36,921 nucleotides of DNA from Acidimicrobiales bacterium (GTDB taxonomy: Bacteria; Actinomycetota; Acidimicrobiia; Acidimicrobiales; JAUJNH01). Below, piece after piece: positions 1 through 36,921 of the stretch. The stretch covers positions 1-36,921 of the forward strand of contig JBBPYZ010000038.1 in NCBI GenBank assembly GCA_038199465.1, in the 5' to 3' direction. Below the pieces are notes generated by a model, which ran no database searches, had not been told where the DNA came from, and saw only the letters and a list, made by a program, of their open reading frames with translations. Position 1 is the stretch's first letter. Each line of letters opens with the position of its first letter. Position numbers and translations under genes: made by a program.

Positions 1-158
1 GCCTCCAGCTCGGGGCGCAGCGGCGGCTCGACCGGCACCACCACGTGGGCGGCCACCGCTCCGGGCAGGGATCGCACCAGGCGGAGCAGGGCCTGATCGG
101 ACCCTCCACGCTCGGCGACGGGCTGGACGTACAGGATGGTGGGGGTGCGGGTCGCCAT
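1..158 (-). CDS. Glycosyltransferase (GT-B/GT4-like), N-terminal fragment; the gene runs off the left edge
   Basis: Not in the ORF track because it is truncated. My translation of the minus strand from ATG at 158..156 is MATRTPTILYVQPVAERGGSDQALLRLVRSLPGAVAAHVVVPVEPPLRPELE. Third codon positions are nearly all G/C. The sequence resembles N-termini of GT4 enzymes. Confidence 0.5.
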   Translation of the reverse strand, partial: MATRTPTILYVQPVAERGGSDQALLRLVRSLPGAVAAHVVVPVEPPLRPELE

Positions 159-1311
159 GAACCTCGAGCAGCTCCTCCAGCCGTCGCCGGGAGGCATCGG
201 ACGCTACACCGCCAGGCTGGCTGCCCACCTGCCCGCCGCTGGCTGGGACGTCCTGGGTTTCTGCGCCCTCCACCGCCGCGGCGACTTAGCCGTCGCCCTG
301 GCCGCCGAGGGGCTGGGGGCCACGGCCCCAACCATCCTCCCCCTTCCCCGCCCGGCCCTGTACGACGCCTGGGCTCGCCTGGGCCGGCCCGACGTCGCCT
401 CCATCGGCCGGCTCCGGGAGGCCGACCTGGTCTTCGCCCCGTCGGTCGCCGTGCCGCCCCGGCGCCGCCGCCCCCTCGTCGTCACCGTCCACGACGCCGC
501 CCCCTTCCTGTTCCCCGAGGCCTTCCCGCCCCGCGGCCTGCGCTTCCACCGGGACGGGATTGCCGCCGCCGCCCGTCGGGCCGACCTGGTCCTCACCGTC
601 TCGGAGAGCTCACGGGCCGAGCTGGTCGAGCACACCGCCATCGCCGAGGAGCGGATCCGCGTGGTGCCGAACGGGGTCGACCTCGACGTGGCCACCGAGG
701 GGCAGGTGCTGCAGCTGACCCGCCGCCTGAGCCTGGACGACCGGCCCTACGTGCTCTGGGTGGGCTCGCTCGAGCCCCGCAAGAACGTCGAGGCCCTGCT
801 CGGCCTCCCCGCCGCCCTGGCCGCCGCCGGCCTGCCCCACCGCCTGGCCCTGGTCGGCCCGTCGGGGTGGGGACCGACCGCGGGGCGGGTGCGGGAGGCG
901 GCGGCGGCGGCCGCCCCCGGCTCGGTGGTCCTGGTCGGCCCGGTGGGCGCCGCCGACCTGGCCCCCCTCTACCGAGGGGCGGCCCTGTTCTGCTTCCCGA
1001 GCGTGCACGAGGGCTTCGGCCTACCCGTGCTCGAGGCCATGGCCCAGGGCACCCCGGTGCTGTGCAGCACGGCGTCCTCACTGCCCGAGGTGGCCGGCCC
1101 GGCCGCCCGCTTCGTCGAGGGTTCGGGAGCGGTCGGCCCGGGCCCGAGCGGCCCCACGGAGCGGGAGAGGTGGGATGCGGCGGTGGTCCAGCTGCTCGGG
1201 GACGAACGGGCCCTGGCCGACCTGGCCGCCGCCGGCCCGGCCCGGGCCGCCGCCTTCCCCTGGTCCGCCTGCGCCCAGGCCACGGCGGCCGTCTTCGGGG
1301 AGGTGTCGTAG
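136..1311 (+). CDS. Glycosyltransferase family 4 (GT-B fold)
   Basis: Track ORF 136..1311. GT4 C-terminal signature block LYRGAALFCFPSVHEGFGLPVLEAMAQGTPVLCS, an EPRKN motif, and N-terminal PSPGGIGRYT. The start is ambiguous: ATG136, GTG145 (giving MRVAMN) or ATG157. Confidence 0.9.
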   Translation: MVGVRVAMNLEQLLQPSPGGIGRYTARLAAHLPAAGWDVLGFCALHRRGDLAVALAAEGLGATAPTILPLPRPALYDAWARLGRPDVASIGRLREADLVFAPSVAVPPRRRRPLVVTVHDAAPFLFPEAFPPRGLRFHRDGIAAAARRADLVLTVSESSRAELVEHTAIAEERIRVVPNGVDLDVATEGQVLQLTRRLSLDDRPYVLWVGSLEPRKNVEALLGLPAALAAAGLPHRLALVGPSGWGPTAGRVREAAAAAAPGSVVLVGPVGAADLAPLYRGAALFCFPSVHEGFGLPVLEAMAQGTPVLCSTASSLPEVAGPAARFVEGSGAVGPGPSGPTERERWDAAVVQLLGDERALADLAAAGPARAAAFPWSACAQATAAVFGEVS

Positions 1312-1430
1312 GCCCTGCTGAAGGAGCGAGGCATGTGCTCGCACCGGCCGGGCCTGCGACGAGGCCAGCGCTCGCCGCAGCCGAGCCGACTACTTCAGCA
1401 GCTCCTCGCCAGGTACGCTCGCTCTCCGGC

Positions 1431-2306
1431 ATGGGCAAGGCATCGTCATCGAAGAAGGTCGCGCGGGCCGCAGGCATCGGCGGCGGTCGCACCAACCGCG
1501 GCAAGGCACCGGTCCTTTGGTACTCCACCCTGGTCGTCATCCTGCTGGCCGGCGTCGGCCTCACCGCCTTCAGCCGTGACCAGCGCCTCGAGGAGCTCGG
1601 CTCGCCCACCAGCAAGGAGGAGCCCCGACCGGGCACCCACTGGCACGTCGCCCTCGGCGTGCGGGTGTGCGACCAGTGGCTCGACCCGCTGAGCACCGAG
1701 ACCGACAACAACGGCATCCACACCCACGGCGACGGGTTGATCCACGTCGAGCCCAACCTGGCCTCGGTCTCGGGTCGCCGTGCCACCTTCGAGCGCTTCG
1801 TCGAGCCGGTCAAGGGCGAGGTGGCGGCCGACCGGTTCTCCTGGCCCGAGGGTGACGGCAAGAAGAAGGTTCAGCACAAGACCGGCGACAAGTGCGGTGA
1901 GCAGGAGGGTGAGGTCAAGACCTTCTACAACGGCGAGGTGCACGAAGGTGACCCGAGCGAGATCCGCCTGACCGACCAGGGCAAGTTGGTGCTGGCCTTC
2001 GTCCCGAAGGGCACGACGTACGACCAGATCGGCGATCCGCCGAGCACCGCGGAGCTGGCCAAGCAGGGGGCCCCCGAGCGGCAGCAGTCGCAGTCCTCGG
2101 CCGCCGACCCGGCCGCTGCCACCCATGAGGAGGGCGACGACCACGCCCCCGGCGAGCACGACGAAGCGCCGGCCGACCCCACCGACCCCACGGTCAGCAC
2201 CGCACCAGCCGAGGGATCCACGGCGACGACCGTGGCGCCGGAGCCACCCCCCCCGCCCTCCTCCGAGGCGCCGCGGTCATCGAGCGCCCCTCCCGCCGGG
2301 GGTTAG
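1431..2306 (+). CDS. Membrane-anchored extracytoplasmic protein of unknown function with a His-rich motif and a Pro/Ser/Ala-rich tail
   Basis: In-frame 3' part of track ORF 45..2306, starting at ATG 1431 (MGKASSSKK). It has a basic N-terminus, one TM helix (VLWYSTLVVILLAGVGLTAF), an ectodomain with HWHVALGVRVCD and GIHTHGDGLIHVEP, and a low-complexity C-terminus ending PEPPPPPSSEAP. Confidence 0.7.
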   Translation: MGKASSSKKVARAAGIGGGRTNRGKAPVLWYSTLVVILLAGVGLTAFSRDQRLEELGSPTSKEEPRPGTHWHVALGVRVCDQWLDPLSTETDNNGIHTHGDGLIHVEPNLASVSGRRATFERFVEPVKGEVAADRFSWPEGDGKKKVQHKTGDKCGEQEGEVKTFYNGEVHEGDPSEIRLTDQGKLVLAFVPKGTTYDQIGDPPSTAELAKQGAPERQQSQSSAADPAAATHEEGDDHAPGEHDEAPADPTDPTVSTAPAEGSTATTVAPEPPPPPSSEAPRSSSAPPAGG

Positions 2307-2310
2307 GAGC

Positions 2311-3423
2311 GTGGACGCCGTCGTGCTCGTCGGCGGCTTCGGCACCCGGCTGCGGCCGCTCACCCTCACCGTCCCGAAGAACCTCGTCCCCGTGGCGGGG
2401 GTTCCCCTCATCGAGCGGGTCATCGCCCGTCTGGCCGCCCACGGCGTCGACCGGGTGGTGCTGTCGCTCGGCTACCGGCCGGACAGCTTCTTCGCCGCCT
2501 TCCCCGACGACACCGTCGCCGGGGTCCCCCTCACCTACGTGGTCGAGCCCGAGCCCCTCGACACCGGAGGGGCCATCCGCTTCGCCGCCCGCCAGGCCGG
2601 CCTGCGCGACACCTTCCTGGTGGTCAACGGCGACGTGCTCACCGACCTCGACTTCACCGAGCTGATCGACGCCCACCGGCGAACGGGAGCCGAGGCCACC
2701 ATCGCCCTCACCCCCGTCGAGGACCCCTCCCGCTTCGGTGTGGTCACCACCGACAACGACGGTCGGGTCACGGCATTTCTCGAAAAGCCGGCCTTCCTCG
2801 AGCAGCCTGCCCCGGGCACGGCGCCGACCAACCTGATCAACGCCGGCACCTACGTGTTCGAGCCCTCGGTGCTGGCCCGGATCCCGGCCGACCGGAAGGT
2901 GTCGCTCGAGCGGGAGGTGTTCCCGGCCCTGGTGGCCGACGGCACCCTCTTCGCCCTCGCCTCCGAGCGCTACTGGCTCGACGTCGGGCTGCCCGACTCC
3001 TACCTGCAGGCCTCGACCGACCTCCTCGACGGCACCCGGGGCGCCGGTCCGCCCACCCCAGGCGCCGACCGCCGGGCCGAGGGGGGCTGGACGCTGGGCG
3101 AGCCCGTCGTCGACCCTGGCGCCGACATCGACGACCAGAGCCTGCTGTGCGACGGCTGCCACGTGGGCCCGGCCGTCGAGGCCCGCCGCTCGGTGATCGG
3201 TCCGGCCAGCCGGGTGGCCGGCGGGGTCCGGCTCGAGGACGCCGTGCTGCTGGCCGGCGCCATCATCGGCGAGGGCGCGCTCATCGAGCGCAGCATCATC
3301 GGCCCCGGCGCCGTGGTCGGCGCCGGGGCGAAGGTCACCGATCTCTCGGTGCTGGGCGAAGGCGTCGTGGTGCCGGCTGGCACCTCGCTGTCCGGCGCTC
3401 GAGTGCCCGACCAGCCCGACTGA
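2311..3423 (+). CDS. Mannose-1-phosphate guanylyltransferase (GDP-mannose pyrophosphorylase; Rv3264c ManB-like, E. coli ManC function)
   Basis: GTG 2311 is in frame with track ORF 2125..3423. VDAVVLVGGFGTRLRPLTLTVPKNLVP is a nucleotidyltransferase G-loop. INAGTYVFEP and SLEREVFPALVADG blocks match my recollection of M. tuberculosis ManB. The C-terminus has hexapeptide-repeat (left-handed beta-helix) character. Confidence 0.9.
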   Translation: MDAVVLVGGFGTRLRPLTLTVPKNLVPVAGVPLIERVIARLAAHGVDRVVLSLGYRPDSFFAAFPDDTVAGVPLTYVVEPEPLDTGGAIRFAARQAGLRDTFLVVNGDVLTDLDFTELIDAHRRTGAEATIALTPVEDPSRFGVVTTDNDGRVTAFLEKPAFLEQPAPGTAPTNLINAGTYVFEPSVLARIPADRKVSLEREVFPALVADGTLFALASERYWLDVGLPDSYLQASTDLLDGTRGAGPPTPGADRRAEGGWTLGEPVVDPGADIDDQSLLCDGCHVGPAVEARRSVIGPASRVAGGVRLEDAVLLAGAIIGEGALIERSIIGPGAVVGAGAKVTDLSVLGEGVVVPAGTSLSGARVPDQPD

Positions 3424-3441
3424 CTGCACGGAAGCCCTGCG

Positions 3442-3939
3442 GTGAGCGTGGCGGATCCGGAGCGGTCCAGGAGCAGAGCGGTGGTGGCACAGGCCGGGAC
3501 GCCGGGGGAGCCAGGGCCGCTGCTGCGGATCGCGCGCGACCAGCGAGTCGTGTTCCTCGTCGTCGGCGTCGTCAACACCGCCGTCGGGGTGGCGTGGTTC
3601 ACGTCCTTCCAGCTGATCCTGGGCGGGGTCGTGCACTACCTCGTCGTGCTGCTGATGGCGCACGTCGCCAGCGTGCTGTGCGCGTTCGTCCTCTACCGTC
3701 GCGTCGTCTTCCGGGTTCGCGGCCCCGTATGGCGAGACCTGTTGCGATTCCAACTCGTCTACGTCACGGCGCTCGTCGTGAACTTCCTGCTCCTGCCGAT
3801 GCTCGTGGAGATCGCCGGTGTGCCGGTCCTCCCGGCACAGTTCCTCATCGTCGGCGTGACGGCCATGATCAGCTTCTTCGGGCACAAGCACTTCTCGTTC
3901 CGCCGGCCGTCGATCCACCAGGACGGGGATTGGCCGTGA
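3442..3939 (+). CDS. GtrA family membrane protein (polyprenyl-phosphate-sugar handling/flippase family)
   Basis: Track ORF of 165 aa with four predicted TM helices. It shows a GtrA-like N-terminus (FLVVGVVNTAVGVAWF) and C-terminus (ISFFGHKHFSFR). Confidence 0.85.
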   Translation: MSVADPERSRSRAVVAQAGTPGEPGPLLRIARDQRVVFLVVGVVNTAVGVAWFTSFQLILGGVVHYLVVLLMAHVASVLCAFVLYRRVVFRVRGPVWRDLLRFQLVYVTALVVNFLLLPMLVEIAGVPVLPAQFLIVGVTAMISFFGHKHFSFRRPSIHQDGDWP

Positions 3940-4778
3940 GGGGTCCTCGGGTCTCTGTCGTGGTGCCCACCTACCAGAACGCCGCCTTTGTCGAGGCGAC
4001 GATGCGCTCGGTGCTCACCCAGACGTTCGCCGACTTCGAGCTCGTCGTCGCCGACCAGTCGTCGACCGACGGCACGTGGGAGGTGCTGCAGCAGTTCAAG
4101 ACAGACCGCCGGGTCCAGCTCCTGCGCACGGACTCAGGGGGAGGGGCGCCTTGCAACTGGAACCGGGTGACCGACGCTGCCCAGGGGGAGCTGATCAAGC
4201 TCGTGTGCGCTGACGATCTCGTGCGGCCGGCGTGCCTGTCGGAGCAGGTGGCGGCTCTCGACGCGGCGCCGACCGCGGTGATGGTCGCCTGCCGACGCGA
4301 GATCATCGACGCCCGGGGCTGCACGGTCGTGCGGTCCCGCGGCCTGCCGAGGATGACCGGACTGGTTCGAGGCCAAGCCGCCGTCCGGCTCGCCGTGCGC
4401 GCCGGCACCAACGTGTTCGGTGAGCCAGCCTGCGTCATGATGCGGCGGGCGGTGCTCGAGGAGGCCGGTGGCTGGGCCGCTTCGCAGCCGTACCTGATCG
4501 ACCAGGGGACGTACGCGAACGTCCTGCGCCACGGGGATCTCGTCGCCCAGCCTCAGGTGCTGGCGGCGTTCAGGATCAGCGCCCAGGCCTGGAGCGTGGC
4601 GCTGGTCCAAGACCAGGCGCGGCAGGCCGCGCGTTTTCACCGATCCCTCATGGGGTCGGACGGCGTCGTGTCGGCGTCGGACGTGCGCCTCGGCAACGCC
4701 CGGGCGCTGCTGATGGCGCACGGCCGGCGCCTGGCGTACCTGCGGCTCGGTGCTCGCATGCACCCAGCACCCCGGTGA
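3936..4778 (+). CDS. Glycosyltransferase family 2 (soluble GT-A)
   Basis: GTG 3936 is in frame with track ORF 3147..4778 and overlaps the GtrA stop as GTGA. RVSVVVPTYQNAAFVEATMRSVLTQTFADFELVVADQSSTDGT is a classic GT2 N-terminus. CADD is the DxD-type motif. No TM helices are seen. Confidence 0.85.
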   Translation: MRGPRVSVVVPTYQNAAFVEATMRSVLTQTFADFELVVADQSSTDGTWEVLQQFKTDRRVQLLRTDSGGGAPCNWNRVTDAAQGELIKLVCADDLVRPACLSEQVAALDAAPTAVMVACRREIIDARGCTVVRSRGLPRMTGLVRGQAAVRLAVRAGTNVFGEPACVMMRRAVLEEAGGWAASQPYLIDQGTYANVLRHGDLVAQPQVLAAFRISAQAWSVALVQDQARQAARFHRSLMGSDGVVSASDVRLGNARALLMAHGRRLAYLRLGARMHPAPR

Positions 4779-7093
4779 CCAACACGTTGGCCTCCACCGA
4801 GGCGGGCCCGGCTGGGGCTACAGGCCCCGGCGACACCGGCCGGGAACCCCGCCGCCGGCCGTCCGCCCGCCTCGGCGAGCTTCCGCTGTACCTGGCGGCC
4901 CTTGGCCTGACCTGTCTCTTCACGACGCTGGCGCTGCAGCTGTGGGACGCCAGCCGGGCCGTCCCGTTCACCTACGATGGCGATGCCCTGGCGGTCGGAG
5001 CCCACTTCAAGACCGTGTTGGAGACCGGGTGGTACGAGAACCAGCCGATGCTCGGGGCGCCGTTCGGGCAGATGTACCACGACTTCCCGCAGGCCGACAA
5101 CCTTCACCTGGCCGCCGTCGCCGTCATGAACGTCTTCGTCGACAACTGGGCGGTCGCGTTCAACGCCTACTACCTGCTGGGCTTCCCCCTCGCCGCTCTC
5201 ACCGCGGTCTGGTTCTTCCGGCTGGTGGGGGTCTCACGTGCGTTCACGTTGGTGCTGGCCGTGCTGTTCGCGCTTCTGCCCTACCACTTCGAGAAGAACC
5301 AGGGGCACCTGTTCCTCGCCTCGTACTACCCGGTGCCCCTGGGGGCTGGCGTCGTTCTCATGGCCTTGCGAGGCACATCGCTCTGGAGCCTGGGGGCGGG
5401 TGCGCGCTCGCGCGTCCTCGCCCGGTTGACCTGCCCCGCGGTGCTGACCGTGCTGGCGATGGTGCTGGTGGGCGCGGCCTCGACGTACTACAGCATCTTC
5501 ACCGCGATCCTGCTGGCCGTCGCCGGGCTGGTCGCCCTGTGGCGGGACGGCAGCTGGCGACGCTTCGTGGGCGCCGCGGCCGCCGGAGCCCTTCTGTTGG
5601 CCACGATGCTCGTGAACATGGCCCCGGACCTGCTCTACGCCCGAGGTCGGGAGGCCAACACGCTCGCATTCACGCGGGACGCTGGCGAGGCGGATGTCTA
5701 TGGGCTCAAGTTGGCGCAGCTGCTGCTGCCCTCCTTCCACCATCGCTGGCAACCGCTGGGCGAGCTGCGTTTGACCTACAACCGTGAGTTCCCGCTCCCG
5801 AGCGAGTCACCCGTGCTCGGTGCGGTCGCGGCGGCCGGCCTGGTCATCCTCCTCATCGTCGTGGTGTCCGCCTTGGCCCGGCGGCGGCCCGCTTCCGCCC
5901 GCACGAGCCTTCGGCTGCGGCACCTCGCCCTCCTCACGCTCGTCTCGTTGGGGGTGGCCGGGATCGGCGGCTTCTCGACGCTCATCGCACTCTTCGTCAC
6001 GGACAACGTGCGCAGCTGGAACCGGATGTCGATCTTCATCGCGCTCTTCTGCCTCGCGGCGGTCGGCGTCGCCCTTGACGTGCTGGTGCGGTGGGTGCAA
6101 TGCCTGCGTCCCGACAGCCGCAAGCTCGGTGTCGTCCTGCCGACGGTTCTGGGGTTGTTCTTGATGGGGCTCGGGATCCTGGACCAGACGAGTGGCGACT
6201 ACATCCCGAACTACAAGGGTGTGCGGGAGTCGTACTACAGCGACGCGGCGTACGTGCGGGAGATCGAGGACCAGCTGCCGGCCGGCGCCGCCGTCTACCA
6301 GGTGCCACATCAAGTGTTTCCGGAGTCGCCGGCCGTCAACGGCGTGCCTGACCCGGACCCGTTGCGGTTGTACCTGAGCTCCACCGACACGCGATGGAGC
6401 GCGGGCGGTCTGAAGGGCCGGCCGCAAGCCGACTGGCCGTTGCGACTGGCCGACAAGCCGATCTCCACGGTCGTCCCCCTGCTCGCGGTCTCCGGCTTCT
6501 CCGGCATCAGCGCGGACCGCCTGGCGCTCGGAGATGCGGCCGCACGGTTGGAGGACGACCTGACGTGGCAGCTCGGTGCAGGACCGACAGCGGCGAGCAG
6601 CGATGGCCGATTCGTGTTCTGGCCGCTCGCCGGTGCCGAGGCGGAGATGGCCAGCCGCTACGACGAGTCCGCTCGGGAGGCGCTGCGTGCGTCGACCCTG
6701 CTGCCGCCGGTTCCGTACGCCGGGCCCGGCTTCGAACGCCCCATGGTGCTCGACGGCAAGGTGGTGTGGCGCAGCCGGAAGCCGACAGCGCAGCTCCTGC
6801 TGGACAACCCCCGGGACAGCCCCCTCGCCGTGCACCTCTCCTTCGCATTGGCCTCGGTGGCGGGTGCCGAGAACGTCGAGGTCCGGCTTCCGGGCCGCGA
6901 CCCGATCTCTTTGGACCTGACTGAGGGTCTGGCCCCGGTTGCGGTGGACCTCGTACTCCGCCCGGGACACAGCGTCGTCCGGCTTCGCGTCACGTCGGCG
7001 GCCCGGGTGGTCGCCGGGCCGCCTCGCCCTGCGGCATTCGATGTCATCGACATCGACCTGACCGACCCCGCCTTTGAAAGCTTTCAGCCCTGA
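4775..7093 (+). CDS. Polytopic membrane protein, putative GT-C-type glycosyltransferase with a C-terminal extracytoplasmic domain
   Basis: Track ORF of 772 aa. The start GTG overlaps the previous stop as GTGA. There are many hydrophobic helices. An acidic YDGD motif sits in the first loop right after TM1, which is typical placement for GT-C enzymes. A soluble domain of about 270 aa follows the last helix. The exact family is not recognised. Confidence 0.75.
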   Translation: MTNTLASTEAGPAGATGPGDTGREPRRRPSARLGELPLYLAALGLTCLFTTLALQLWDASRAVPFTYDGDALAVGAHFKTVLETGWYENQPMLGAPFGQMYHDFPQADNLHLAAVAVMNVFVDNWAVAFNAYYLLGFPLAALTAVWFFRLVGVSRAFTLVLAVLFALLPYHFEKNQGHLFLASYYPVPLGAGVVLMALRGTSLWSLGAGARSRVLARLTCPAVLTVLAMVLVGAASTYYSIFTAILLAVAGLVALWRDGSWRRFVGAAAAGALLLATMLVNMAPDLLYARGREANTLAFTRDAGEADVYGLKLAQLLLPSFHHRWQPLGELRLTYNREFPLPSESPVLGAVAAAGLVILLIVVVSALARRRPASARTSLRLRHLALLTLVSLGVAGIGGFSTLIALFVTDNVRSWNRMSIFIALFCLAAVGVALDVLVRWVQCLRPDSRKLGVVLPTVLGLFLMGLGILDQTSGDYIPNYKGVRESYYSDAAYVREIEDQLPAGAAVYQVPHQVFPESPAVNGVPDPDPLRLYLSSTDTRWSAGGLKGRPQADWPLRLADKPISTVVPLLAVSGFSGISADRLALGDAAARLEDDLTWQLGAGPTAASSDGRFVFWPLAGAEAEMASRYDESAREALRASTLLPPVPYAGPGFERPMVLDGKVVWRSRKPTAQLLLDNPRDSPLAVHLSFALASVAGAENVEVRLPGRDPISLDLTEGLAPVAVDLVLRPGHSVVRLRVTSAARVVAGPPRPAAFDVIDIDLTDPAFESFQP

Positions 7094-7137
7094 GCCAACG
7101 GCTGGGCCGACGAGGGGCTCCACTACGCTGGGAACCT

Positions 7138-8184
7138 GTGCTTGAGGACGCCGAGGCGGAGCAACCGCATCGGGTCTCCGTCGTGATCCCGGTGTACCAG
7201 GGCGAGCGGACGCTCTCCGGCGTCGTAGATGAGGTGCTCCAGCTCGCCACTCCGACGCTATCCCCAGACGGCAACCTGGTCGTCGTCAGCGAGATCCTCC
7301 TAGTCCACGATCATGGCCCGGACGAGTCCGCGGACGTCATCCGGCGGCTCGAGGTCGAGCATCCCCGGGTGAGGTCGCTTTGGCTGAGTCGCAACTTCGG
7401 TCAGCACGCGGCCACCTTGGCGGGCATGGCCTCCTCAGGCGGCGACTGGATCGCCACACTGGACGAGGACGGCCAGCACGACCCTGCCGTCCTGCCCTCC
7501 TTCGTCGACGCGGCCCTCCGGGACGGCGCGACCTTGGTCTATGCGGCTCCGACGAACCGGGCTCCCCACGGCTTCTTCCGCAACACCGCATCCCGGACCG
7601 CCAAGTGGCTGGTGGCGCGGCTGGCCGGCGAGGAGACCACCAAGTACCAGAGCTATCGGTTGGTGCTCGGCGAGATCGGCCGGAGCGTCGCCGCCTACTC
7701 GGGATCCGGCGTCTACCTGGACGTGGCGATCGGCTGGGTCAACGCCAAGACGACGACGTGCCCCGTCCGATGTCGAGGTGAGGGGGGTCGGCGGTCCGGC
7801 TACTCCGGCCGGCGGCTGCTCTCACACTTTTGGCGGCTCGTGTTGTCAAGCGGTACCAGGGCGCTCCGGATCGTCAGCTGGCTGGGGGTGATGTTCGCCG
7901 TCATCGGTGTCGTCGTCGCCGGCTCCCTGGTGGTGTCCCGGCTCACCGGCGCCACCGTTCCGGAGGGTTGGACCTCCACCGTCGTGGCGCTCCTCCTCGG
8001 CACCGGAGCGATCCTCTTCTCACTTGGGGTGATCGCTGAGTACCTCGGCGTCGCGGTGAACATGGCGATGGGAAAGCCCCTCTACCTCATCGTGTCGGAT
8101 CCGGCGCATGGTCCACTTGCCCGTCCGAACGCACCGCGGCGTGGTGCTGCAGGGAACTTGGAAGACGAGTCCCGTCACGGATGA
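7138..8184 (+). CDS. GT2 polyprenyl-phosphate glycosyltransferase (GtrB/ArnC/Dpm1-like) with two C-terminal TM helices
   Basis: Track ORF of 348 aa. VSVVIPVYQGE, LSRNFGQHAATLAGM and LDEDGQHDP motifs are typical of polyprenyl-phosphate sugar synthases. C-terminal helices are WLGVMFAVIGVVVAGSLVV and VVALLLGTGAILFSLGVIAEYLG. Confidence 0.85.
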   Translation: MLEDAEAEQPHRVSVVIPVYQGERTLSGVVDEVLQLATPTLSPDGNLVVVSEILLVHDHGPDESADVIRRLEVEHPRVRSLWLSRNFGQHAATLAGMASSGGDWIATLDEDGQHDPAVLPSFVDAALRDGATLVYAAPTNRAPHGFFRNTASRTAKWLVARLAGEETTKYQSYRLVLGEIGRSVAAYSGSGVYLDVAIGWVNAKTTTCPVRCRGEGGRRSGYSGRRLLSHFWRLVLSSGTRALRIVSWLGVMFAVIGVVVAGSLVVSRLTGATVPEGWTSTVVALLLGTGAILFSLGVIAEYLGVAVNMAMGKPLYLIVSDPAHGPLARPNAPRRGAAGNLEDESRHG

Positions 8185-9170
8185 CGGCCCTCACCTGGGT
8201 GGTCGGGCGCGGCGGCTTGCTGGGCGGCGCGGTCGAACGGGCCCTGTCCAGGACCACCGCCGTGTGGACGCCGTCCGAGCAGGTGCCGTGGGACGACCAC
8301 CGCGCCGCGGCGGCGCTGCTGCGGGCCACTGAAGGCTTTGCCGCCGCGGCGGGATCCGGTACGTGGCAGCTCGCCTGGTGTGCTGGTGCGGGCGTGACGA
8401 CATCGACGGCCGGTGAGCTGACCGTCGAGATCAGGCTTCTCCAGATGACTCTTGAAGCGCTCGCCAGGAGCGGGCTCGGGTCAGGGGCAGTCTTCCTGGC
8501 CAGCTCGGCCGGCGGGGTGTACGCCGGAGCCCCAGGCACCCCACCCTTCACTGAGCACACGCCGCCGGTCCCCTTGTCCCCGTACGGCGCGGCGAAGCTC
8601 GAGGCTGAGCGCCTCGCGGTCACGTGGGGCCGGCGAACCGGGATACCCGTGGTCGTCGGTCGCATCGCGAACCTCTACGGCCCCGGACAGAGCCTCCTCA
8701 AGCCGCAGGGCCTGATCTCGCGGTTCTGTCTGGCCCACCTCACCGGTCAGCCCCTGTCCATCTACGTGCCGCTTGACACGGTGCGGGATCACCTCTACGT
8801 CGACGACTGCGCCGCTCTGGTCGCCCAGACCTTGCGAGCAGCTCACCGGTTGCCCGCCGGCACCTCAGTCACGAAGATCCTGGCCTCGCACCGCGCGCTG
8901 ACCATCGGCGCGCTGCTGGGAGAGATGCGCCGGCTCCTGCGCCGGCCACCCCGGATCGTCTTCGGCGCATCCGCGGCGGCTCGCTTCCAGGCGCTCGACC
9001 TGCGCCTGCAGTCGGTGACGTGGCCAGAGCTCGACCGGCGCACCTTGACACCGCTCCCGGTCGGGATCAGCGAGACGATGGAGGATCTTCGGGCTGCGCT
9101 GCGGATGGGTTCTCTGTGGCCCCCGGTTCACGCCTCGGCGGACCTCCAACGCTCCGGAGCAGTCGGGTGA
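8181..9170 (+). CDS. NAD-dependent epimerase/dehydratase family (extended SDR)
   Basis: Track ORF of 329 aa. The ATG overlaps the previous stop as ATGA. GRGGLLG fits a GxxGxxG Rossmann motif. SPYGAAKLEAE contains YxxxK. Confidence 0.85.
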   Translation: MTALTWVVGRGGLLGGAVERALSRTTAVWTPSEQVPWDDHRAAAALLRATEGFAAAAGSGTWQLAWCAGAGVTTSTAGELTVEIRLLQMTLEALARSGLGSGAVFLASSAGGVYAGAPGTPPFTEHTPPVPLSPYGAAKLEAERLAVTWGRRTGIPVVVGRIANLYGPGQSLLKPQGLISRFCLAHLTGQPLSIYVPLDTVRDHLYVDDCAALVAQTLRAAHRLPAGTSVTKILASHRALTIGALLGEMRRLLRRPPRIVFGASAAARFQALDLRLQSVTWPELDRRTLTPLPVGISETMEDLRAALRMGSLWPPVHASADLQRSGAVG

Positions 9171-9219
9171 GCCTTGTGCCGGTCGGCTCCGCCTCGCTCC
9201 GATCTCGTGGAGGGCCTTG

Positions 9220-9834
9220 ATGGGCGAGGCATCGGGAGCCGAGGGCACCGACGGCGTCGAGTACGCCCAGCGGTTGCTGGCGAAGCAGAACATCTGGTGG
9301 AAGAAGCTCTTGCGCGTGCAGGCGCCGTACCAGTGGAACCTGCGCCGTCAGGGACTCGGGCGGACTATCGACGTCGGCTGCGGCATCGGTCGCAACCTCA
9401 AGACCTTGGCGCCCGGGTCGGTCGGGGTCGACCACAACTCGGACTCGGTGGCCGTGGCCCGTGTCAGCGGCGCCATCGCGATGACGCCCACAGAGCTAGG
9501 CGCGAGTGACCTGGCCCGGCCTGGGTCCTTCGACGGGATGTTGCTGGCGCACGTCATCGAGCACATGGGAAGAGAGGAGGCACAGGCCCTGGCGCGCGAG
9601 TACCTGCCTTACCTCCGACCGGGCGGCAAGGTTTTCATGCTGTGCCCACAGGAACGAGGCTTCGCCAGCGACCCGACGCACGTCCAGTTCACCACGGACG
9701 AGGATCTCGTGGCGCTGTCCCGCTCTCTCGGCCTGGTCCCCGGCAAGCCCTACAGCTTTCCGTTCCCGCGCTGGGCCGGGAAGCCGTTCATCTACAACGA
9801 GTTCTGTCTGCTGTCCGTCGTCCCCGGAGCGTGA
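9220..9834 (+). CDS. Class I SAM-dependent methyltransferase
   Basis: Track ORF 9217..9834 begins with TTG followed immediately by ATG at 9220. Motif I is IDVGCGIGRNL, the post-I acidic residue lies in VGVDHN, and GGKVFMLCP is also present. Confidence 0.85.
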   Translation: MGEASGAEGTDGVEYAQRLLAKQNIWWKKLLRVQAPYQWNLRRQGLGRTIDVGCGIGRNLKTLAPGSVGVDHNSDSVAVARVSGAIAMTPTELGASDLARPGSFDGMLLAHVIEHMGREEAQALAREYLPYLRPGGKVFMLCPQERGFASDPTHVQFTTDEDLVALSRSLGLVPGKPYSFPFPRWAGKPFIYNEFCLLSVVPGA

Positions 9835-9846
9835 GGCGCCGGTCTC

Positions 9847-10580
9847 TCAACGGAAGAGGTCCTCGGCGTTGGGCCGGATCACCTCGGCACGGACCGACGC
9901 CTCCCGCAGGAACGCGGGATCGATGCCTCGCACGATCGCCACAGGGATGCCCCTTGACTTCCCCATGACGAGCTCGGCCGCCGCCGCCACCTCGTCAGCG
10001 ATGCAGACCTCGGTCACCTGGAGCTCGCGGCCGAGGGCGTCGAGCGAGCCGCGCAGGTCGGCTACCGCGGCCAACCCGGCGACCCCGATGGCCACATCGG
10101 TGACGCCGCGCCGCCAGGGGCGCCCGAAGGTGTCGCTGACCACCACGCCCACATCGACGCCGAGCCTGGCCCGCAAGCCGTCGCGGATGCGGCGAGCCGA
10201 ACGGTCGGGATCGAGCGGAAGGAGGGCCGCCCAGCCCGGCTCGACGTTCGACAGGTCGATCCCGGAGTTGGCGCAGACGAAGCCGTGGCGGGTTTCGGTC
10301 ACGACGAGGTCGCCTCGACGACGCAGGACGCGCACCGACTCGGCCTCGACGAGGGACTTGTGGGCCAGGTGGTCGCCAGGGTCGATGGGCACCAGACGTC
10401 CCTCGGCCTTGCTCACGACCTTCTGGGTGACGACGACGACGTCACCGTGCTGCAAGAGGGTACCGGCGGCGCTTGCGACGATGTCGGCGAGGACCTGGCC
10501 CGGCCGGACCTCGTGGATATCGCCGACGGGGATCACTCGCAGGTCACCCGCACCCAGCTCGGGATGCATGCGCCTTGACA

Positions 10581-10581
<1 letters not shown>
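9847..10581 (-). CDS. cofE: Coenzyme F420-0:L-glutamate ligase, single-domain CofE type
   Basis: Track ORF of 244 aa. VVVVTQKVVSKAEGR and DTFGRPWRRG blocks are typical of CofE and the FbiB N-terminal domain. There is no C-terminal nitroreductase-like domain. ATG 10569 is an alternative start. Confidence 0.88.
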
Positions 10582-12565
<1,984 letters not shown>

Positions 12566-12801
12566 TCAGAACCGTCGGGATCAGGTGAAACCCGTTGGTT
12601 CTGGGAACCGTCGACCGGCCACAGCTGCGGCGGTGCATCCAGGCCGCCGCCCTCGCGCACGTCGACCCGCAGACCGGAGGCGGTATGCACGATGCCCGTC
12701 GCCTCGGCCAGCACCGTCAGGGACCGGATCGCGCCCCTCGCCACCAGGCTCGCCTTCGGGCTGGCGCCCGAGGGCTCGTCGCTGCCAGCATCAAGCCTCA
12801 C

Positions 12802-14247
12802 ATGTCTGCCAACGCGACCGACCGGACCCCTGAGGTCGTCATCATCGGGGCCGGCCCCGCCGGCCTCACCGCGGCCTACGAGCTGGGCAAGGCGGGCGTC
12901 CGCTCCACCATCCTCGAAGCGGACACCGTGGTGGGTGGGATCAGCCGCACGGCCAAGCGCGGCGGCTGGCGCTTCGACATCGGCGGCCACCGCTTCTTCA
13001 CCAAGGTCACCCGGGTCGAGAGGCTGTGGCACGAGATCCTCCCCGACGAGGACTTCCTGATGCGGCCCCGCATGAGCCGGATCTTCTACAAGGGCAAGTT
13101 CTACGACTACCCCCTCAAGCCCATCAACGCCCTGAAGAACCTGGGCATCGTCGAATCCGTCCTGAGCGTGCTCTCCTACCTGTGGGTGCGGGTCCGGCCG
13201 CCGAAGGAGACCACGAGCTTCGAGGGCTGGACGGCGAACGCCTTCGGCTGGCGCCTCTACCGCACGTTCTTCAAGACCTACACCGAGAAGGTGTGGGGCG
13301 TGCCCGCCGAGAAGATCCAGGCTGACTGGGCCGCCCAGCGCATCAAGAACCTCAACCTGATCAGCGCCATCGTCAACGCCCTCCTGCCCAAGCGCAACCA
13401 GAAGGACATCACCTCGCTGATCGAGGAGTTCCAGTACCCAAAGTACGGTCCCGGCCAGATGTGGGAGAAGTGCACCGAGCTGGTGCAGGCCCAGGGGTCG
13501 AAGGTCGTGTTCGAGACCAAGGTGGCCAAGATCCGCCACCAGAGCGGCCGGGCCACCGCCGTGGTCGGCTCGTCCCGTGACGGGGGGGAGACCGACTACC
13601 CGTGCTCCGACGTGGTCTCCTCGATGCCGTTCACCGCCCTGCTGAAGGCGATGGACCCGCCGCCGCCGGCCGAGGTCATCGCCGCCGCCGGCCGCCTCAC
13701 CTACCGCGACTTCCTCACCGTGGCCCTGGTCGTGCCCGAGTCGGCCGGGTTTCCCGACAACTGGATCTACATCCACGCCCCCGAGGTGAAAGTGGGCCGC
13801 ATCCAGAACTTCGGCTCGTGGTCGCCCTACCTGGTCAAAGACGGCCGCACCTGCCTCGGCTTGGAGTACTTCGTATTCGAGGGTGACGAGCTGTGGAACG
13901 CCCCCGACGACGACCTGATCGCCCGGGGCAAGCGCGAACTGCAGCAGCTGGGCCTGGTCGACCCATCGGTGGTCGAGGAGGGCTACGTGGTCCGGATGCC
14001 AAAGGCGTACCCGTTCTACGACGCCACCTACAAGGCGAACCTGCAGATCATGCGCGACTGGCTCGCGGCCAACACCCCGAACGTCCACCCGGTCGGGCGC
14101 AACGGCATGCACAAGTACAACAACCAGGACCACTCGATGCTCACGGCGATGCTGAGCGTGGAGAACATCCTGGGCCACCAGCCTGCGCACGACGTCTGGG
14201 CGGTCAACGTCGAGAAGGACTACCACGAGGAGAAGGCGGCTCCCTGA
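12802..14247 (+). CDS. FAD/NAD(P)-binding oxidoreductase (amine-oxidase / protoporphyrinogen-oxidase / UGM-like superfamily), substrate unknown
   Basis: ATG 12802 (MSANATDRTPEVV) is in frame with track ORF 12595..14247. VVIIGAGPAGLTAAYELGKAG is a dinucleotide-binding motif followed by ILEADTVVGGISRT. It has the family look of the flavoenzymes often found in polysaccharide loci. Confidence 0.85.
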   Translation: MSANATDRTPEVVIIGAGPAGLTAAYELGKAGVRSTILEADTVVGGISRTAKRGGWRFDIGGHRFFTKVTRVERLWHEILPDEDFLMRPRMSRIFYKGKFYDYPLKPINALKNLGIVESVLSVLSYLWVRVRPPKETTSFEGWTANAFGWRLYRTFFKTYTEKVWGVPAEKIQADWAAQRIKNLNLISAIVNALLPKRNQKDITSLIEEFQYPKYGPGQMWEKCTELVQAQGSKVVFETKVAKIRHQSGRATAVVGSSRDGGETDYPCSDVVSSMPFTALLKAMDPPPPAEVIAAAGRLTYRDFLTVALVVPESAGFPDNWIYIHAPEVKVGRIQNFGSWSPYLVKDGRTCLGLEYFVFEGDELWNAPDDDLIARGKRELQQLGLVDPSVVEEGYVVRMPKAYPFYDATYKANLQIMRDWLAANTPNVHPVGRNGMHKYNNQDHSMLTAMLSVENILGHQPAHDVWAVNVEKDYHEEKAAP

Positions 14248-14251
14248 GCCC

Positions 14252-15922
14252 CTACGTCGGGAGGCCCTTGGCGTACAGGCGGCTCTGGACAACGGTGTGG
14301 ATCGATGGGCGCCTCGGGTCGGGATCGAGCTGATCGACCAGCCGCAGGCCGGGGGTGGCCCGTATGATGTCCTCGGCCTGGTTGCAGCGCTGGTACATGA
14401 GGTTGACGAACTCGGTGTCCGCGATTGTCAGGCGGTTGAGCGGAGCGCACACCACCAGGATGTGGCCGCCGGCCGGCACGGCCGTCAGGAGCGGGGGCAG
14501 GAGCGCCTGCTGGTCGGCCGCTCGCAACCGCTCGAAGGCGTCGCGCTGATCGGTCCGGCTCGGATCGGCAGCCGGCCCGGTCGCATCGGCGTAGCGGAGA
14601 TCGGGCGGCATGTACAGGGACAGGACCGGAATGCGGCCGAAGTCGGTGACCACGAGGTCGCCGGGCTGCAGCTGCAGACTGAAGTGGTCGGCGATCAGCT
14701 TGTAGTCGCTCTTGCGGTTTGGCTCCGTCCGCAGGCCGATCGGAGCGGTCAGCGCGCTGTAGAGCACGAGGCCGGCCAGGGCCACCTGGCCGCCTCGGGC
14801 CACGCCGACCGCCAGCACGAGCGCTATCGGGGCGAGCACCACCGCCAGGTAGCGGGCGTGCCACACCGACTCCTCCCGGGAGATGAGCCAGGCGATCATC
14901 ACCGTGACCCCGGGCAGGATGGCCACGGCGACGGTGCCGCGCCCCACCTGCCTCCAGGGTCGCTGCAGCACCGCCATGAGCCCGAGGGCGGCGCCCAGCC
15001 CCAGGGCCACCGTCGCCTCCCGTGCTCCGAAGAGGCCGATCACGTCGTCCCGCACCTGGTTGGGTGTCGGTACGGGCTCGACCAATACGCCGGTGTGCTC
15101 TAGCTGGTAGAGCAGGGTCGGCAGCCACGGCAGGTAGGCGATCGCCGTGGCCCCGAAGGCCAGCACGACATCCCGGAGGACTTGGACCCGGTCTTGGGAG
15201 AGCACCACGCAGGCGATGGCGGCCACGCCAGCTGCGATCCCGAACAACACGCCCCAGTTGTGGGTGTAGAGGACGAGTGCCAACAGGACCGAAAAGATCG
15301 GAACGTAGCGGCGGCGCCGGAGCACGAAGGCGTGTACGAAGGCGGCCGAGGTCAGCAGGCTCAGAAGGGCCAGCAGCGTGTACATCCGGGTCTCGGTGGC
15401 GTAGTAGGACAAGAACGGGTTGAGGGCCATGAGCGCGGCGAAGACCCATCCCACGCGGCGACCGAACAGGCTCCAGCCGGCCCATAGGGCGGCCGGGATG
15501 GTGGCGACGGCGAACCCGAGCGAGAGGAGGTGCGTGGCCACCTCCGATGACCCGAACAGCGCCATCCAGACGTGCAGGAGCAGGTAGTACAGCGGCGGGG
15601 AGCCATCCTGGCGGAGGATCTCCGGGATCTCGGTGAAGCCGTGAGAGGAGATGCCGATCGTGATCCCCTCGTCCACCCAGAACAAGGCAGCGCGGCCTTG
15701 ACCCCAGAGGTAGCCGGTGAGGACGACCACCACGATCAGCATGAGGACGTCCCCGCTCCCGAACCGTTCGTTCGGTTGGTCCGATCGCTCGTCGTCAGCC
15801 CACAGGATCGGCTGTGTCCGCCGAACCGATGCGGCGGGCGCGAAGGGGGAGCGGGAGGATTCTGAGGTTGGGGCGGTGACGTGATCCCCGCGTCGTTCCT
15901 TCGCCCCCTCGTGTGTCTGCAC
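14252..15922 (-). CDS. GT-C glycosyltransferase, GT39/ArnT-PMT-like, tandem paralogue 1
   Basis: Track ORF of 556 aa. WVDEGITIGIS follows TM1, giving a DE motif in the first loop. GSPPLYYLLLHVWM is present. There are about 10 or more TM helices and a soluble C-terminal domain of about 150 aa. The start is uncertain (GTG 15922 or downstream). Confidence 0.85.
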   Translation of the reverse strand: MQTHEGAKERRGDHVTAPTSESSRSPFAPAASVRRTQPILWADDERSDQPNERFGSGDVLMLIVVVVLTGYLWGQGRAALFWVDEGITIGISSHGFTEIPEILRQDGSPPLYYLLLHVWMALFGSSEVATHLLSLGFAVATIPAALWAGWSLFGRRVGWVFAALMALNPFLSYYATETRMYTLLALLSLLTSAAFVHAFVLRRRRYVPIFSVLLALVLYTHNWGVLFGIAAGVAAIACVVLSQDRVQVLRDVVLAFGATAIAYLPWLPTLLYQLEHTGVLVEPVPTPNQVRDDVIGLFGAREATVALGLGAALGLMAVLQRPWRQVGRGTVAVAILPGVTVMIAWLISREESVWHARYLAVVLAPIALVLAVGVARGGQVALAGLVLYSALTAPIGLRTEPNRKSDYKLIADHFSLQLQPGDLVVTDFGRIPVLSLYMPPDLRYADATGPAADPSRTDQRDAFERLRAADQQALLPPLLTAVPAGGHILVVCAPLNRLTIADTEFVNLMYQRCNQAEDIIRATPGLRLVDQLDPDPRRPSIHTVVQSRLYAKGLPT

Positions 15923-16003
15923 CCCTCAGCCCTTCCTTCACGTCAGTGCCCGGCACGTTATCGGAGCCCGGAGCTGGTCGTCATAGCCGATGTGTTCCCC
16001 TGG

Positions 16004-17602
16004 TCAGGTCGAGGTGACCTTGAGGAACAGGCGGCCCTTCACCGAGGCGTAGAGCGCGGGCAACTGTGGATCGGGATCGAACGCGTCCCTAAGCTCCAGG
16101 CCCTCCATCTCCAGCATCAGCCTCTCCGCTTCGTTGCAGCGCAGGGGGTCGAGCTGCACGAACTCGGGGTCCTCGGCGCTCGTGTTGCTCGCCGAATGGC
16201 ACACCACGACCACGTGGCCGCCAACCGGGAGGGACTCGACCAGCGGTGGGAGGCTCAACCTCGGGTTGGCAGCCCTCAGTCGCTTGACGCTGTCACGCTG
16301 GTCCGTCCTCCGCTCGTCGGGCACCACACCGCTTGCAGCATCGAAGTAGCGCAGGCCAGGCGGAAGGTAATAGGACAGGAGGGGGATCCGGCCGAAGTTG
16401 GTTACCACCAGGTCACCTGGCCGCAACTGCGGTCCGAAGCGCTGGGTAACCAGCTTTGCATCGCTCTTTGAGGTCGGCCGCTGCTTCTCTTGTATCGGAG
16501 CGGTCAGGAACCCGTATACGACCAGACAAGCGATAGACATCCGTCCGGCATGGGCCAGGCCGACAGCGAATACGAGGGCGATGGGCGCCAATGCCACGGT
16601 GAGGTATCGCGATTGCCACACCGACTCCTCCTGGGACATCAGCCACGCGACGACGATCACCACCACCGGGAGGATGGCGAGGGCCACGACGGCGCGCCCG
16701 TCCCGCTTCAACGGCCGCCGCAGCACAGGGGCGAGCCCGGCCACGGCGCCGATGCCCAAGGCCACGAGCGCCTCCCGGGAACCGAAAACCTCCATGAGCT
16801 CATTACGCGCGGTCAGCAGCGTCGGCGTGCGAGCGAAGGGGGTGCCCGTATGGGCCAGCTGCAGGAGCAGGCTCGGCAGCCAGGGCAGGTACGAGAACGC
16901 AGCGCCGCCGAAGGCCAGGGCGGCGTCGATGATGACCCTGCGGCCGAACCCGTCGAAGCCGGCGCAGACGAGGGCGGCGACGCCGGCGGCGAACCCAAAG
17001 AAGAGGCCCCAGTTGTGGGTGTAGATGACAAGCGTCAGGAGGAGCGAGAAAGCGGGCAGGTAGCGCCGCCGACGGAACACGAAGGCGTGGGCGAATGTGG
17101 CGCTAGCCAGGAGCGCCAGCAGGGCAAGCAGCGTGTACATCCGGGTCTCGTTCGCGTAGGAGGCCAGGAACGGGTTGAGGGCCATGAGCGCGGCGAACAT
17201 CCATCCGACCCGGCGCCCGAAGAGGCTCCACCCGGCCCAGAGGGCGGCCGGGATGGTGGCTAGGGCGAACCCAAGCGAGAGCAGGTGGGTGGCAACCTCA
17301 GACGACCCGAACATCGCCATCCAGACATGGAGGATGAGGTAGTACAACGGTGGGGAGCCGTCCTGGCGGAGGATGCCGGGTATTGAGGTGAAGGAGTGCG
17401 AGGAGATGCCGACCGCTATCCCTTCGTCCACCCAGTAGTCCAACGTGCTGGCCCGGCTCCACAGGTAGCCCACCACGATGAGCACCGCGGCCAGGGTGAG
17501 GAGATCTCGTGGCGCGGCGCGACGGCGCGGCCCTTCCGCCACGTCCTCGGCGACGCTGGGGGATTCCGGCTCCGAACGACGCTCGACGTCGGGCGCTGGC
17601 AT
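16004..17602 (-). CDS. GT-C glycosyltransferase, GT39/ArnT-PMT-like, tandem paralogue 2
   Basis: ATG at 17602 (MPAPDVERRSEP) is in frame with track ORF 16004..18337. It is collinear with paralogue 1 (WVDEGIAVGIS, GSPPLYYLILHVWM). DNA blocks are identical at a constant 1755-nt offset. Confidence 0.85.
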   Translation of the reverse strand: MPAPDVERRSEPESPSVAEDVAEGPRRRAAPRDLLTLAAVLIVVGYLWSRASTLDYWVDEGIAVGISSHSFTSIPGILRQDGSPPLYYLILHVWMAMFGSSEVATHLLSLGFALATIPAALWAGWSLFGRRVGWMFAALMALNPFLASYANETRMYTLLALLALLASATFAHAFVFRRRRYLPAFSLLLTLVIYTHNWGLFFGFAAGVAALVCAGFDGFGRRVIIDAALAFGGAAFSYLPWLPSLLLQLAHTGTPFARTPTLLTARNELMEVFGSREALVALGIGAVAGLAPVLRRPLKRDGRAVVALAILPVVVIVVAWLMSQEESVWQSRYLTVALAPIALVFAVGLAHAGRMSIACLVVYGFLTAPIQEKQRPTSKSDAKLVTQRFGPQLRPGDLVVTNFGRIPLLSYYLPPGLRYFDAASGVVPDERRTDQRDSVKRLRAANPRLSLPPLVESLPVGGHVVVVCHSASNTSAEDPEFVQLDPLRCNEAERLMLEMEGLELRDAFDPDPQLPALYASVKGRLFLKVTST

Positions 17603-17848
17603 CGGCGGCGTCCGCTTTGAGACGAGCGGTATCCTCGGACCACCCCCCTGCTTGCGGAGGTGCGCTCCGGCTCGCCGCCCCGATGTTCCTGTGCCGTGCA
17701 GCGGTGAGGGAGGTGGCGTGAGTTCCTCCCCCGCCGAGCGGAGGTGAGCCCCACCTCGTCTACGCAACCTGAACCGTCCCTTCGATGCCGAGCGTGGCTG
17801 GGGCAGGATAACGGAGCGCGTGGGGGACGGGCCGTAGGGTGGCTGGGG

Positions 17849-18754
17849 ATGCGGGCGTTCGTCACCGGCGCCGCCGGGTTCGTGGGACGGCACCTCACGA
17901 CCCACCTGGAGGCGGTGGGCGACGAGGTGGCCGTCCTGGCCGAGGGCATCGACATCGCCGACGGGACGGCGGTCGCCGCCGCGATGGCCGAGGCGGCACC
18001 CGAGGTGGTGTACCACCTGGCCGGCTGGGCCCACGTCGGCGACTCGTGGAAGCACCCGACCGAGGTGGTCCGGGTCAACGTCCTGGGCACCGCGGCGGTG
18101 CTCGAGGCCTGCCGCTCGGCCGGCGTCGGGCGGATCCTGCTGGTCGGCTCGGCCGACGCCTACGGCACTTTCGACCCGACCGACCTGCCCCTTCGGGAGG
18201 ACCTCCCGCTGTGCCCGGTGACGCCCTACGGCGCCTCGAAGGCCGCCGCCGAGGTGCTCGCCCTCCAGGCCCACCGGGCCTCGGGCGCCGGGGTGGTCCT
18301 CACCCGGTCGTTCAACCACACCGGCCCGGGGCAGCACCCGTCGTTCGTGGTGCCCGCCCTGGCCCGGCGGATCGTCGAGACGGCCGCCGCTGGCGGAGGG
18401 GCCGTGCGGGTGGGCAACCTGTCGGCGCAGCGGGACCTCCTCGACGTCGAGGACGTCGTGCGGGCCTACCGGGTCCTGGCCGCCCGCGCCGAGCCGGGAC
18501 GGGCGTACAACGTCTGCTCGGGCGTGCCCGTGGTCATCGAGGAGCTGGCCCGACGCCTGTCCGAGCTGTCGGGCGCCGAGGTGGACCTGGTGGTCGACCC
18601 CGCCCTGGTGCGCCCGGTCGACGTGCCCCTGGTGGTGGGGGACAACACCCGCCTGCGGGCCCTTGGGTGGCAGCCGGAGGTGGCGCTGGCCGAGACCCTG
18701 CGCCGGGTCCTGGCCGACCAGCGCTCGTGCCGGGAGGCCACCGCCGGGCCCTGA
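17849..18754 (+). CDS. rmd: GDP-4-dehydro-6-deoxy-D-mannose reductase (Rmd-like; GDP-D-rhamnose or GDP-6-deoxy-D-talose forming)
   Basis: ATG 17849 (MRAFVTGAAGFVGRHL) is in frame with track ORF 17744..18754. YGASKAAAE, SFNHTGPGQHPSFVV, VGNLSAQRDLLDVEDVVRAY and YNVCSG blocks match my recollection of P. aeruginosa Rmd. Confidence 0.8.
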   Translation: MRAFVTGAAGFVGRHLTTHLEAVGDEVAVLAEGIDIADGTAVAAAMAEAAPEVVYHLAGWAHVGDSWKHPTEVVRVNVLGTAAVLEACRSAGVGRILLVGSADAYGTFDPTDLPLREDLPLCPVTPYGASKAAAEVLALQAHRASGAGVVLTRSFNHTGPGQHPSFVVPALARRIVETAAAGGGAVRVGNLSAQRDLLDVEDVVRAYRVLAARAEPGRAYNVCSGVPVVIEELARRLSELSGAEVDLVVDPALVRPVDVPLVVGDNTRLRALGWQPEVALAETLRRVLADQRSCREATAGP

Positions 18755-18776
18755 GGCCGGGCCGGCGCCGAGCCGT

Positions 18777-19157
18777 TCAGGCGGCGAGGAGCGAGCGCAC
18801 CTGGGTGGCGGCGGTCTCGGCGGCCTGGCGGGCCGAGGCGACCACGGCCTTGACGTGGTCCGGGAGCCGCTGCTCGACGTCGTCGAAGCGCACCTCGAGC
18901 TCCTTGGCCACTGGCTCGAGGGCCTCCTCGAGGTTGGCCACGGCCTTGTGCACCTGGGTCCTGACCTCGCTGAGCTGGGCGTCGAGCACGCTGGCCAGTT
19001 CCTCGACCTGGGCCTTCAGCGAGGCCTCGAGGCGGTCGCGGTCGACGCCGACGGTGCTGGCCACCTCACGCCGGGCCACCTGGGCGCGCTGGAAGCCGAG
19101 CACGCTGAGGCCGACGGCGACGTAGGCGGAGTCCTTGAGGGTCTGGGTCACATCCAT
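18777..19157 (-). CDS. Small alpha-helical protein (HbhA/phasin/apolipoprotein-like), unknown function
   Basis: ATG 19157 (MDVTQTLKDSAYVAVGLSVLGF) is in frame with track ORF 18777..19193. The 12 codons upstream have low GC3. The rest of the protein is heptad-like and rich in E, A, L, V and Q. Confidence 0.65.
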   Translation of the reverse strand: MDVTQTLKDSAYVAVGLSVLGFQRAQVARREVASTVGVDRDRLEASLKAQVEELASVLDAQLSEVRTQVHKAVANLEEALEPVAKELEVRFDDVEQRLPDHVKAVVASARQAAETAATQVRSLLAA

Positions 19158-19164
19158 GCGTGCA

Positions 19165-19193
19165 ACCGTAACGCTAAGTGCTAACCGTTGCAA
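19165..19193 (-). promoter_or_regulatory. Candidate sigma-70-type promoter giving a leaderless transcript for the 18777..19157 gene
   Basis: The minus strand reads TTGCAA (19193..19188), a 17-nt spacer, TACGGT (19170..19165), 7 nt, then ATG at 19157. It lies in the least GC-rich stretch of the divergent spacer. Confidence 0.3.
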
Positions 19194-19259
19194 GCGGTTG
19201 GGCCGCGGGAAGGGTGTCCGCGAGGCGGGGAGGTGCCGGGTCTAGCCTCGTCCTCCCGT

Positions 19260-22200
19260 ATGGACGACCTCGCCCCCGGGCAGCCGGCGCTGGATGAGGC
19301 GCCGCCCGTGGTGGCCGTCATGGTGGTCTGTGACCCGGGGCCGTGGTTCGAGGAGTCGCTCACCGCGCTGGCCGCCCAGGATTACCCGGCCCTGTCGATC
19401 CTGGTCGTCGACGCCGCCAGCACCACCGACCCCACCGAGCGGGTGGCCGCGGCGGTGCCCTCGGCCTTCGTCCGCCGCCTGCACGTGGACCCGGGCTACG
19501 CCGCCGCCGCCAACGAGGTCCTCAAGGTCGTGAAGGGGGCATCGCACCTGCTCTTCGTGCACGACGACGCCGCCCCGGCGCCCGACGCCGTCCGCCTCTT
19601 GCTCGAGGCCGCCTACCGGGGGAACGCCGCCATCACCACGCCGAAGCTGGTGGCGTGGGACCAGCCTGATCTGCTGCTGGCGGTGGGCGAGTCGGCCGAC
19701 CCGCTCGGCCGGCCGGTGGCCATCGTGGAGCCGGGCGAGGTCGACCAGGGCCAGCACGACGCCGAGCGGGAGGTCCTGGTCGCCCCCGGCGCCTGCCTGC
19801 TCGTGCGGGCCGACCTGTTCCGGCGTCTGGGGGGGTTCGACCGGGCCGCGATCCTCGGGGCCGAGGACCTTGACCTGTGCTGGCGGGCCGCGGTGGCCGG
19901 TGCCCGCACCATGACCGCCCCGGCCGCCCGGGTCCGCCACCGCGCCGCCCTCACCAACGGCGAGCGGCACAGCCGCCTCGGGGACGTGCGCCGGCTCGAT
20001 CTCCATCTGCGTCTGCGGGCCGCGCTCGTCGCCGCCACGCCGCTCGGCTTCCTGGTGACGCTGGCCCAAGCCGGGGCCACCGCCGTCACCGAGGCCGTCG
20101 TGGCCATCGCCCTCGGCCGCCGGGGCAACGCCCGGATGGCGCTCGGCGCCTTTTCCTCGAACCTGCGGTCGATGGGCGGCCTCCTCGAATCGCGCCAGCG
20201 CCTGGCCGCCCTGCGCAAGGGCGGCGACCCGGCGGCGGTGCGCAGGCTGCTGGCCCGGCGGGGCCGGCTGGGGGCGCTGGTGCGCGAAGCCGGAGGTGAC
20301 GGCGGGAGCGGCGGTGAGCGGACCAGGGCCGAGCTGCTGCGCCTGGGGACCTCTGGATGGCGGTCGTCGGGCCTGCGCCGCCACATCGTCGCCCTCGGCG
20401 CGCTGGCCCTGGTGCTGCTGATCGGCAGCCGCCACCTCCTGCGCGGGCCGATGCCCCAGCTGGGCTCGCTGGCCGCCCTGCCCGAGGACCCGCTCCAGCT
20501 GCTCCGCACCTACCTCGGCGGGGCCCGGTCGGCCGGCATGGGCGGTCTCGGTGCCGTCCCGCCCGCCTTCGCCCTCCTCGGGCTGGCCAGCGTCGCCCTG
20601 CTCGGCGGCACCGGGCTGGTGGGCACGCTGCTCGTCTTCGGCTCGCTGATCGCCGGCGTCGTCGGGGCCGCCCGCCTGGCCCGACCGCTCGGCAGCGGCC
20701 GGGCCACCGCCGCCTCCGCCATCGCCTACGCCGCGGTGCCGTTGTGGCCCGACGCCCTGGCCCGGGGGCGGCTGGCGGGCCTGGTCGCCTACGGCCTGGC
20801 TCCGTGGCTGCTCCTGAGGTTGTTCCGGGCCACCGGCCTGGCCCCCTTCGGCGCCGACGCCCCGCCCGAGGACGGCGGCACCGCCGATGTCGGGCTGGCC
20901 CGCTCGGCCCGCCGGGCCCGCCGCCGGGCCGAGGCCAACCGGCCCGAGCCGGTCCTTGTCGGGGCCGGCGCCGGCGGTGCCCTTCCGTTCGAGCCGTTCG
21001 CCCCGGGCGAGCTCGAGGGCCTCGACGGGCCTCCGTTGCAGACCCCCGAGCTGGGTTGGACCAGCGGCGAGGCGCTCACCGAGGTGGGCGCTCAGCACGC
21101 TCTCGACGAGATGGGCGCCTTCGAGGACGACGTCGAGCTCGACGACCTGGCCCGGGTCCGGGTCCACCACCGGGGCCCGGCCGTCCGCCGCCTCGAGCCC
21201 CCGCCCGCCCCGCGGCGCACCCGCCTGCAGCAGGTCGCCGCCATGGCCGTACTTCTGGCCCTCGGCACGGCGCTGGCGCCGGCCCTCCTGCCGGCCGCCG
21301 TCGTCGCCGCCCTGGGGCTCCTGGCCAGCGTGGCCATCGCCGGCGAGGCGGCGGGCGTGCTCCGGGCCGCCCGCACCGCCGCCCTCGGGGCCCTCGGGGC
21401 CCTGGTGCTGCTCTCGCCCTGGAGCATCAGCCTGCTGCGGGCCGGCCAGTGGTCGGCCCTGACGGGCCCCGCCCGCCCCCTGGCCGACGCCCCGCGGGCC
21501 TTCGACCTCCTCCGCTTCTCCACCGGCCCGCTGCCCGTCGGCCCGCTGCCCCTGCTGCTCCTCCTCGCCGCCCTGCTCCCGCTGACCACGGGCCGCTCGT
21601 GGCGGGCGGCGTGGGCGGCCCGGTGCTGGTCGGTGTCCCTGGCCTGCTTCACCATCGCCCTCGTGGGCGGTCGGGGCTGGCTCGGCGTCACCGCCCTCGA
21701 ACCCGGAGTGCTCCTCCCCTTCGCCGCCGCCCCGGTGGCGCTGGCCATCGCCCTCGGCGCCGCCGCCTTCGAGGTGGACCTGCGGGGCTTCTCCTTCGGC
21801 TGGCGCCAGCTGGCCTCGCTCGGGGCCGCCGGAGCCGTGGCCCTCGCCTGCCTGCCGATGCTGCTCGGCGTGCACAGCGGGCGTTGGGGGGCGCCGACCC
21901 GCGACCTCGCCGGTGTCCTGTCGTGGATGCCGGACAAGGTGGGCGAGGGCGCCTTCCGGGTGCTGTGGATCGGCGATCCGGCCGCCCTGCCCCTGACCGG
22001 GTGGAACCTCGGCGACGGGCTGGCCTACGCCACCTCGCGCAACGGTCCGCCCACGGCCGCCGACCAGTGGGCCGGGCCCCAACAGGGCATCGACGAGCGG
22101 CTGATCGATCCGGTGCGCAGCGCCCGGAGCAACGACGTGGTCGACCTCGGCCACCGCCTCGCCCCCCTCGGCGTGCGCTACCTGGTGATCCCGCTGCGGG

Positions 22201-23132
22201 CCGCACCCGTCGACGCTCCCGAGCGGCCGGTGCCCGCCGACCTCCCGGCCGCCCTCCGGGCCCAGGTCGACCTCCGCCAGATCGACACCAACGCCTCGCT
22301 GCTGGTCTTTGAGAACGTGGCCTGGGCCCCCACCCGGGCCCAGCTGCCGGCCGGGGCGGCCGAGGCCGCCCGCGCCAAGAAGGCCGACGTCGCCGCCCTC
22401 GACCTCAGCGGCGCCGAGCCGGTGCTCGACCCGACCAGGCCCGGGTCGTCCCGCTTCCAGGGCGACGTGCAGGCCGGCGAGGTCCTGGTGGCCGAGGCCC
22501 CGAGCGGGTGGCAGCTGAAGGTCGACGGGCGGTCGGCCGAGCGACACCCGGCCTTTGGCGTGGTCGGCTTCACCGTCACCGCCCCCGGGACGGCCACGCT
22601 GCAGCTGAGCCCCCCTCTCCTCCACCGCCTGGCCGTCGTGGTGCAGGCCCTGCTGTGGCTCGCTGCGCTCGTGCTGGTCACGGGCGGCTCGCTCGGGGGA
22701 GCGTGGCCCTGGGGACGGGCCCGCCACCTCCGGTCGGCGGGCTCCCCCCCGCTGCCGCTCCGCCCGGAGGGCTCGGGCGTGGTGCTTCTCGATCCCGTCG
22801 GCGGCGCGGGGGCGATGGCCGCTGGCCTCGGGCCGCGATCCACGTTCGGCGACCCGCCACCGCGGGGTGGGCCGGAGCGCGCCGGACCCGCCCCCTTGCC
22901 GGACGACGTGACCGACGGGGATCGCTCTGACGCCGCCGACGATCCGGGCGACGAGGGACCAGCCGACGACCGCGACCTCTTGGACGACCTGGACGACGTG
23001 AGCGACCTGGACGACTGGGACGCCGGGGATCCCGTGCACCTCGAGGACGCTGACGACTGGGACGACACCGGGGGTCCGGGTGGGGCGGCTGCCGCCGACG
23101 ATCGGGAGCACCCTGAGGGGGGCTTCCGGTGA
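19260..23132 (+). CDS. Giant fusion protein: N-terminal GT2 (WbbL/COG1216-like) domain, polytopic membrane region, extracytoplasmic domain, final TM helix and acidic tail
   Basis: ATG 19260 is in frame with track ORF 19188..23132; GTG 19233 is an alternative start. The GT2 block contains VAVMVVCDPGPWFEESLTALAAQDYPALSILVVD, HDDAAP (DxD), GACLLVRADLFRRLGGFD and EDLDLCWRA. Many hydrophobic helices follow, split by a charged loop. A domain of about 330 aa (WMPDKVGEGAFRVLWIGDP...) precedes a last helix and an Asp-rich C-terminus. Confidence 0.85.
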   Translation: MDDLAPGQPALDEAPPVVAVMVVCDPGPWFEESLTALAAQDYPALSILVVDAASTTDPTERVAAAVPSAFVRRLHVDPGYAAAANEVLKVVKGASHLLFVHDDAAPAPDAVRLLLEAAYRGNAAITTPKLVAWDQPDLLLAVGESADPLGRPVAIVEPGEVDQGQHDAEREVLVAPGACLLVRADLFRRLGGFDRAAILGAEDLDLCWRAAVAGARTMTAPAARVRHRAALTNGERHSRLGDVRRLDLHLRLRAALVAATPLGFLVTLAQAGATAVTEAVVAIALGRRGNARMALGAFSSNLRSMGGLLESRQRLAALRKGGDPAAVRRLLARRGRLGALVREAGGDGGSGGERTRAELLRLGTSGWRSSGLRRHIVALGALALVLLIGSRHLLRGPMPQLGSLAALPEDPLQLLRTYLGGARSAGMGGLGAVPPAFALLGLASVALLGGTGLVGTLLVFGSLIAGVVGAARLARPLGSGRATAASAIAYAAVPLWPDALARGRLAGLVAYGLAPWLLLRLFRATGLAPFGADAPPEDGGTADVGLARSARRARRRAEANRPEPVLVGAGAGGALPFEPFAPGELEGLDGPPLQTPELGWTSGEALTEVGAQHALDEMGAFEDDVELDDLARVRVHHRGPAVRRLEPPPAPRRTRLQQVAAMAVLLALGTALAPALLPAAVVAALGLLASVAIAGEAAGVLRAARTAALGALGALVLLSPWSISLLRAGQWSALTGPARPLADAPRAFDLLRFSTGPLPVGPLPLLLLLAALLPLTTGRSWRAAWAARCWSVSLACFTIALVGGRGWLGVTALEPGVLLPFAAAPVALAIALGAAAFEVDLRGFSFGWRQLASLGAAGAVALACLPMLLGVHSGRWGAPTRDLAGVLSWMPDKVGEGAFRVLWIGDPAALPLTGWNLGDGLAYATSRNGPPTAADQWAGPQQGIDERLIDPVRSARSNDVVDLGHRLAPLGVRYLVIPLRAAPVDAPERPVPADLPAALRAQVDLRQIDTNASLLVFENVAWAPTRAQLPAGAAEAARAKKADVAALDLSGAEPVLDPTRPGSSRFQGDVQAGEVLVAEAPSGWQLKVDGRSAERHPAFGVVGFTVTAPGTATLQLSPPLLHRLAVVVQALLWLAALVLVTGGSLGGAWPWGRARHLRSAGSPPLPLRPEGSGVVLLDPVGGAGAMAAGLGPRSTFGDPPPRGGPERAGPAPLPDDVTDGDRSDAADDPGDEGPADDRDLLDDLDDVSDLDDWDAGDPVHLEDADDWDDTGGPGGAAAADDREHPEGGFR

Positions 23133-24520
23133 TCGCCGGCGGGCGCTTCCTGGCTGTGGGCGTCGTCCTCGCCACCCTCGGGGCCGGTGTCGTGATCGAC
23201 CGCCTCGACCGGCCCGCCCGCCCCGCCGTCCGCGAGGCGGCCGAGACGGCCTCGGGACCCACCATGGCCGGGGCCGACGTCGGCTCGAGCGCCTGGTTCT
23301 GCCCCGGCGGGCCCCTCGGCCGCGTCGATCAGGCCGACGTCACCGTCGCCCTGTCCAACACCACCGCCCGCTCGCTCTCGGCCCGGGTCACCGCCCTCCC
23401 CGTCTCCGGCCAGGCTGACCCCGTCGAGCGCCGGATCGACGTGCCGGCCCTCGGCTCCACCAGCGTCCGCCTGACCGAGCTGCTGGGAGGCACCACGCCG
23501 GCCGGCGCCACCATCGTCGCCCCCGGCGGGCTGGTGGCCCAGCAGGCCATCAAGACCCAGGACGGCTCGGCCATCGGCCCGTGTGCCTCCAGCGCCAACG
23601 ACCACTGGTTCACCGCGGTGGGCTCGACCGCCCAGGGCTCGTCGCTGGTGCTCAGCCTGCTGAACCCCTTCCCCGACGAGGCCATCGTCAGCATGGCCTT
23701 CTCCAGCGATCAGGGCCGCGCCGTGCCCGGCGACCTCCAGGGGCTGTTGGTGCCGGGCCGCTCGCTGCGGGTGGTCGACATCGGCGAGCACGTGCGCCGC
23801 CGTGAGGGGGTGTCCGCCGAGATCGTGGCCCGCCGTGGCCGCCTGGTCGTCGGCCGGAACTTCCGCAAGGGCGGAGGATCCAGTACGGTGCTGGCCGCCC
23901 CGGCGGCCGCCCCCACCTGGTACCTGCCCGGCGGGGTTCGGGCCGACGGGGTCACCAACCGGCTGGTGGTGGCCAACCCCTCGGACCGCGACGCCGAGGT
24001 CAGCGTCGAGCTGCGGCTGAAGGAGGGCGCCGTCGAGCCCTTCACCCTCACCGTGGCGGCTCAGGACCGCGCCGAGCTGAACCTCGACGACGCCCGGGTC
24101 CCGAAGGGCGTGCCCTACTCGATCGTCGCCCGCTCCCTCGAGGAGGTGCCGATCGTCGTCGAGCGCTCCACCGAGGGTCGGTCGGACCGCAGCGACGTGC
24201 TGGGCGGGACCACACCCGACCGGGCCTGGGTGGCGGCGGCGGTGGGCCCCGGCCAGGACGCCCTGGCCATCTACAACGCCGGCGACGGGCTGGCCGAGGT
24301 CACCGTCACCCCCCTCGACGGCGACGGCGTCCCCCTGACGGGCGAGCCCCTGCGCATCGAGCCCGGCGTGCGGGGCAGCCTCCGGCTCGACGACAAGCCG
24401 GCCGCCAAGGGCAACGCCGTCCTCGTCGAGTCCACCCAGCTGCTGGTCGTCGAGCGGGACAGCGGTGACGGCGCTCCCACCCAGGGCGGCACCGTGGCCG
24501 TCGCCCTCGGGCGGCGCTGA
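23129..24520 (+). CDS. Membrane-anchored extracytoplasmic beta-rich protein, DUF5719-like
   Basis: Track ORF of 463 aa. The GTG overlaps the previous stop as GTGA. It has an N-terminal TM anchor (FLAVGVVLATLGAGVVI) and a WFCPGG motif. Repeated strand-like segments recur (LSLLNPFPDEAIVSMAF, LVVANPSDRDAEVSVEL, LAIYNAGDGLAEVTVTP). The DUF5719 assignment is from memory of this gene pair in Actinobacteria. Confidence 0.7.
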   Translation: MIAGGRFLAVGVVLATLGAGVVIDRLDRPARPAVREAAETASGPTMAGADVGSSAWFCPGGPLGRVDQADVTVALSNTTARSLSARVTALPVSGQADPVERRIDVPALGSTSVRLTELLGGTTPAGATIVAPGGLVAQQAIKTQDGSAIGPCASSANDHWFTAVGSTAQGSSLVLSLLNPFPDEAIVSMAFSSDQGRAVPGDLQGLLVPGRSLRVVDIGEHVRRREGVSAEIVARRGRLVVGRNFRKGGGSSTVLAAPAAAPTWYLPGGVRADGVTNRLVVANPSDRDAEVSVELRLKEGAVEPFTLTVAAQDRAELNLDDARVPKGVPYSIVARSLEEVPIVVERSTEGRSDRSDVLGGTTPDRAWVAAAVGPGQDALAIYNAGDGLAEVTVTPLDGDGVPLTGEPLRIEPGVRGSLRLDDKPAAKGNAVLVESTQLLVVERDSGDGAPTQGGTVAVALGRR

Positions 24521-24538
24521 GTCCGTCGGGAAGCCGCG

Positions 24539-24961
24539 GTGGAACGTCTGGTGGTGGCTGCGGTGCTCGTGGCGGTGGTGGCCGTGGTCGCGCTCGTGGT
24601 GGGGCGCCGCCAGCGGTCGGACCCGCCGTCCCAGCCCCGACGGTGGCCGATGCCGGCCCAGCTCGACCGGGACGACTTCGAGGGGGCGGAGATCCCCTGG
24701 CTGGCCACCCTGTTCACCTCGGCCACCTGCGACTCGTGCGGTCGGATCGAGCAGATGGTGCGCCCGCTGGCCTCCTCGAGCGTCGCCGTGACCGTGGTGG
24801 CCTGGCAGGACGAAAAGGCGCTCCACGAGCGCTACGGCATCGAGGCCGTGCCCTGCTTCGTGCTGGCCGACGACGAGGGGGTGGTGCGCTACGGCTTCGT
24901 CGGCAGTGAGGTCACCGCCACAGATCTGTGGGCCGCCGTCGCCGAAGCCCGCAGTCTGTGA
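24539..24961 (+). CDS. Membrane-anchored thioredoxin-fold protein with a CxxC motif
   Basis: Track ORF of 140 aa with an N-terminal TM helix (VVAAVLVAVVAVVALVV). WLATLFTSATCDSCGRI contains CDSC in the position expected for a thioredoxin-like active site. AVPCFVLADDEG resembles the cis-Pro loop region. Confidence 0.65.
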   Translation: MERLVVAAVLVAVVAVVALVVGRRQRSDPPSQPRRWPMPAQLDRDDFEGAEIPWLATLFTSATCDSCGRIEQMVRPLASSSVAVTVVAWQDEKALHERYGIEAVPCFVLADDEGVVRYGFVGSEVTATDLWAAVAEARSL

Positions 24962-25026
24962 AATCCCGTAACATCCCCGCCAGAACGCCGCCCTTAGCTT
25001 AGGGCGCCAGCAGCGAACGCGGAACC

Positions 25027-25896
25027 TCAGGTGATGGGGGCCCGCCAGAGCGCGGCCCAGGTCAGGGGCCCGACCTTGCCGTCGGCCACCAAGCCCTTCT
25101 CGCTCTGGAACTTGCGAACGACACCGTCGGTGGCCCCGTCGAACACACCGTTCACCGGCACCCTCCAGCCCCGGTCCTGCAAGCGCTGCTGGACCTGGAG
25201 CACCGCAGCCCCCTGGGATCCTGCCTGCACCAGGCCAGGGTAGGGCGGCACCGTCGAGCCGGCCGGCGGCGGCGTGGGCGCCATCGGAGCCGGTGTCCCG
25301 GCGTGGCGGGTGAGGCGGCCGTACACCGCCAAGATGGTGGTCCCGTAGCGCGGGTCGCTGGCCCAGCGACCGTTGCCCAGCTGGTCCCAGTCACGTATCT
25401 GGCCGGTGGCCGTGAAGTAACGCCACCGCGGGTCGACCAGTGGGGTGCGCAGCTGGGCCGAGGTGATCGGGGCGGCCCAGCCCTTGAGGTGCTGGATCTG
25501 GGCCCGGACACCGATGCGGGCGGTGGGGAAGAGGCTGGAGCCGGTGCCGCCGTCGACAGCCCCTAGACCGGAGAAGTTGTTGTTCCCGGGAGGCATCCGG
25601 CTGGTGGGGAAGGTGAGCCAGCCGGACTCCACCATGGCCTGGCAGAAGGCGATGTCGCCACGCACCCCTTCCAGCGCCCCTTCGTCGAGGAAGAGCTGGG
25701 CCAGCGTGGTCACGGGCACGGTGGCACGGCTCCGGTGCCCCACCGAGGCGTACATGGCCGCGATCTGGCGGGCGCTGTACTGCGCGACCGCCCGAGGATG
25801 GGGGTGCCGGCCAGAGCCGGACGAGCGGTGGCCACCGGCAGGACGGCGGTGGCGGCCAACGTGGCCGCGCCGACCAGGAAGCCCCGCCGGCTGCAC
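25027..25896 (-). CDS. Peptidoglycan hydrolase (glucosaminidase-type domain plus C-terminal PG_binding_1 domain); apparently frameshifted at its 5' end
   Basis: Track ORF of 289 aa. AFCQAMVESGWLTFP...PGNNNFSGLG is glucosaminidase-like. The C-terminal GSQGAAVLQVQQRLQDRGWRVPVNGVFDGATDGVVRKFQSEKGLVADGKVGPLTWAALW is a classic peptidoglycan-binding repeat. Its Tat signal peptide lies in another frame (track ORF 25710..25925). Confidence 0.8.
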   Translation of the reverse strand: MQPAGLPGRRGHVGRHRRPAGGHRSSGSGRHPHPRAVAQYSARQIAAMYASVGHRSRATVPVTTLAQLFLDEGALEGVRGDIAFCQAMVESGWLTFPTSRMPPGNNNFSGLGAVDGGTGSSLFPTARIGVRAQIQHLKGWAAPITSAQLRTPLVDPRWRYFTATGQIRDWDQLGNGRWASDPRYGTTILAVYGRLTRHAGTPAPMAPTPPPAGSTVPPYPGLVQAGSQGAAVLQVQQRLQDRGWRVPVNGVFDGATDGVVRKFQSEKGLVADGKVGPLTWAALWRAPIT

Positions 25897-26006
25897 GCGA
25901 AGCTGGCGATCGGGTTGTCGGGCACGGCTTCTCCAGTGCTGGTGGCCCGGGAGGCCGGTGGAGGACGCTCTGCTTCAAGGCGAGGGCCCTGAAACGTTCC
26001 GGCATG

Positions 26007-27944
26007 CTAGCGAGCGGCGTCCGGGGCTGCTCGCATCCGCCCGGGGCCGGCCCCGGGACCTCCGGTATCCGCCGATGGTTCCTCGGCCGTGCGTGGAGAT
26101 CCCAGCTGCTCGATGGTCTCACGAGGCGGAGGGTGACCGAGTACCGTCCACTGCTGAGCTTCAGGCGCGGTCGGGTACTGGTCCCAGTACTCGTCGCTCA
26201 CCATATGGCGGTAGGCCCGGCCGTATGAGCGCTTCAGGGTGCCGAAGCGGAGCGGGATGCGCCCGGCGGTGAGGAGCATCTGGGGAAGCAGTCTGAAGAA
26301 GAGGTTGCGGTCCCTGGTGGCGACGAAGCCCCTCGCCCGTTGTCGGTCTCGGTAGAGGATCTGGGTCCGAAGCAGCGAGACGTGCAGGGCTCGCTGTTGG
26401 ACAGGCACGGCGCCGATGGGGCTGCGCTGCATCCGGCGAGGTAGGACGTGACCTCCGAGGAGCCCGATAGACGCGAGGCTGGCGGCCAGCTTCCTGATCT
26501 TGCTCTTCGAGGGTAGGTCGTCGACTGCCATGAGGGCCTCGGTGAGGGGTTCGATCCGTTCGCCGCGGTAGCGGGCCACCTCGTCGTTGAGCTTGGAATG
26601 ATCGATGGTGAGCCAATGTTCCGGTCCGCGAAGGAACTCACGCATGCCCAAGGTGATGCTGGCGGCGCTTGCGTACTTGAAGCTGAGCAGGCTGCGGCCG
26701 CAGATGTTCAGGTAACGGTTCAGGAGGTGCCACCACCTGACGTCGGGCTGGGCGAGCACGCTGATGAGTGCGAAGTTGCGGGTGTCATAGAACCAGGTGA
26801 GCGGGCCCTGCTTGTCATCGAAGTCGGCATGCCACAGGCCGATTCCGTTGAACGTCACGGTGTGGGAGCCGGCGTGGAGGAGGCCCCAACAGACGTCGTC
26901 GCCCCGGATGAAGGCCGGGATCGGGTTCTCCTCGGTGAGGCTCAACGGGAACGCGAAGTACCACCAGGCTCCGTAATCGATGTGTTCGTACTCTCGCTCG
27001 GCGCCCAGCAGCGCGGTCCAGTCAGCGAGGTCAAGGTCTTGGCCGAGGGCCCGAGTCGGGTAGACCGCGGTGCCGACGAAGCGGGCCCCCGCTTCGAACT
27101 GCCTGGTCTGAGCGCTCTGCTGGAGCATCGCCCCGGCGATGCAGAGGTGGTCGTCGCGGGCGTAGGAGAGGACCTGGATCGTACGGAAGACGATCTCGGG
27201 GTCGAAGCTGACGTCATCGTCCATGAACAGGACGTGGGTGGTGCCGGCCTGTCGGCGGAAGTGCTTGAGGCCCCGGGTGAAACCGCCGGCGCCGCCGGTG
27301 TTGGGGTTCGGGAGCACCGTGATGGACGTCCCGGCCGTGATCTGTGGATCGAGGTTGCGACCGTTGTCGACCACGGCGACCGCGAGCCGGTCGGCATAGG
27401 ACGGGGCCAGCTCGAGCTCTGCGATCAGACCGTTGAGGTTCGCCCTGACCTCGGCAGGTCGGTTGAAGGTGGTGATGACGAGCCCGAGCCGGGCGACGAG
27501 GCCGGGCGTGTCGCTGGTGCGCCACTGCGCGTTGCGAAGGGTGGCGCCGTCACCCAGGCAGCTGATGCGCAGGAACACCGCTCCGTCCCCGAGGGTGTCG
27601 AGGGGCGGGAGGCCGAGCTCGGACCAGGTCGGCTTGTCGGCGACGACCTCGGTGCTAGCGATGACGTCGGGACTCCGGTCGAGACGATCGTGGACCACCT
27701 CGATCCGGCAGGCGCCCGAGATCTCAACCGCGACCGTGAGCTGCCTGACCGTGGTGTGCCGCAGCCACTTCCCGACCCCGAAGGCGTTGAAGTAGGTGTC
27801 GAACTGCACGATCCCGCCGACGCCGAGACGCACCTGTCGATCGAGGACCGAGTGCTCGGCGTCGCGCACCGGCCTGACGTAGAGCTCGGTGCTGGGGCAC
27901 AGTTCGAAGGACGGGAAGCGGAACCGGCACAAGACGGTGGCCAA
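26007..27944 (-). CDS. GlfT2-family galactofuranosyltransferase (paralogue B)
   Basis: Track ORF of 645 aa with a TTG start that aligns with the start of its paralogue. N-terminal domain has FDTYFNAFGVGKW. The GT-A core has VITTFNRP, NTGGAGGF and LFMDDDVSF. Further blocks are YGAWWYFAFP, IRGDDVCWGL...WHADF and LRGPEHW. These match my recollection of M. tuberculosis GlfT2 (ATYFNAF, IPTFNRP, NLGGSGGY, FMDDDI, WDDADYGL). Confidence 0.88.
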   Translation of the reverse strand: MATVLCRFRFPSFELCPSTELYVRPVRDAEHSVLDRQVRLGVGGIVQFDTYFNAFGVGKWLRHTTVRQLTVAVEISGACRIEVVHDRLDRSPDVIASTEVVADKPTWSELGLPPLDTLGDGAVFLRISCLGDGATLRNAQWRTSDTPGLVARLGLVITTFNRPAEVRANLNGLIAELELAPSYADRLAVAVVDNGRNLDPQITAGTSITVLPNPNTGGAGGFTRGLKHFRRQAGTTHVLFMDDDVSFDPEIVFRTIQVLSYARDDHLCIAGAMLQQSAQTRQFEAGARFVGTAVYPTRALGQDLDLADWTALLGAEREYEHIDYGAWWYFAFPLSLTEENPIPAFIRGDDVCWGLLHAGSHTVTFNGIGLWHADFDDKQGPLTWFYDTRNFALISVLAQPDVRWWHLLNRYLNICGRSLLSFKYASAASITLGMREFLRGPEHWLTIDHSKLNDEVARYRGERIEPLTEALMAVDDLPSKSKIRKLAASLASIGLLGGHVLPRRMQRSPIGAVPVQQRALHVSLLRTQILYRDRQRARGFVATRDRNLFFRLLPQMLLTAGRIPLRFGTLKRSYGRAYRHMVSDEYWDQYPTAPEAQQWTVLGHPPPRETIEQLGSPRTAEEPSADTGGPGAGPGRMRAAPDAAR

Positions 27945-27945
27945 C

Positions 27946-28788
27946 TCAGAGCTCCTCGGCGAAGTAGCGGGCCTTGCGGGAAAAGTACAGGTAGCCCGTC
28001 AGGAAGATGGTGAGCGAGAGCGTGAGGAGCACGGCGAGGGTGGTGAGGCCGGGGCGGGCGCCGTCGAAGAGGATCCGCCGGTAGACCAGGATGAAGCGGG
28101 CCATGGGGTTGTACAGCAGGATGGTGCGGACGGGGATGTCGAGTCCGAAGAGATCGAGACGAGACGGGATCTGCTCGACTGGATAGATGATCGGGGTGAT
28201 GAAGAACCACACCGTCAGGGCCAGACCGGTGAGGTAGGGAACGTCACGGCTGCGCACGCTGGCGGCTGATAGGAACAGGGCGATCCCCGTGACGAAGAGG
28301 GTCTGCAGGAACATCACCACGATCAACCAGGGCAGCAAGGTGAGGGTGGAGAACCCGAAGACCAGAAGGAGCAGGACGTTGACGGTGAGCTCGATGGCCA
28401 GGGTGACGAGCAGGGAGAGGACGTTGGCGAACACGATCAGCTCGCGGGGGAAGTAGACCTTGCTGATCAGGGCGTGGGCGCCCAACATGGCTCCCGTCGA
28501 CCCCAGGATGCCGTTGGCCAGGTAGTTCCAGGGCAGCAGGCCGGCCAGGAGGAAGAAGGCAAAGTTGTCGTTGCCGCTCGGCTGGCCCGTCTCCGGGTTG
28601 GACCCCAAGAACAAGCCGAAGACGAGGGCGTAGCAGAGCGTGATGACCACGGGGTTGAGCAGCGACCACCCCCACCCGAGCAGGGACCGGCGGTAGCGGG
28701 TGCGCAGCTCCCGCAGGGTCAGGTTCTGCAGCAGCTCCTTGTGGGCGAAAACCTCGCGAGCGGCGGCGATCACGGCGCCGCGCACCAA
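27946..28788 (-). CDS. wzm: ABC-2 type polysaccharide export permease (Wzm/RfbD-like)
   Basis: Track ORF of 280 aa. LLQNLTLRELRTRYRRSLLGWGWSLLNP is the typical Wzm N-terminal block. There are six hydrophobic helices. GTG 28773, which overlaps the wzt stop as GTGA, is an alternative start. Confidence 0.9.
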   Translation of the reverse strand: MVRGAVIAAAREVFAHKELLQNLTLRELRTRYRRSLLGWGWSLLNPVVITLCYALVFGLFLGSNPETGQPSGNDNFAFFLLAGLLPWNYLANGILGSTGAMLGAHALISKVYFPRELIVFANVLSLLVTLAIELTVNVLLLLVFGFSTLTLLPWLIVVMFLQTLFVTGIALFLSAASVRSRDVPYLTGLALTVWFFITPIIYPVEQIPSRLDLFGLDIPVRTILLYNPMARFILVYRRILFDGARPGLTTLAVLLTLSLTIFLTGYLYFSRKARYFAEEL

Positions 28789-29948
28789 CCGCCACCGAGA
28801 GCGACGAGACCGCCCTCGTCGGCGCCGGGCTGCGGGTCGACCTCGAAGTCGAAGTGATCGGTGGCGTCCAGCAGCTCCTGGGTCTCGTCGTCGACGAGCC
28901 AGGTGTGCAGCACGTAGGAGCCTGGCAGCAGCGGGAGCTCGGGGATCTCGTAGGTCAGCGCCATGCCCGCGGCCAGCGGGACGCTGAGCGCCGGGTTCGA
29001 CCGGGTGCTGACCTGGCTCACGAACACGCCGTCGCTGCGACGGATGTCGATGCCGAGCACGTGGCGGTGGTCGCTGCTGATCGGGTCGACCGTCAAGCGC
29101 AGGGCCAGCTTTTCCCTGGCCACGGGCCGCTCGCCGGATTCGGTGACCAACTCTGCCACCCTGACCCGGGCGGCTCCGCTACCGAAGCGCAACCTGCCCT
29201 CGTCGTCAACCACCGCGTCAGGGTGCACCGACCGTTGGTACTCCTCGATGACCTCGCTGGTGGGGCCCAGCGCCTTCAGGTCGCCGCGGGCGATCCAGAC
29301 CACCTCGCTGCACAGCTGGCGGACCAGCCCCAGGTCGTGGCTGACGATCACCACGGTACGACCGCTGGCCCGCAGCTCGGCGATCTTCTCGGCGCAGCGG
29401 CGCTGGAACACCGCGTCTCCGACTGACAGCGCTTCGTCCACCAGCAGCACGTCGGGTTCCACGTTGACCGCCACGGCGAAGCCCAGGCGGGCGTGCATGC
29501 CCGAGGAGTAGGTCTTCACCTGGTTGTCGATGAACTCCTCCAGCCCGGAAAAAGCGACGATGGCGTCGAGACGGTGGTCGAGGGTCTTGCGGGACAACCC
29601 CAGGATCGACCCGTTCAGGTAGACGTTCTCCCGACCGGTCAGGTCGGGGTGGAACCCGGCTCCCAGCTCGAGCAGCGCCGACACCTTCCCCTTCACCGCT
29701 ACGGTCCCCGCATTGGGGACCAGGATGCGGGCCATCAGCTTCAACGAGGTGCTCTTGCCCGAGCCGTTGGATCCGATAAGGCCGAAGGTCGTCCCCTCGG
29801 GGATCTCGAAGCTCACGTCCGACAGGGCGCTCAGGTCGCTGTAGCGGCCCTGGCCCCGGTGGAGCACCCTCGCCTTGAGGGAGTCGTTGCGCTCGTGCCA
29901 GATCCGGTAGCTCTTCGACACGCCCTGGAAGCTGACTGCTGAGGTCAC
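28770..29948 (-). CDS. wzt: Polysaccharide ABC transporter ATP-binding protein (Wzt/RfbE-like) with a C-terminal extension
   Basis: GTG 29948 (VTSAVSFQGVSKSY) is in frame with track ORF 28770..30191 and overlaps the glf stop as GTGA. Walker A is GLIGSNGSGKST, the signature is YSSGMHARLGFA, Walker B is VLLVDEALSVGD, and the H-loop is in VIVSHD. About 150 residues lie beyond the nucleotide-binding domain. Confidence 0.9.
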   Translation of the reverse strand: MTSAVSFQGVSKSYRIWHERNDSLKARVLHRGQGRYSDLSALSDVSFEIPEGTTFGLIGSNGSGKSTSLKLMARILVPNAGTVAVKGKVSALLELGAGFHPDLTGRENVYLNGSILGLSRKTLDHRLDAIVAFSGLEEFIDNQVKTYSSGMHARLGFAVAVNVEPDVLLVDEALSVGDAVFQRRCAEKIAELRASGRTVVIVSHDLGLVRQLCSEVVWIARGDLKALGPTSEVIEEYQRSVHPDAVVDDEGRLRFGSGAARVRVAELVTESGERPVAREKLALRLTVDPISSDHRHVLGIDIRRSDGVFVSQVSTRSNPALSVPLAAGMALTYEIPELPLLPGSYVLHTWLVDDETQELLDATDHFDFEVDPQPGADEGGLVALGGGWCAAP

Positions 29949-31096
29949 GGCCCGATCGGATCGACGAAGAACTGCGGCGCGGGCTCGTTGCGCGCCAGCC
30001 GGGCCAGGAAGCCGGAGGCCGCGTCGAGGGCCTCCTTCACCGTGGCGTCCATGTCGAGGTAGCGGTAGGTCCCGAGCCGGCCGAGGAAGGTGGTGCGCTC
30101 GGCCGTCCAGGCCATCTCGATGTAGCGGTGCAGCTGCGCCTTCTCCCGCACCTGGCGGACCGGGTAGTACGGGAGGTCGTCGGGCCCGCACGCCCGGCTG
30201 AACTCACGGTAGATCGTGGTGCGGTCATGGCGTTCCCACGGCGCGAAGTGCTTGAACTCGGTGATGCGGGTGAAGGGCACATCGGCGTCGCAGTAGTTCA
30301 TCACCGGGCAGCCCTGGTGGTCGCCGTCGTGGCGTTCGACCTCGAAGTCGAGGGTCCGGTAGGCGAGGCGCCCGTGGGCGTAGCCGAAGTAGGCGTCGAT
30401 CGGCCCGGTCCAAAAGCAATGGTCGTAGGCGGCGGCGTCAGCCCGTTGCACCGCCTGCCCCAAGGTGACGGCGATGCCGGGATGGTCGAGGATCGCTTCG
30501 ATCAGCGCCGTGTATCCGAGGGCCGGAATCCCCATGTGGGGATGGTCGAAGTAGACGTCGTCGTAGTTGAAGCGCACGGGCAGCCGCTTCAGGATGCTGG
30601 CCGGCAGCTCGCTCGGATCCACCCCCCACTGCTTCTTGGTGTAGCCGGCGAAGAAGGCCTCGTACAGGTCCTTGCCCACGAAGGCCAGCCCCTGCTCCTC
30701 GAAGCTGACCGGCTCGAGAATGGAGGGGTCGGCCCGGGCTGCGATGTACGTCCGAGCCTCGGCCGGCCCCATCGTCGTGCCGAAGAACTGGTTGATGGTG
30801 AGGAGGTTCACCGGAAGGGCGTACACCCGACCCTGAGCCGTGGCCTTCACCCTGTGGCTGTAGGCCTCGAAACGCCCGAACCGGTTCACGTACTCCCACA
30901 CCTCGGGCCACGCCGTGTGGAAGATGTGGGGCCCGTACACGTGCACCATCACCCCCGTGGCGTCGTCGCGGGCGGTGTGGCAGTTGCCGGCCACGTGATC
31001 CCGCACGTCGAACACCTCGACCCGGTGCCCGGCCTCGGCCAGCTGGCGGGCGATCACCGAACCGGAGAAGCCAGCCCCGGCCACCAGGACCCTCAT
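29945..31096 (-). CDS. glf: UDP-galactopyranose mutase
   Basis: ATG 31096 (MRVLVAGAGFSGSVIARQLAE) is in frame with track ORF 29945..31474 and overlaps the upstream stop as ATGA. YGPHIFHT, the FAD-binding GxGxxG motif and the YRTLDFE and PYYP blocks are typical of UGM. Confidence 0.95.
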   Translation of the reverse strand: MRVLVAGAGFSGSVIARQLAEAGHRVEVFDVRDHVAGNCHTARDDATGVMVHVYGPHIFHTAWPEVWEYVNRFGRFEAYSHRVKATAQGRVYALPVNLLTINQFFGTTMGPAEARTYIAARADPSILEPVSFEEQGLAFVGKDLYEAFFAGYTKKQWGVDPSELPASILKRLPVRFNYDDVYFDHPHMGIPALGYTALIEAILDHPGIAVTLGQAVQRADAAAYDHCFWTGPIDAYFGYAHGRLAYRTLDFEVERHDGDHQGCPVMNYCDADVPFTRITEFKHFAPWERHDRTTIYREFSRACGPDDLPYYPVRQVREKAQLHRYIEMAWTAERTTFLGRLGTYRYLDMDATVKEALDAASGFLARLARNEPAPQFFVDPIGP

Positions 31097-32907
31097 TCGG
31101 GCCGCCGGGCTTCGTGGGCGTCGCTGGGGGCGTCGCCGCCGAACTGACGCTGCCAGTAGGCGTCGCCGGTGAGGGCGGGGTAGGCCGCCCGGTAGTCGTC
31201 CCTCAGCTGACCGAACCGGCTCGGGATGCGGGCCGCCGTCCTGGCCATCTCGCCGAGGGTTGAGAAGAACCGCTTCCGGTCGCGGCTGGCGACGAAGCCC
31301 TCGCCGGTGGCCTCGTAGCGGTACACCACCTCCTCCCGCCCGAGGACGCCGTAGGGCGACCATGCCGCCATCTCGAGGGCGACGGGGGGCCGGCGGCAGA
31401 TCCGGGCGGGCAGGGCATGGCCCGACAGGACCAGTGCGGAGGCGAGCCCGCCGATCTTCACCACCCCGGGCCACCTCGGCGTGAAGGAGGGGACGCCGAG
31501 CGACGCACGCTCGAGCGGGCCGGACCGTTCCCCCGGGTGCTGGCGGATGTCATGGTTCACCTGCTCGTGGTCGAGCTCCAGCCACGCCTCCGGCCCGGCG
31601 AGGAACTGGCGCATCCCGGCGATGTCCGCCGCGGCGGTGTCGTACTTCATGGCCAGCGCCATCCGGGTGGTGTGGTACACGAAGCGGCGGGTGAGGTGGA
31701 AGGCCGAGAACCGGTCCGAGGCCAGCAAGCTCACCAGCGACAGGTTGCGGGATTCGTAGTAGAACGCCGCCGGACCGTTCTTCTGGGCGAAGTGCTGGTG
31801 CCACACCCCGATCCCGTTCATCGTGACCGTGTGCTGGCCGGCGTGGCGCAACCCGAAGCAGATGTCGTCGCCCCGCACAAAGACCGGCAGCGGGTTGGCC
31901 TCGGTCAGCTCCAGAGGGAAGGCGTAGAACCACCAGGCGCCGTAGCCGGCGGGTCGCTCGACGTCGTTCTCCACCAGGTTGCGCCACGTGCGCAGGTCGA
32001 GGTGGCTGCCGATCGGCCGGAACGGCCGCACGCCCTCGGTCCGGAAGGCGGCCCCCGCCTCGAACTGGACATAGGGCGTCTCCTCCATCAGCATCGCACC
32101 GGCTACGCATAGCTGCGGGTCACGGGCGTGAGCAAGCAGCTCGATCGTGCGAAAGATCACCTCCGGCTCAAAGCTGATGTCGTCGTCCATGAACAGGACG
32201 TGGCTGACCTTGCCGCCGTCGCGGAAGTGCATGAGGCCACGGGCGAAGCCCCCGGCGCCGCCCAGGTTCCTGTTCGGCACCACGGTGATCGGGACCGTTG
32301 CCGGCAGGGACACCTTGACGTTGCTGCCGTTGTCGACCACCAGGATCTCGAGCAGCTCGAGGTAGCCGGGCTCCTCCTTCAGCGCGTCGGCTAGGCGGAC
32401 CAGGTTCCGCTCCAGGTACTCGGGCCGGTTGTAGGTGGTGATGACCACGCCCAGGGACACCGCACGGGCGGGCTGGGAGTCGGTGGTGATCTCGCCGCCG
32501 AAGAAGGTCGTCTCCGGACTCAGACCACGGATCTTCAGATAGAGCTGGCCGTCGGTCAGGTCGTCCAACGAGAGCGGTTCGAGCTCGAACCAGGATCGAG
32601 CTTCGGAGCTGAAGACCCCGGCCGCGACGGTGCGGGCGGCGCGGTGGGCGTGGTTCAGGACCAGCTCGGCCTCGAAGTGCCCGCGGGCCTCGAAGCGGAC
32701 GACGATGTGCTCCACCCCCGTGTGCCGACGCCACTTCCCCACGCTGAACCCGTTGAAGTAGGTGTCGAGGTGGGCGGAAGAGCCCTGCAACAAGCGGACC
32801 TCGGCCATGGCGTACGAGAACCACGAGCCGTTGAGGCAGTTCACGTAAAGCTCGGCCTGCGGGCACAGGTCGATCTTGGGGAGGAGGAACCGCTGCAACC
32901 TTGACAT
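31093..32907 (-). CDS. GlfT2-family galactofuranosyltransferase (paralogue A)
   Basis: ATG 32907 (MSRLQRFLLPKIDLCPQAELYV) is in frame with track ORF 31093..33090 and is preceded by AAAAGGGG. Blocks LDTYFNGFSVGKW, VITTYNRP, NLGGAGGF, LFMDDDISF, YGAWWFYAFP, VRGDDICFGL...WHQHF and LAGPEAW are present. Confidence 0.88.
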   Translation of the reverse strand: MSRLQRFLLPKIDLCPQAELYVNCLNGSWFSYAMAEVRLLQGSSAHLDTYFNGFSVGKWRRHTGVEHIVVRFEARGHFEAELVLNHAHRAARTVAAGVFSSEARSWFELEPLSLDDLTDGQLYLKIRGLSPETTFFGGEITTDSQPARAVSLGVVITTYNRPEYLERNLVRLADALKEEPGYLELLEILVVDNGSNVKVSLPATVPITVVPNRNLGGAGGFARGLMHFRDGGKVSHVLFMDDDISFEPEVIFRTIELLAHARDPQLCVAGAMLMEETPYVQFEAGAAFRTEGVRPFRPIGSHLDLRTWRNLVENDVERPAGYGAWWFYAFPLELTEANPLPVFVRGDDICFGLRHAGQHTVTMNGIGVWHQHFAQKNGPAAFYYESRNLSLVSLLASDRFSAFHLTRRFVYHTTRMALAMKYDTAAADIAGMRQFLAGPEAWLELDHEQVNHDIRQHPGERSGPLERASLGVPSFTPRWPGVVKIGGLASALVLSGHALPARICRRPPVALEMAAWSPYGVLGREEVVYRYEATGEGFVASRDRKRFFSTLGEMARTAARIPSRFGQLRDDYRAAYPALTGDAYWQRQFGGDAPSDAHEARRPE

Positions 32908-33261
32908 GGGCCCCTTTTGGCGTTCGGGCTCGGGGCCCATCCGGTTGGCCGAGAGTATACGCGCCCTCGCTGCGGACGGACAGACGGGCGTGGTGTCACC
33001 CGGCCTCACCGATGGTCGAACGTCACTGTCAGCTGACGATCGCCGGCTCCGATGGTGCGCGCCGGGCCCTTCAGGCGGATGCGGGCCCACAATGACCTCG
33101 ACCTCGATCTGGGCGTCGCTGGCGTAGGGCGACGAGCAGTCGCCAGCTCCGAGCTGAAACCGACGATCCTTGCCGTGTTCGAGGGCAACTACAGCGTCTT
33201 CGGGGCCCTCAAGAGGTGGAAGGCACTGGCCCGCCGGGAGGTGATCGTGGGCAGGGACCGC

Positions 33262-35316
33262 TTAACTGGGCGCCGGCCAGGAAGGGTCGCGCTCGGCGTC
33301 GTAGGGGCCGTGGGGGCGGCCGACCGGGGCGGGGGCCTGGGCCGGGGTCGGGTAGCCCGGACCCGTCCCCAGGGTAGATCCCGTGCCGTTGGCAGCGGGG
33401 GCCCTCGGTGAGAACGTCGGGACGGGCGCCGACTTGGGCCCGGTGGGGTGGATGGGGCGGCCGGCGGCGGCGTCGACCAGGCGACCCACCTCCGCCCCGG
33501 TGATCGTCTCCTTGGCGAGAAGGGCGGCGGCGACGGCGTCGAGCCCGGCCCGGTGCTCGCCCAGCAGGTGGAGGGCCCGCTCCTCGGCGGCCCGGAGGAT
33601 CTTCTCGACCTCCTGGTCGATAACCCGACTGGTGTCGTCGGAGTAGTCCTTGGAGTGCAGCAGGTCCTCGCCCAGGAACACCGCGTCGTTGGCTCCCCAG
33701 GCCATCGGCCCGATCCGCTCGCTCATGCCGAACTCGCGCACCATGCGCCGGGCCATCTCGGTGGCCCGCTGCAGGTCGTTGCCCGCCCCGGTCGAGAGCG
33801 ACCCGATCACCAGCCGCTCGGCGCAGCGGCCCCCCATCAGCACCGCCAGGGAGTCCTCGAGGTGCTCGCGCCAGTAGGTGTGGCGCTCCTCGATCGGCAG
33901 CTGCTGGGTGGCGCCCAGGGCCATGCCGGTGGGCAGGATCGTGACCTTGTGGACCGGGTCGGCGTCGACGAGCACGTAAGCGGTCACGGCGTGGCCGCCC
34001 TCGTGGAAGGCGGTGGCCTCCTTCTCCTTGTCGCTCAGCATCACCGACTCGCGGCGCTGGCCCATCAGGACCCGGTCACGGGCGGCCTCGAAGTCGACCA
34101 TCGCCACCTCGGTGGCGCCCCGCCGCACGGCCTGCAGCGCCGCTTCGTTCACGAGGTTGGCCATGTCGGCGCCGGCCATGCCCGGGGTGCCCCGGGCCAC
34201 CACGGCGAGGTCGACGTCGGGACCGATGCGGGTGCCCTGGCTGTGGACCCGGAGGATGGGCAGCCGCTCGGAGAGGTCGGGGAGGGGCACCACGATCTGG
34301 CGGTCGAAGCGCCCGGGCCGCAGGAGGGCCGGGTCGAGGACGTCGGGCCGGTTGGTGGCGGCCAGGATCACCACGCCCTCAGAGGTCTCGAAGCCGTCCA
34401 TCTCGGAGAGCATCTGGTTCAGGGTCTGCTCGCGCTCGTCGTGGCCGCCGCCGACCCCGGCGCCCCGCTTGCGCCCGATCGAGTCGATCTCGTCCAGGAA
34501 GATGATGGAGGGGGCCTGCTTGCGGGCGGTGGCGAACAGGTCGCGGACCCGGGAGGCGCCCACGCCGACGAACATCTCCATGAAGTCCGACCCGGTGACC
34601 GGCAGGAAGGGCACCCCGGCCTCGCCGGCCACGGCCCGGGCCAGCAGCGTCTTGCCGGTGCCGGGGGGCCCGACGAGCAGGATGCCCTTCGGGATCCTGG
34701 CCCCGATCTGTTTGAACGTGGCCGAGCTCCGAAGGAAGTCGACGACCTCGGTGATCTCCTGCTTCACCCCGGCGTAGCCGGCCACGTCGGCGAAGGTCGT
34801 CTTGGGCCGCTCGGTCGAGTACACCTTGGCCCGGCTCTTCCCGATCGACATCACCCCGCCCATCTGGCTCTGGGCCCGCCGCCCCATCCACACCGAGAAC
34901 CCGATCACCGCCGCCACCATCAGCAGCAGGGGCAGGAACGACAGCAGCGGGTTGGAGGTGGGGGTGCGGAACGAGACGTCGGCGCCGGCGTCGCGCAGGG
35001 CCTTCACGTCCCCGTCGATGGCCGGCTGGGGCCCTTCGCTCGAGAAGCGGGTGCCGTCGCCCAGCCGGCCCGTGATGCGCCCGGTGCCGTTGCTGATGAC
35101 CGCCTCGGTCACCTGCCGCTCGGGCACCAGCCGCCCGAGAAGCTCGGAGTAGCCGATGTTGCGCTGGTCGGGCCCGCCGCCGCCCCGCAGGAGGAGCAGG
35201 GCGAGGGCCACGACCACACCGAGGGAGATCGCCGCCCAGCGCCACCGGGAGCTCGAGCCGCTTGCGGGCCGCTCTGGGGGCCGGCCCGGCCGCAGGTCGT
35301 TGGGGACTCGGGCCAC
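33262..35316 (-). CDS. ftsH: ATP-dependent zinc metalloprotease FtsH
   Basis: Track ORF of 684 aa. Walker A is [22 protein letters not shown], Walker B is IIFLDEIDS, the second region of homology is [19 protein letters not shown], and the zinc motif is HEGGHAV. It has two N-terminal TM helices and a Pro/Ala/Gly-rich tail. Confidence 0.97.
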
Positions 35317-35424
35317 GACGAGATGTTAGGTGGCGGCGCCGCGGGCCCAGACCGGTCAGGGCCGCTTCGCGCCATCCGCGACGACGGCCGGGTGGGGGCG
35401 TATGTTGGCCGTGTGGCCGACTCC

Positions 35425-35634
35425 ATGCGGTGCTGCAAGCCCGGCTGCGGCGGCCCCGTAGCCGCCAGGCTCACCTACGACCACGCTGGAGCCACGGCCT
35501 GGGTCGACGATCCGGGTGGCGACGGCGGCTGGTCGCTGTGCGCCGGCCACGCCGACCGCCTGCGCTTGCCGAAGGGCTGGACCCTGGTCGACCGGCGCAC
35601 GCCGCGGCCGGCCCGGGCCCTGCTGGCCTCCTGA
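35425..35634 (+). CDS. DUF3499 family small Cys/His protein
   Basis: Last 70 codons of track ORF 33448..35634, starting at ATG 35425; GTG 35413 is an alternative. The protein is MRCCKPGCGGPVAARLTYDHAGATAWVDDPGGDGGWSLCAGHADRLRLPKGWTLVDRR. The pattern C..C...LTY...C..H...L..P.GW is as I remember it for actinobacterial DUF3499 (the Rv3258c family). Confidence 0.7.
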   Translation: MRCCKPGCGGPVAARLTYDHAGATAWVDDPGGDGGWSLCAGHADRLRLPKGWTLVDRRTPRPARALLAS

Positions 35635-35687
35635 GCCTTTCCGACCCCCCTGCGCCTTTTCCAGCAGAGGCCCGTACGCTGACGGCC

Positions 35688-36458
35688 ATGGCCGCGCCCA
35701 GCGAAGTCGCGCCCCACGACGCCCCCGCTCGGCGTGACCCGGCCGAGCGGATGCTCGGTTGGACCGGGATAGGGGTGGCCGCCTTCGCCTTTTTGATCGG
35801 CCTGTTCGCCGCCTCAATCATCGGGGCGGTGTGGGTCACCGCCCGGAACCTCGACCAGGCCGAGACCCGAGGTGACCTCGGCTTCTCGGTCGCCACCTCG
35901 GCCGGCCTGTGGGTCGGCTTCATCGCTCTGCCTCTCCTGTGGTCGCGCCGCCACGGCGGCCCGGTGCAGCTCCTCGGCCTCCGGGCCCGCTGGGTCGACC
36001 TCCCCCTCGGGCTGGTCGTGGGCCTCGGGTCCACCGCCCTCGCCGCCCTGGCCTCGTCGCTCGTGCTCGACGCCGGCCAACAGGACGACCTCGAGAGCAA
36101 GGCCCGCACCACCGTCGACCGGGCTTCGGGGCCGGTGGCGGCCGTGGTGCTGGTCGTGGTGCTGTGCGTGATCACCCCGGTCGCCGAGGAGATCTTCTTC
36201 CGGGGCCTGCTCTTCCGGTCGCTGTACCGGGTGGCCGGGCTTGCCGTCTCGGTCCTCACCGCCGGCGCGGTGTTCGGGCTGGTCCACTTCGAGGCCGCCC
36301 CCGTCCCCGCCGTCGTGGTGGCCATGCAGCTCGGGCTGCTGGCGCTGTTCGGGGCCGCGCTGTGCCTGCTGGTCCACCGCACCGGGAGGCTGGCCGCCTC
36401 CATCGTGGCCCATGCCGCCTTCAACGCCGTCACCGTCATCACCCTCCTCCTCCGGTGA
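35688..36458 (+). CDS. CPBP family intramembrane glutamic endopeptidase (CAAX protease/Abi family)
   Basis: ATG 35688 is in frame with track ORF 35262..36458. The three CPBP motifs are present in order: EEIFFRG, FGLVHF and HAAFNAV. There are multiple TM helices. Confidence 0.85.
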   Translation: MAAPSEVAPHDAPARRDPAERMLGWTGIGVAAFAFLIGLFAASIIGAVWVTARNLDQAETRGDLGFSVATSAGLWVGFIALPLLWSRRHGGPVQLLGLRARWVDLPLGLVVGLGSTALAALASSLVLDAGQQDDLESKARTTVDRASGPVAAVVLVVVLCVITPVAEEIFFRGLLFRSLYRVAGLAVSVLTAGAVFGLVHFEAAPVPAVVVAMQLGLLALFGAALCLLVHRTGRLAASIVAHAAFNAVTVITLLLR

Positions 36459-36510
36459 TGCCGCCACCCCTGACACCGCCTCGGCCCGGGTGGTGCGCCA
36501 GGATGGGCCG

Positions 36511-36921
36511 GTGACCCGCAGGATGCCCAACGTGGTGCCGCCGACCACCAGGCAGCTGGTCACCCTGGCCAACATCCTGGTCGTCGCCTCCTGCTGCGCC
36601 TTTGTGTGGCTCCACCTGCAGCCCCACCTGCTGCTGCGCAACACCACCCCGTCGGGCGGCGACATGGGGGCGCACGTGTGGGGGCCGGCCTACCTGCGCA
36701 ACACCCTGCTCCCCTCAGGCCGCATCACCGGGTGGAGCATGGACTGGTACGCCGGTTTCCCCGCGCTGACCTTCTACTTCCCGCTGCCCAGCCTGATGAT
36801 CGCCCTGCTCAGCTTCTTGGTGCCCTCCGGGATCGCCTTCAAGCTGGTCACGGTGCTCGGGCTGGTCACCCTGCCCGCCTCCGCCGCCGCCTTCGGGGTG
36901 CTCAGCGGCATGCGGCGGCCC
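36511..36921 (+). CDS. Polytopic membrane protein, 5' fragment (GT-C-like, GGDxGAH loop motif); runs off the right edge
   Basis: Not in the track because it is open-ended. My translation from GTG 36511 (or ATG 36523) is VTRRMPNVVPPTTRQLVTLANILVVASCCAFVWLHLQPHLLLRNTTPSGGDMGAHVWGPAYLRNTLLPSGRITGWSMDWYAGFPALTFYFPLPSLMIALL... GC3 is high and the frame stays open to position 36921. The acidic GGD motif follows TM1. Confidence 0.6.
   Translation, partial: MTRRMPNVVPPTTRQLVTLANILVVASCCAFVWLHLQPHLLLRNTTPSGGDMGAHVWGPAYLRNTLLPSGRITGWSMDWYAGFPALTFYFPLPSLMIALLSFLVPSGIAFKLVTVLGLVTLPASAAAFGVLSGMRRP

Follow-up and report, generated by a model that had tools for sequence, protein, structure and literature searches.

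Galf homopolymers are made in diverse bacteria by GlfT2 orthologs working with Glf and Wzm/Wzt (PMC11294581), and a modified chain end can be recognised by the carbohydrate-binding domain of Wzt (PMC13649706). Three-component systems that include a GT-C enzyme with a CBM and an auxiliary SDR epimerase have also been described (PMC11127046). The window analysed here, a 36,921-nucleotide stretch of DNA, had been read in an initial annotation as a wall-polysaccharide pathway built on the plan of mycobacterial arabinogalactan. The general logic of that plan, namely lipid-carrier polymerisation, ABC export and GT-C decoration, does fit the protein families present, but the plan is non-specific: it has already been described for Salmonella T1 (PMC11294581), for the Citrobacter O1/O2 O antigens (PMC11127046) and for Gram-positive wall polysaccharides, lactococcal among them (PMC8035078, PMC9574508), and mycobacterial galactan follows the same scheme. 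In its modularity the locus resembles O-antigen loci and Gram-positive wall-polysaccharide loci, and it is probably the principal locus for cell-envelope glycan in an uncultured Acidimicrobiales bacterium, composed of a conserved scaffold and swappable cassettes. We lean towards describing it as a modular wall-glycan locus, serotype-like in character, that depends on an ABC transporter and includes three-component systems for GT-C decoration; it is plausibly a new variant of known pathways and not a new kind of system. No orthologous locus with a characterised product was found, in keeping with the initial annotation.

The contig is most closely related to Acidimicrobiales MAGs, with which it shares 77-94% amino-acid identity, and it lies outside Corynebacteriales. 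The search returned 72 related loci, the majority labelled Acidimicrobiia or Acidimicrobiales; the weakest of them, from other phyla, matched through the GT2 domain only. A scaffold consisting of ManC, CofE/CofD, the GT2::GT-C fusion, DUF5719, a thioredoxin-like protein, FtsH, DUF3499, a CPBP protease and a PTPS-related GT-C is repeated in some 40 loci from Acidimicrobiia, as defined by gene order and tblastn presence/absence in L011-L055, and its order is the same in the annotated neighbourhoods L087, L089 and L090. In closer relatives the UGM-like mutase and the Rmd-like reductase are added to it. ManC, whose best match to a curated model (NF052502, 312 bits) lies below the cut-off of 440, is conserved, at 46-56%, in some 35 loci from Acidimicrobiia. 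The CofE/CofD pair, conserved in about 40 loci and scoring 254.7 bits against TIGR01916 (cut-off 180.65) and 284.4 bits against TIGR01819 (cut-off 257.45), is part of the scaffold synteny and stands outside any glycan pathway. The DUF5719 gene lies downstream of the fusion gene in most compared loci, and here its start codon overlaps the fusion's stop codon; DUF3499 is followed by the CPBP/Rce1-like protease in L089 and L090 as it is here.

Table. Features of the window, with strand and the match or comparison on which each assignment rests.
Feature	Position	Strand	Evidence
GT4 glycosyltransferase, scaffold-side	136..1311	+	Pfam Glyco_transf_4 + Glycos_transf_1; 80% identical in L083 (tblastn)
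Membrane-anchored hypothetical protein, conserved upstream of ManC	1431..2306	+	73% identical in L083, same position; no Pfam match
ManC-type mannose-1-phosphate guanylyltransferase, scaffold	2311..3423	+	NTP_transferase 171.6 bits
GtrA-family small membrane protein, putative polyprenyl-phosphate-sugar flippase	3442..3939	+	PF04138 63.8 bits; same position in L083
Soluble GT2 glycosyltransferase	3936..4778	+	PF00535 86.4 bits; 75% identical in L083; no GlfT1 match
GT-C-fold membrane glycosyltransferase with C-terminal CBM-like beta sandwich, DUF6311-related	4775..7093	+	AF2/Foldseek; no Pfam or NCBIfam match
ArnC/GtrB-type polyprenyl-phosphate glycosyltransferase	7138..8184	+	NF007986 110 bits; PgfS 80 bits
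Short extended-SDR epimerase/reductase	8181..9170	+	Epimerase 83 bits, from residue 83 onward
SAM-dependent methyltransferase	9217..9834	+	Methyltransf_11 + Methyltransf_25
CofE + CofD, coenzyme F420 biosynthesis, scaffold	9847..11540	-	Both above equivalog cut-offs
Gmd, GDP-mannose 4,6-dehydratase	11537..12520	-	TIGR01472 421.9 bits, above 415 cut-off
UDP-galactopyranose-mutase-like flavoenzyme, eukaryote-type (PRK07208 family)	12811..14247	+	NF005548 806 bits
Tandem paralog 1, a PMT_2/ArnT-like GT-C membrane glycosyltransferase	14252..15922	-	PMT_2 E 1.5e-4, below cut-off
Tandem paralog 2, a PMT_2/ArnT-like GT-C membrane glycosyltransferase	16004..17602	-	PMT_2 E 6.8e-3, below cut-off
Rmd-like SDR, candidate GDP-4-keto-6-deoxy-D-mannose reductase	17849..18754	+	PDB comparison
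Small conserved helical protein, divergent from GT2::GT-C gene	18777..19241	-	Conserved in L011, L087, L089, L090
GT2 (GT-A) domain fused to GT-C-fold membrane domain and extracytoplasmic beta domain, scaffold	19233..23132	+	Glyco_tranf_2_3 57.8 bits
DUF5719 protein, N-terminal anchor, scaffold	23129..24520	+	PF18986 87.3 bits
Thioredoxin-like protein, membrane-anchored, scaffold	24521..24961	+	Weak Thioredoxin_2 match; 43-92% in relatives
8.3-kb insertion relative to nearest relative L011: peptidoglycan hydrolase, five-gene galactofuranan cassette and IS remnant	24953..33268	.	blastn
Peptidoglycan hydrolase: glucosaminidase domain + PG_binding_1	25027..25896	-	HMM match
GlfT2-family galactofuranosyltransferase, paralog a	26007..27944	-	Glft2_N + GT2 + GlfT2_domain3; PDB 4fix E 1.5e-40, full length
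Wzm ABC-2 permease	27946..28788	-	PF01061 (ABC2_membrane)
Wzt ATPase with C-terminal carbohydrate-binding Wzt_C domain	28770..29948	-	ABC_tran 73.5 bits; Wzt_C 31.4 bits (cut-off 30.4); start position inferred
Glf, prokaryote-type UDP-galactopyranose mutase	29945..31096	-	PF03275 243.8 bits; TIGR00031 294.7 bits vs cut-off 303.75
GlfT2-family galactofuranosyltransferase, paralog b	31093..32907	-	Glft2_N + GT2 + GlfT2_domain3; PDB 9dtp E 9.5e-37, 4fix E 5.9e-33
IS3-family transposase N-terminus remnant, right edge of insertion	33082..33261	+	HTH_21 E 6.3e-5, 23.6 bits, below 28.1 cut-off
FtsH, scaffold flank	33262..35316	-	Peptidase_M41 + AAA; 94.7% identical in L011
DUF3499, scaffold flank	35425-35634	+	PF12005 42.4 bits
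CPBP/Rce1-like protease, scaffold flank	35688-36458	+	PF02517 65.3 bits
PTPS_related GT-C-type membrane protein, 5' end, scaffold	36511..36921	+	83-91% identical in relatives

All the components first listed for the locus (Glf, two GlfT2, Wzm/Wzt, GtrA, an ArnC-like GT2, ManC, Gmd and Rmd) are present at or near the positions originally assigned to them, with significant family matches. Both GlfT2 paralogs can be aligned end to end with the experimental GlfT2 structures 4fix and 9dtp (E 1e-33 to 1e-40), and the Wzm/Wzt scores fall below the curated cut-offs of galactan-exporter models (66.6 bits against 380 for the permease). The reported lack of arabinogalactan-specific genes holds as well: the best GlfT1 equivalog score in the window, 29.5 bits, lies below the cut-off of 330, and UbiA, DprE1 and DprE2 have no match among all its called genes. 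CofE/CofD, the peptidoglycan hydrolase and the IS3 transposase remnant had been left off the original list.

Positions 17746-24952 and 33269-36921 of the window lie about 50 bp apart in L011, with flanks at 90-92% identity (blastn), and the galactofuranan module with the peptidoglycan hydrolase thus appears to be a clean, recent 8.3-kb insertion that this roughly 90%-identical relative lacks. None of the five cassette genes queried (g20-g24, a set without g19) had a homolog in L011-L055, where, these being MAG contigs, a gene missing within 10 kb is not thereby missing from the genome. GC3 differs little, at 0.94 in the scaffold vs 0.87-0.91 in the islands, so composition is no proof of foreign origin. 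The cassette order GlfT2b-Glf-Wzt-Wzm-GlfT2a is also found in a Geodermatophilaceae MAG (L002), and in L001, whose contig stops inside Glf, the GlfT2b-Glf end has DAHP synthase and sulfite reductase as neighbours; the scaffold of the same MAG (L087) is without the cassette. This third cassette would therefore be self-sufficient and recently inserted, a five-gene galactofuranan module plus autolysin.

The first cassette would be a three-component decoration module: GtrA, the ArnC-type polyprenyl-phosphate GT2 and the GT-C with CBM, along with an auxiliary SDR, a GT2 and a methyltransferase. It appears, from gene order and identity, to recur as a unit. L083 has the order GT4-hypothetical-ManC-GtrA-GT2-GT-C-x-GT2 at 62-81% identity, and Cellulomonas hominis has GtrA, a GT2, a GT2 and SDR pair (66% and 49% identical to the ArnC-type GT2 and the short SDR here) and a GT-C homolog directly after two Gmd-like genes. 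The ArnC-type protein combines a GT2 domain with two C-terminal TM helices (residues 249-300), and the SDR, whose start codon overlaps the stop of this GT2, has a YxxxK motif. Homologs of the GT-C protein carry PF19830; its AF2 model (pLDDT 84.7) gives Foldseek matches to AftD, AglB, ArnT, DPY19 and STT3, plus CBM29/35, and D70, after TM1, is invariant. The soluble GT2 is a component additional to those first listed.

The second cassette would comprise Gmd, whose stop codon overlaps the cofD start, and two tandem PMT/ArnT-like GT-Cs. These are 58% identical to each other and share a W-x-D-E-G motif after TM1 that is invariant in all four paralogs; paralog 1 has about 13 TM helices and matches an Rv1635c-type model (E 2e-8). 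The Rmd-like SDR finds its best PDB matches in Rmd structures (2pk3 at 199 bits and 6x3b at 197 bits, the next best being 129), and its orthologs adjoin the GT2::GT-C gene in L011, L087, L089 and L090. The proposed GDP-D-rhamnose branch, ManC, Gmd and the Rmd-like enzyme, is thus complete by homology.

Whether these genes serve one pathway is where our reading parts from the initial annotation, which had taken the 30 kb as a single cluster. They are not co-inherited as one cluster, and the interval resolves into a conserved scaffold and at least three independently varying cassettes. The Galf/ABC module is missing from the closest relative and occurs in other contexts (adjoining DAHP synthase, adjoining threonine synthase or directly after ManC), and two F420 genes sit mid-interval. 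A more integrated pathway could nevertheless be envisaged. The window has one ABC exporter only and the relatives also have one at this locus, so the Galf cassette could serve the scaffold as its polymer module; in L091, moreover, it lies again within this locus, directly after a ManC that is 83% identical and together with a DPM-like GT2. In L095, L011 and L089 another Wzm/Wzt (35-55% identical) and GT4 genes lie upstream of the UGM-like gene and appear to take the polymer-module role. Since relatives fill this role with different genes, the galactofuranan would be a strain-level variant and not a lineage-defining wall core. We infer only that the GT-C enzymes may decorate it, or that D-rhamnose may enter the same polymer.

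In a mechanism read from homology at every step, Glf would supply UDP-Galf, and the two GlfT2 paralogs would initiate and polymerise galactofuranan at the cytoplasmic face on a polyprenyl-diphosphate primer made outside the cassette. The chain would be exported by Wzm/Wzt, with Wzt_C recognising the chain or its terminus. Side residues would be added outside the membrane by the GT-C enzymes from polyprenyl-phosphate sugars that are made by the ArnC-type GT2, possibly epimerised by the SDR and flipped by GtrA. ManC, Gmd and the Rmd-like enzyme would provide GDP-Man and GDP-D-Rha for cytoplasmic GT4/GT2 enzymes or for the donor synthase. WecA and LCP genes are absent within the window, and peptidoglycan attachment would depend on an LCP ligase whose gene lies elsewhere.

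The earlier count of at least three GT-C-like enzymes stands for the CBM-bearing protein and the tandem pair, and the total rises to five with the membrane part of the fusion and the protein at the right end of the window. The 1299-aa fusion (AF2 pLDDT 74.5), for which there are more than 1655 homologs and 72 related loci, has a GT-C fold in its membrane part (Foldseek AftD E 2e-5, AftA, ArnT). The GT-C fragment noted at the right end is real and is further identified as the start of a membrane protein of about 988 aa in relatives, PTPS_related, whose orthologs score 40.5 bits (L011) and 37.5 bits (L089) against PF10131 (cut-off 26.4). The small helical protein divergent from the fusion gene has only sub-threshold apolipoprotein-like matches. 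The UGM-like flavoenzyme, a second UGM-type gene in the interval that the first list did not contain, has its best PDB matches in the A. fumigatus and T. cruzi UGM (E 1e-22). Its homologs number over 8000, and the 120 best ones listed are 68-92% identical; its L011 counterpart is 94% identical.

The locus is, in our judgement, probably modular, with modules that are separable and have not co-evolved. The initial annotation had read some 30 kb of it as a single wall-polysaccharide pathway in which a galactofuran core, ABC export, GT-C decorators and a GDP-D-rhamnose supply belong together, and the gene neighbourhoods do not bear this out. When 72 loci related to the GT2::GT-C fusion gene were fetched with 10-kb flanks and searched by tblastn with all window proteins, the 30-kb interval resolved into a mosaic of a scaffold, that is, a gene set that recurs in Acidimicrobiia, and three islands. 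What was computed directly are the family and fold assignments, the conservation of catalytic-type residues, the insertion itself, the reappearance of the galactofuranose (Galf) cassette and of island 1, and the replacement of exporters and glycosyltransferases (GTs).

Islands and individual features of the window (forward-strand coordinates; strand where assigned)
Feature	Coordinates	Content or assignment
Island 1	3442-9834	GtrA, GT2, GT-C+CBM, ArnC-type GT2, SDR, methyltransferase
Island 2	11537-12520 + 14252-17602	Gmd; two GT-Cs
Island 3	24953-33268	peptidoglycan hydrolase, Galf cassette, IS remnant
Soluble GT2	3936-4778	
Island-1 GT-C	4775-7093	772 aa
ArnC-type GT2	7138-8184	putative donor synthase
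ArnC-type GT2 + SDR pair	7138-9170(+)	overlapping genes
CofE + CofD	9847-11540	F420 synthesis
Gmd/cofD overlap	11537-11540	stop codon over start codon
UGM-like flavoenzyme	12811-14247(+)	mutase-like
Tandem GT-Cs	14252-15922; 16004-17602	tandem duplication 14252-17602(-)
Rmd-like SDR	17849-18754	
Small all-helical protein	18777-19241(-)	
GT2::GT-C (GT-A::GT-C) fusion	19233-23132(+)	1299 aa
Fusion + DUF5719	19233-24520(+)	
Peptidoglycan hydrolase	25027-25896(-)	glucosaminidase + PG_binding_1
Galf cassette	26007-32907(-)	GlfT2b-Glf-Wzt-Wzm-GlfT2a
GlfT2a	26007-27944(-)	
Glf	29945-31096	
GlfT2b	31093-32907(-)	
IS3 transposase remnant	33082-33261(+)	60-residue N-terminus
PTPS_related fragment	from 36511	start of a 988-aa protein

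Gene calling by third-position GC in this DNA of about 70% G+C, with annotation against Pfam and NCBIfam profiles, gave 31 coding features, in agreement with the number of proteins counted earlier. Every component that had been listed from the sequence is present. The window makes up an entire contig of 36,921 bp in the protein record. The expectation of at least three complete GT-C-like enzymes and a fragment at the right end held as far as those genes are concerned but fell short of the total, which is five GT-C-type proteins, since the membrane part of the fusion protein models as GT-C and the terminal fragment is the start of a PTPS_related protein. The soluble GT2, the CofE and CofD genes, the mutase-like flavoenzyme, the peptidoglycan hydrolase and the IS3 remnant come in addition to that list. 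No tRNAs or Rfam families were found across the window, and because it has no tRNAs there is no tRNA-linked island. Taxonomically the contig belongs to Acidimicrobiia and not to Corynebacteriales, because the closest contigs are all from Acidimicrobiales MAGs: the nearest, L011 (JBBSKY010000006.1), shares 85-95% amino-acid identity across common genes, and L001 and L087 (both from GCA_038232515.1), L089 and L090 are further near relatives. An exact-protein look-up with the window Gmd returned no record and a genome scan with CofD gave one distant Anaerolineaceae match; the region upstream of L011 was obtained via an exact DNA pattern.

The scaffold order recurs in about 40 Acidimicrobiia loci and runs from ManC and CofE/CofD through a variable stretch, often with GT4 genes, to the GT2::GT-C gene and DUF5719, then in most cases a Trx-like protein, FtsH on the opposite strand and a PTPS-related GT-C. 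Further downstream, the annotated neighbourhoods show DUF3499, a CPBP protease, a GT2 and a phosphomannomutase. The fetched Acidimicrobiia loci contain the fusion gene, which has over 1655 homologs, and a DUF5719 gene follows it in most loci compared (L011-L055, L087, L089, L090). Directly upstream of it in L011, L087 and L089 are a UGM-like gene, an Rmd-like SDR and a gene for a small helical protein, whereas L090 has the latter two without the UGM-like gene. The UGM-like and Rmd-like genes were considered as part of the class-wide scaffold and rejected, as they keep company with the fusion gene only in closer relatives: both are present in L011, L087 and L089, while L090 and roughly a dozen more distant loci have just the Rmd-like one. 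The small all-helical protein has sub-threshold apolipoprotein-like matches, and its gene is conserved and divergent from the GT2::GT-C gene in relatives.

In its neighbourhood the scaffold would resemble not the arabinogalactan cluster but the Rv3255c-Rv3267 region of Mycobacterium tuberculosis H37Rv, which contains manA, pmmA, whiB2, fbiA, fbiB, manB (Rv3264c), wbbL1, rmlD and Lcp1. The neighbours in common would presumably be fbiA/fbiB (CofD/CofE), a GDP-mannose pyrophosphorylase, a GT2 beside an SDR, DUF3499 and, in relatives of the window, a phosphomannomutase. Unlike that region, the window has its GT2 fused to a GT-C, with DUF5719 next in line, an Rmd-like SDR in place of RmlD, an inserted FtsH and no LCP gene.

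Between the scaffold genes, relatives carry different material. L095 (the 7.5 kb that precede L011) and L089, upstream of its UGM-like gene, contain other Wzm/Wzt pairs (35-55% identical) and GT4 genes, and the replacement Wzt of L089 carries Wzt_C. From the contents of L095, L089 and L087 we conclude that the locus in relatives holds one ABC exporter with differing polymer GTs, where the window has a GlfT2-based module instead. This exchange resembles serotype-type replacement at a hotspot, and it is the main argument that the scaffold functions could still handle a Galf polymer. The variable part of the locus in L087 (positions 1-9663) has genes of the GDP-heptose type (SIS, GHMP kinase, HAD, NTP transferase, Gmd-like) along with a second amine-oxidase-like flavoprotein, which illustrates the diversity of cassettes at the hotspot. 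Third-position GC (0.94 in the scaffold, 0.87-0.91 in the islands) was too weak a sign of foreign origin to be relied on.

Island 3 is delimited by comparison with L011, to which window positions 17746-24952 and 33269-36921 are 90-92% identical in DNA. In L011 these flanks are separated by about 50 bp and the 8.3 kb between them in the window are missing, and none of the loci L011-L055 has homologs of the five cassette genes within 10 kb. At the right edge, the IS3 transposase remnant (HTH_21, E 6e-5, under the Pfam cut-off) lies precisely in the gap that separates GlfT2b from the stop codon of FtsH; no direct or inverted repeats were found flanking the insertion, and the repeats that are present reflect GlfT2 paralogy only. 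An assembly chimera was rejected as the source of the insertion, since both flanks rejoin the same syntenic backbone and a 98.4%-identical cassette fragment occurs in an independent metagenome. That fragment, a 1.3-kb contig (PPFU01226505.1), matches window positions 30699-32033 at the Glf/GlfT2b junction, and from its identity the same cassette-bearing population therefore occurs elsewhere.

The cassette is found again in other settings. In L002, a Geodermatophilaceae MAG, its gene order is kept between an SDR and threonine synthase; in L091, a JGI contig, it directly follows ManC (83% identical) and is accompanied by a DPM-like GT2; and in L001 its GlfT2b-Glf end, at 77-87% identity, stands beside DAHP synthase and sulfite reductase before the contig ends within Glf. 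L087, the scaffold contig of the same MAG as L001, has the Trx-like gene followed directly by FtsH with no insertion between them. The cassette is a mobile accessory insertion and not a core essential cluster. The peptidoglycan hydrolase gene lies inside the inserted block together with the cassette; the copies in L002 and L091 have no hydrolase beside them in the visible stretch, the hydrolase gene being absent from the tblastn query set for L002.

The two GlfT2 paralogs of the cassette are about 45% identical to each other, and both have all three domains, the N-terminal beta-barrel (PF17994), the GT-A domain (PF00535) and the C-terminal helical domain (PF19320). They match PDB 4fix and 9dtp end to end over about 560-590 residues with E values of 1e-33 to 1e-40, and the FMDDD, GDD and WH columns align with those structures. 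In GlfT2, DDD is the metal-binding motif, and the DD and WH motifs lie downstream of it. Glf scores 243.8 bits with PF03275 and 294.7 bits with TIGR00031, slightly below the cut-off of 303.75. The Wzm and Wzt genes are adjacent and overlapping (PF01061, 45.5 bits; PF00005, 73.5 bits), and Wzt has a Wzt_C domain (PF14524) just above the cut-off, at 31.4 against 30.4 bits, that also aligns in L002 and L091. With Glf, the GlfT2 pair and Wzm/Wzt all within it, the cassette looks self-contained for donor synthesis, polymerisation and export, and a primer would be needed from elsewhere. If this is how the cassette is used, it would make a galactofuranan on a polyprenyl-diphosphate primer and then export it.

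Such a module would share with mycobacterial galactan synthesis (Glf, GlfT1, GlfT2, Wzm-Wzt Rv3783/Rv3781) the UDP-Galf made by Glf, polymerases of the three-domain GlfT2 fold, an exporter of the Wzm/Wzt type and presumably a polymer made on a cytoplasmic lipid carrier. It differs in having two GlfT2 paralogs and no GlfT1 equivalog (NF050113 reaches at best 29.5 bits in the window against a cut-off of 330, in line with the absence reported initially), a Wzt with a C-terminal carbohydrate-binding domain, and an exporter far under the cut-offs of the galactan-exporter equivalogs NF050108 and NF050109 (66.6 and 169.4 bits, with cut-offs of 380 and 400 respectively), as well as in its Acidimicrobiales host and its character as a mobile accessory insertion. 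Compared with mycobacterial arabinogalactan, the window lacks a DPA pathway, and none of its genes matches the Emb, AftA or AftB families; UbiA-type PRTase, DprE1 and DprE2, which the initial annotation had likewise reported as absent, have no Pfam or NCBIfam match in the 31 called genes. The cassette would work like mycobacterial galactan synthesis and export, but GlfT1, the DPA genes, the scores against the exporter equivalogs and the host taxon all set it apart from that pathway. Its organisation is closer to that of ABC-dependent Galf homopolymer loci, which a Salmonella T1 survey describes together with GlfT2 orthologs at 23-38% identity in diverse makers of Galf homopolymers (PMC11294581). 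The Salmonella T1 and Klebsiella galactan-type loci have the same compact set of glf, wzm, wzt and a GlfT2 ortholog and the same patchy, strain-variable distribution, whereas here the host is of Gram-positive type with no lipid A-core acceptor, and there are two GlfT2 paralogs and no WbbN/WbbO adaptor GTs (PMC11294581).

The large GT-C of island 1 has no Pfam or NCBIfam match, and it was assigned through an AlphaFold model built from a 38-sequence alignment (pLDDT 84.7). The best PDB folds for this model are the GT-C enzymes AftD, AglB, ArnT, DPY19, STT3 and Pmt4, its C-terminal beta sandwich resembles CBM29 and CBM35, and D70, the Asp after TM1, is invariant in the alignment. Homologs at 40-45% identity are common in Micrococcales, some of them annotated as DUF6311. 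Resemblance to the mycobacterial arabinosyltransferases is at fold level only, with TM scores of 0.26-0.46 for two models against AftD/AftA and no Pfam Emb or Aft matches. The GtrA-family small membrane protein of the same island is recognised by PF04138 (63.8 bits), and the ArnC-type GT2 has ArnC as its top NCBIfam match, at 110 bits far under the equivalog cut-off of 529, with two TM helices at residues 249-300.

Judging from gene order and identity, island 1 recurs as a unit in L083 and in Cellulomonas hominis. L083 has a GT4, a hypothetical protein, ManC, GtrA, GT2, GT-C, an extra gene and an ArnC-type GT2 at 62-81% identity, and C. hominis has GtrA+GT2 as well as an ArnC-type GT2+SDR pair, the latter 66% and 49% identical; its GT-C homolog belongs to a large glycan cluster, where it comes right behind two Gmd-like genes. 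In the window the SDR start codon overlaps the stop codon of the ArnC-type GT2, and the counterpart pair in C. hominis lies at L084 2092-4073. The occurrence of this pair across classes suggests either a conserved donor-synthase/epimerase unit or horizontal transfer.

By analogy, the parts of island 1 correspond to the published three-component scheme, and the decoration genes would fit that family (PMC11127046, PMC8035078, PMC9574508). Shared with GtrA/GtrB/GtrV, ArnC/ArnEF/ArnT, the Gram-positive CsbB/GtcA/YfhO type and the Citrobacter system of GT136 and an auxiliary SDR (PMC11127046, PMC8035078) are a putative polyprenyl-phosphate sugar synthase (a GT2 with two C-terminal TM helices), a GtrA-type flippase and a GT-C with an acidic residue after TM1, whereas here there are four or five GT-C proteins per one recognisable donor synthase. 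The closest precedent by this analogy is Citrobacter, whose exported D-Rha/Man O antigen is modified by a CBM-bearing GT-C (GT136) together with an auxiliary SDR epimerase (PMC11127046): the CBM-like C-terminal domain of the island-1 GT-C is like that of GT136 ORF12 and the adjacent SDR like ORF13, while the donor synthase is predicted to be GtrB/ArnC-type (nucleotide-sugar dependent) and not PRPP-dependent, and the flippase is GtrA-type and not MATE. The ArnC-type GT2, GtrA and the GT-Cs may add side residues outside the membrane.

The tandem GT-Cs of island 2 are PMT/ArnT-like and 58% identical to each other, and their PMT_2 matches are weak and under the Pfam cut-off; a PDB sequence search with a tandem GT-C gave no useful match. 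All four paralogs of this type, two in the window and two in L011, match the same profile region and have an invariant W-x-D-E-G after TM1. In L011 (3750-8524) the two copies are on opposite strands with an unassigned 502-aa gene between them, and the tandem region is about 72% identical in DNA to L011 with flanks at 90-94%. The membrane part of the fusion protein models as GT-C with pLDDT 74.5 and matches AftD (E 2e-5), AftA and ArnT. A PDB sequence search with its GT2 domain gave no useful match, so that 'WbbL-like' is at most a tentative label for this domain. We found no literature on DUF5719, on PRK07208 or on galactofuranose in Acidimicrobiia, and nothing on D-rhamnan/galactofuranan that concerns Actinomycetota.

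A GDP-6-deoxyhexose branch is present by homology, as Gmd passes its cut-off (TIGR01472, 421.9 against 415 bits), the SDR at 17849-18754 is closest to Rmd and ManC is a best profile match, under its cut-off. The top PDB matches of the SDR are two solved Rmd structures (199 and 197 bits, the next being 129), and the GDP-fucose synthase model gives only 83 bits. The GDP-D-rhamnose supply proposed in the initial annotation therefore stands as a set of ManC/Gmd/Rmd-like genes, with D-rhamnose the most likely product. GDP-Man and GDP-D-Rha would go to the donor synthase or to enzymes of the GT4 or GT2 type. Since the stop codon of Gmd shares bases with the start codon of cofD, Gmd is probably co-transcribed with the F420 genes; it appears translationally coupled to cofD and cofE, odd operon partners for a sugar-nucleotide enzyme. 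In the D-rhamnan locus of the Pseudomonas aeruginosa common polysaccharide antigen (Gmd, Rmd, GT4 WbpX/Y/Z, Wzm/Wzt; PMC3560663), GDP-Man is converted, as predicted here, to GDP-D-Rha by Gmd and an Rmd-type reductase, with GT4 enzymes, methyltransferases and an ABC exporter, whereas here the exporter is within the Galf cassette, the Rmd-like gene is in the scaffold beside the GT-A::GT-C fusion, and the candidate product is D-Rha or 6-deoxy-D-talose.

The UGM-like flavoenzyme, whose gene is divergent from Gmd, belongs to family NF005548/PRK07208 (806 bits), and in the PDB it is matched best by eukaryotic UGMs. Its homologs number more than 8000. Identity among the best 120 listed ranges from 68 to 92% and is mostly 70-79%; where these carry a source name, it is that of an Acidimicrobiales or Actinomycetota MAG. 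Compared with Aspergillus fumigatus UGM it retains H63, F66, Y104, W167, R182, W315, Y317, R327, R447, Y453, N457 and Q458 and differs at Q107 and N163. Most positions that bind the substrate in UGM are conserved, and the two changed ones are putative uridine contacts.

If all modules instead built a single arabinogalactan-like polymer, with a galactofuranan core, Wzm/Wzt export, GT-C decoration, and D-rhamnose and a methyl group provided through ManC, Gmd, Rmd and the methyltransferase, then the needed enzyme classes would all be at hand inside 30 kb, together with the single exporter of the window, and the one Wzm/Wzt in the relatives' locus suggests that the locus needs a polymer module. 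L091 has the Galf cassette in this locus again, beside ManC and a polyprenyl-phosphate-type GT2, and Citrobacter offers a precedent for a D-Rha/Man backbone decorated by a GT-C with a CBM (PMC11127046). Wzt_C usually reads a terminal modification (PMC13649706) and the window has a methyltransferase, but this lies 19 kb from Wzt and is not part of the cassette in L002 or L091. We hold a single polymer to be doubtful, because the modules do not co-occur elsewhere and the cassette came in as a separate insertion that bears an IS remnant. The visible flanks in L001 and L002 are without GT-C or GtrA, although they are short (L001 ends within Glf, L002 has 1.6 + 2.7 kb); island 1 in L083 and Cellulomonas is without Glf or GlfT2 in the fetched stretches; and L011 has GT-C, UGM-like and Rmd-like genes and no Galf cassette in the 31.5 kb fetched.

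A further reading, which seems improbable, is that the GT-Cs, GtrA and the polyprenyl-phosphate GT2 have no part in any wall polysaccharide of this locus. They would act on proteins or membrane lipoglycans, through mannosylation of the PMT or Rv1635c type for which ManC feeds the polyprenyl-phosphate mannose, and the Galf cassette would separately produce an exopolysaccharide or a capsule-like glycan. The only family matches of the tandem GT-Cs, to PMT_2 (protein O-mannosyltransferase-like) and the Rv1635c mannosyltransferase model, point in this direction but are weak and under cut-off. ManC adjoins GtrA, no window gene matches the WecA or LCP ligase families, and in relatives the PTPS_related GT-C and a GT2 beside phosphomannomutase come next, all of which would suit this reading. 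On the other side, the island-1 GT-C bears a CBM-like domain typical of polysaccharide-acting GT-Cs (PMC11127046), and its Cellulomonas homolog directly follows Gmd-type genes in a large wall-glycan cluster with rhamnose genes. Under the modular reading that we favour, the product would be attached to the wall by an LCP ligase encoded elsewhere.

To a specialist the GlfT2/Glf/Wzm/Wzt cassette and the GtrA/GT2/GT-C modules are of known kinds and unsurprising. Acidimicrobiia are an abundant, mostly uncultured class of soil and water Actinomycetota, and to our knowledge nothing is known of their wall glycopolymers. The locus offers a concrete starting point, with its conserved scaffold and a hotspot at which polymer and decoration cassettes are exchanged. 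The useful results are this modular architecture, the clean insertion and three testable protein families, namely the DUF6311-related GT-C with a CBM, as assigned from its predicted structure, the class-wide GT-A::GT-C fusion with DUF5719, and a bacterial relative of eukaryotic UGM that is very strongly conserved. Galactofuranan synthesis of the GlfT2 type, coupled to ABC export, would be a mobile accessory trait in Acidimicrobiia, which bears on the spread of arabinogalactan-like chemistry beyond Corynebacteriales; practical value is modest pending determination of the product.

The real novelty could lie in the scaffold itself, if it made a class-wide Acidimicrobiia wall glycopolymer as the counterpart of the mycobacterial linker and arabinogalactan machinery, which we consider unlikely. 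The genes concerned may be the GT-A::GT-C fusion with its obligatory DUF5719 partner, the PTPS-related GT-C, the Rmd-like reductase and the UGM-like mutase, and furanose and/or D-rhamnose residues could reach the GT-Cs via polyprenyl-phosphate donors. The donor could be lipid-linked Galf or a furanose from a substrate other than UDP-Gal, the second being hinted at by the changed putative nucleotide-contact residues and the divergent neighbouring Gmd gene. In L088, an actinobacterial contig, positions 8698-17507 hold a PMT_2 GT-C, a UGM-like homolog 72% identical to the window enzyme, a PpgS-like GT2 (255 aa), DUF2304, a GT4 and an AftD-family GT-C (1143 aa); such a gene order would suit a system with a lipid-linked furanose as donor and would be the same idea in another lineage.

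Follow-up and report, generated by a model that had tools for sequence, protein, structure and literature searches.

Two diverged GlfT2-fold polymerases in a strain-variable, putative galactofuranan operon of a soil Acidimicrobiales bacterium

GlfT2 is the textbook case of a processive glycosyltransferase in which one active site makes two linkages, and it is a tuberculosis drug target. Mycobacteria use this polymerase only once. An operon of an uncultured soil actinobacterium (order Acidimicrobiales) encodes two GlfT2-like enzymes, A and B, and the question is why there should be two of them and what they would make. It was addressed in the window, i.e. the whole stretch of DNA that was analysed (36,921 nucleotides), and in homologous loci of other genomes. 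The explanation we prefer, with a probability of roughly 60%, is that the operon is a galactofuranan cassette, variable between strains and dependent on an ABC transporter, whose two polymerases are specialised and non-redundant. No description of paired GlfT2 paralogues was found in the literature searched.

A five-gene operon within a variable block

The operon lies on the minus strand at 26007-32907 and reads, 5' to 3', GlfT2-like A, glf, wzt, wzm, GlfT2-like B. The features are as follows.

31093..32907, minus strand: putative GlfT2-like galactofuranosyltransferase A, 604 aa, Phe/Gln type (F351, Q371); PF17994, PF00535, PF19320; PDB GlfT2, AF2, Foldseek
29945..31096, minus strand: glf, UDP-galactopyranose mutase, 383 aa; PF03275 (244.8 bits), TIGR00031
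28770..29948, minus strand: wzt, ABC exporter ATPase with C-terminal carbohydrate-binding domain, 392 aa; PF00005, PF14524 (Wzt_C)
27946..28773, minus strand: wzm, ABC-2 permease, 275 aa from GTG 28773 (alternative TTG 28788); PF01061
26007..27944, minus strand: putative GlfT2-like galactofuranosyltransferase B, 645 aa, Trp type (V245, W353, L370); PF17994, PF00535, PF19320; 4FIX, AF2, Foldseek
25027..25896, minus strand: peptidoglycan hydrolase gene (glucosaminidase and PG_binding_1); PF01832, PF01471
24953..33268, no strand: 8.3-kb variable block (hydrolase gene and five-gene operon); blastn against the collinear relative L164, GC, GC3
32908..33261, minus strand: 354-nt region from the ftsH stop to the start of A, presumed promoter region; sequence reading

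The ATG start of A (32907) is preceded by a ribosome-binding site, AAAGGGG. The stop of A overlaps the start of glf in ATGA (31096..31093), and the stop of glf overlaps the GTG start of wzt in GTGA (29948..29945). The stop of wzt (TGA, 28772-28770) forms another GTGA with the GTG start of wzm at 28773; an alternative TTG start at 28788 would give a 19-nt overlap. The GTG start is favoured because it gives 275 aa, and the orthologues called in L083 and L084 have this length and the same 4-nt overlap with wzt. The stop of wzm (27948-27946) is followed by a single spacer base (27945) and then by the TTG start of B at 27944, which fits the invariant position 1 of the B-clade alignment. This gene order, with its ATGA and GTGA overlaps, the second GTGA or 19-nt overlap and the 1-nt gap, had been given in an earlier note on this DNA and was recovered when every junction was read again on the minus strand. 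The TIGR00031 score of glf (NCBIfam) was 294.7 bits, slightly below the cutoff of 303.75. In the 354-nt region upstream of A, a consensus scan gave no sigma-70-like site above chance and Rfam gave no match.

The collinear relative L164, of about 91% nucleotide identity, lacks both the five-gene operon and the glucosaminidase gene. Positions 17746-24952 and 33269-36921 of the window align to it at 90-92% (blastn), and in L164 these two segments are about 50 bp apart. The block sits between a thioredoxin-like gene and ftsH; its GC content is 0.67-0.69, against 0.73-0.79 in the adjacent flank, and its GC3 is 0.83-0.89, against 0.94-0.96 outside. No terminal repeats, integrase or tRNA were found at the block. 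The hydrolase gene, 110 nt downstream of B, lies within the segment absent from L164 and is not conserved beside B in other loci. Contigs spanning both block ends are present in independent public assemblies (soil, outdoor and hypolith metagenome runs), and the arrangement is therefore not an assembly chimera. The block is accessory and dispensable at strain level, whereas mycobacterial galactan is essential. The presence of the cassette in one strain and its absence from a relative of about 91% identity point to a variable surface antigen, with phages or grazers perhaps exerting the pressure, and not to a core component of the wall.

Fold, catalytic motifs and pairing of A and B

The earlier note had seen the tripartite GlfT2 layout in both enzymes, aligned from their first residues. 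This was confirmed: PF17994 (N-terminal beta-sandwich), PF00535 (GT-A core) and PF19320 (C-terminal helical) all exceed the gathering score in A and in B, and the two proteins are 44% identical over 589 aa, starting at residues 4/5 (E 5e-168). Over their full length both match the GlfT2 enzymes of M. tuberculosis and N. brasiliensis in sequence and in fold. The sequence matches have E values of 6e-33 to 2e-36 for A against PDB GlfT2 entries and 1.5e-40 for B against 4FIX. AlphaFold (AF2) models, built as monomers, gave pLDDT values of 94.6 (A) and 91.1 (B), with residues 601-645 of B forming a disordered tail, and together they reach TM 0.76-0.82 against GlfT2 crystal structures. In Foldseek, 4FIX was matched by A with E 1.4e-43 and TM 0.81 and by B with E 1.5e-41 and TM 0.76-0.78; for both models the N. 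brasiliensis structures 9DTP, 9NJ0 and 9NJ1 scored like 4FIX, and the next-best folds were at TM about 0.3. Thus the models that the earlier note had proposed agree with GlfT2, and neither enzyme was found to cluster with GT2 families of other, non-galactofuranosyl specificity.

In M. tuberculosis GlfT2 the metal-binding DDD is D256-258, the catalytic DD is D371-372 and the His ligand is H396; the DDD and DD(A) motifs were established by mutagenesis (PMC7168186). The corresponding residues of A are DDD 241-243, GDD 346-348 (catalytic DD, D347-348) and WH 369-370 (His ligand H370), and those of B are D242-244, D349-350 and H372. The DDD, the GDD catalytic-base and the WH metal-ligand motifs are invariant or nearly so in 101 sequences. 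With these motifs and the fold intact, A and B both look catalytically competent, and the suspicion that one copy might be a pseudoenzyme did not hold for either. The donor-side motifs of B are conserved with A and with GlfT2. Galactofuranosyl transfer by the two enzymes is suggested by the glf gene of the same operon. The acceptor-groove residues W370 and W399 of GlfT2 are replaced by Gly and Phe throughout this lineage, so that the linkage pattern may differ from that of GlfT2.

The double arrangement recurs in related metagenome contigs, and A is accompanied by B in all ten contigs long enough to tell. The order A-glf-wzt-wzm-B is common to L001, L083/L084, L085, L091 and L132, and the order A-glf-B is found in L003, L082, L092 and L094; most Ilumatobacteraceae loci have one polymerase copy (118 glf-single loci). 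In a neighbour-joining tree (200 bootstraps, 543 columns, rooted on two transcribed sequences), A and B fall into separate clades with 76% and 99% support, respectively, and A, B and a second paralogue pair, C and D, group together at 89%, separate from the single-copy clade. Mean identity between the A and B clades is 43%. As judged from these sequences, the duplication is old and the pairing conserved.

Strictly class-specific positions are a handful, and the substitutions are conservative (I/V, V/L, F/W). Three residues past the catalytic base there is Phe in A (9/9) and C (3/3), Phe or Tyr in 122 of 123 single-copy enzymes, and Trp in B (16/16) and D (2/2). The residue after the metal-binding His is Gln in A and C (12/12) and Ala in every single-copy enzyme (123/123). 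These sites are placed in the acceptor groove by helix geometry (i, i+3 from D348) and not by coordinates. Among the database matches, each of the eight same-contig pairs, C/D included, consists of one Phe/Gln type and one Trp type. Obligate co-occurrence, separate old clades and the diagnostic Phe/Trp switch beside the catalytic base argue that A and B are non-redundant, a premise common to the three options of the earlier note (a primer and an extender, one linkage type for each enzyme, or two products). Could they nevertheless be duplicates doing the same job, for dosage or as backup, or could one copy be a non-catalytic scaffold subunit? They do share the fold and all catalytic motifs, and since GlfT2 is a homotetramer (PMC7168186), a mixed A/B oligomer with a structural subunit is conceivable. 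But the duplication is old, both copies are kept in every lineage having A, the catalytic residues are invariant in both and the class-specific residues are fixed, which makes redundancy or degeneration very improbable.

Exporter, donor and primer

The exporter is encoded by an ABC-2 permease gene (PF01061) and a separate ATPase gene (PF00005), which overlap and lie beside the polymerising glycosyltransferases. Wzt carries the domain Wzt_C (PF14524, 31.9 bits against a cutoff of 30.4), which was also called in the orthologues of L083, L084 and L166; the C-D pair likewise adjoins a Wzt carrying Wzt_C. In the PDB, the Wzt of the operon matches TagH/TarH and full-length A. aeolicus Wzt (8DKU/7K2T; residues 10-352, E ~1e-58) best; the match to mycobacterial RfbE 9QFX is weaker, and the isolated carbohydrate-binding domain has no sequence match in the PDB. 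The galactan exporter equivalogs stay far below their cutoffs (NF050108, 170.1 against 400 bits; NF050109 for the permease Wzm, 66.6 against 380) and are outscored by TagH models (223.9 bits). By sequence the exporter is different from the mycobacterial one, whose Wzt is without a carbohydrate-binding domain (PMC13018209). The combination of a nucleotide-binding domain and a C-terminal Wzt_C is shared with A. aeolicus Wzm-Wzt and E. coli O9a-type exporters. There, however, what the domain reads is a dedicated residue with which a terminator enzyme ends the chain, while no terminator gene is visible here; neither a chain terminator nor an adaptor transferase was identified in the window.

B-type genes are also found without A. 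In these cases they adjoin, in place of glf, a PRK07208-type flavoprotein gene, a distant relative of UDP-galactopyranose mutase, together with a fused ABC exporter. It suggests that B may be self-sufficient or may use another donor. If B is self-sufficient, A and B might produce separate galactofuranans that differ in linkage pattern or acceptor and leave through one Wzm-Wzt. B is moreover the fastest-evolving gene of the operon in six of six orthologue comparisons, as expected for the determinant of a variable product. Against this, A was always accompanied by B (10/10), and the carbohydrate-binding domain of a Wzt normally recognises a single, defined feature of the glycan; one Phe/Gln type together with one Trp type in each pair also fits enzymes that cooperate better than enzymes that act independently. 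Two separate products therefore appear improbable. If instead B uses a different donor sugar, the product would be a heteropolymer or a capped chain, and B might add the terminal residue read by the Wzt domain, the operon being without any other terminator candidate; the derived residues of B beside all three catalytic motifs are in line with this. Yet the donor-side motifs of B, as described above, are those of A and GlfT2, and glf is the only sugar-nucleotide gene of the operon. In the tree, the stand-alone B genes are nested within the B clade as a sub-branch (given without a support value), so that their context may be secondary. We consider a different donor unlikely.

The earlier note had also stated that GlfT1 is missing, and this is borne out for the locus, to which the statement is confined. 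The GlfT1 model (NCBIfam NF050113, cutoff 330 bits) has no match in the window, the best score being 29.7 bits on the GT-A core of A; a 1315-aa GT2 at 19185-23132 scores 20.4 bits. Another GT2, at 7078-8184, is ArnC/PgfS-like. In the flank of L164, which reaches past the window end, a GT2 is without a GlfT1 match, and gene calls over 10 kb around the homologous loci L082 and L083 include no small GT2. Pfam and NCBIfam scans gave no WecA/TagO-type initiator or LCP ligase among the window genes.

A special case of the specialised-partners explanation, and the first option raised in the earlier note, is in line with this absence: in a strict mycobacterial primer/extender scheme, one GlfT2-fold paralogue would act in the GlfT1 role and start the chain by transferring a few Galf residues onto the lipid-linked linker, and the other would be the processive polymerase. 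The position of B, 1 nt after wzm, recalls that of mycobacterial glfT1, which lies within the transporter operon wzt-glfT1-wzm (PMC13018209). However, A and B both retain the complete three-domain scaffold. This scaffold is linked in GlfT2 to processive polymerisation and tetramer formation, and GlfT1 is a small single-domain GT2. In addition, no GlfT1 was found near the single-copy Acidimicrobiia loci either, so that all these genomes may have a gene for a separate primer enzyme at another site. The strict scheme is possible, though on balance we would not expect it.

Proposed pathway and comparison with known systems

Under the preferred explanation of two specialised partners, Glf would convert UDP-galactopyranose to UDP-galactofuranose, and A and B would extend a chain on a polyprenyl-diphosphate-linked primer at the cytoplasmic membrane face (donor and carrier being presumed), the primer being made by enzymes encoded elsewhere. 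Wzm-Wzt would export the lipid-linked chain, its probable substrate, with the Wzt carbohydrate-binding domain recognising the glycan, and the exported chain would probably be attached to the cell wall; anchor and fate are taken by analogy. A (Phe/Gln) and B (Trp) would share one chain, to which they would contribute different segments or linkage types, and would thus divide the work done alone by mycobacterial GlfT2 and probably by the single-copy Acidimicrobiia enzyme.

The mycobacterial galactan pathway is alike in that glf (Rv3809c) adjoins a three-domain GlfT2-fold polymerase (GlfT2, Rv3808c), that a lipid-linked Galf polymer is presumed to arise in the cytoplasm and to leave through a type V Wzm-Wzt ABC transporter, and that the enzymes have the DDD, DD and His motifs of catalysis in common. 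It differs in that A and B are only 25-26% identical to mycobacterial GlfT2 and that here two GlfT2-fold enzymes, without GlfT1 (Rv3782) at the locus, are encoded with all the other genes in one operon.

Klebsiella O-antigen galactan loci encode WbbM/WbbN/WbbO with Wzm-Wzt and Glf. GlfT2-type polymerases outside mycobacteria have already been described, including Salmonella T1-antigen STM0724. The GlfT2 orthologues surveyed by Whitfield and co-workers, at 23-38% identity, are stated to form homopolymers of Galf in which a single active site produces one, two or three types of linkage (PMC11294581). The STM0724-type and Klebsiella loci resemble the present one as strain-variable, ABC-transporter-dependent glycan loci with glf and a GlfT2-fold polymerase outside mycobacteria. 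In them, however, a lone GlfT2-type polymerase is accompanied by small adaptor transferases (WbbN, WbbO) or by a polymerase from a different family, in contrast to the two paired paralogues without an encoded adaptor found here.

A further comparison is with the single-copy glf-GlfT2-like pair of Ilumatobacteraceae (freshwater acIV Acidimicrobiia). The polymerase belongs to the same protein family (36-41% identity), glf lies immediately upstream of it, and in one locus (L165) a peptidoglycan-binding hydrolase gene is a neighbour. Unlike the paired loci, those of Ilumatobacteraceae have a single polymerase; it is of Phe(Tyr)/Ala type, its neighbourhood is one of housekeeping genes without wzm-wzt, and it appears to be the unsplit state.

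In a bolder version, which is rather doubtful, A and B would depend on each other as one polymerase of two enzymes, possibly a mixed tetramer, with the linkage alternation of GlfT2 divided between Phe/Gln-type and Trp-type active sites. On the present tree this split would have occurred twice, in A/B and in C/D, each time with a Phe-to-Trp change next to the catalytic base. An Emb-type arabinosyltransferase gene adjoins B in some sub-lineages (L083, L086), whose product, if this version is true, would be an arabinogalactan-like wall polymer outside Corynebacteriales.

Comparison of the diverged GlfT2-fold pair with its single-copy sister lineage could reveal the residues on which acceptor register and the choice of linkage depend. 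Two sites lend themselves to mutagenesis, the Phe/Trp position past the catalytic base and the Ala/Gln position past the metal-binding His. Relatives at E <= 1e-30 comprise 1,938 clusters at 50% identity, a family large enough that Galf polymers may be common on uncultured soil and freshwater Acidimicrobiia.

Layout of the operon and nature of its two large enzymes

The window has a GC content of about 70%, and frame-specific GC3 analysis together with the ORF listing placed five co-directional genes on its minus strand at 26007-32907. Their order and junctions had been claimed in the earlier note, and every detail was borne out by reading the minus-strand sequence.

Genes and junctions of the operon (all minus strand)
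32907: ATG start of A, AAAGGGG upstream; A carries the three GlfT2 families PF17994, PF00535 and PF19320, all above the gathering score
31096-31093: ATGA, stop of A and start of glf, of the UDP-galactopyranose mutase family (PF03275, 244.8 bits; TIGR00031, 294.7 bits)
29948-29945: GTGA, stop of glf and start of wzt, an ABC ATPase with a C-terminal Wzt_C carbohydrate-binding domain (Pfam)
28773-28770: GTGA, stop of wzt and start of wzm, an ABC-2 permease (Pfam); an alternative in-frame TTG at 28788 gives a 19-nt overlap
27945: single spacer base between the stop of wzm and the TTG start of B; B carries PF17994, PF00535 and PF19320, all above the gathering score

For wzm the 4-nt overlap is the better choice, since it gives a protein of 275 aa; orthologues called in L083 and L084, loci of the same gene order, have equal length and share the overlap. 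Both ends of the region are spanned by public contigs that were assembled independently from metagenomes of soil, outdoor and hypolith origin. Neither promoters nor terminators scored above the shuffled expectation within 24800-33400, and Rfam gave zero matches over the whole window.

A tripartite GlfT2 layout had been described for both large enzymes, together with a divergence judged by eye; the former is reflected in the three Pfam families of each, and the latter was put by pairwise alignment at 44% identity over 589 residues. Almost the entire chain of each enzyme can be aligned to the GlfT2 proteins of M. tuberculosis (4FIX) and Nocardia brasiliensis (9DTP, 9NJ0, 9NJ1). The structure modelling proposed earlier was carried out with AlphaFold from a 101-sequence alignment, and gave pLDDT values of 94.6 (A) and 91.1 (B) with disorder only in the tails. 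With these models, Foldseek placed GlfT2 structures first (E 1e-41 to 1e-43, TM 0.76-0.82), and the best of the other folds reached a TM of only about 0.3. It was demonstrated previously by mutagenesis that D256-D258 and D371-D372 of GlfT2 have a role in metal binding and catalysis (PMC7168186). Both Asp motifs, as well as the WH motif aligned to H396, are retained in A, B and at least 90% of 101 relatives, and the Asp residues themselves are invariant throughout. By sequence, pseudoenzyme status is thus excluded for A and B alike, and the objection that one copy might lack catalytic residues fell away.

No GlfT1 had been claimed for the locus, and none was found: with the NCBIfam equivalog for GlfT1, whose cutoff is 330 bits, the best match in the window scored 29.7 bits, on the GT-A core of A. 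The window encodes other GT2 enzymes as follows.

7078-8184: ArnC/PgfS-like polyprenyl-phosphate sugar synthase
19185-24520, plus strand: 1315-aa GT2, then a DUF5719 gene

The GT2 in the flank of L164, a collinear relative whose contig reaches past the window end, is also not GlfT1-like, and the 10-kb flanks of the homologous loci L082 and L083 contain zero small GT2 genes. As read from these sequences, the absence of GlfT1 is valid at the level of the locus only. A strict primer/extender split between A and B, the first among the ranked rivals to the shared-chain reading proposed below, is to be weighed here, with the missing GlfT1 in its favour and the GlfT2 layout common to both enzymes against it.

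Conserved pairing and class-specific residues

All named close FtsH homologues, and most named relatives of A, belong to Acidimicrobiales, and the operon-bearing sequencing runs come from metagenomes of soil, hypoliths, rock and sand. Loci from species-representative genomes (80) and from metagenomes (79) were typed by tblastn.

Arrangements of GlfT2-like genes
A-glf-wzt-wzm-B (window order): L001, L083/L084, L085, L091, L132; fragments L086, L087, L099
A-glf-B without exporter between: L003, L082 (= L102), L092, L094
glf with one GlfT2-like gene (36-41% to A and to B): 118 loci, mostly freshwater/marine Ilumatobacteraceae
B-type alone: about ten contigs, mostly short (L004, L053, L088, L090, L093, L095-L098, L118)
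Second tandem pair C-D: L104, L135 (= L166), L145

How widespread the double arrangement is had been left as a check; B accompanies A in 10 of the 10 contigs long enough to judge, and the 118 single-copy loci lie in housekeeping context with wzm-wzt absent nearby. In L166 the C-D pair occurs with glf and a divergent wzt(Wzt_C)-wzm pair. When 18 other window proteins were compared with all loci by tblastn, conserved synteny with the operon was absent; on this comparison the conserved unit is the five operon genes.

Where the flanks of a stand-alone B are visible (L088:81-5414 and L093:1659-7095), it is followed by a PRK07208-type FAD flavoprotein, to which UDP-galactopyranose mutase is distantly related, and by an ABC exporter in fused form (ABC_membrane + ABC_tran); these replace glf and wzm-wzt. 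Partial matches to these neighbours were obtained in L004 (9878-13936) and L097. A different donor for B, third among the ranked rivals, may be considered at this point: the mutase relative beside stand-alone B speaks for it, and the operon that B shares with glf in the window speaks against it.

A neighbour-joining tree (543 trimmed columns, 200 bootstraps) was rooted with two solved GlfT2 sequences, transcribed from alignment output. In this phylogeny, also called for by the earlier note, A and B fell into separate clades (bootstrap 76% and 99%, respectively). The C and D clades were each recovered at 100%, C+D at 96%, A+C+D at 79%, and A+B+C+D, separate from the single-copy clade, at 89%. 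Mean identity is 43% between the A and B clades and 25-26% to mycobacterial-type enzymes. By tree and identities, the A/B duplication is old and took place within this actinobacterial lineage, and both copies were co-inherited. B is the fastest-evolving operon gene in 6 of 6 orthologue comparisons; between the window and L083, identities are 66% for A, 76% for glf, 76% for wzt, 68% for wzm and 61% for B.

Positions fixed differently in A and B are few and cluster beside the three catalytic motifs.

Residues separating the types
Catalytic base +3 (A351/B353; Tyr375 in M. tuberculosis): Phe in A (9/9) and C (3/3); Phe or Tyr in single-copy enzymes (122/123); Trp in B (16/16) and D (2/2)
Residue after the metal-binding His (A371): Gln in A (9/9) and C (3/3); Ala in single-copy enzymes (123/123) and D (2/2); variable in B
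B only: Val after DDD (16/16); Leu before WH (16/16)

Each of the eight same-contig pairs among the database matches consists of one Phe/Gln type and one Trp type. In the model of A, the catalytic Asp348 lies at the start of a predicted helix (347-359); residue 351 would therefore stand one turn along on the same helix face, and likely lines the active-site groove. The Phe/Trp pattern would fit a single split with C and D homogenised later, or the same change evolved twice; either history implies that each pair needs one enzyme per type. Redundancy of A and B, the fourth rival, is to be set against this one-of-each composition and beside the intact motifs of both copies.

When 1.84 billion cluster representatives were searched with a profile, 1,938 members of the GlfT2-like family were found at E <= 1e-30, so the fold extends far beyond mycolic-acid bacteria, as reported earlier by Whitfield's group for several Galf homopolymer producers (PMC11294581). 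In several members of 974-1020 aa (P0250-P0254) the match to the GlfT2 profile begins only at about residue 385; these proteins may be Glf-GlfT2 fusions, since the N-terminal extension is sized like UDP-galactopyranose mutase.

Accessory status of the operon block

L164 is a contig of the public genome GCA_038255915.1, whose FtsH is 95% identical to that of the window. It is collinear with the window on both sides (17746-24952 and 33269-36921) at 90-92% nucleotide identity, and is entirely without 24953-33268, the ends of its thioredoxin-like gene and ftsH being about 50 bp apart. The missing 8.3 kb are exactly the five-gene operon and the glucosaminidase/PG_binding_1 gene. GC is 0.67-0.69 inside the block versus 0.73-0.79 in the adjacent flank, and GC3 is 0.83-0.89 versus 0.94-0.96 in flanking genes. 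Direct or inverted repeats, an integrase and a tRNA were looked for at the block borders and none was found, so the direction, gain or loss, is not set by them. For want of such border signs a mobile-element label was dropped, and the block is treated as an insertion/deletion difference only. When a block-less form was sought among public contigs that cross the junctions, all joints obtained were short on one side and unreliable. Whether the block was gained or lost, the polymer is dispensable at strain level.

The GT2-DUF5719 pair is about 91% identical in nucleotides in L164, a stable flank beside the block. The glucosaminidase + PG_binding_1 gene (25027-25896) adjoins B, and in L165 a SpoIID + PG_binding_1 hydrolase gene (11807-14128) lies next to a single-copy GlfT2-like gene. 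A peptidoglycan-binding hydrolase neighbour is therefore common to paired and single-copy systems; the two hydrolases are unrelated.

Proposed pathway, relatives and neighbouring genes

The locus belongs to a general kind already known, that of ABC-transporter-dependent loci for Galf polymers. What the analysis shows is the identity of the genes, the intact motifs, the fold, the conservation of the pairing, the residues specific to each class and the accessory status of the block; donor, carrier, product, export substrate and division of labour are what we infer. Glf would supply UDP-Galf, and A and B, both active, would assemble a single galactofuranan on a lipid carrier at the inner side of the membrane, each adding a different segment or linkage. 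Wzm-Wzt would export the chain once its binding domain recognises it, and the exported chain would then probably be fixed to peptidoglycan. The hydrolase gene beside the operon and the comparable neighbour in L165 hint at such a connection to the wall. Two products, one for A and one for B, are the second-ranked rival; the stand-alone B genes and the fast evolution of B speak in its favour, the constant company of B with A and the one-of-each composition of the pairs against it.

The window Wzt resembles TagH/TarH and the Wzt of Aquifex aeolicus (alignment up to residue 352) more closely than it does mycobacterial RfbE/Wzt structures, and the exporter scored far below the NCBIfam galactan-exporter equivalog cutoffs. 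In O-antigen systems, what the Wzt carbohydrate-binding domain recognises is a feature of the completed chain, and in this way export is coupled to termination; no chain-terminator gene is visible at the locus. The mycobacterial Wzt is without a carbohydrate-binding domain, and the operon there is wzt-glfT1-wzm (PMC13018209).

The window locus is comparable in type to the galactan pathway of mycobacteria, to the locus for the Salmonella T1 Galf polysaccharide and to the galactan loci of Klebsiella. It differs from these in pairing two diverged GlfT2-fold polymerases, in not encoding the small initiating transferase, in an exporter with a binding domain and in its host, a member of Acidimicrobiia; unlike mycobacterial galactan, its polymer is dispensable. 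Paired GlfT2 paralogues were not found described in the literature searched. Their interest is mainly that of an experiment made by nature on the way in which linkage and register are set by GlfT2-type enzymes.

In L083 a full-length Emb-type arabinofuranosyltransferase gene (16828-19902, minus strand; EmbC 7BVH, E 7e-113; Pfam Arabino_trans_N, Arabinose_trans, Arabino_trans_C) lies beside B and convergent to it, and the related contig L086 has such a gene at 2467-2700, likewise convergent to B. This hints at an arabinogalactan-like polymer outside Corynebacteriales; the window has zero Emb-type genes.

At 3424-8184 (plus strand) of the window a GtrA-like protein, an 889-aa membrane protein and the ArnC/PgfS-like synthase follow in a row, and the set has the look of a module that glycosylates a surface polymer outside the cytoplasm; in other loci it showed no synteny with the galactan operon. 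The 889-aa protein (4424-7093) was without match in Pfam, NCBIfam and PDB, and was ruled out as a counterpart of the 872-aa neighbour of A in L083, the two being unrelated on comparison.

A PRK07208-type flavoprotein (12589-14247, plus strand; NF005548, 806 bits), annotated only as hypothetical, has GDP-mannose 4,6-dehydratase on one side and a PMT_2-like membrane glycosyltransferase on the other. Because stand-alone B genes elsewhere keep company with this family, the flavoprotein may be a mutase-like enzyme acting on sugar nucleotides. Two PMT_2-like GT-C genes lie in tandem (14252-15925 and 16004-about 17700, both minus strand), and both align to one L164 gene (19551-21024) at 72-73% nucleotide identity; the window's genome thus carries a local tandem duplication here.
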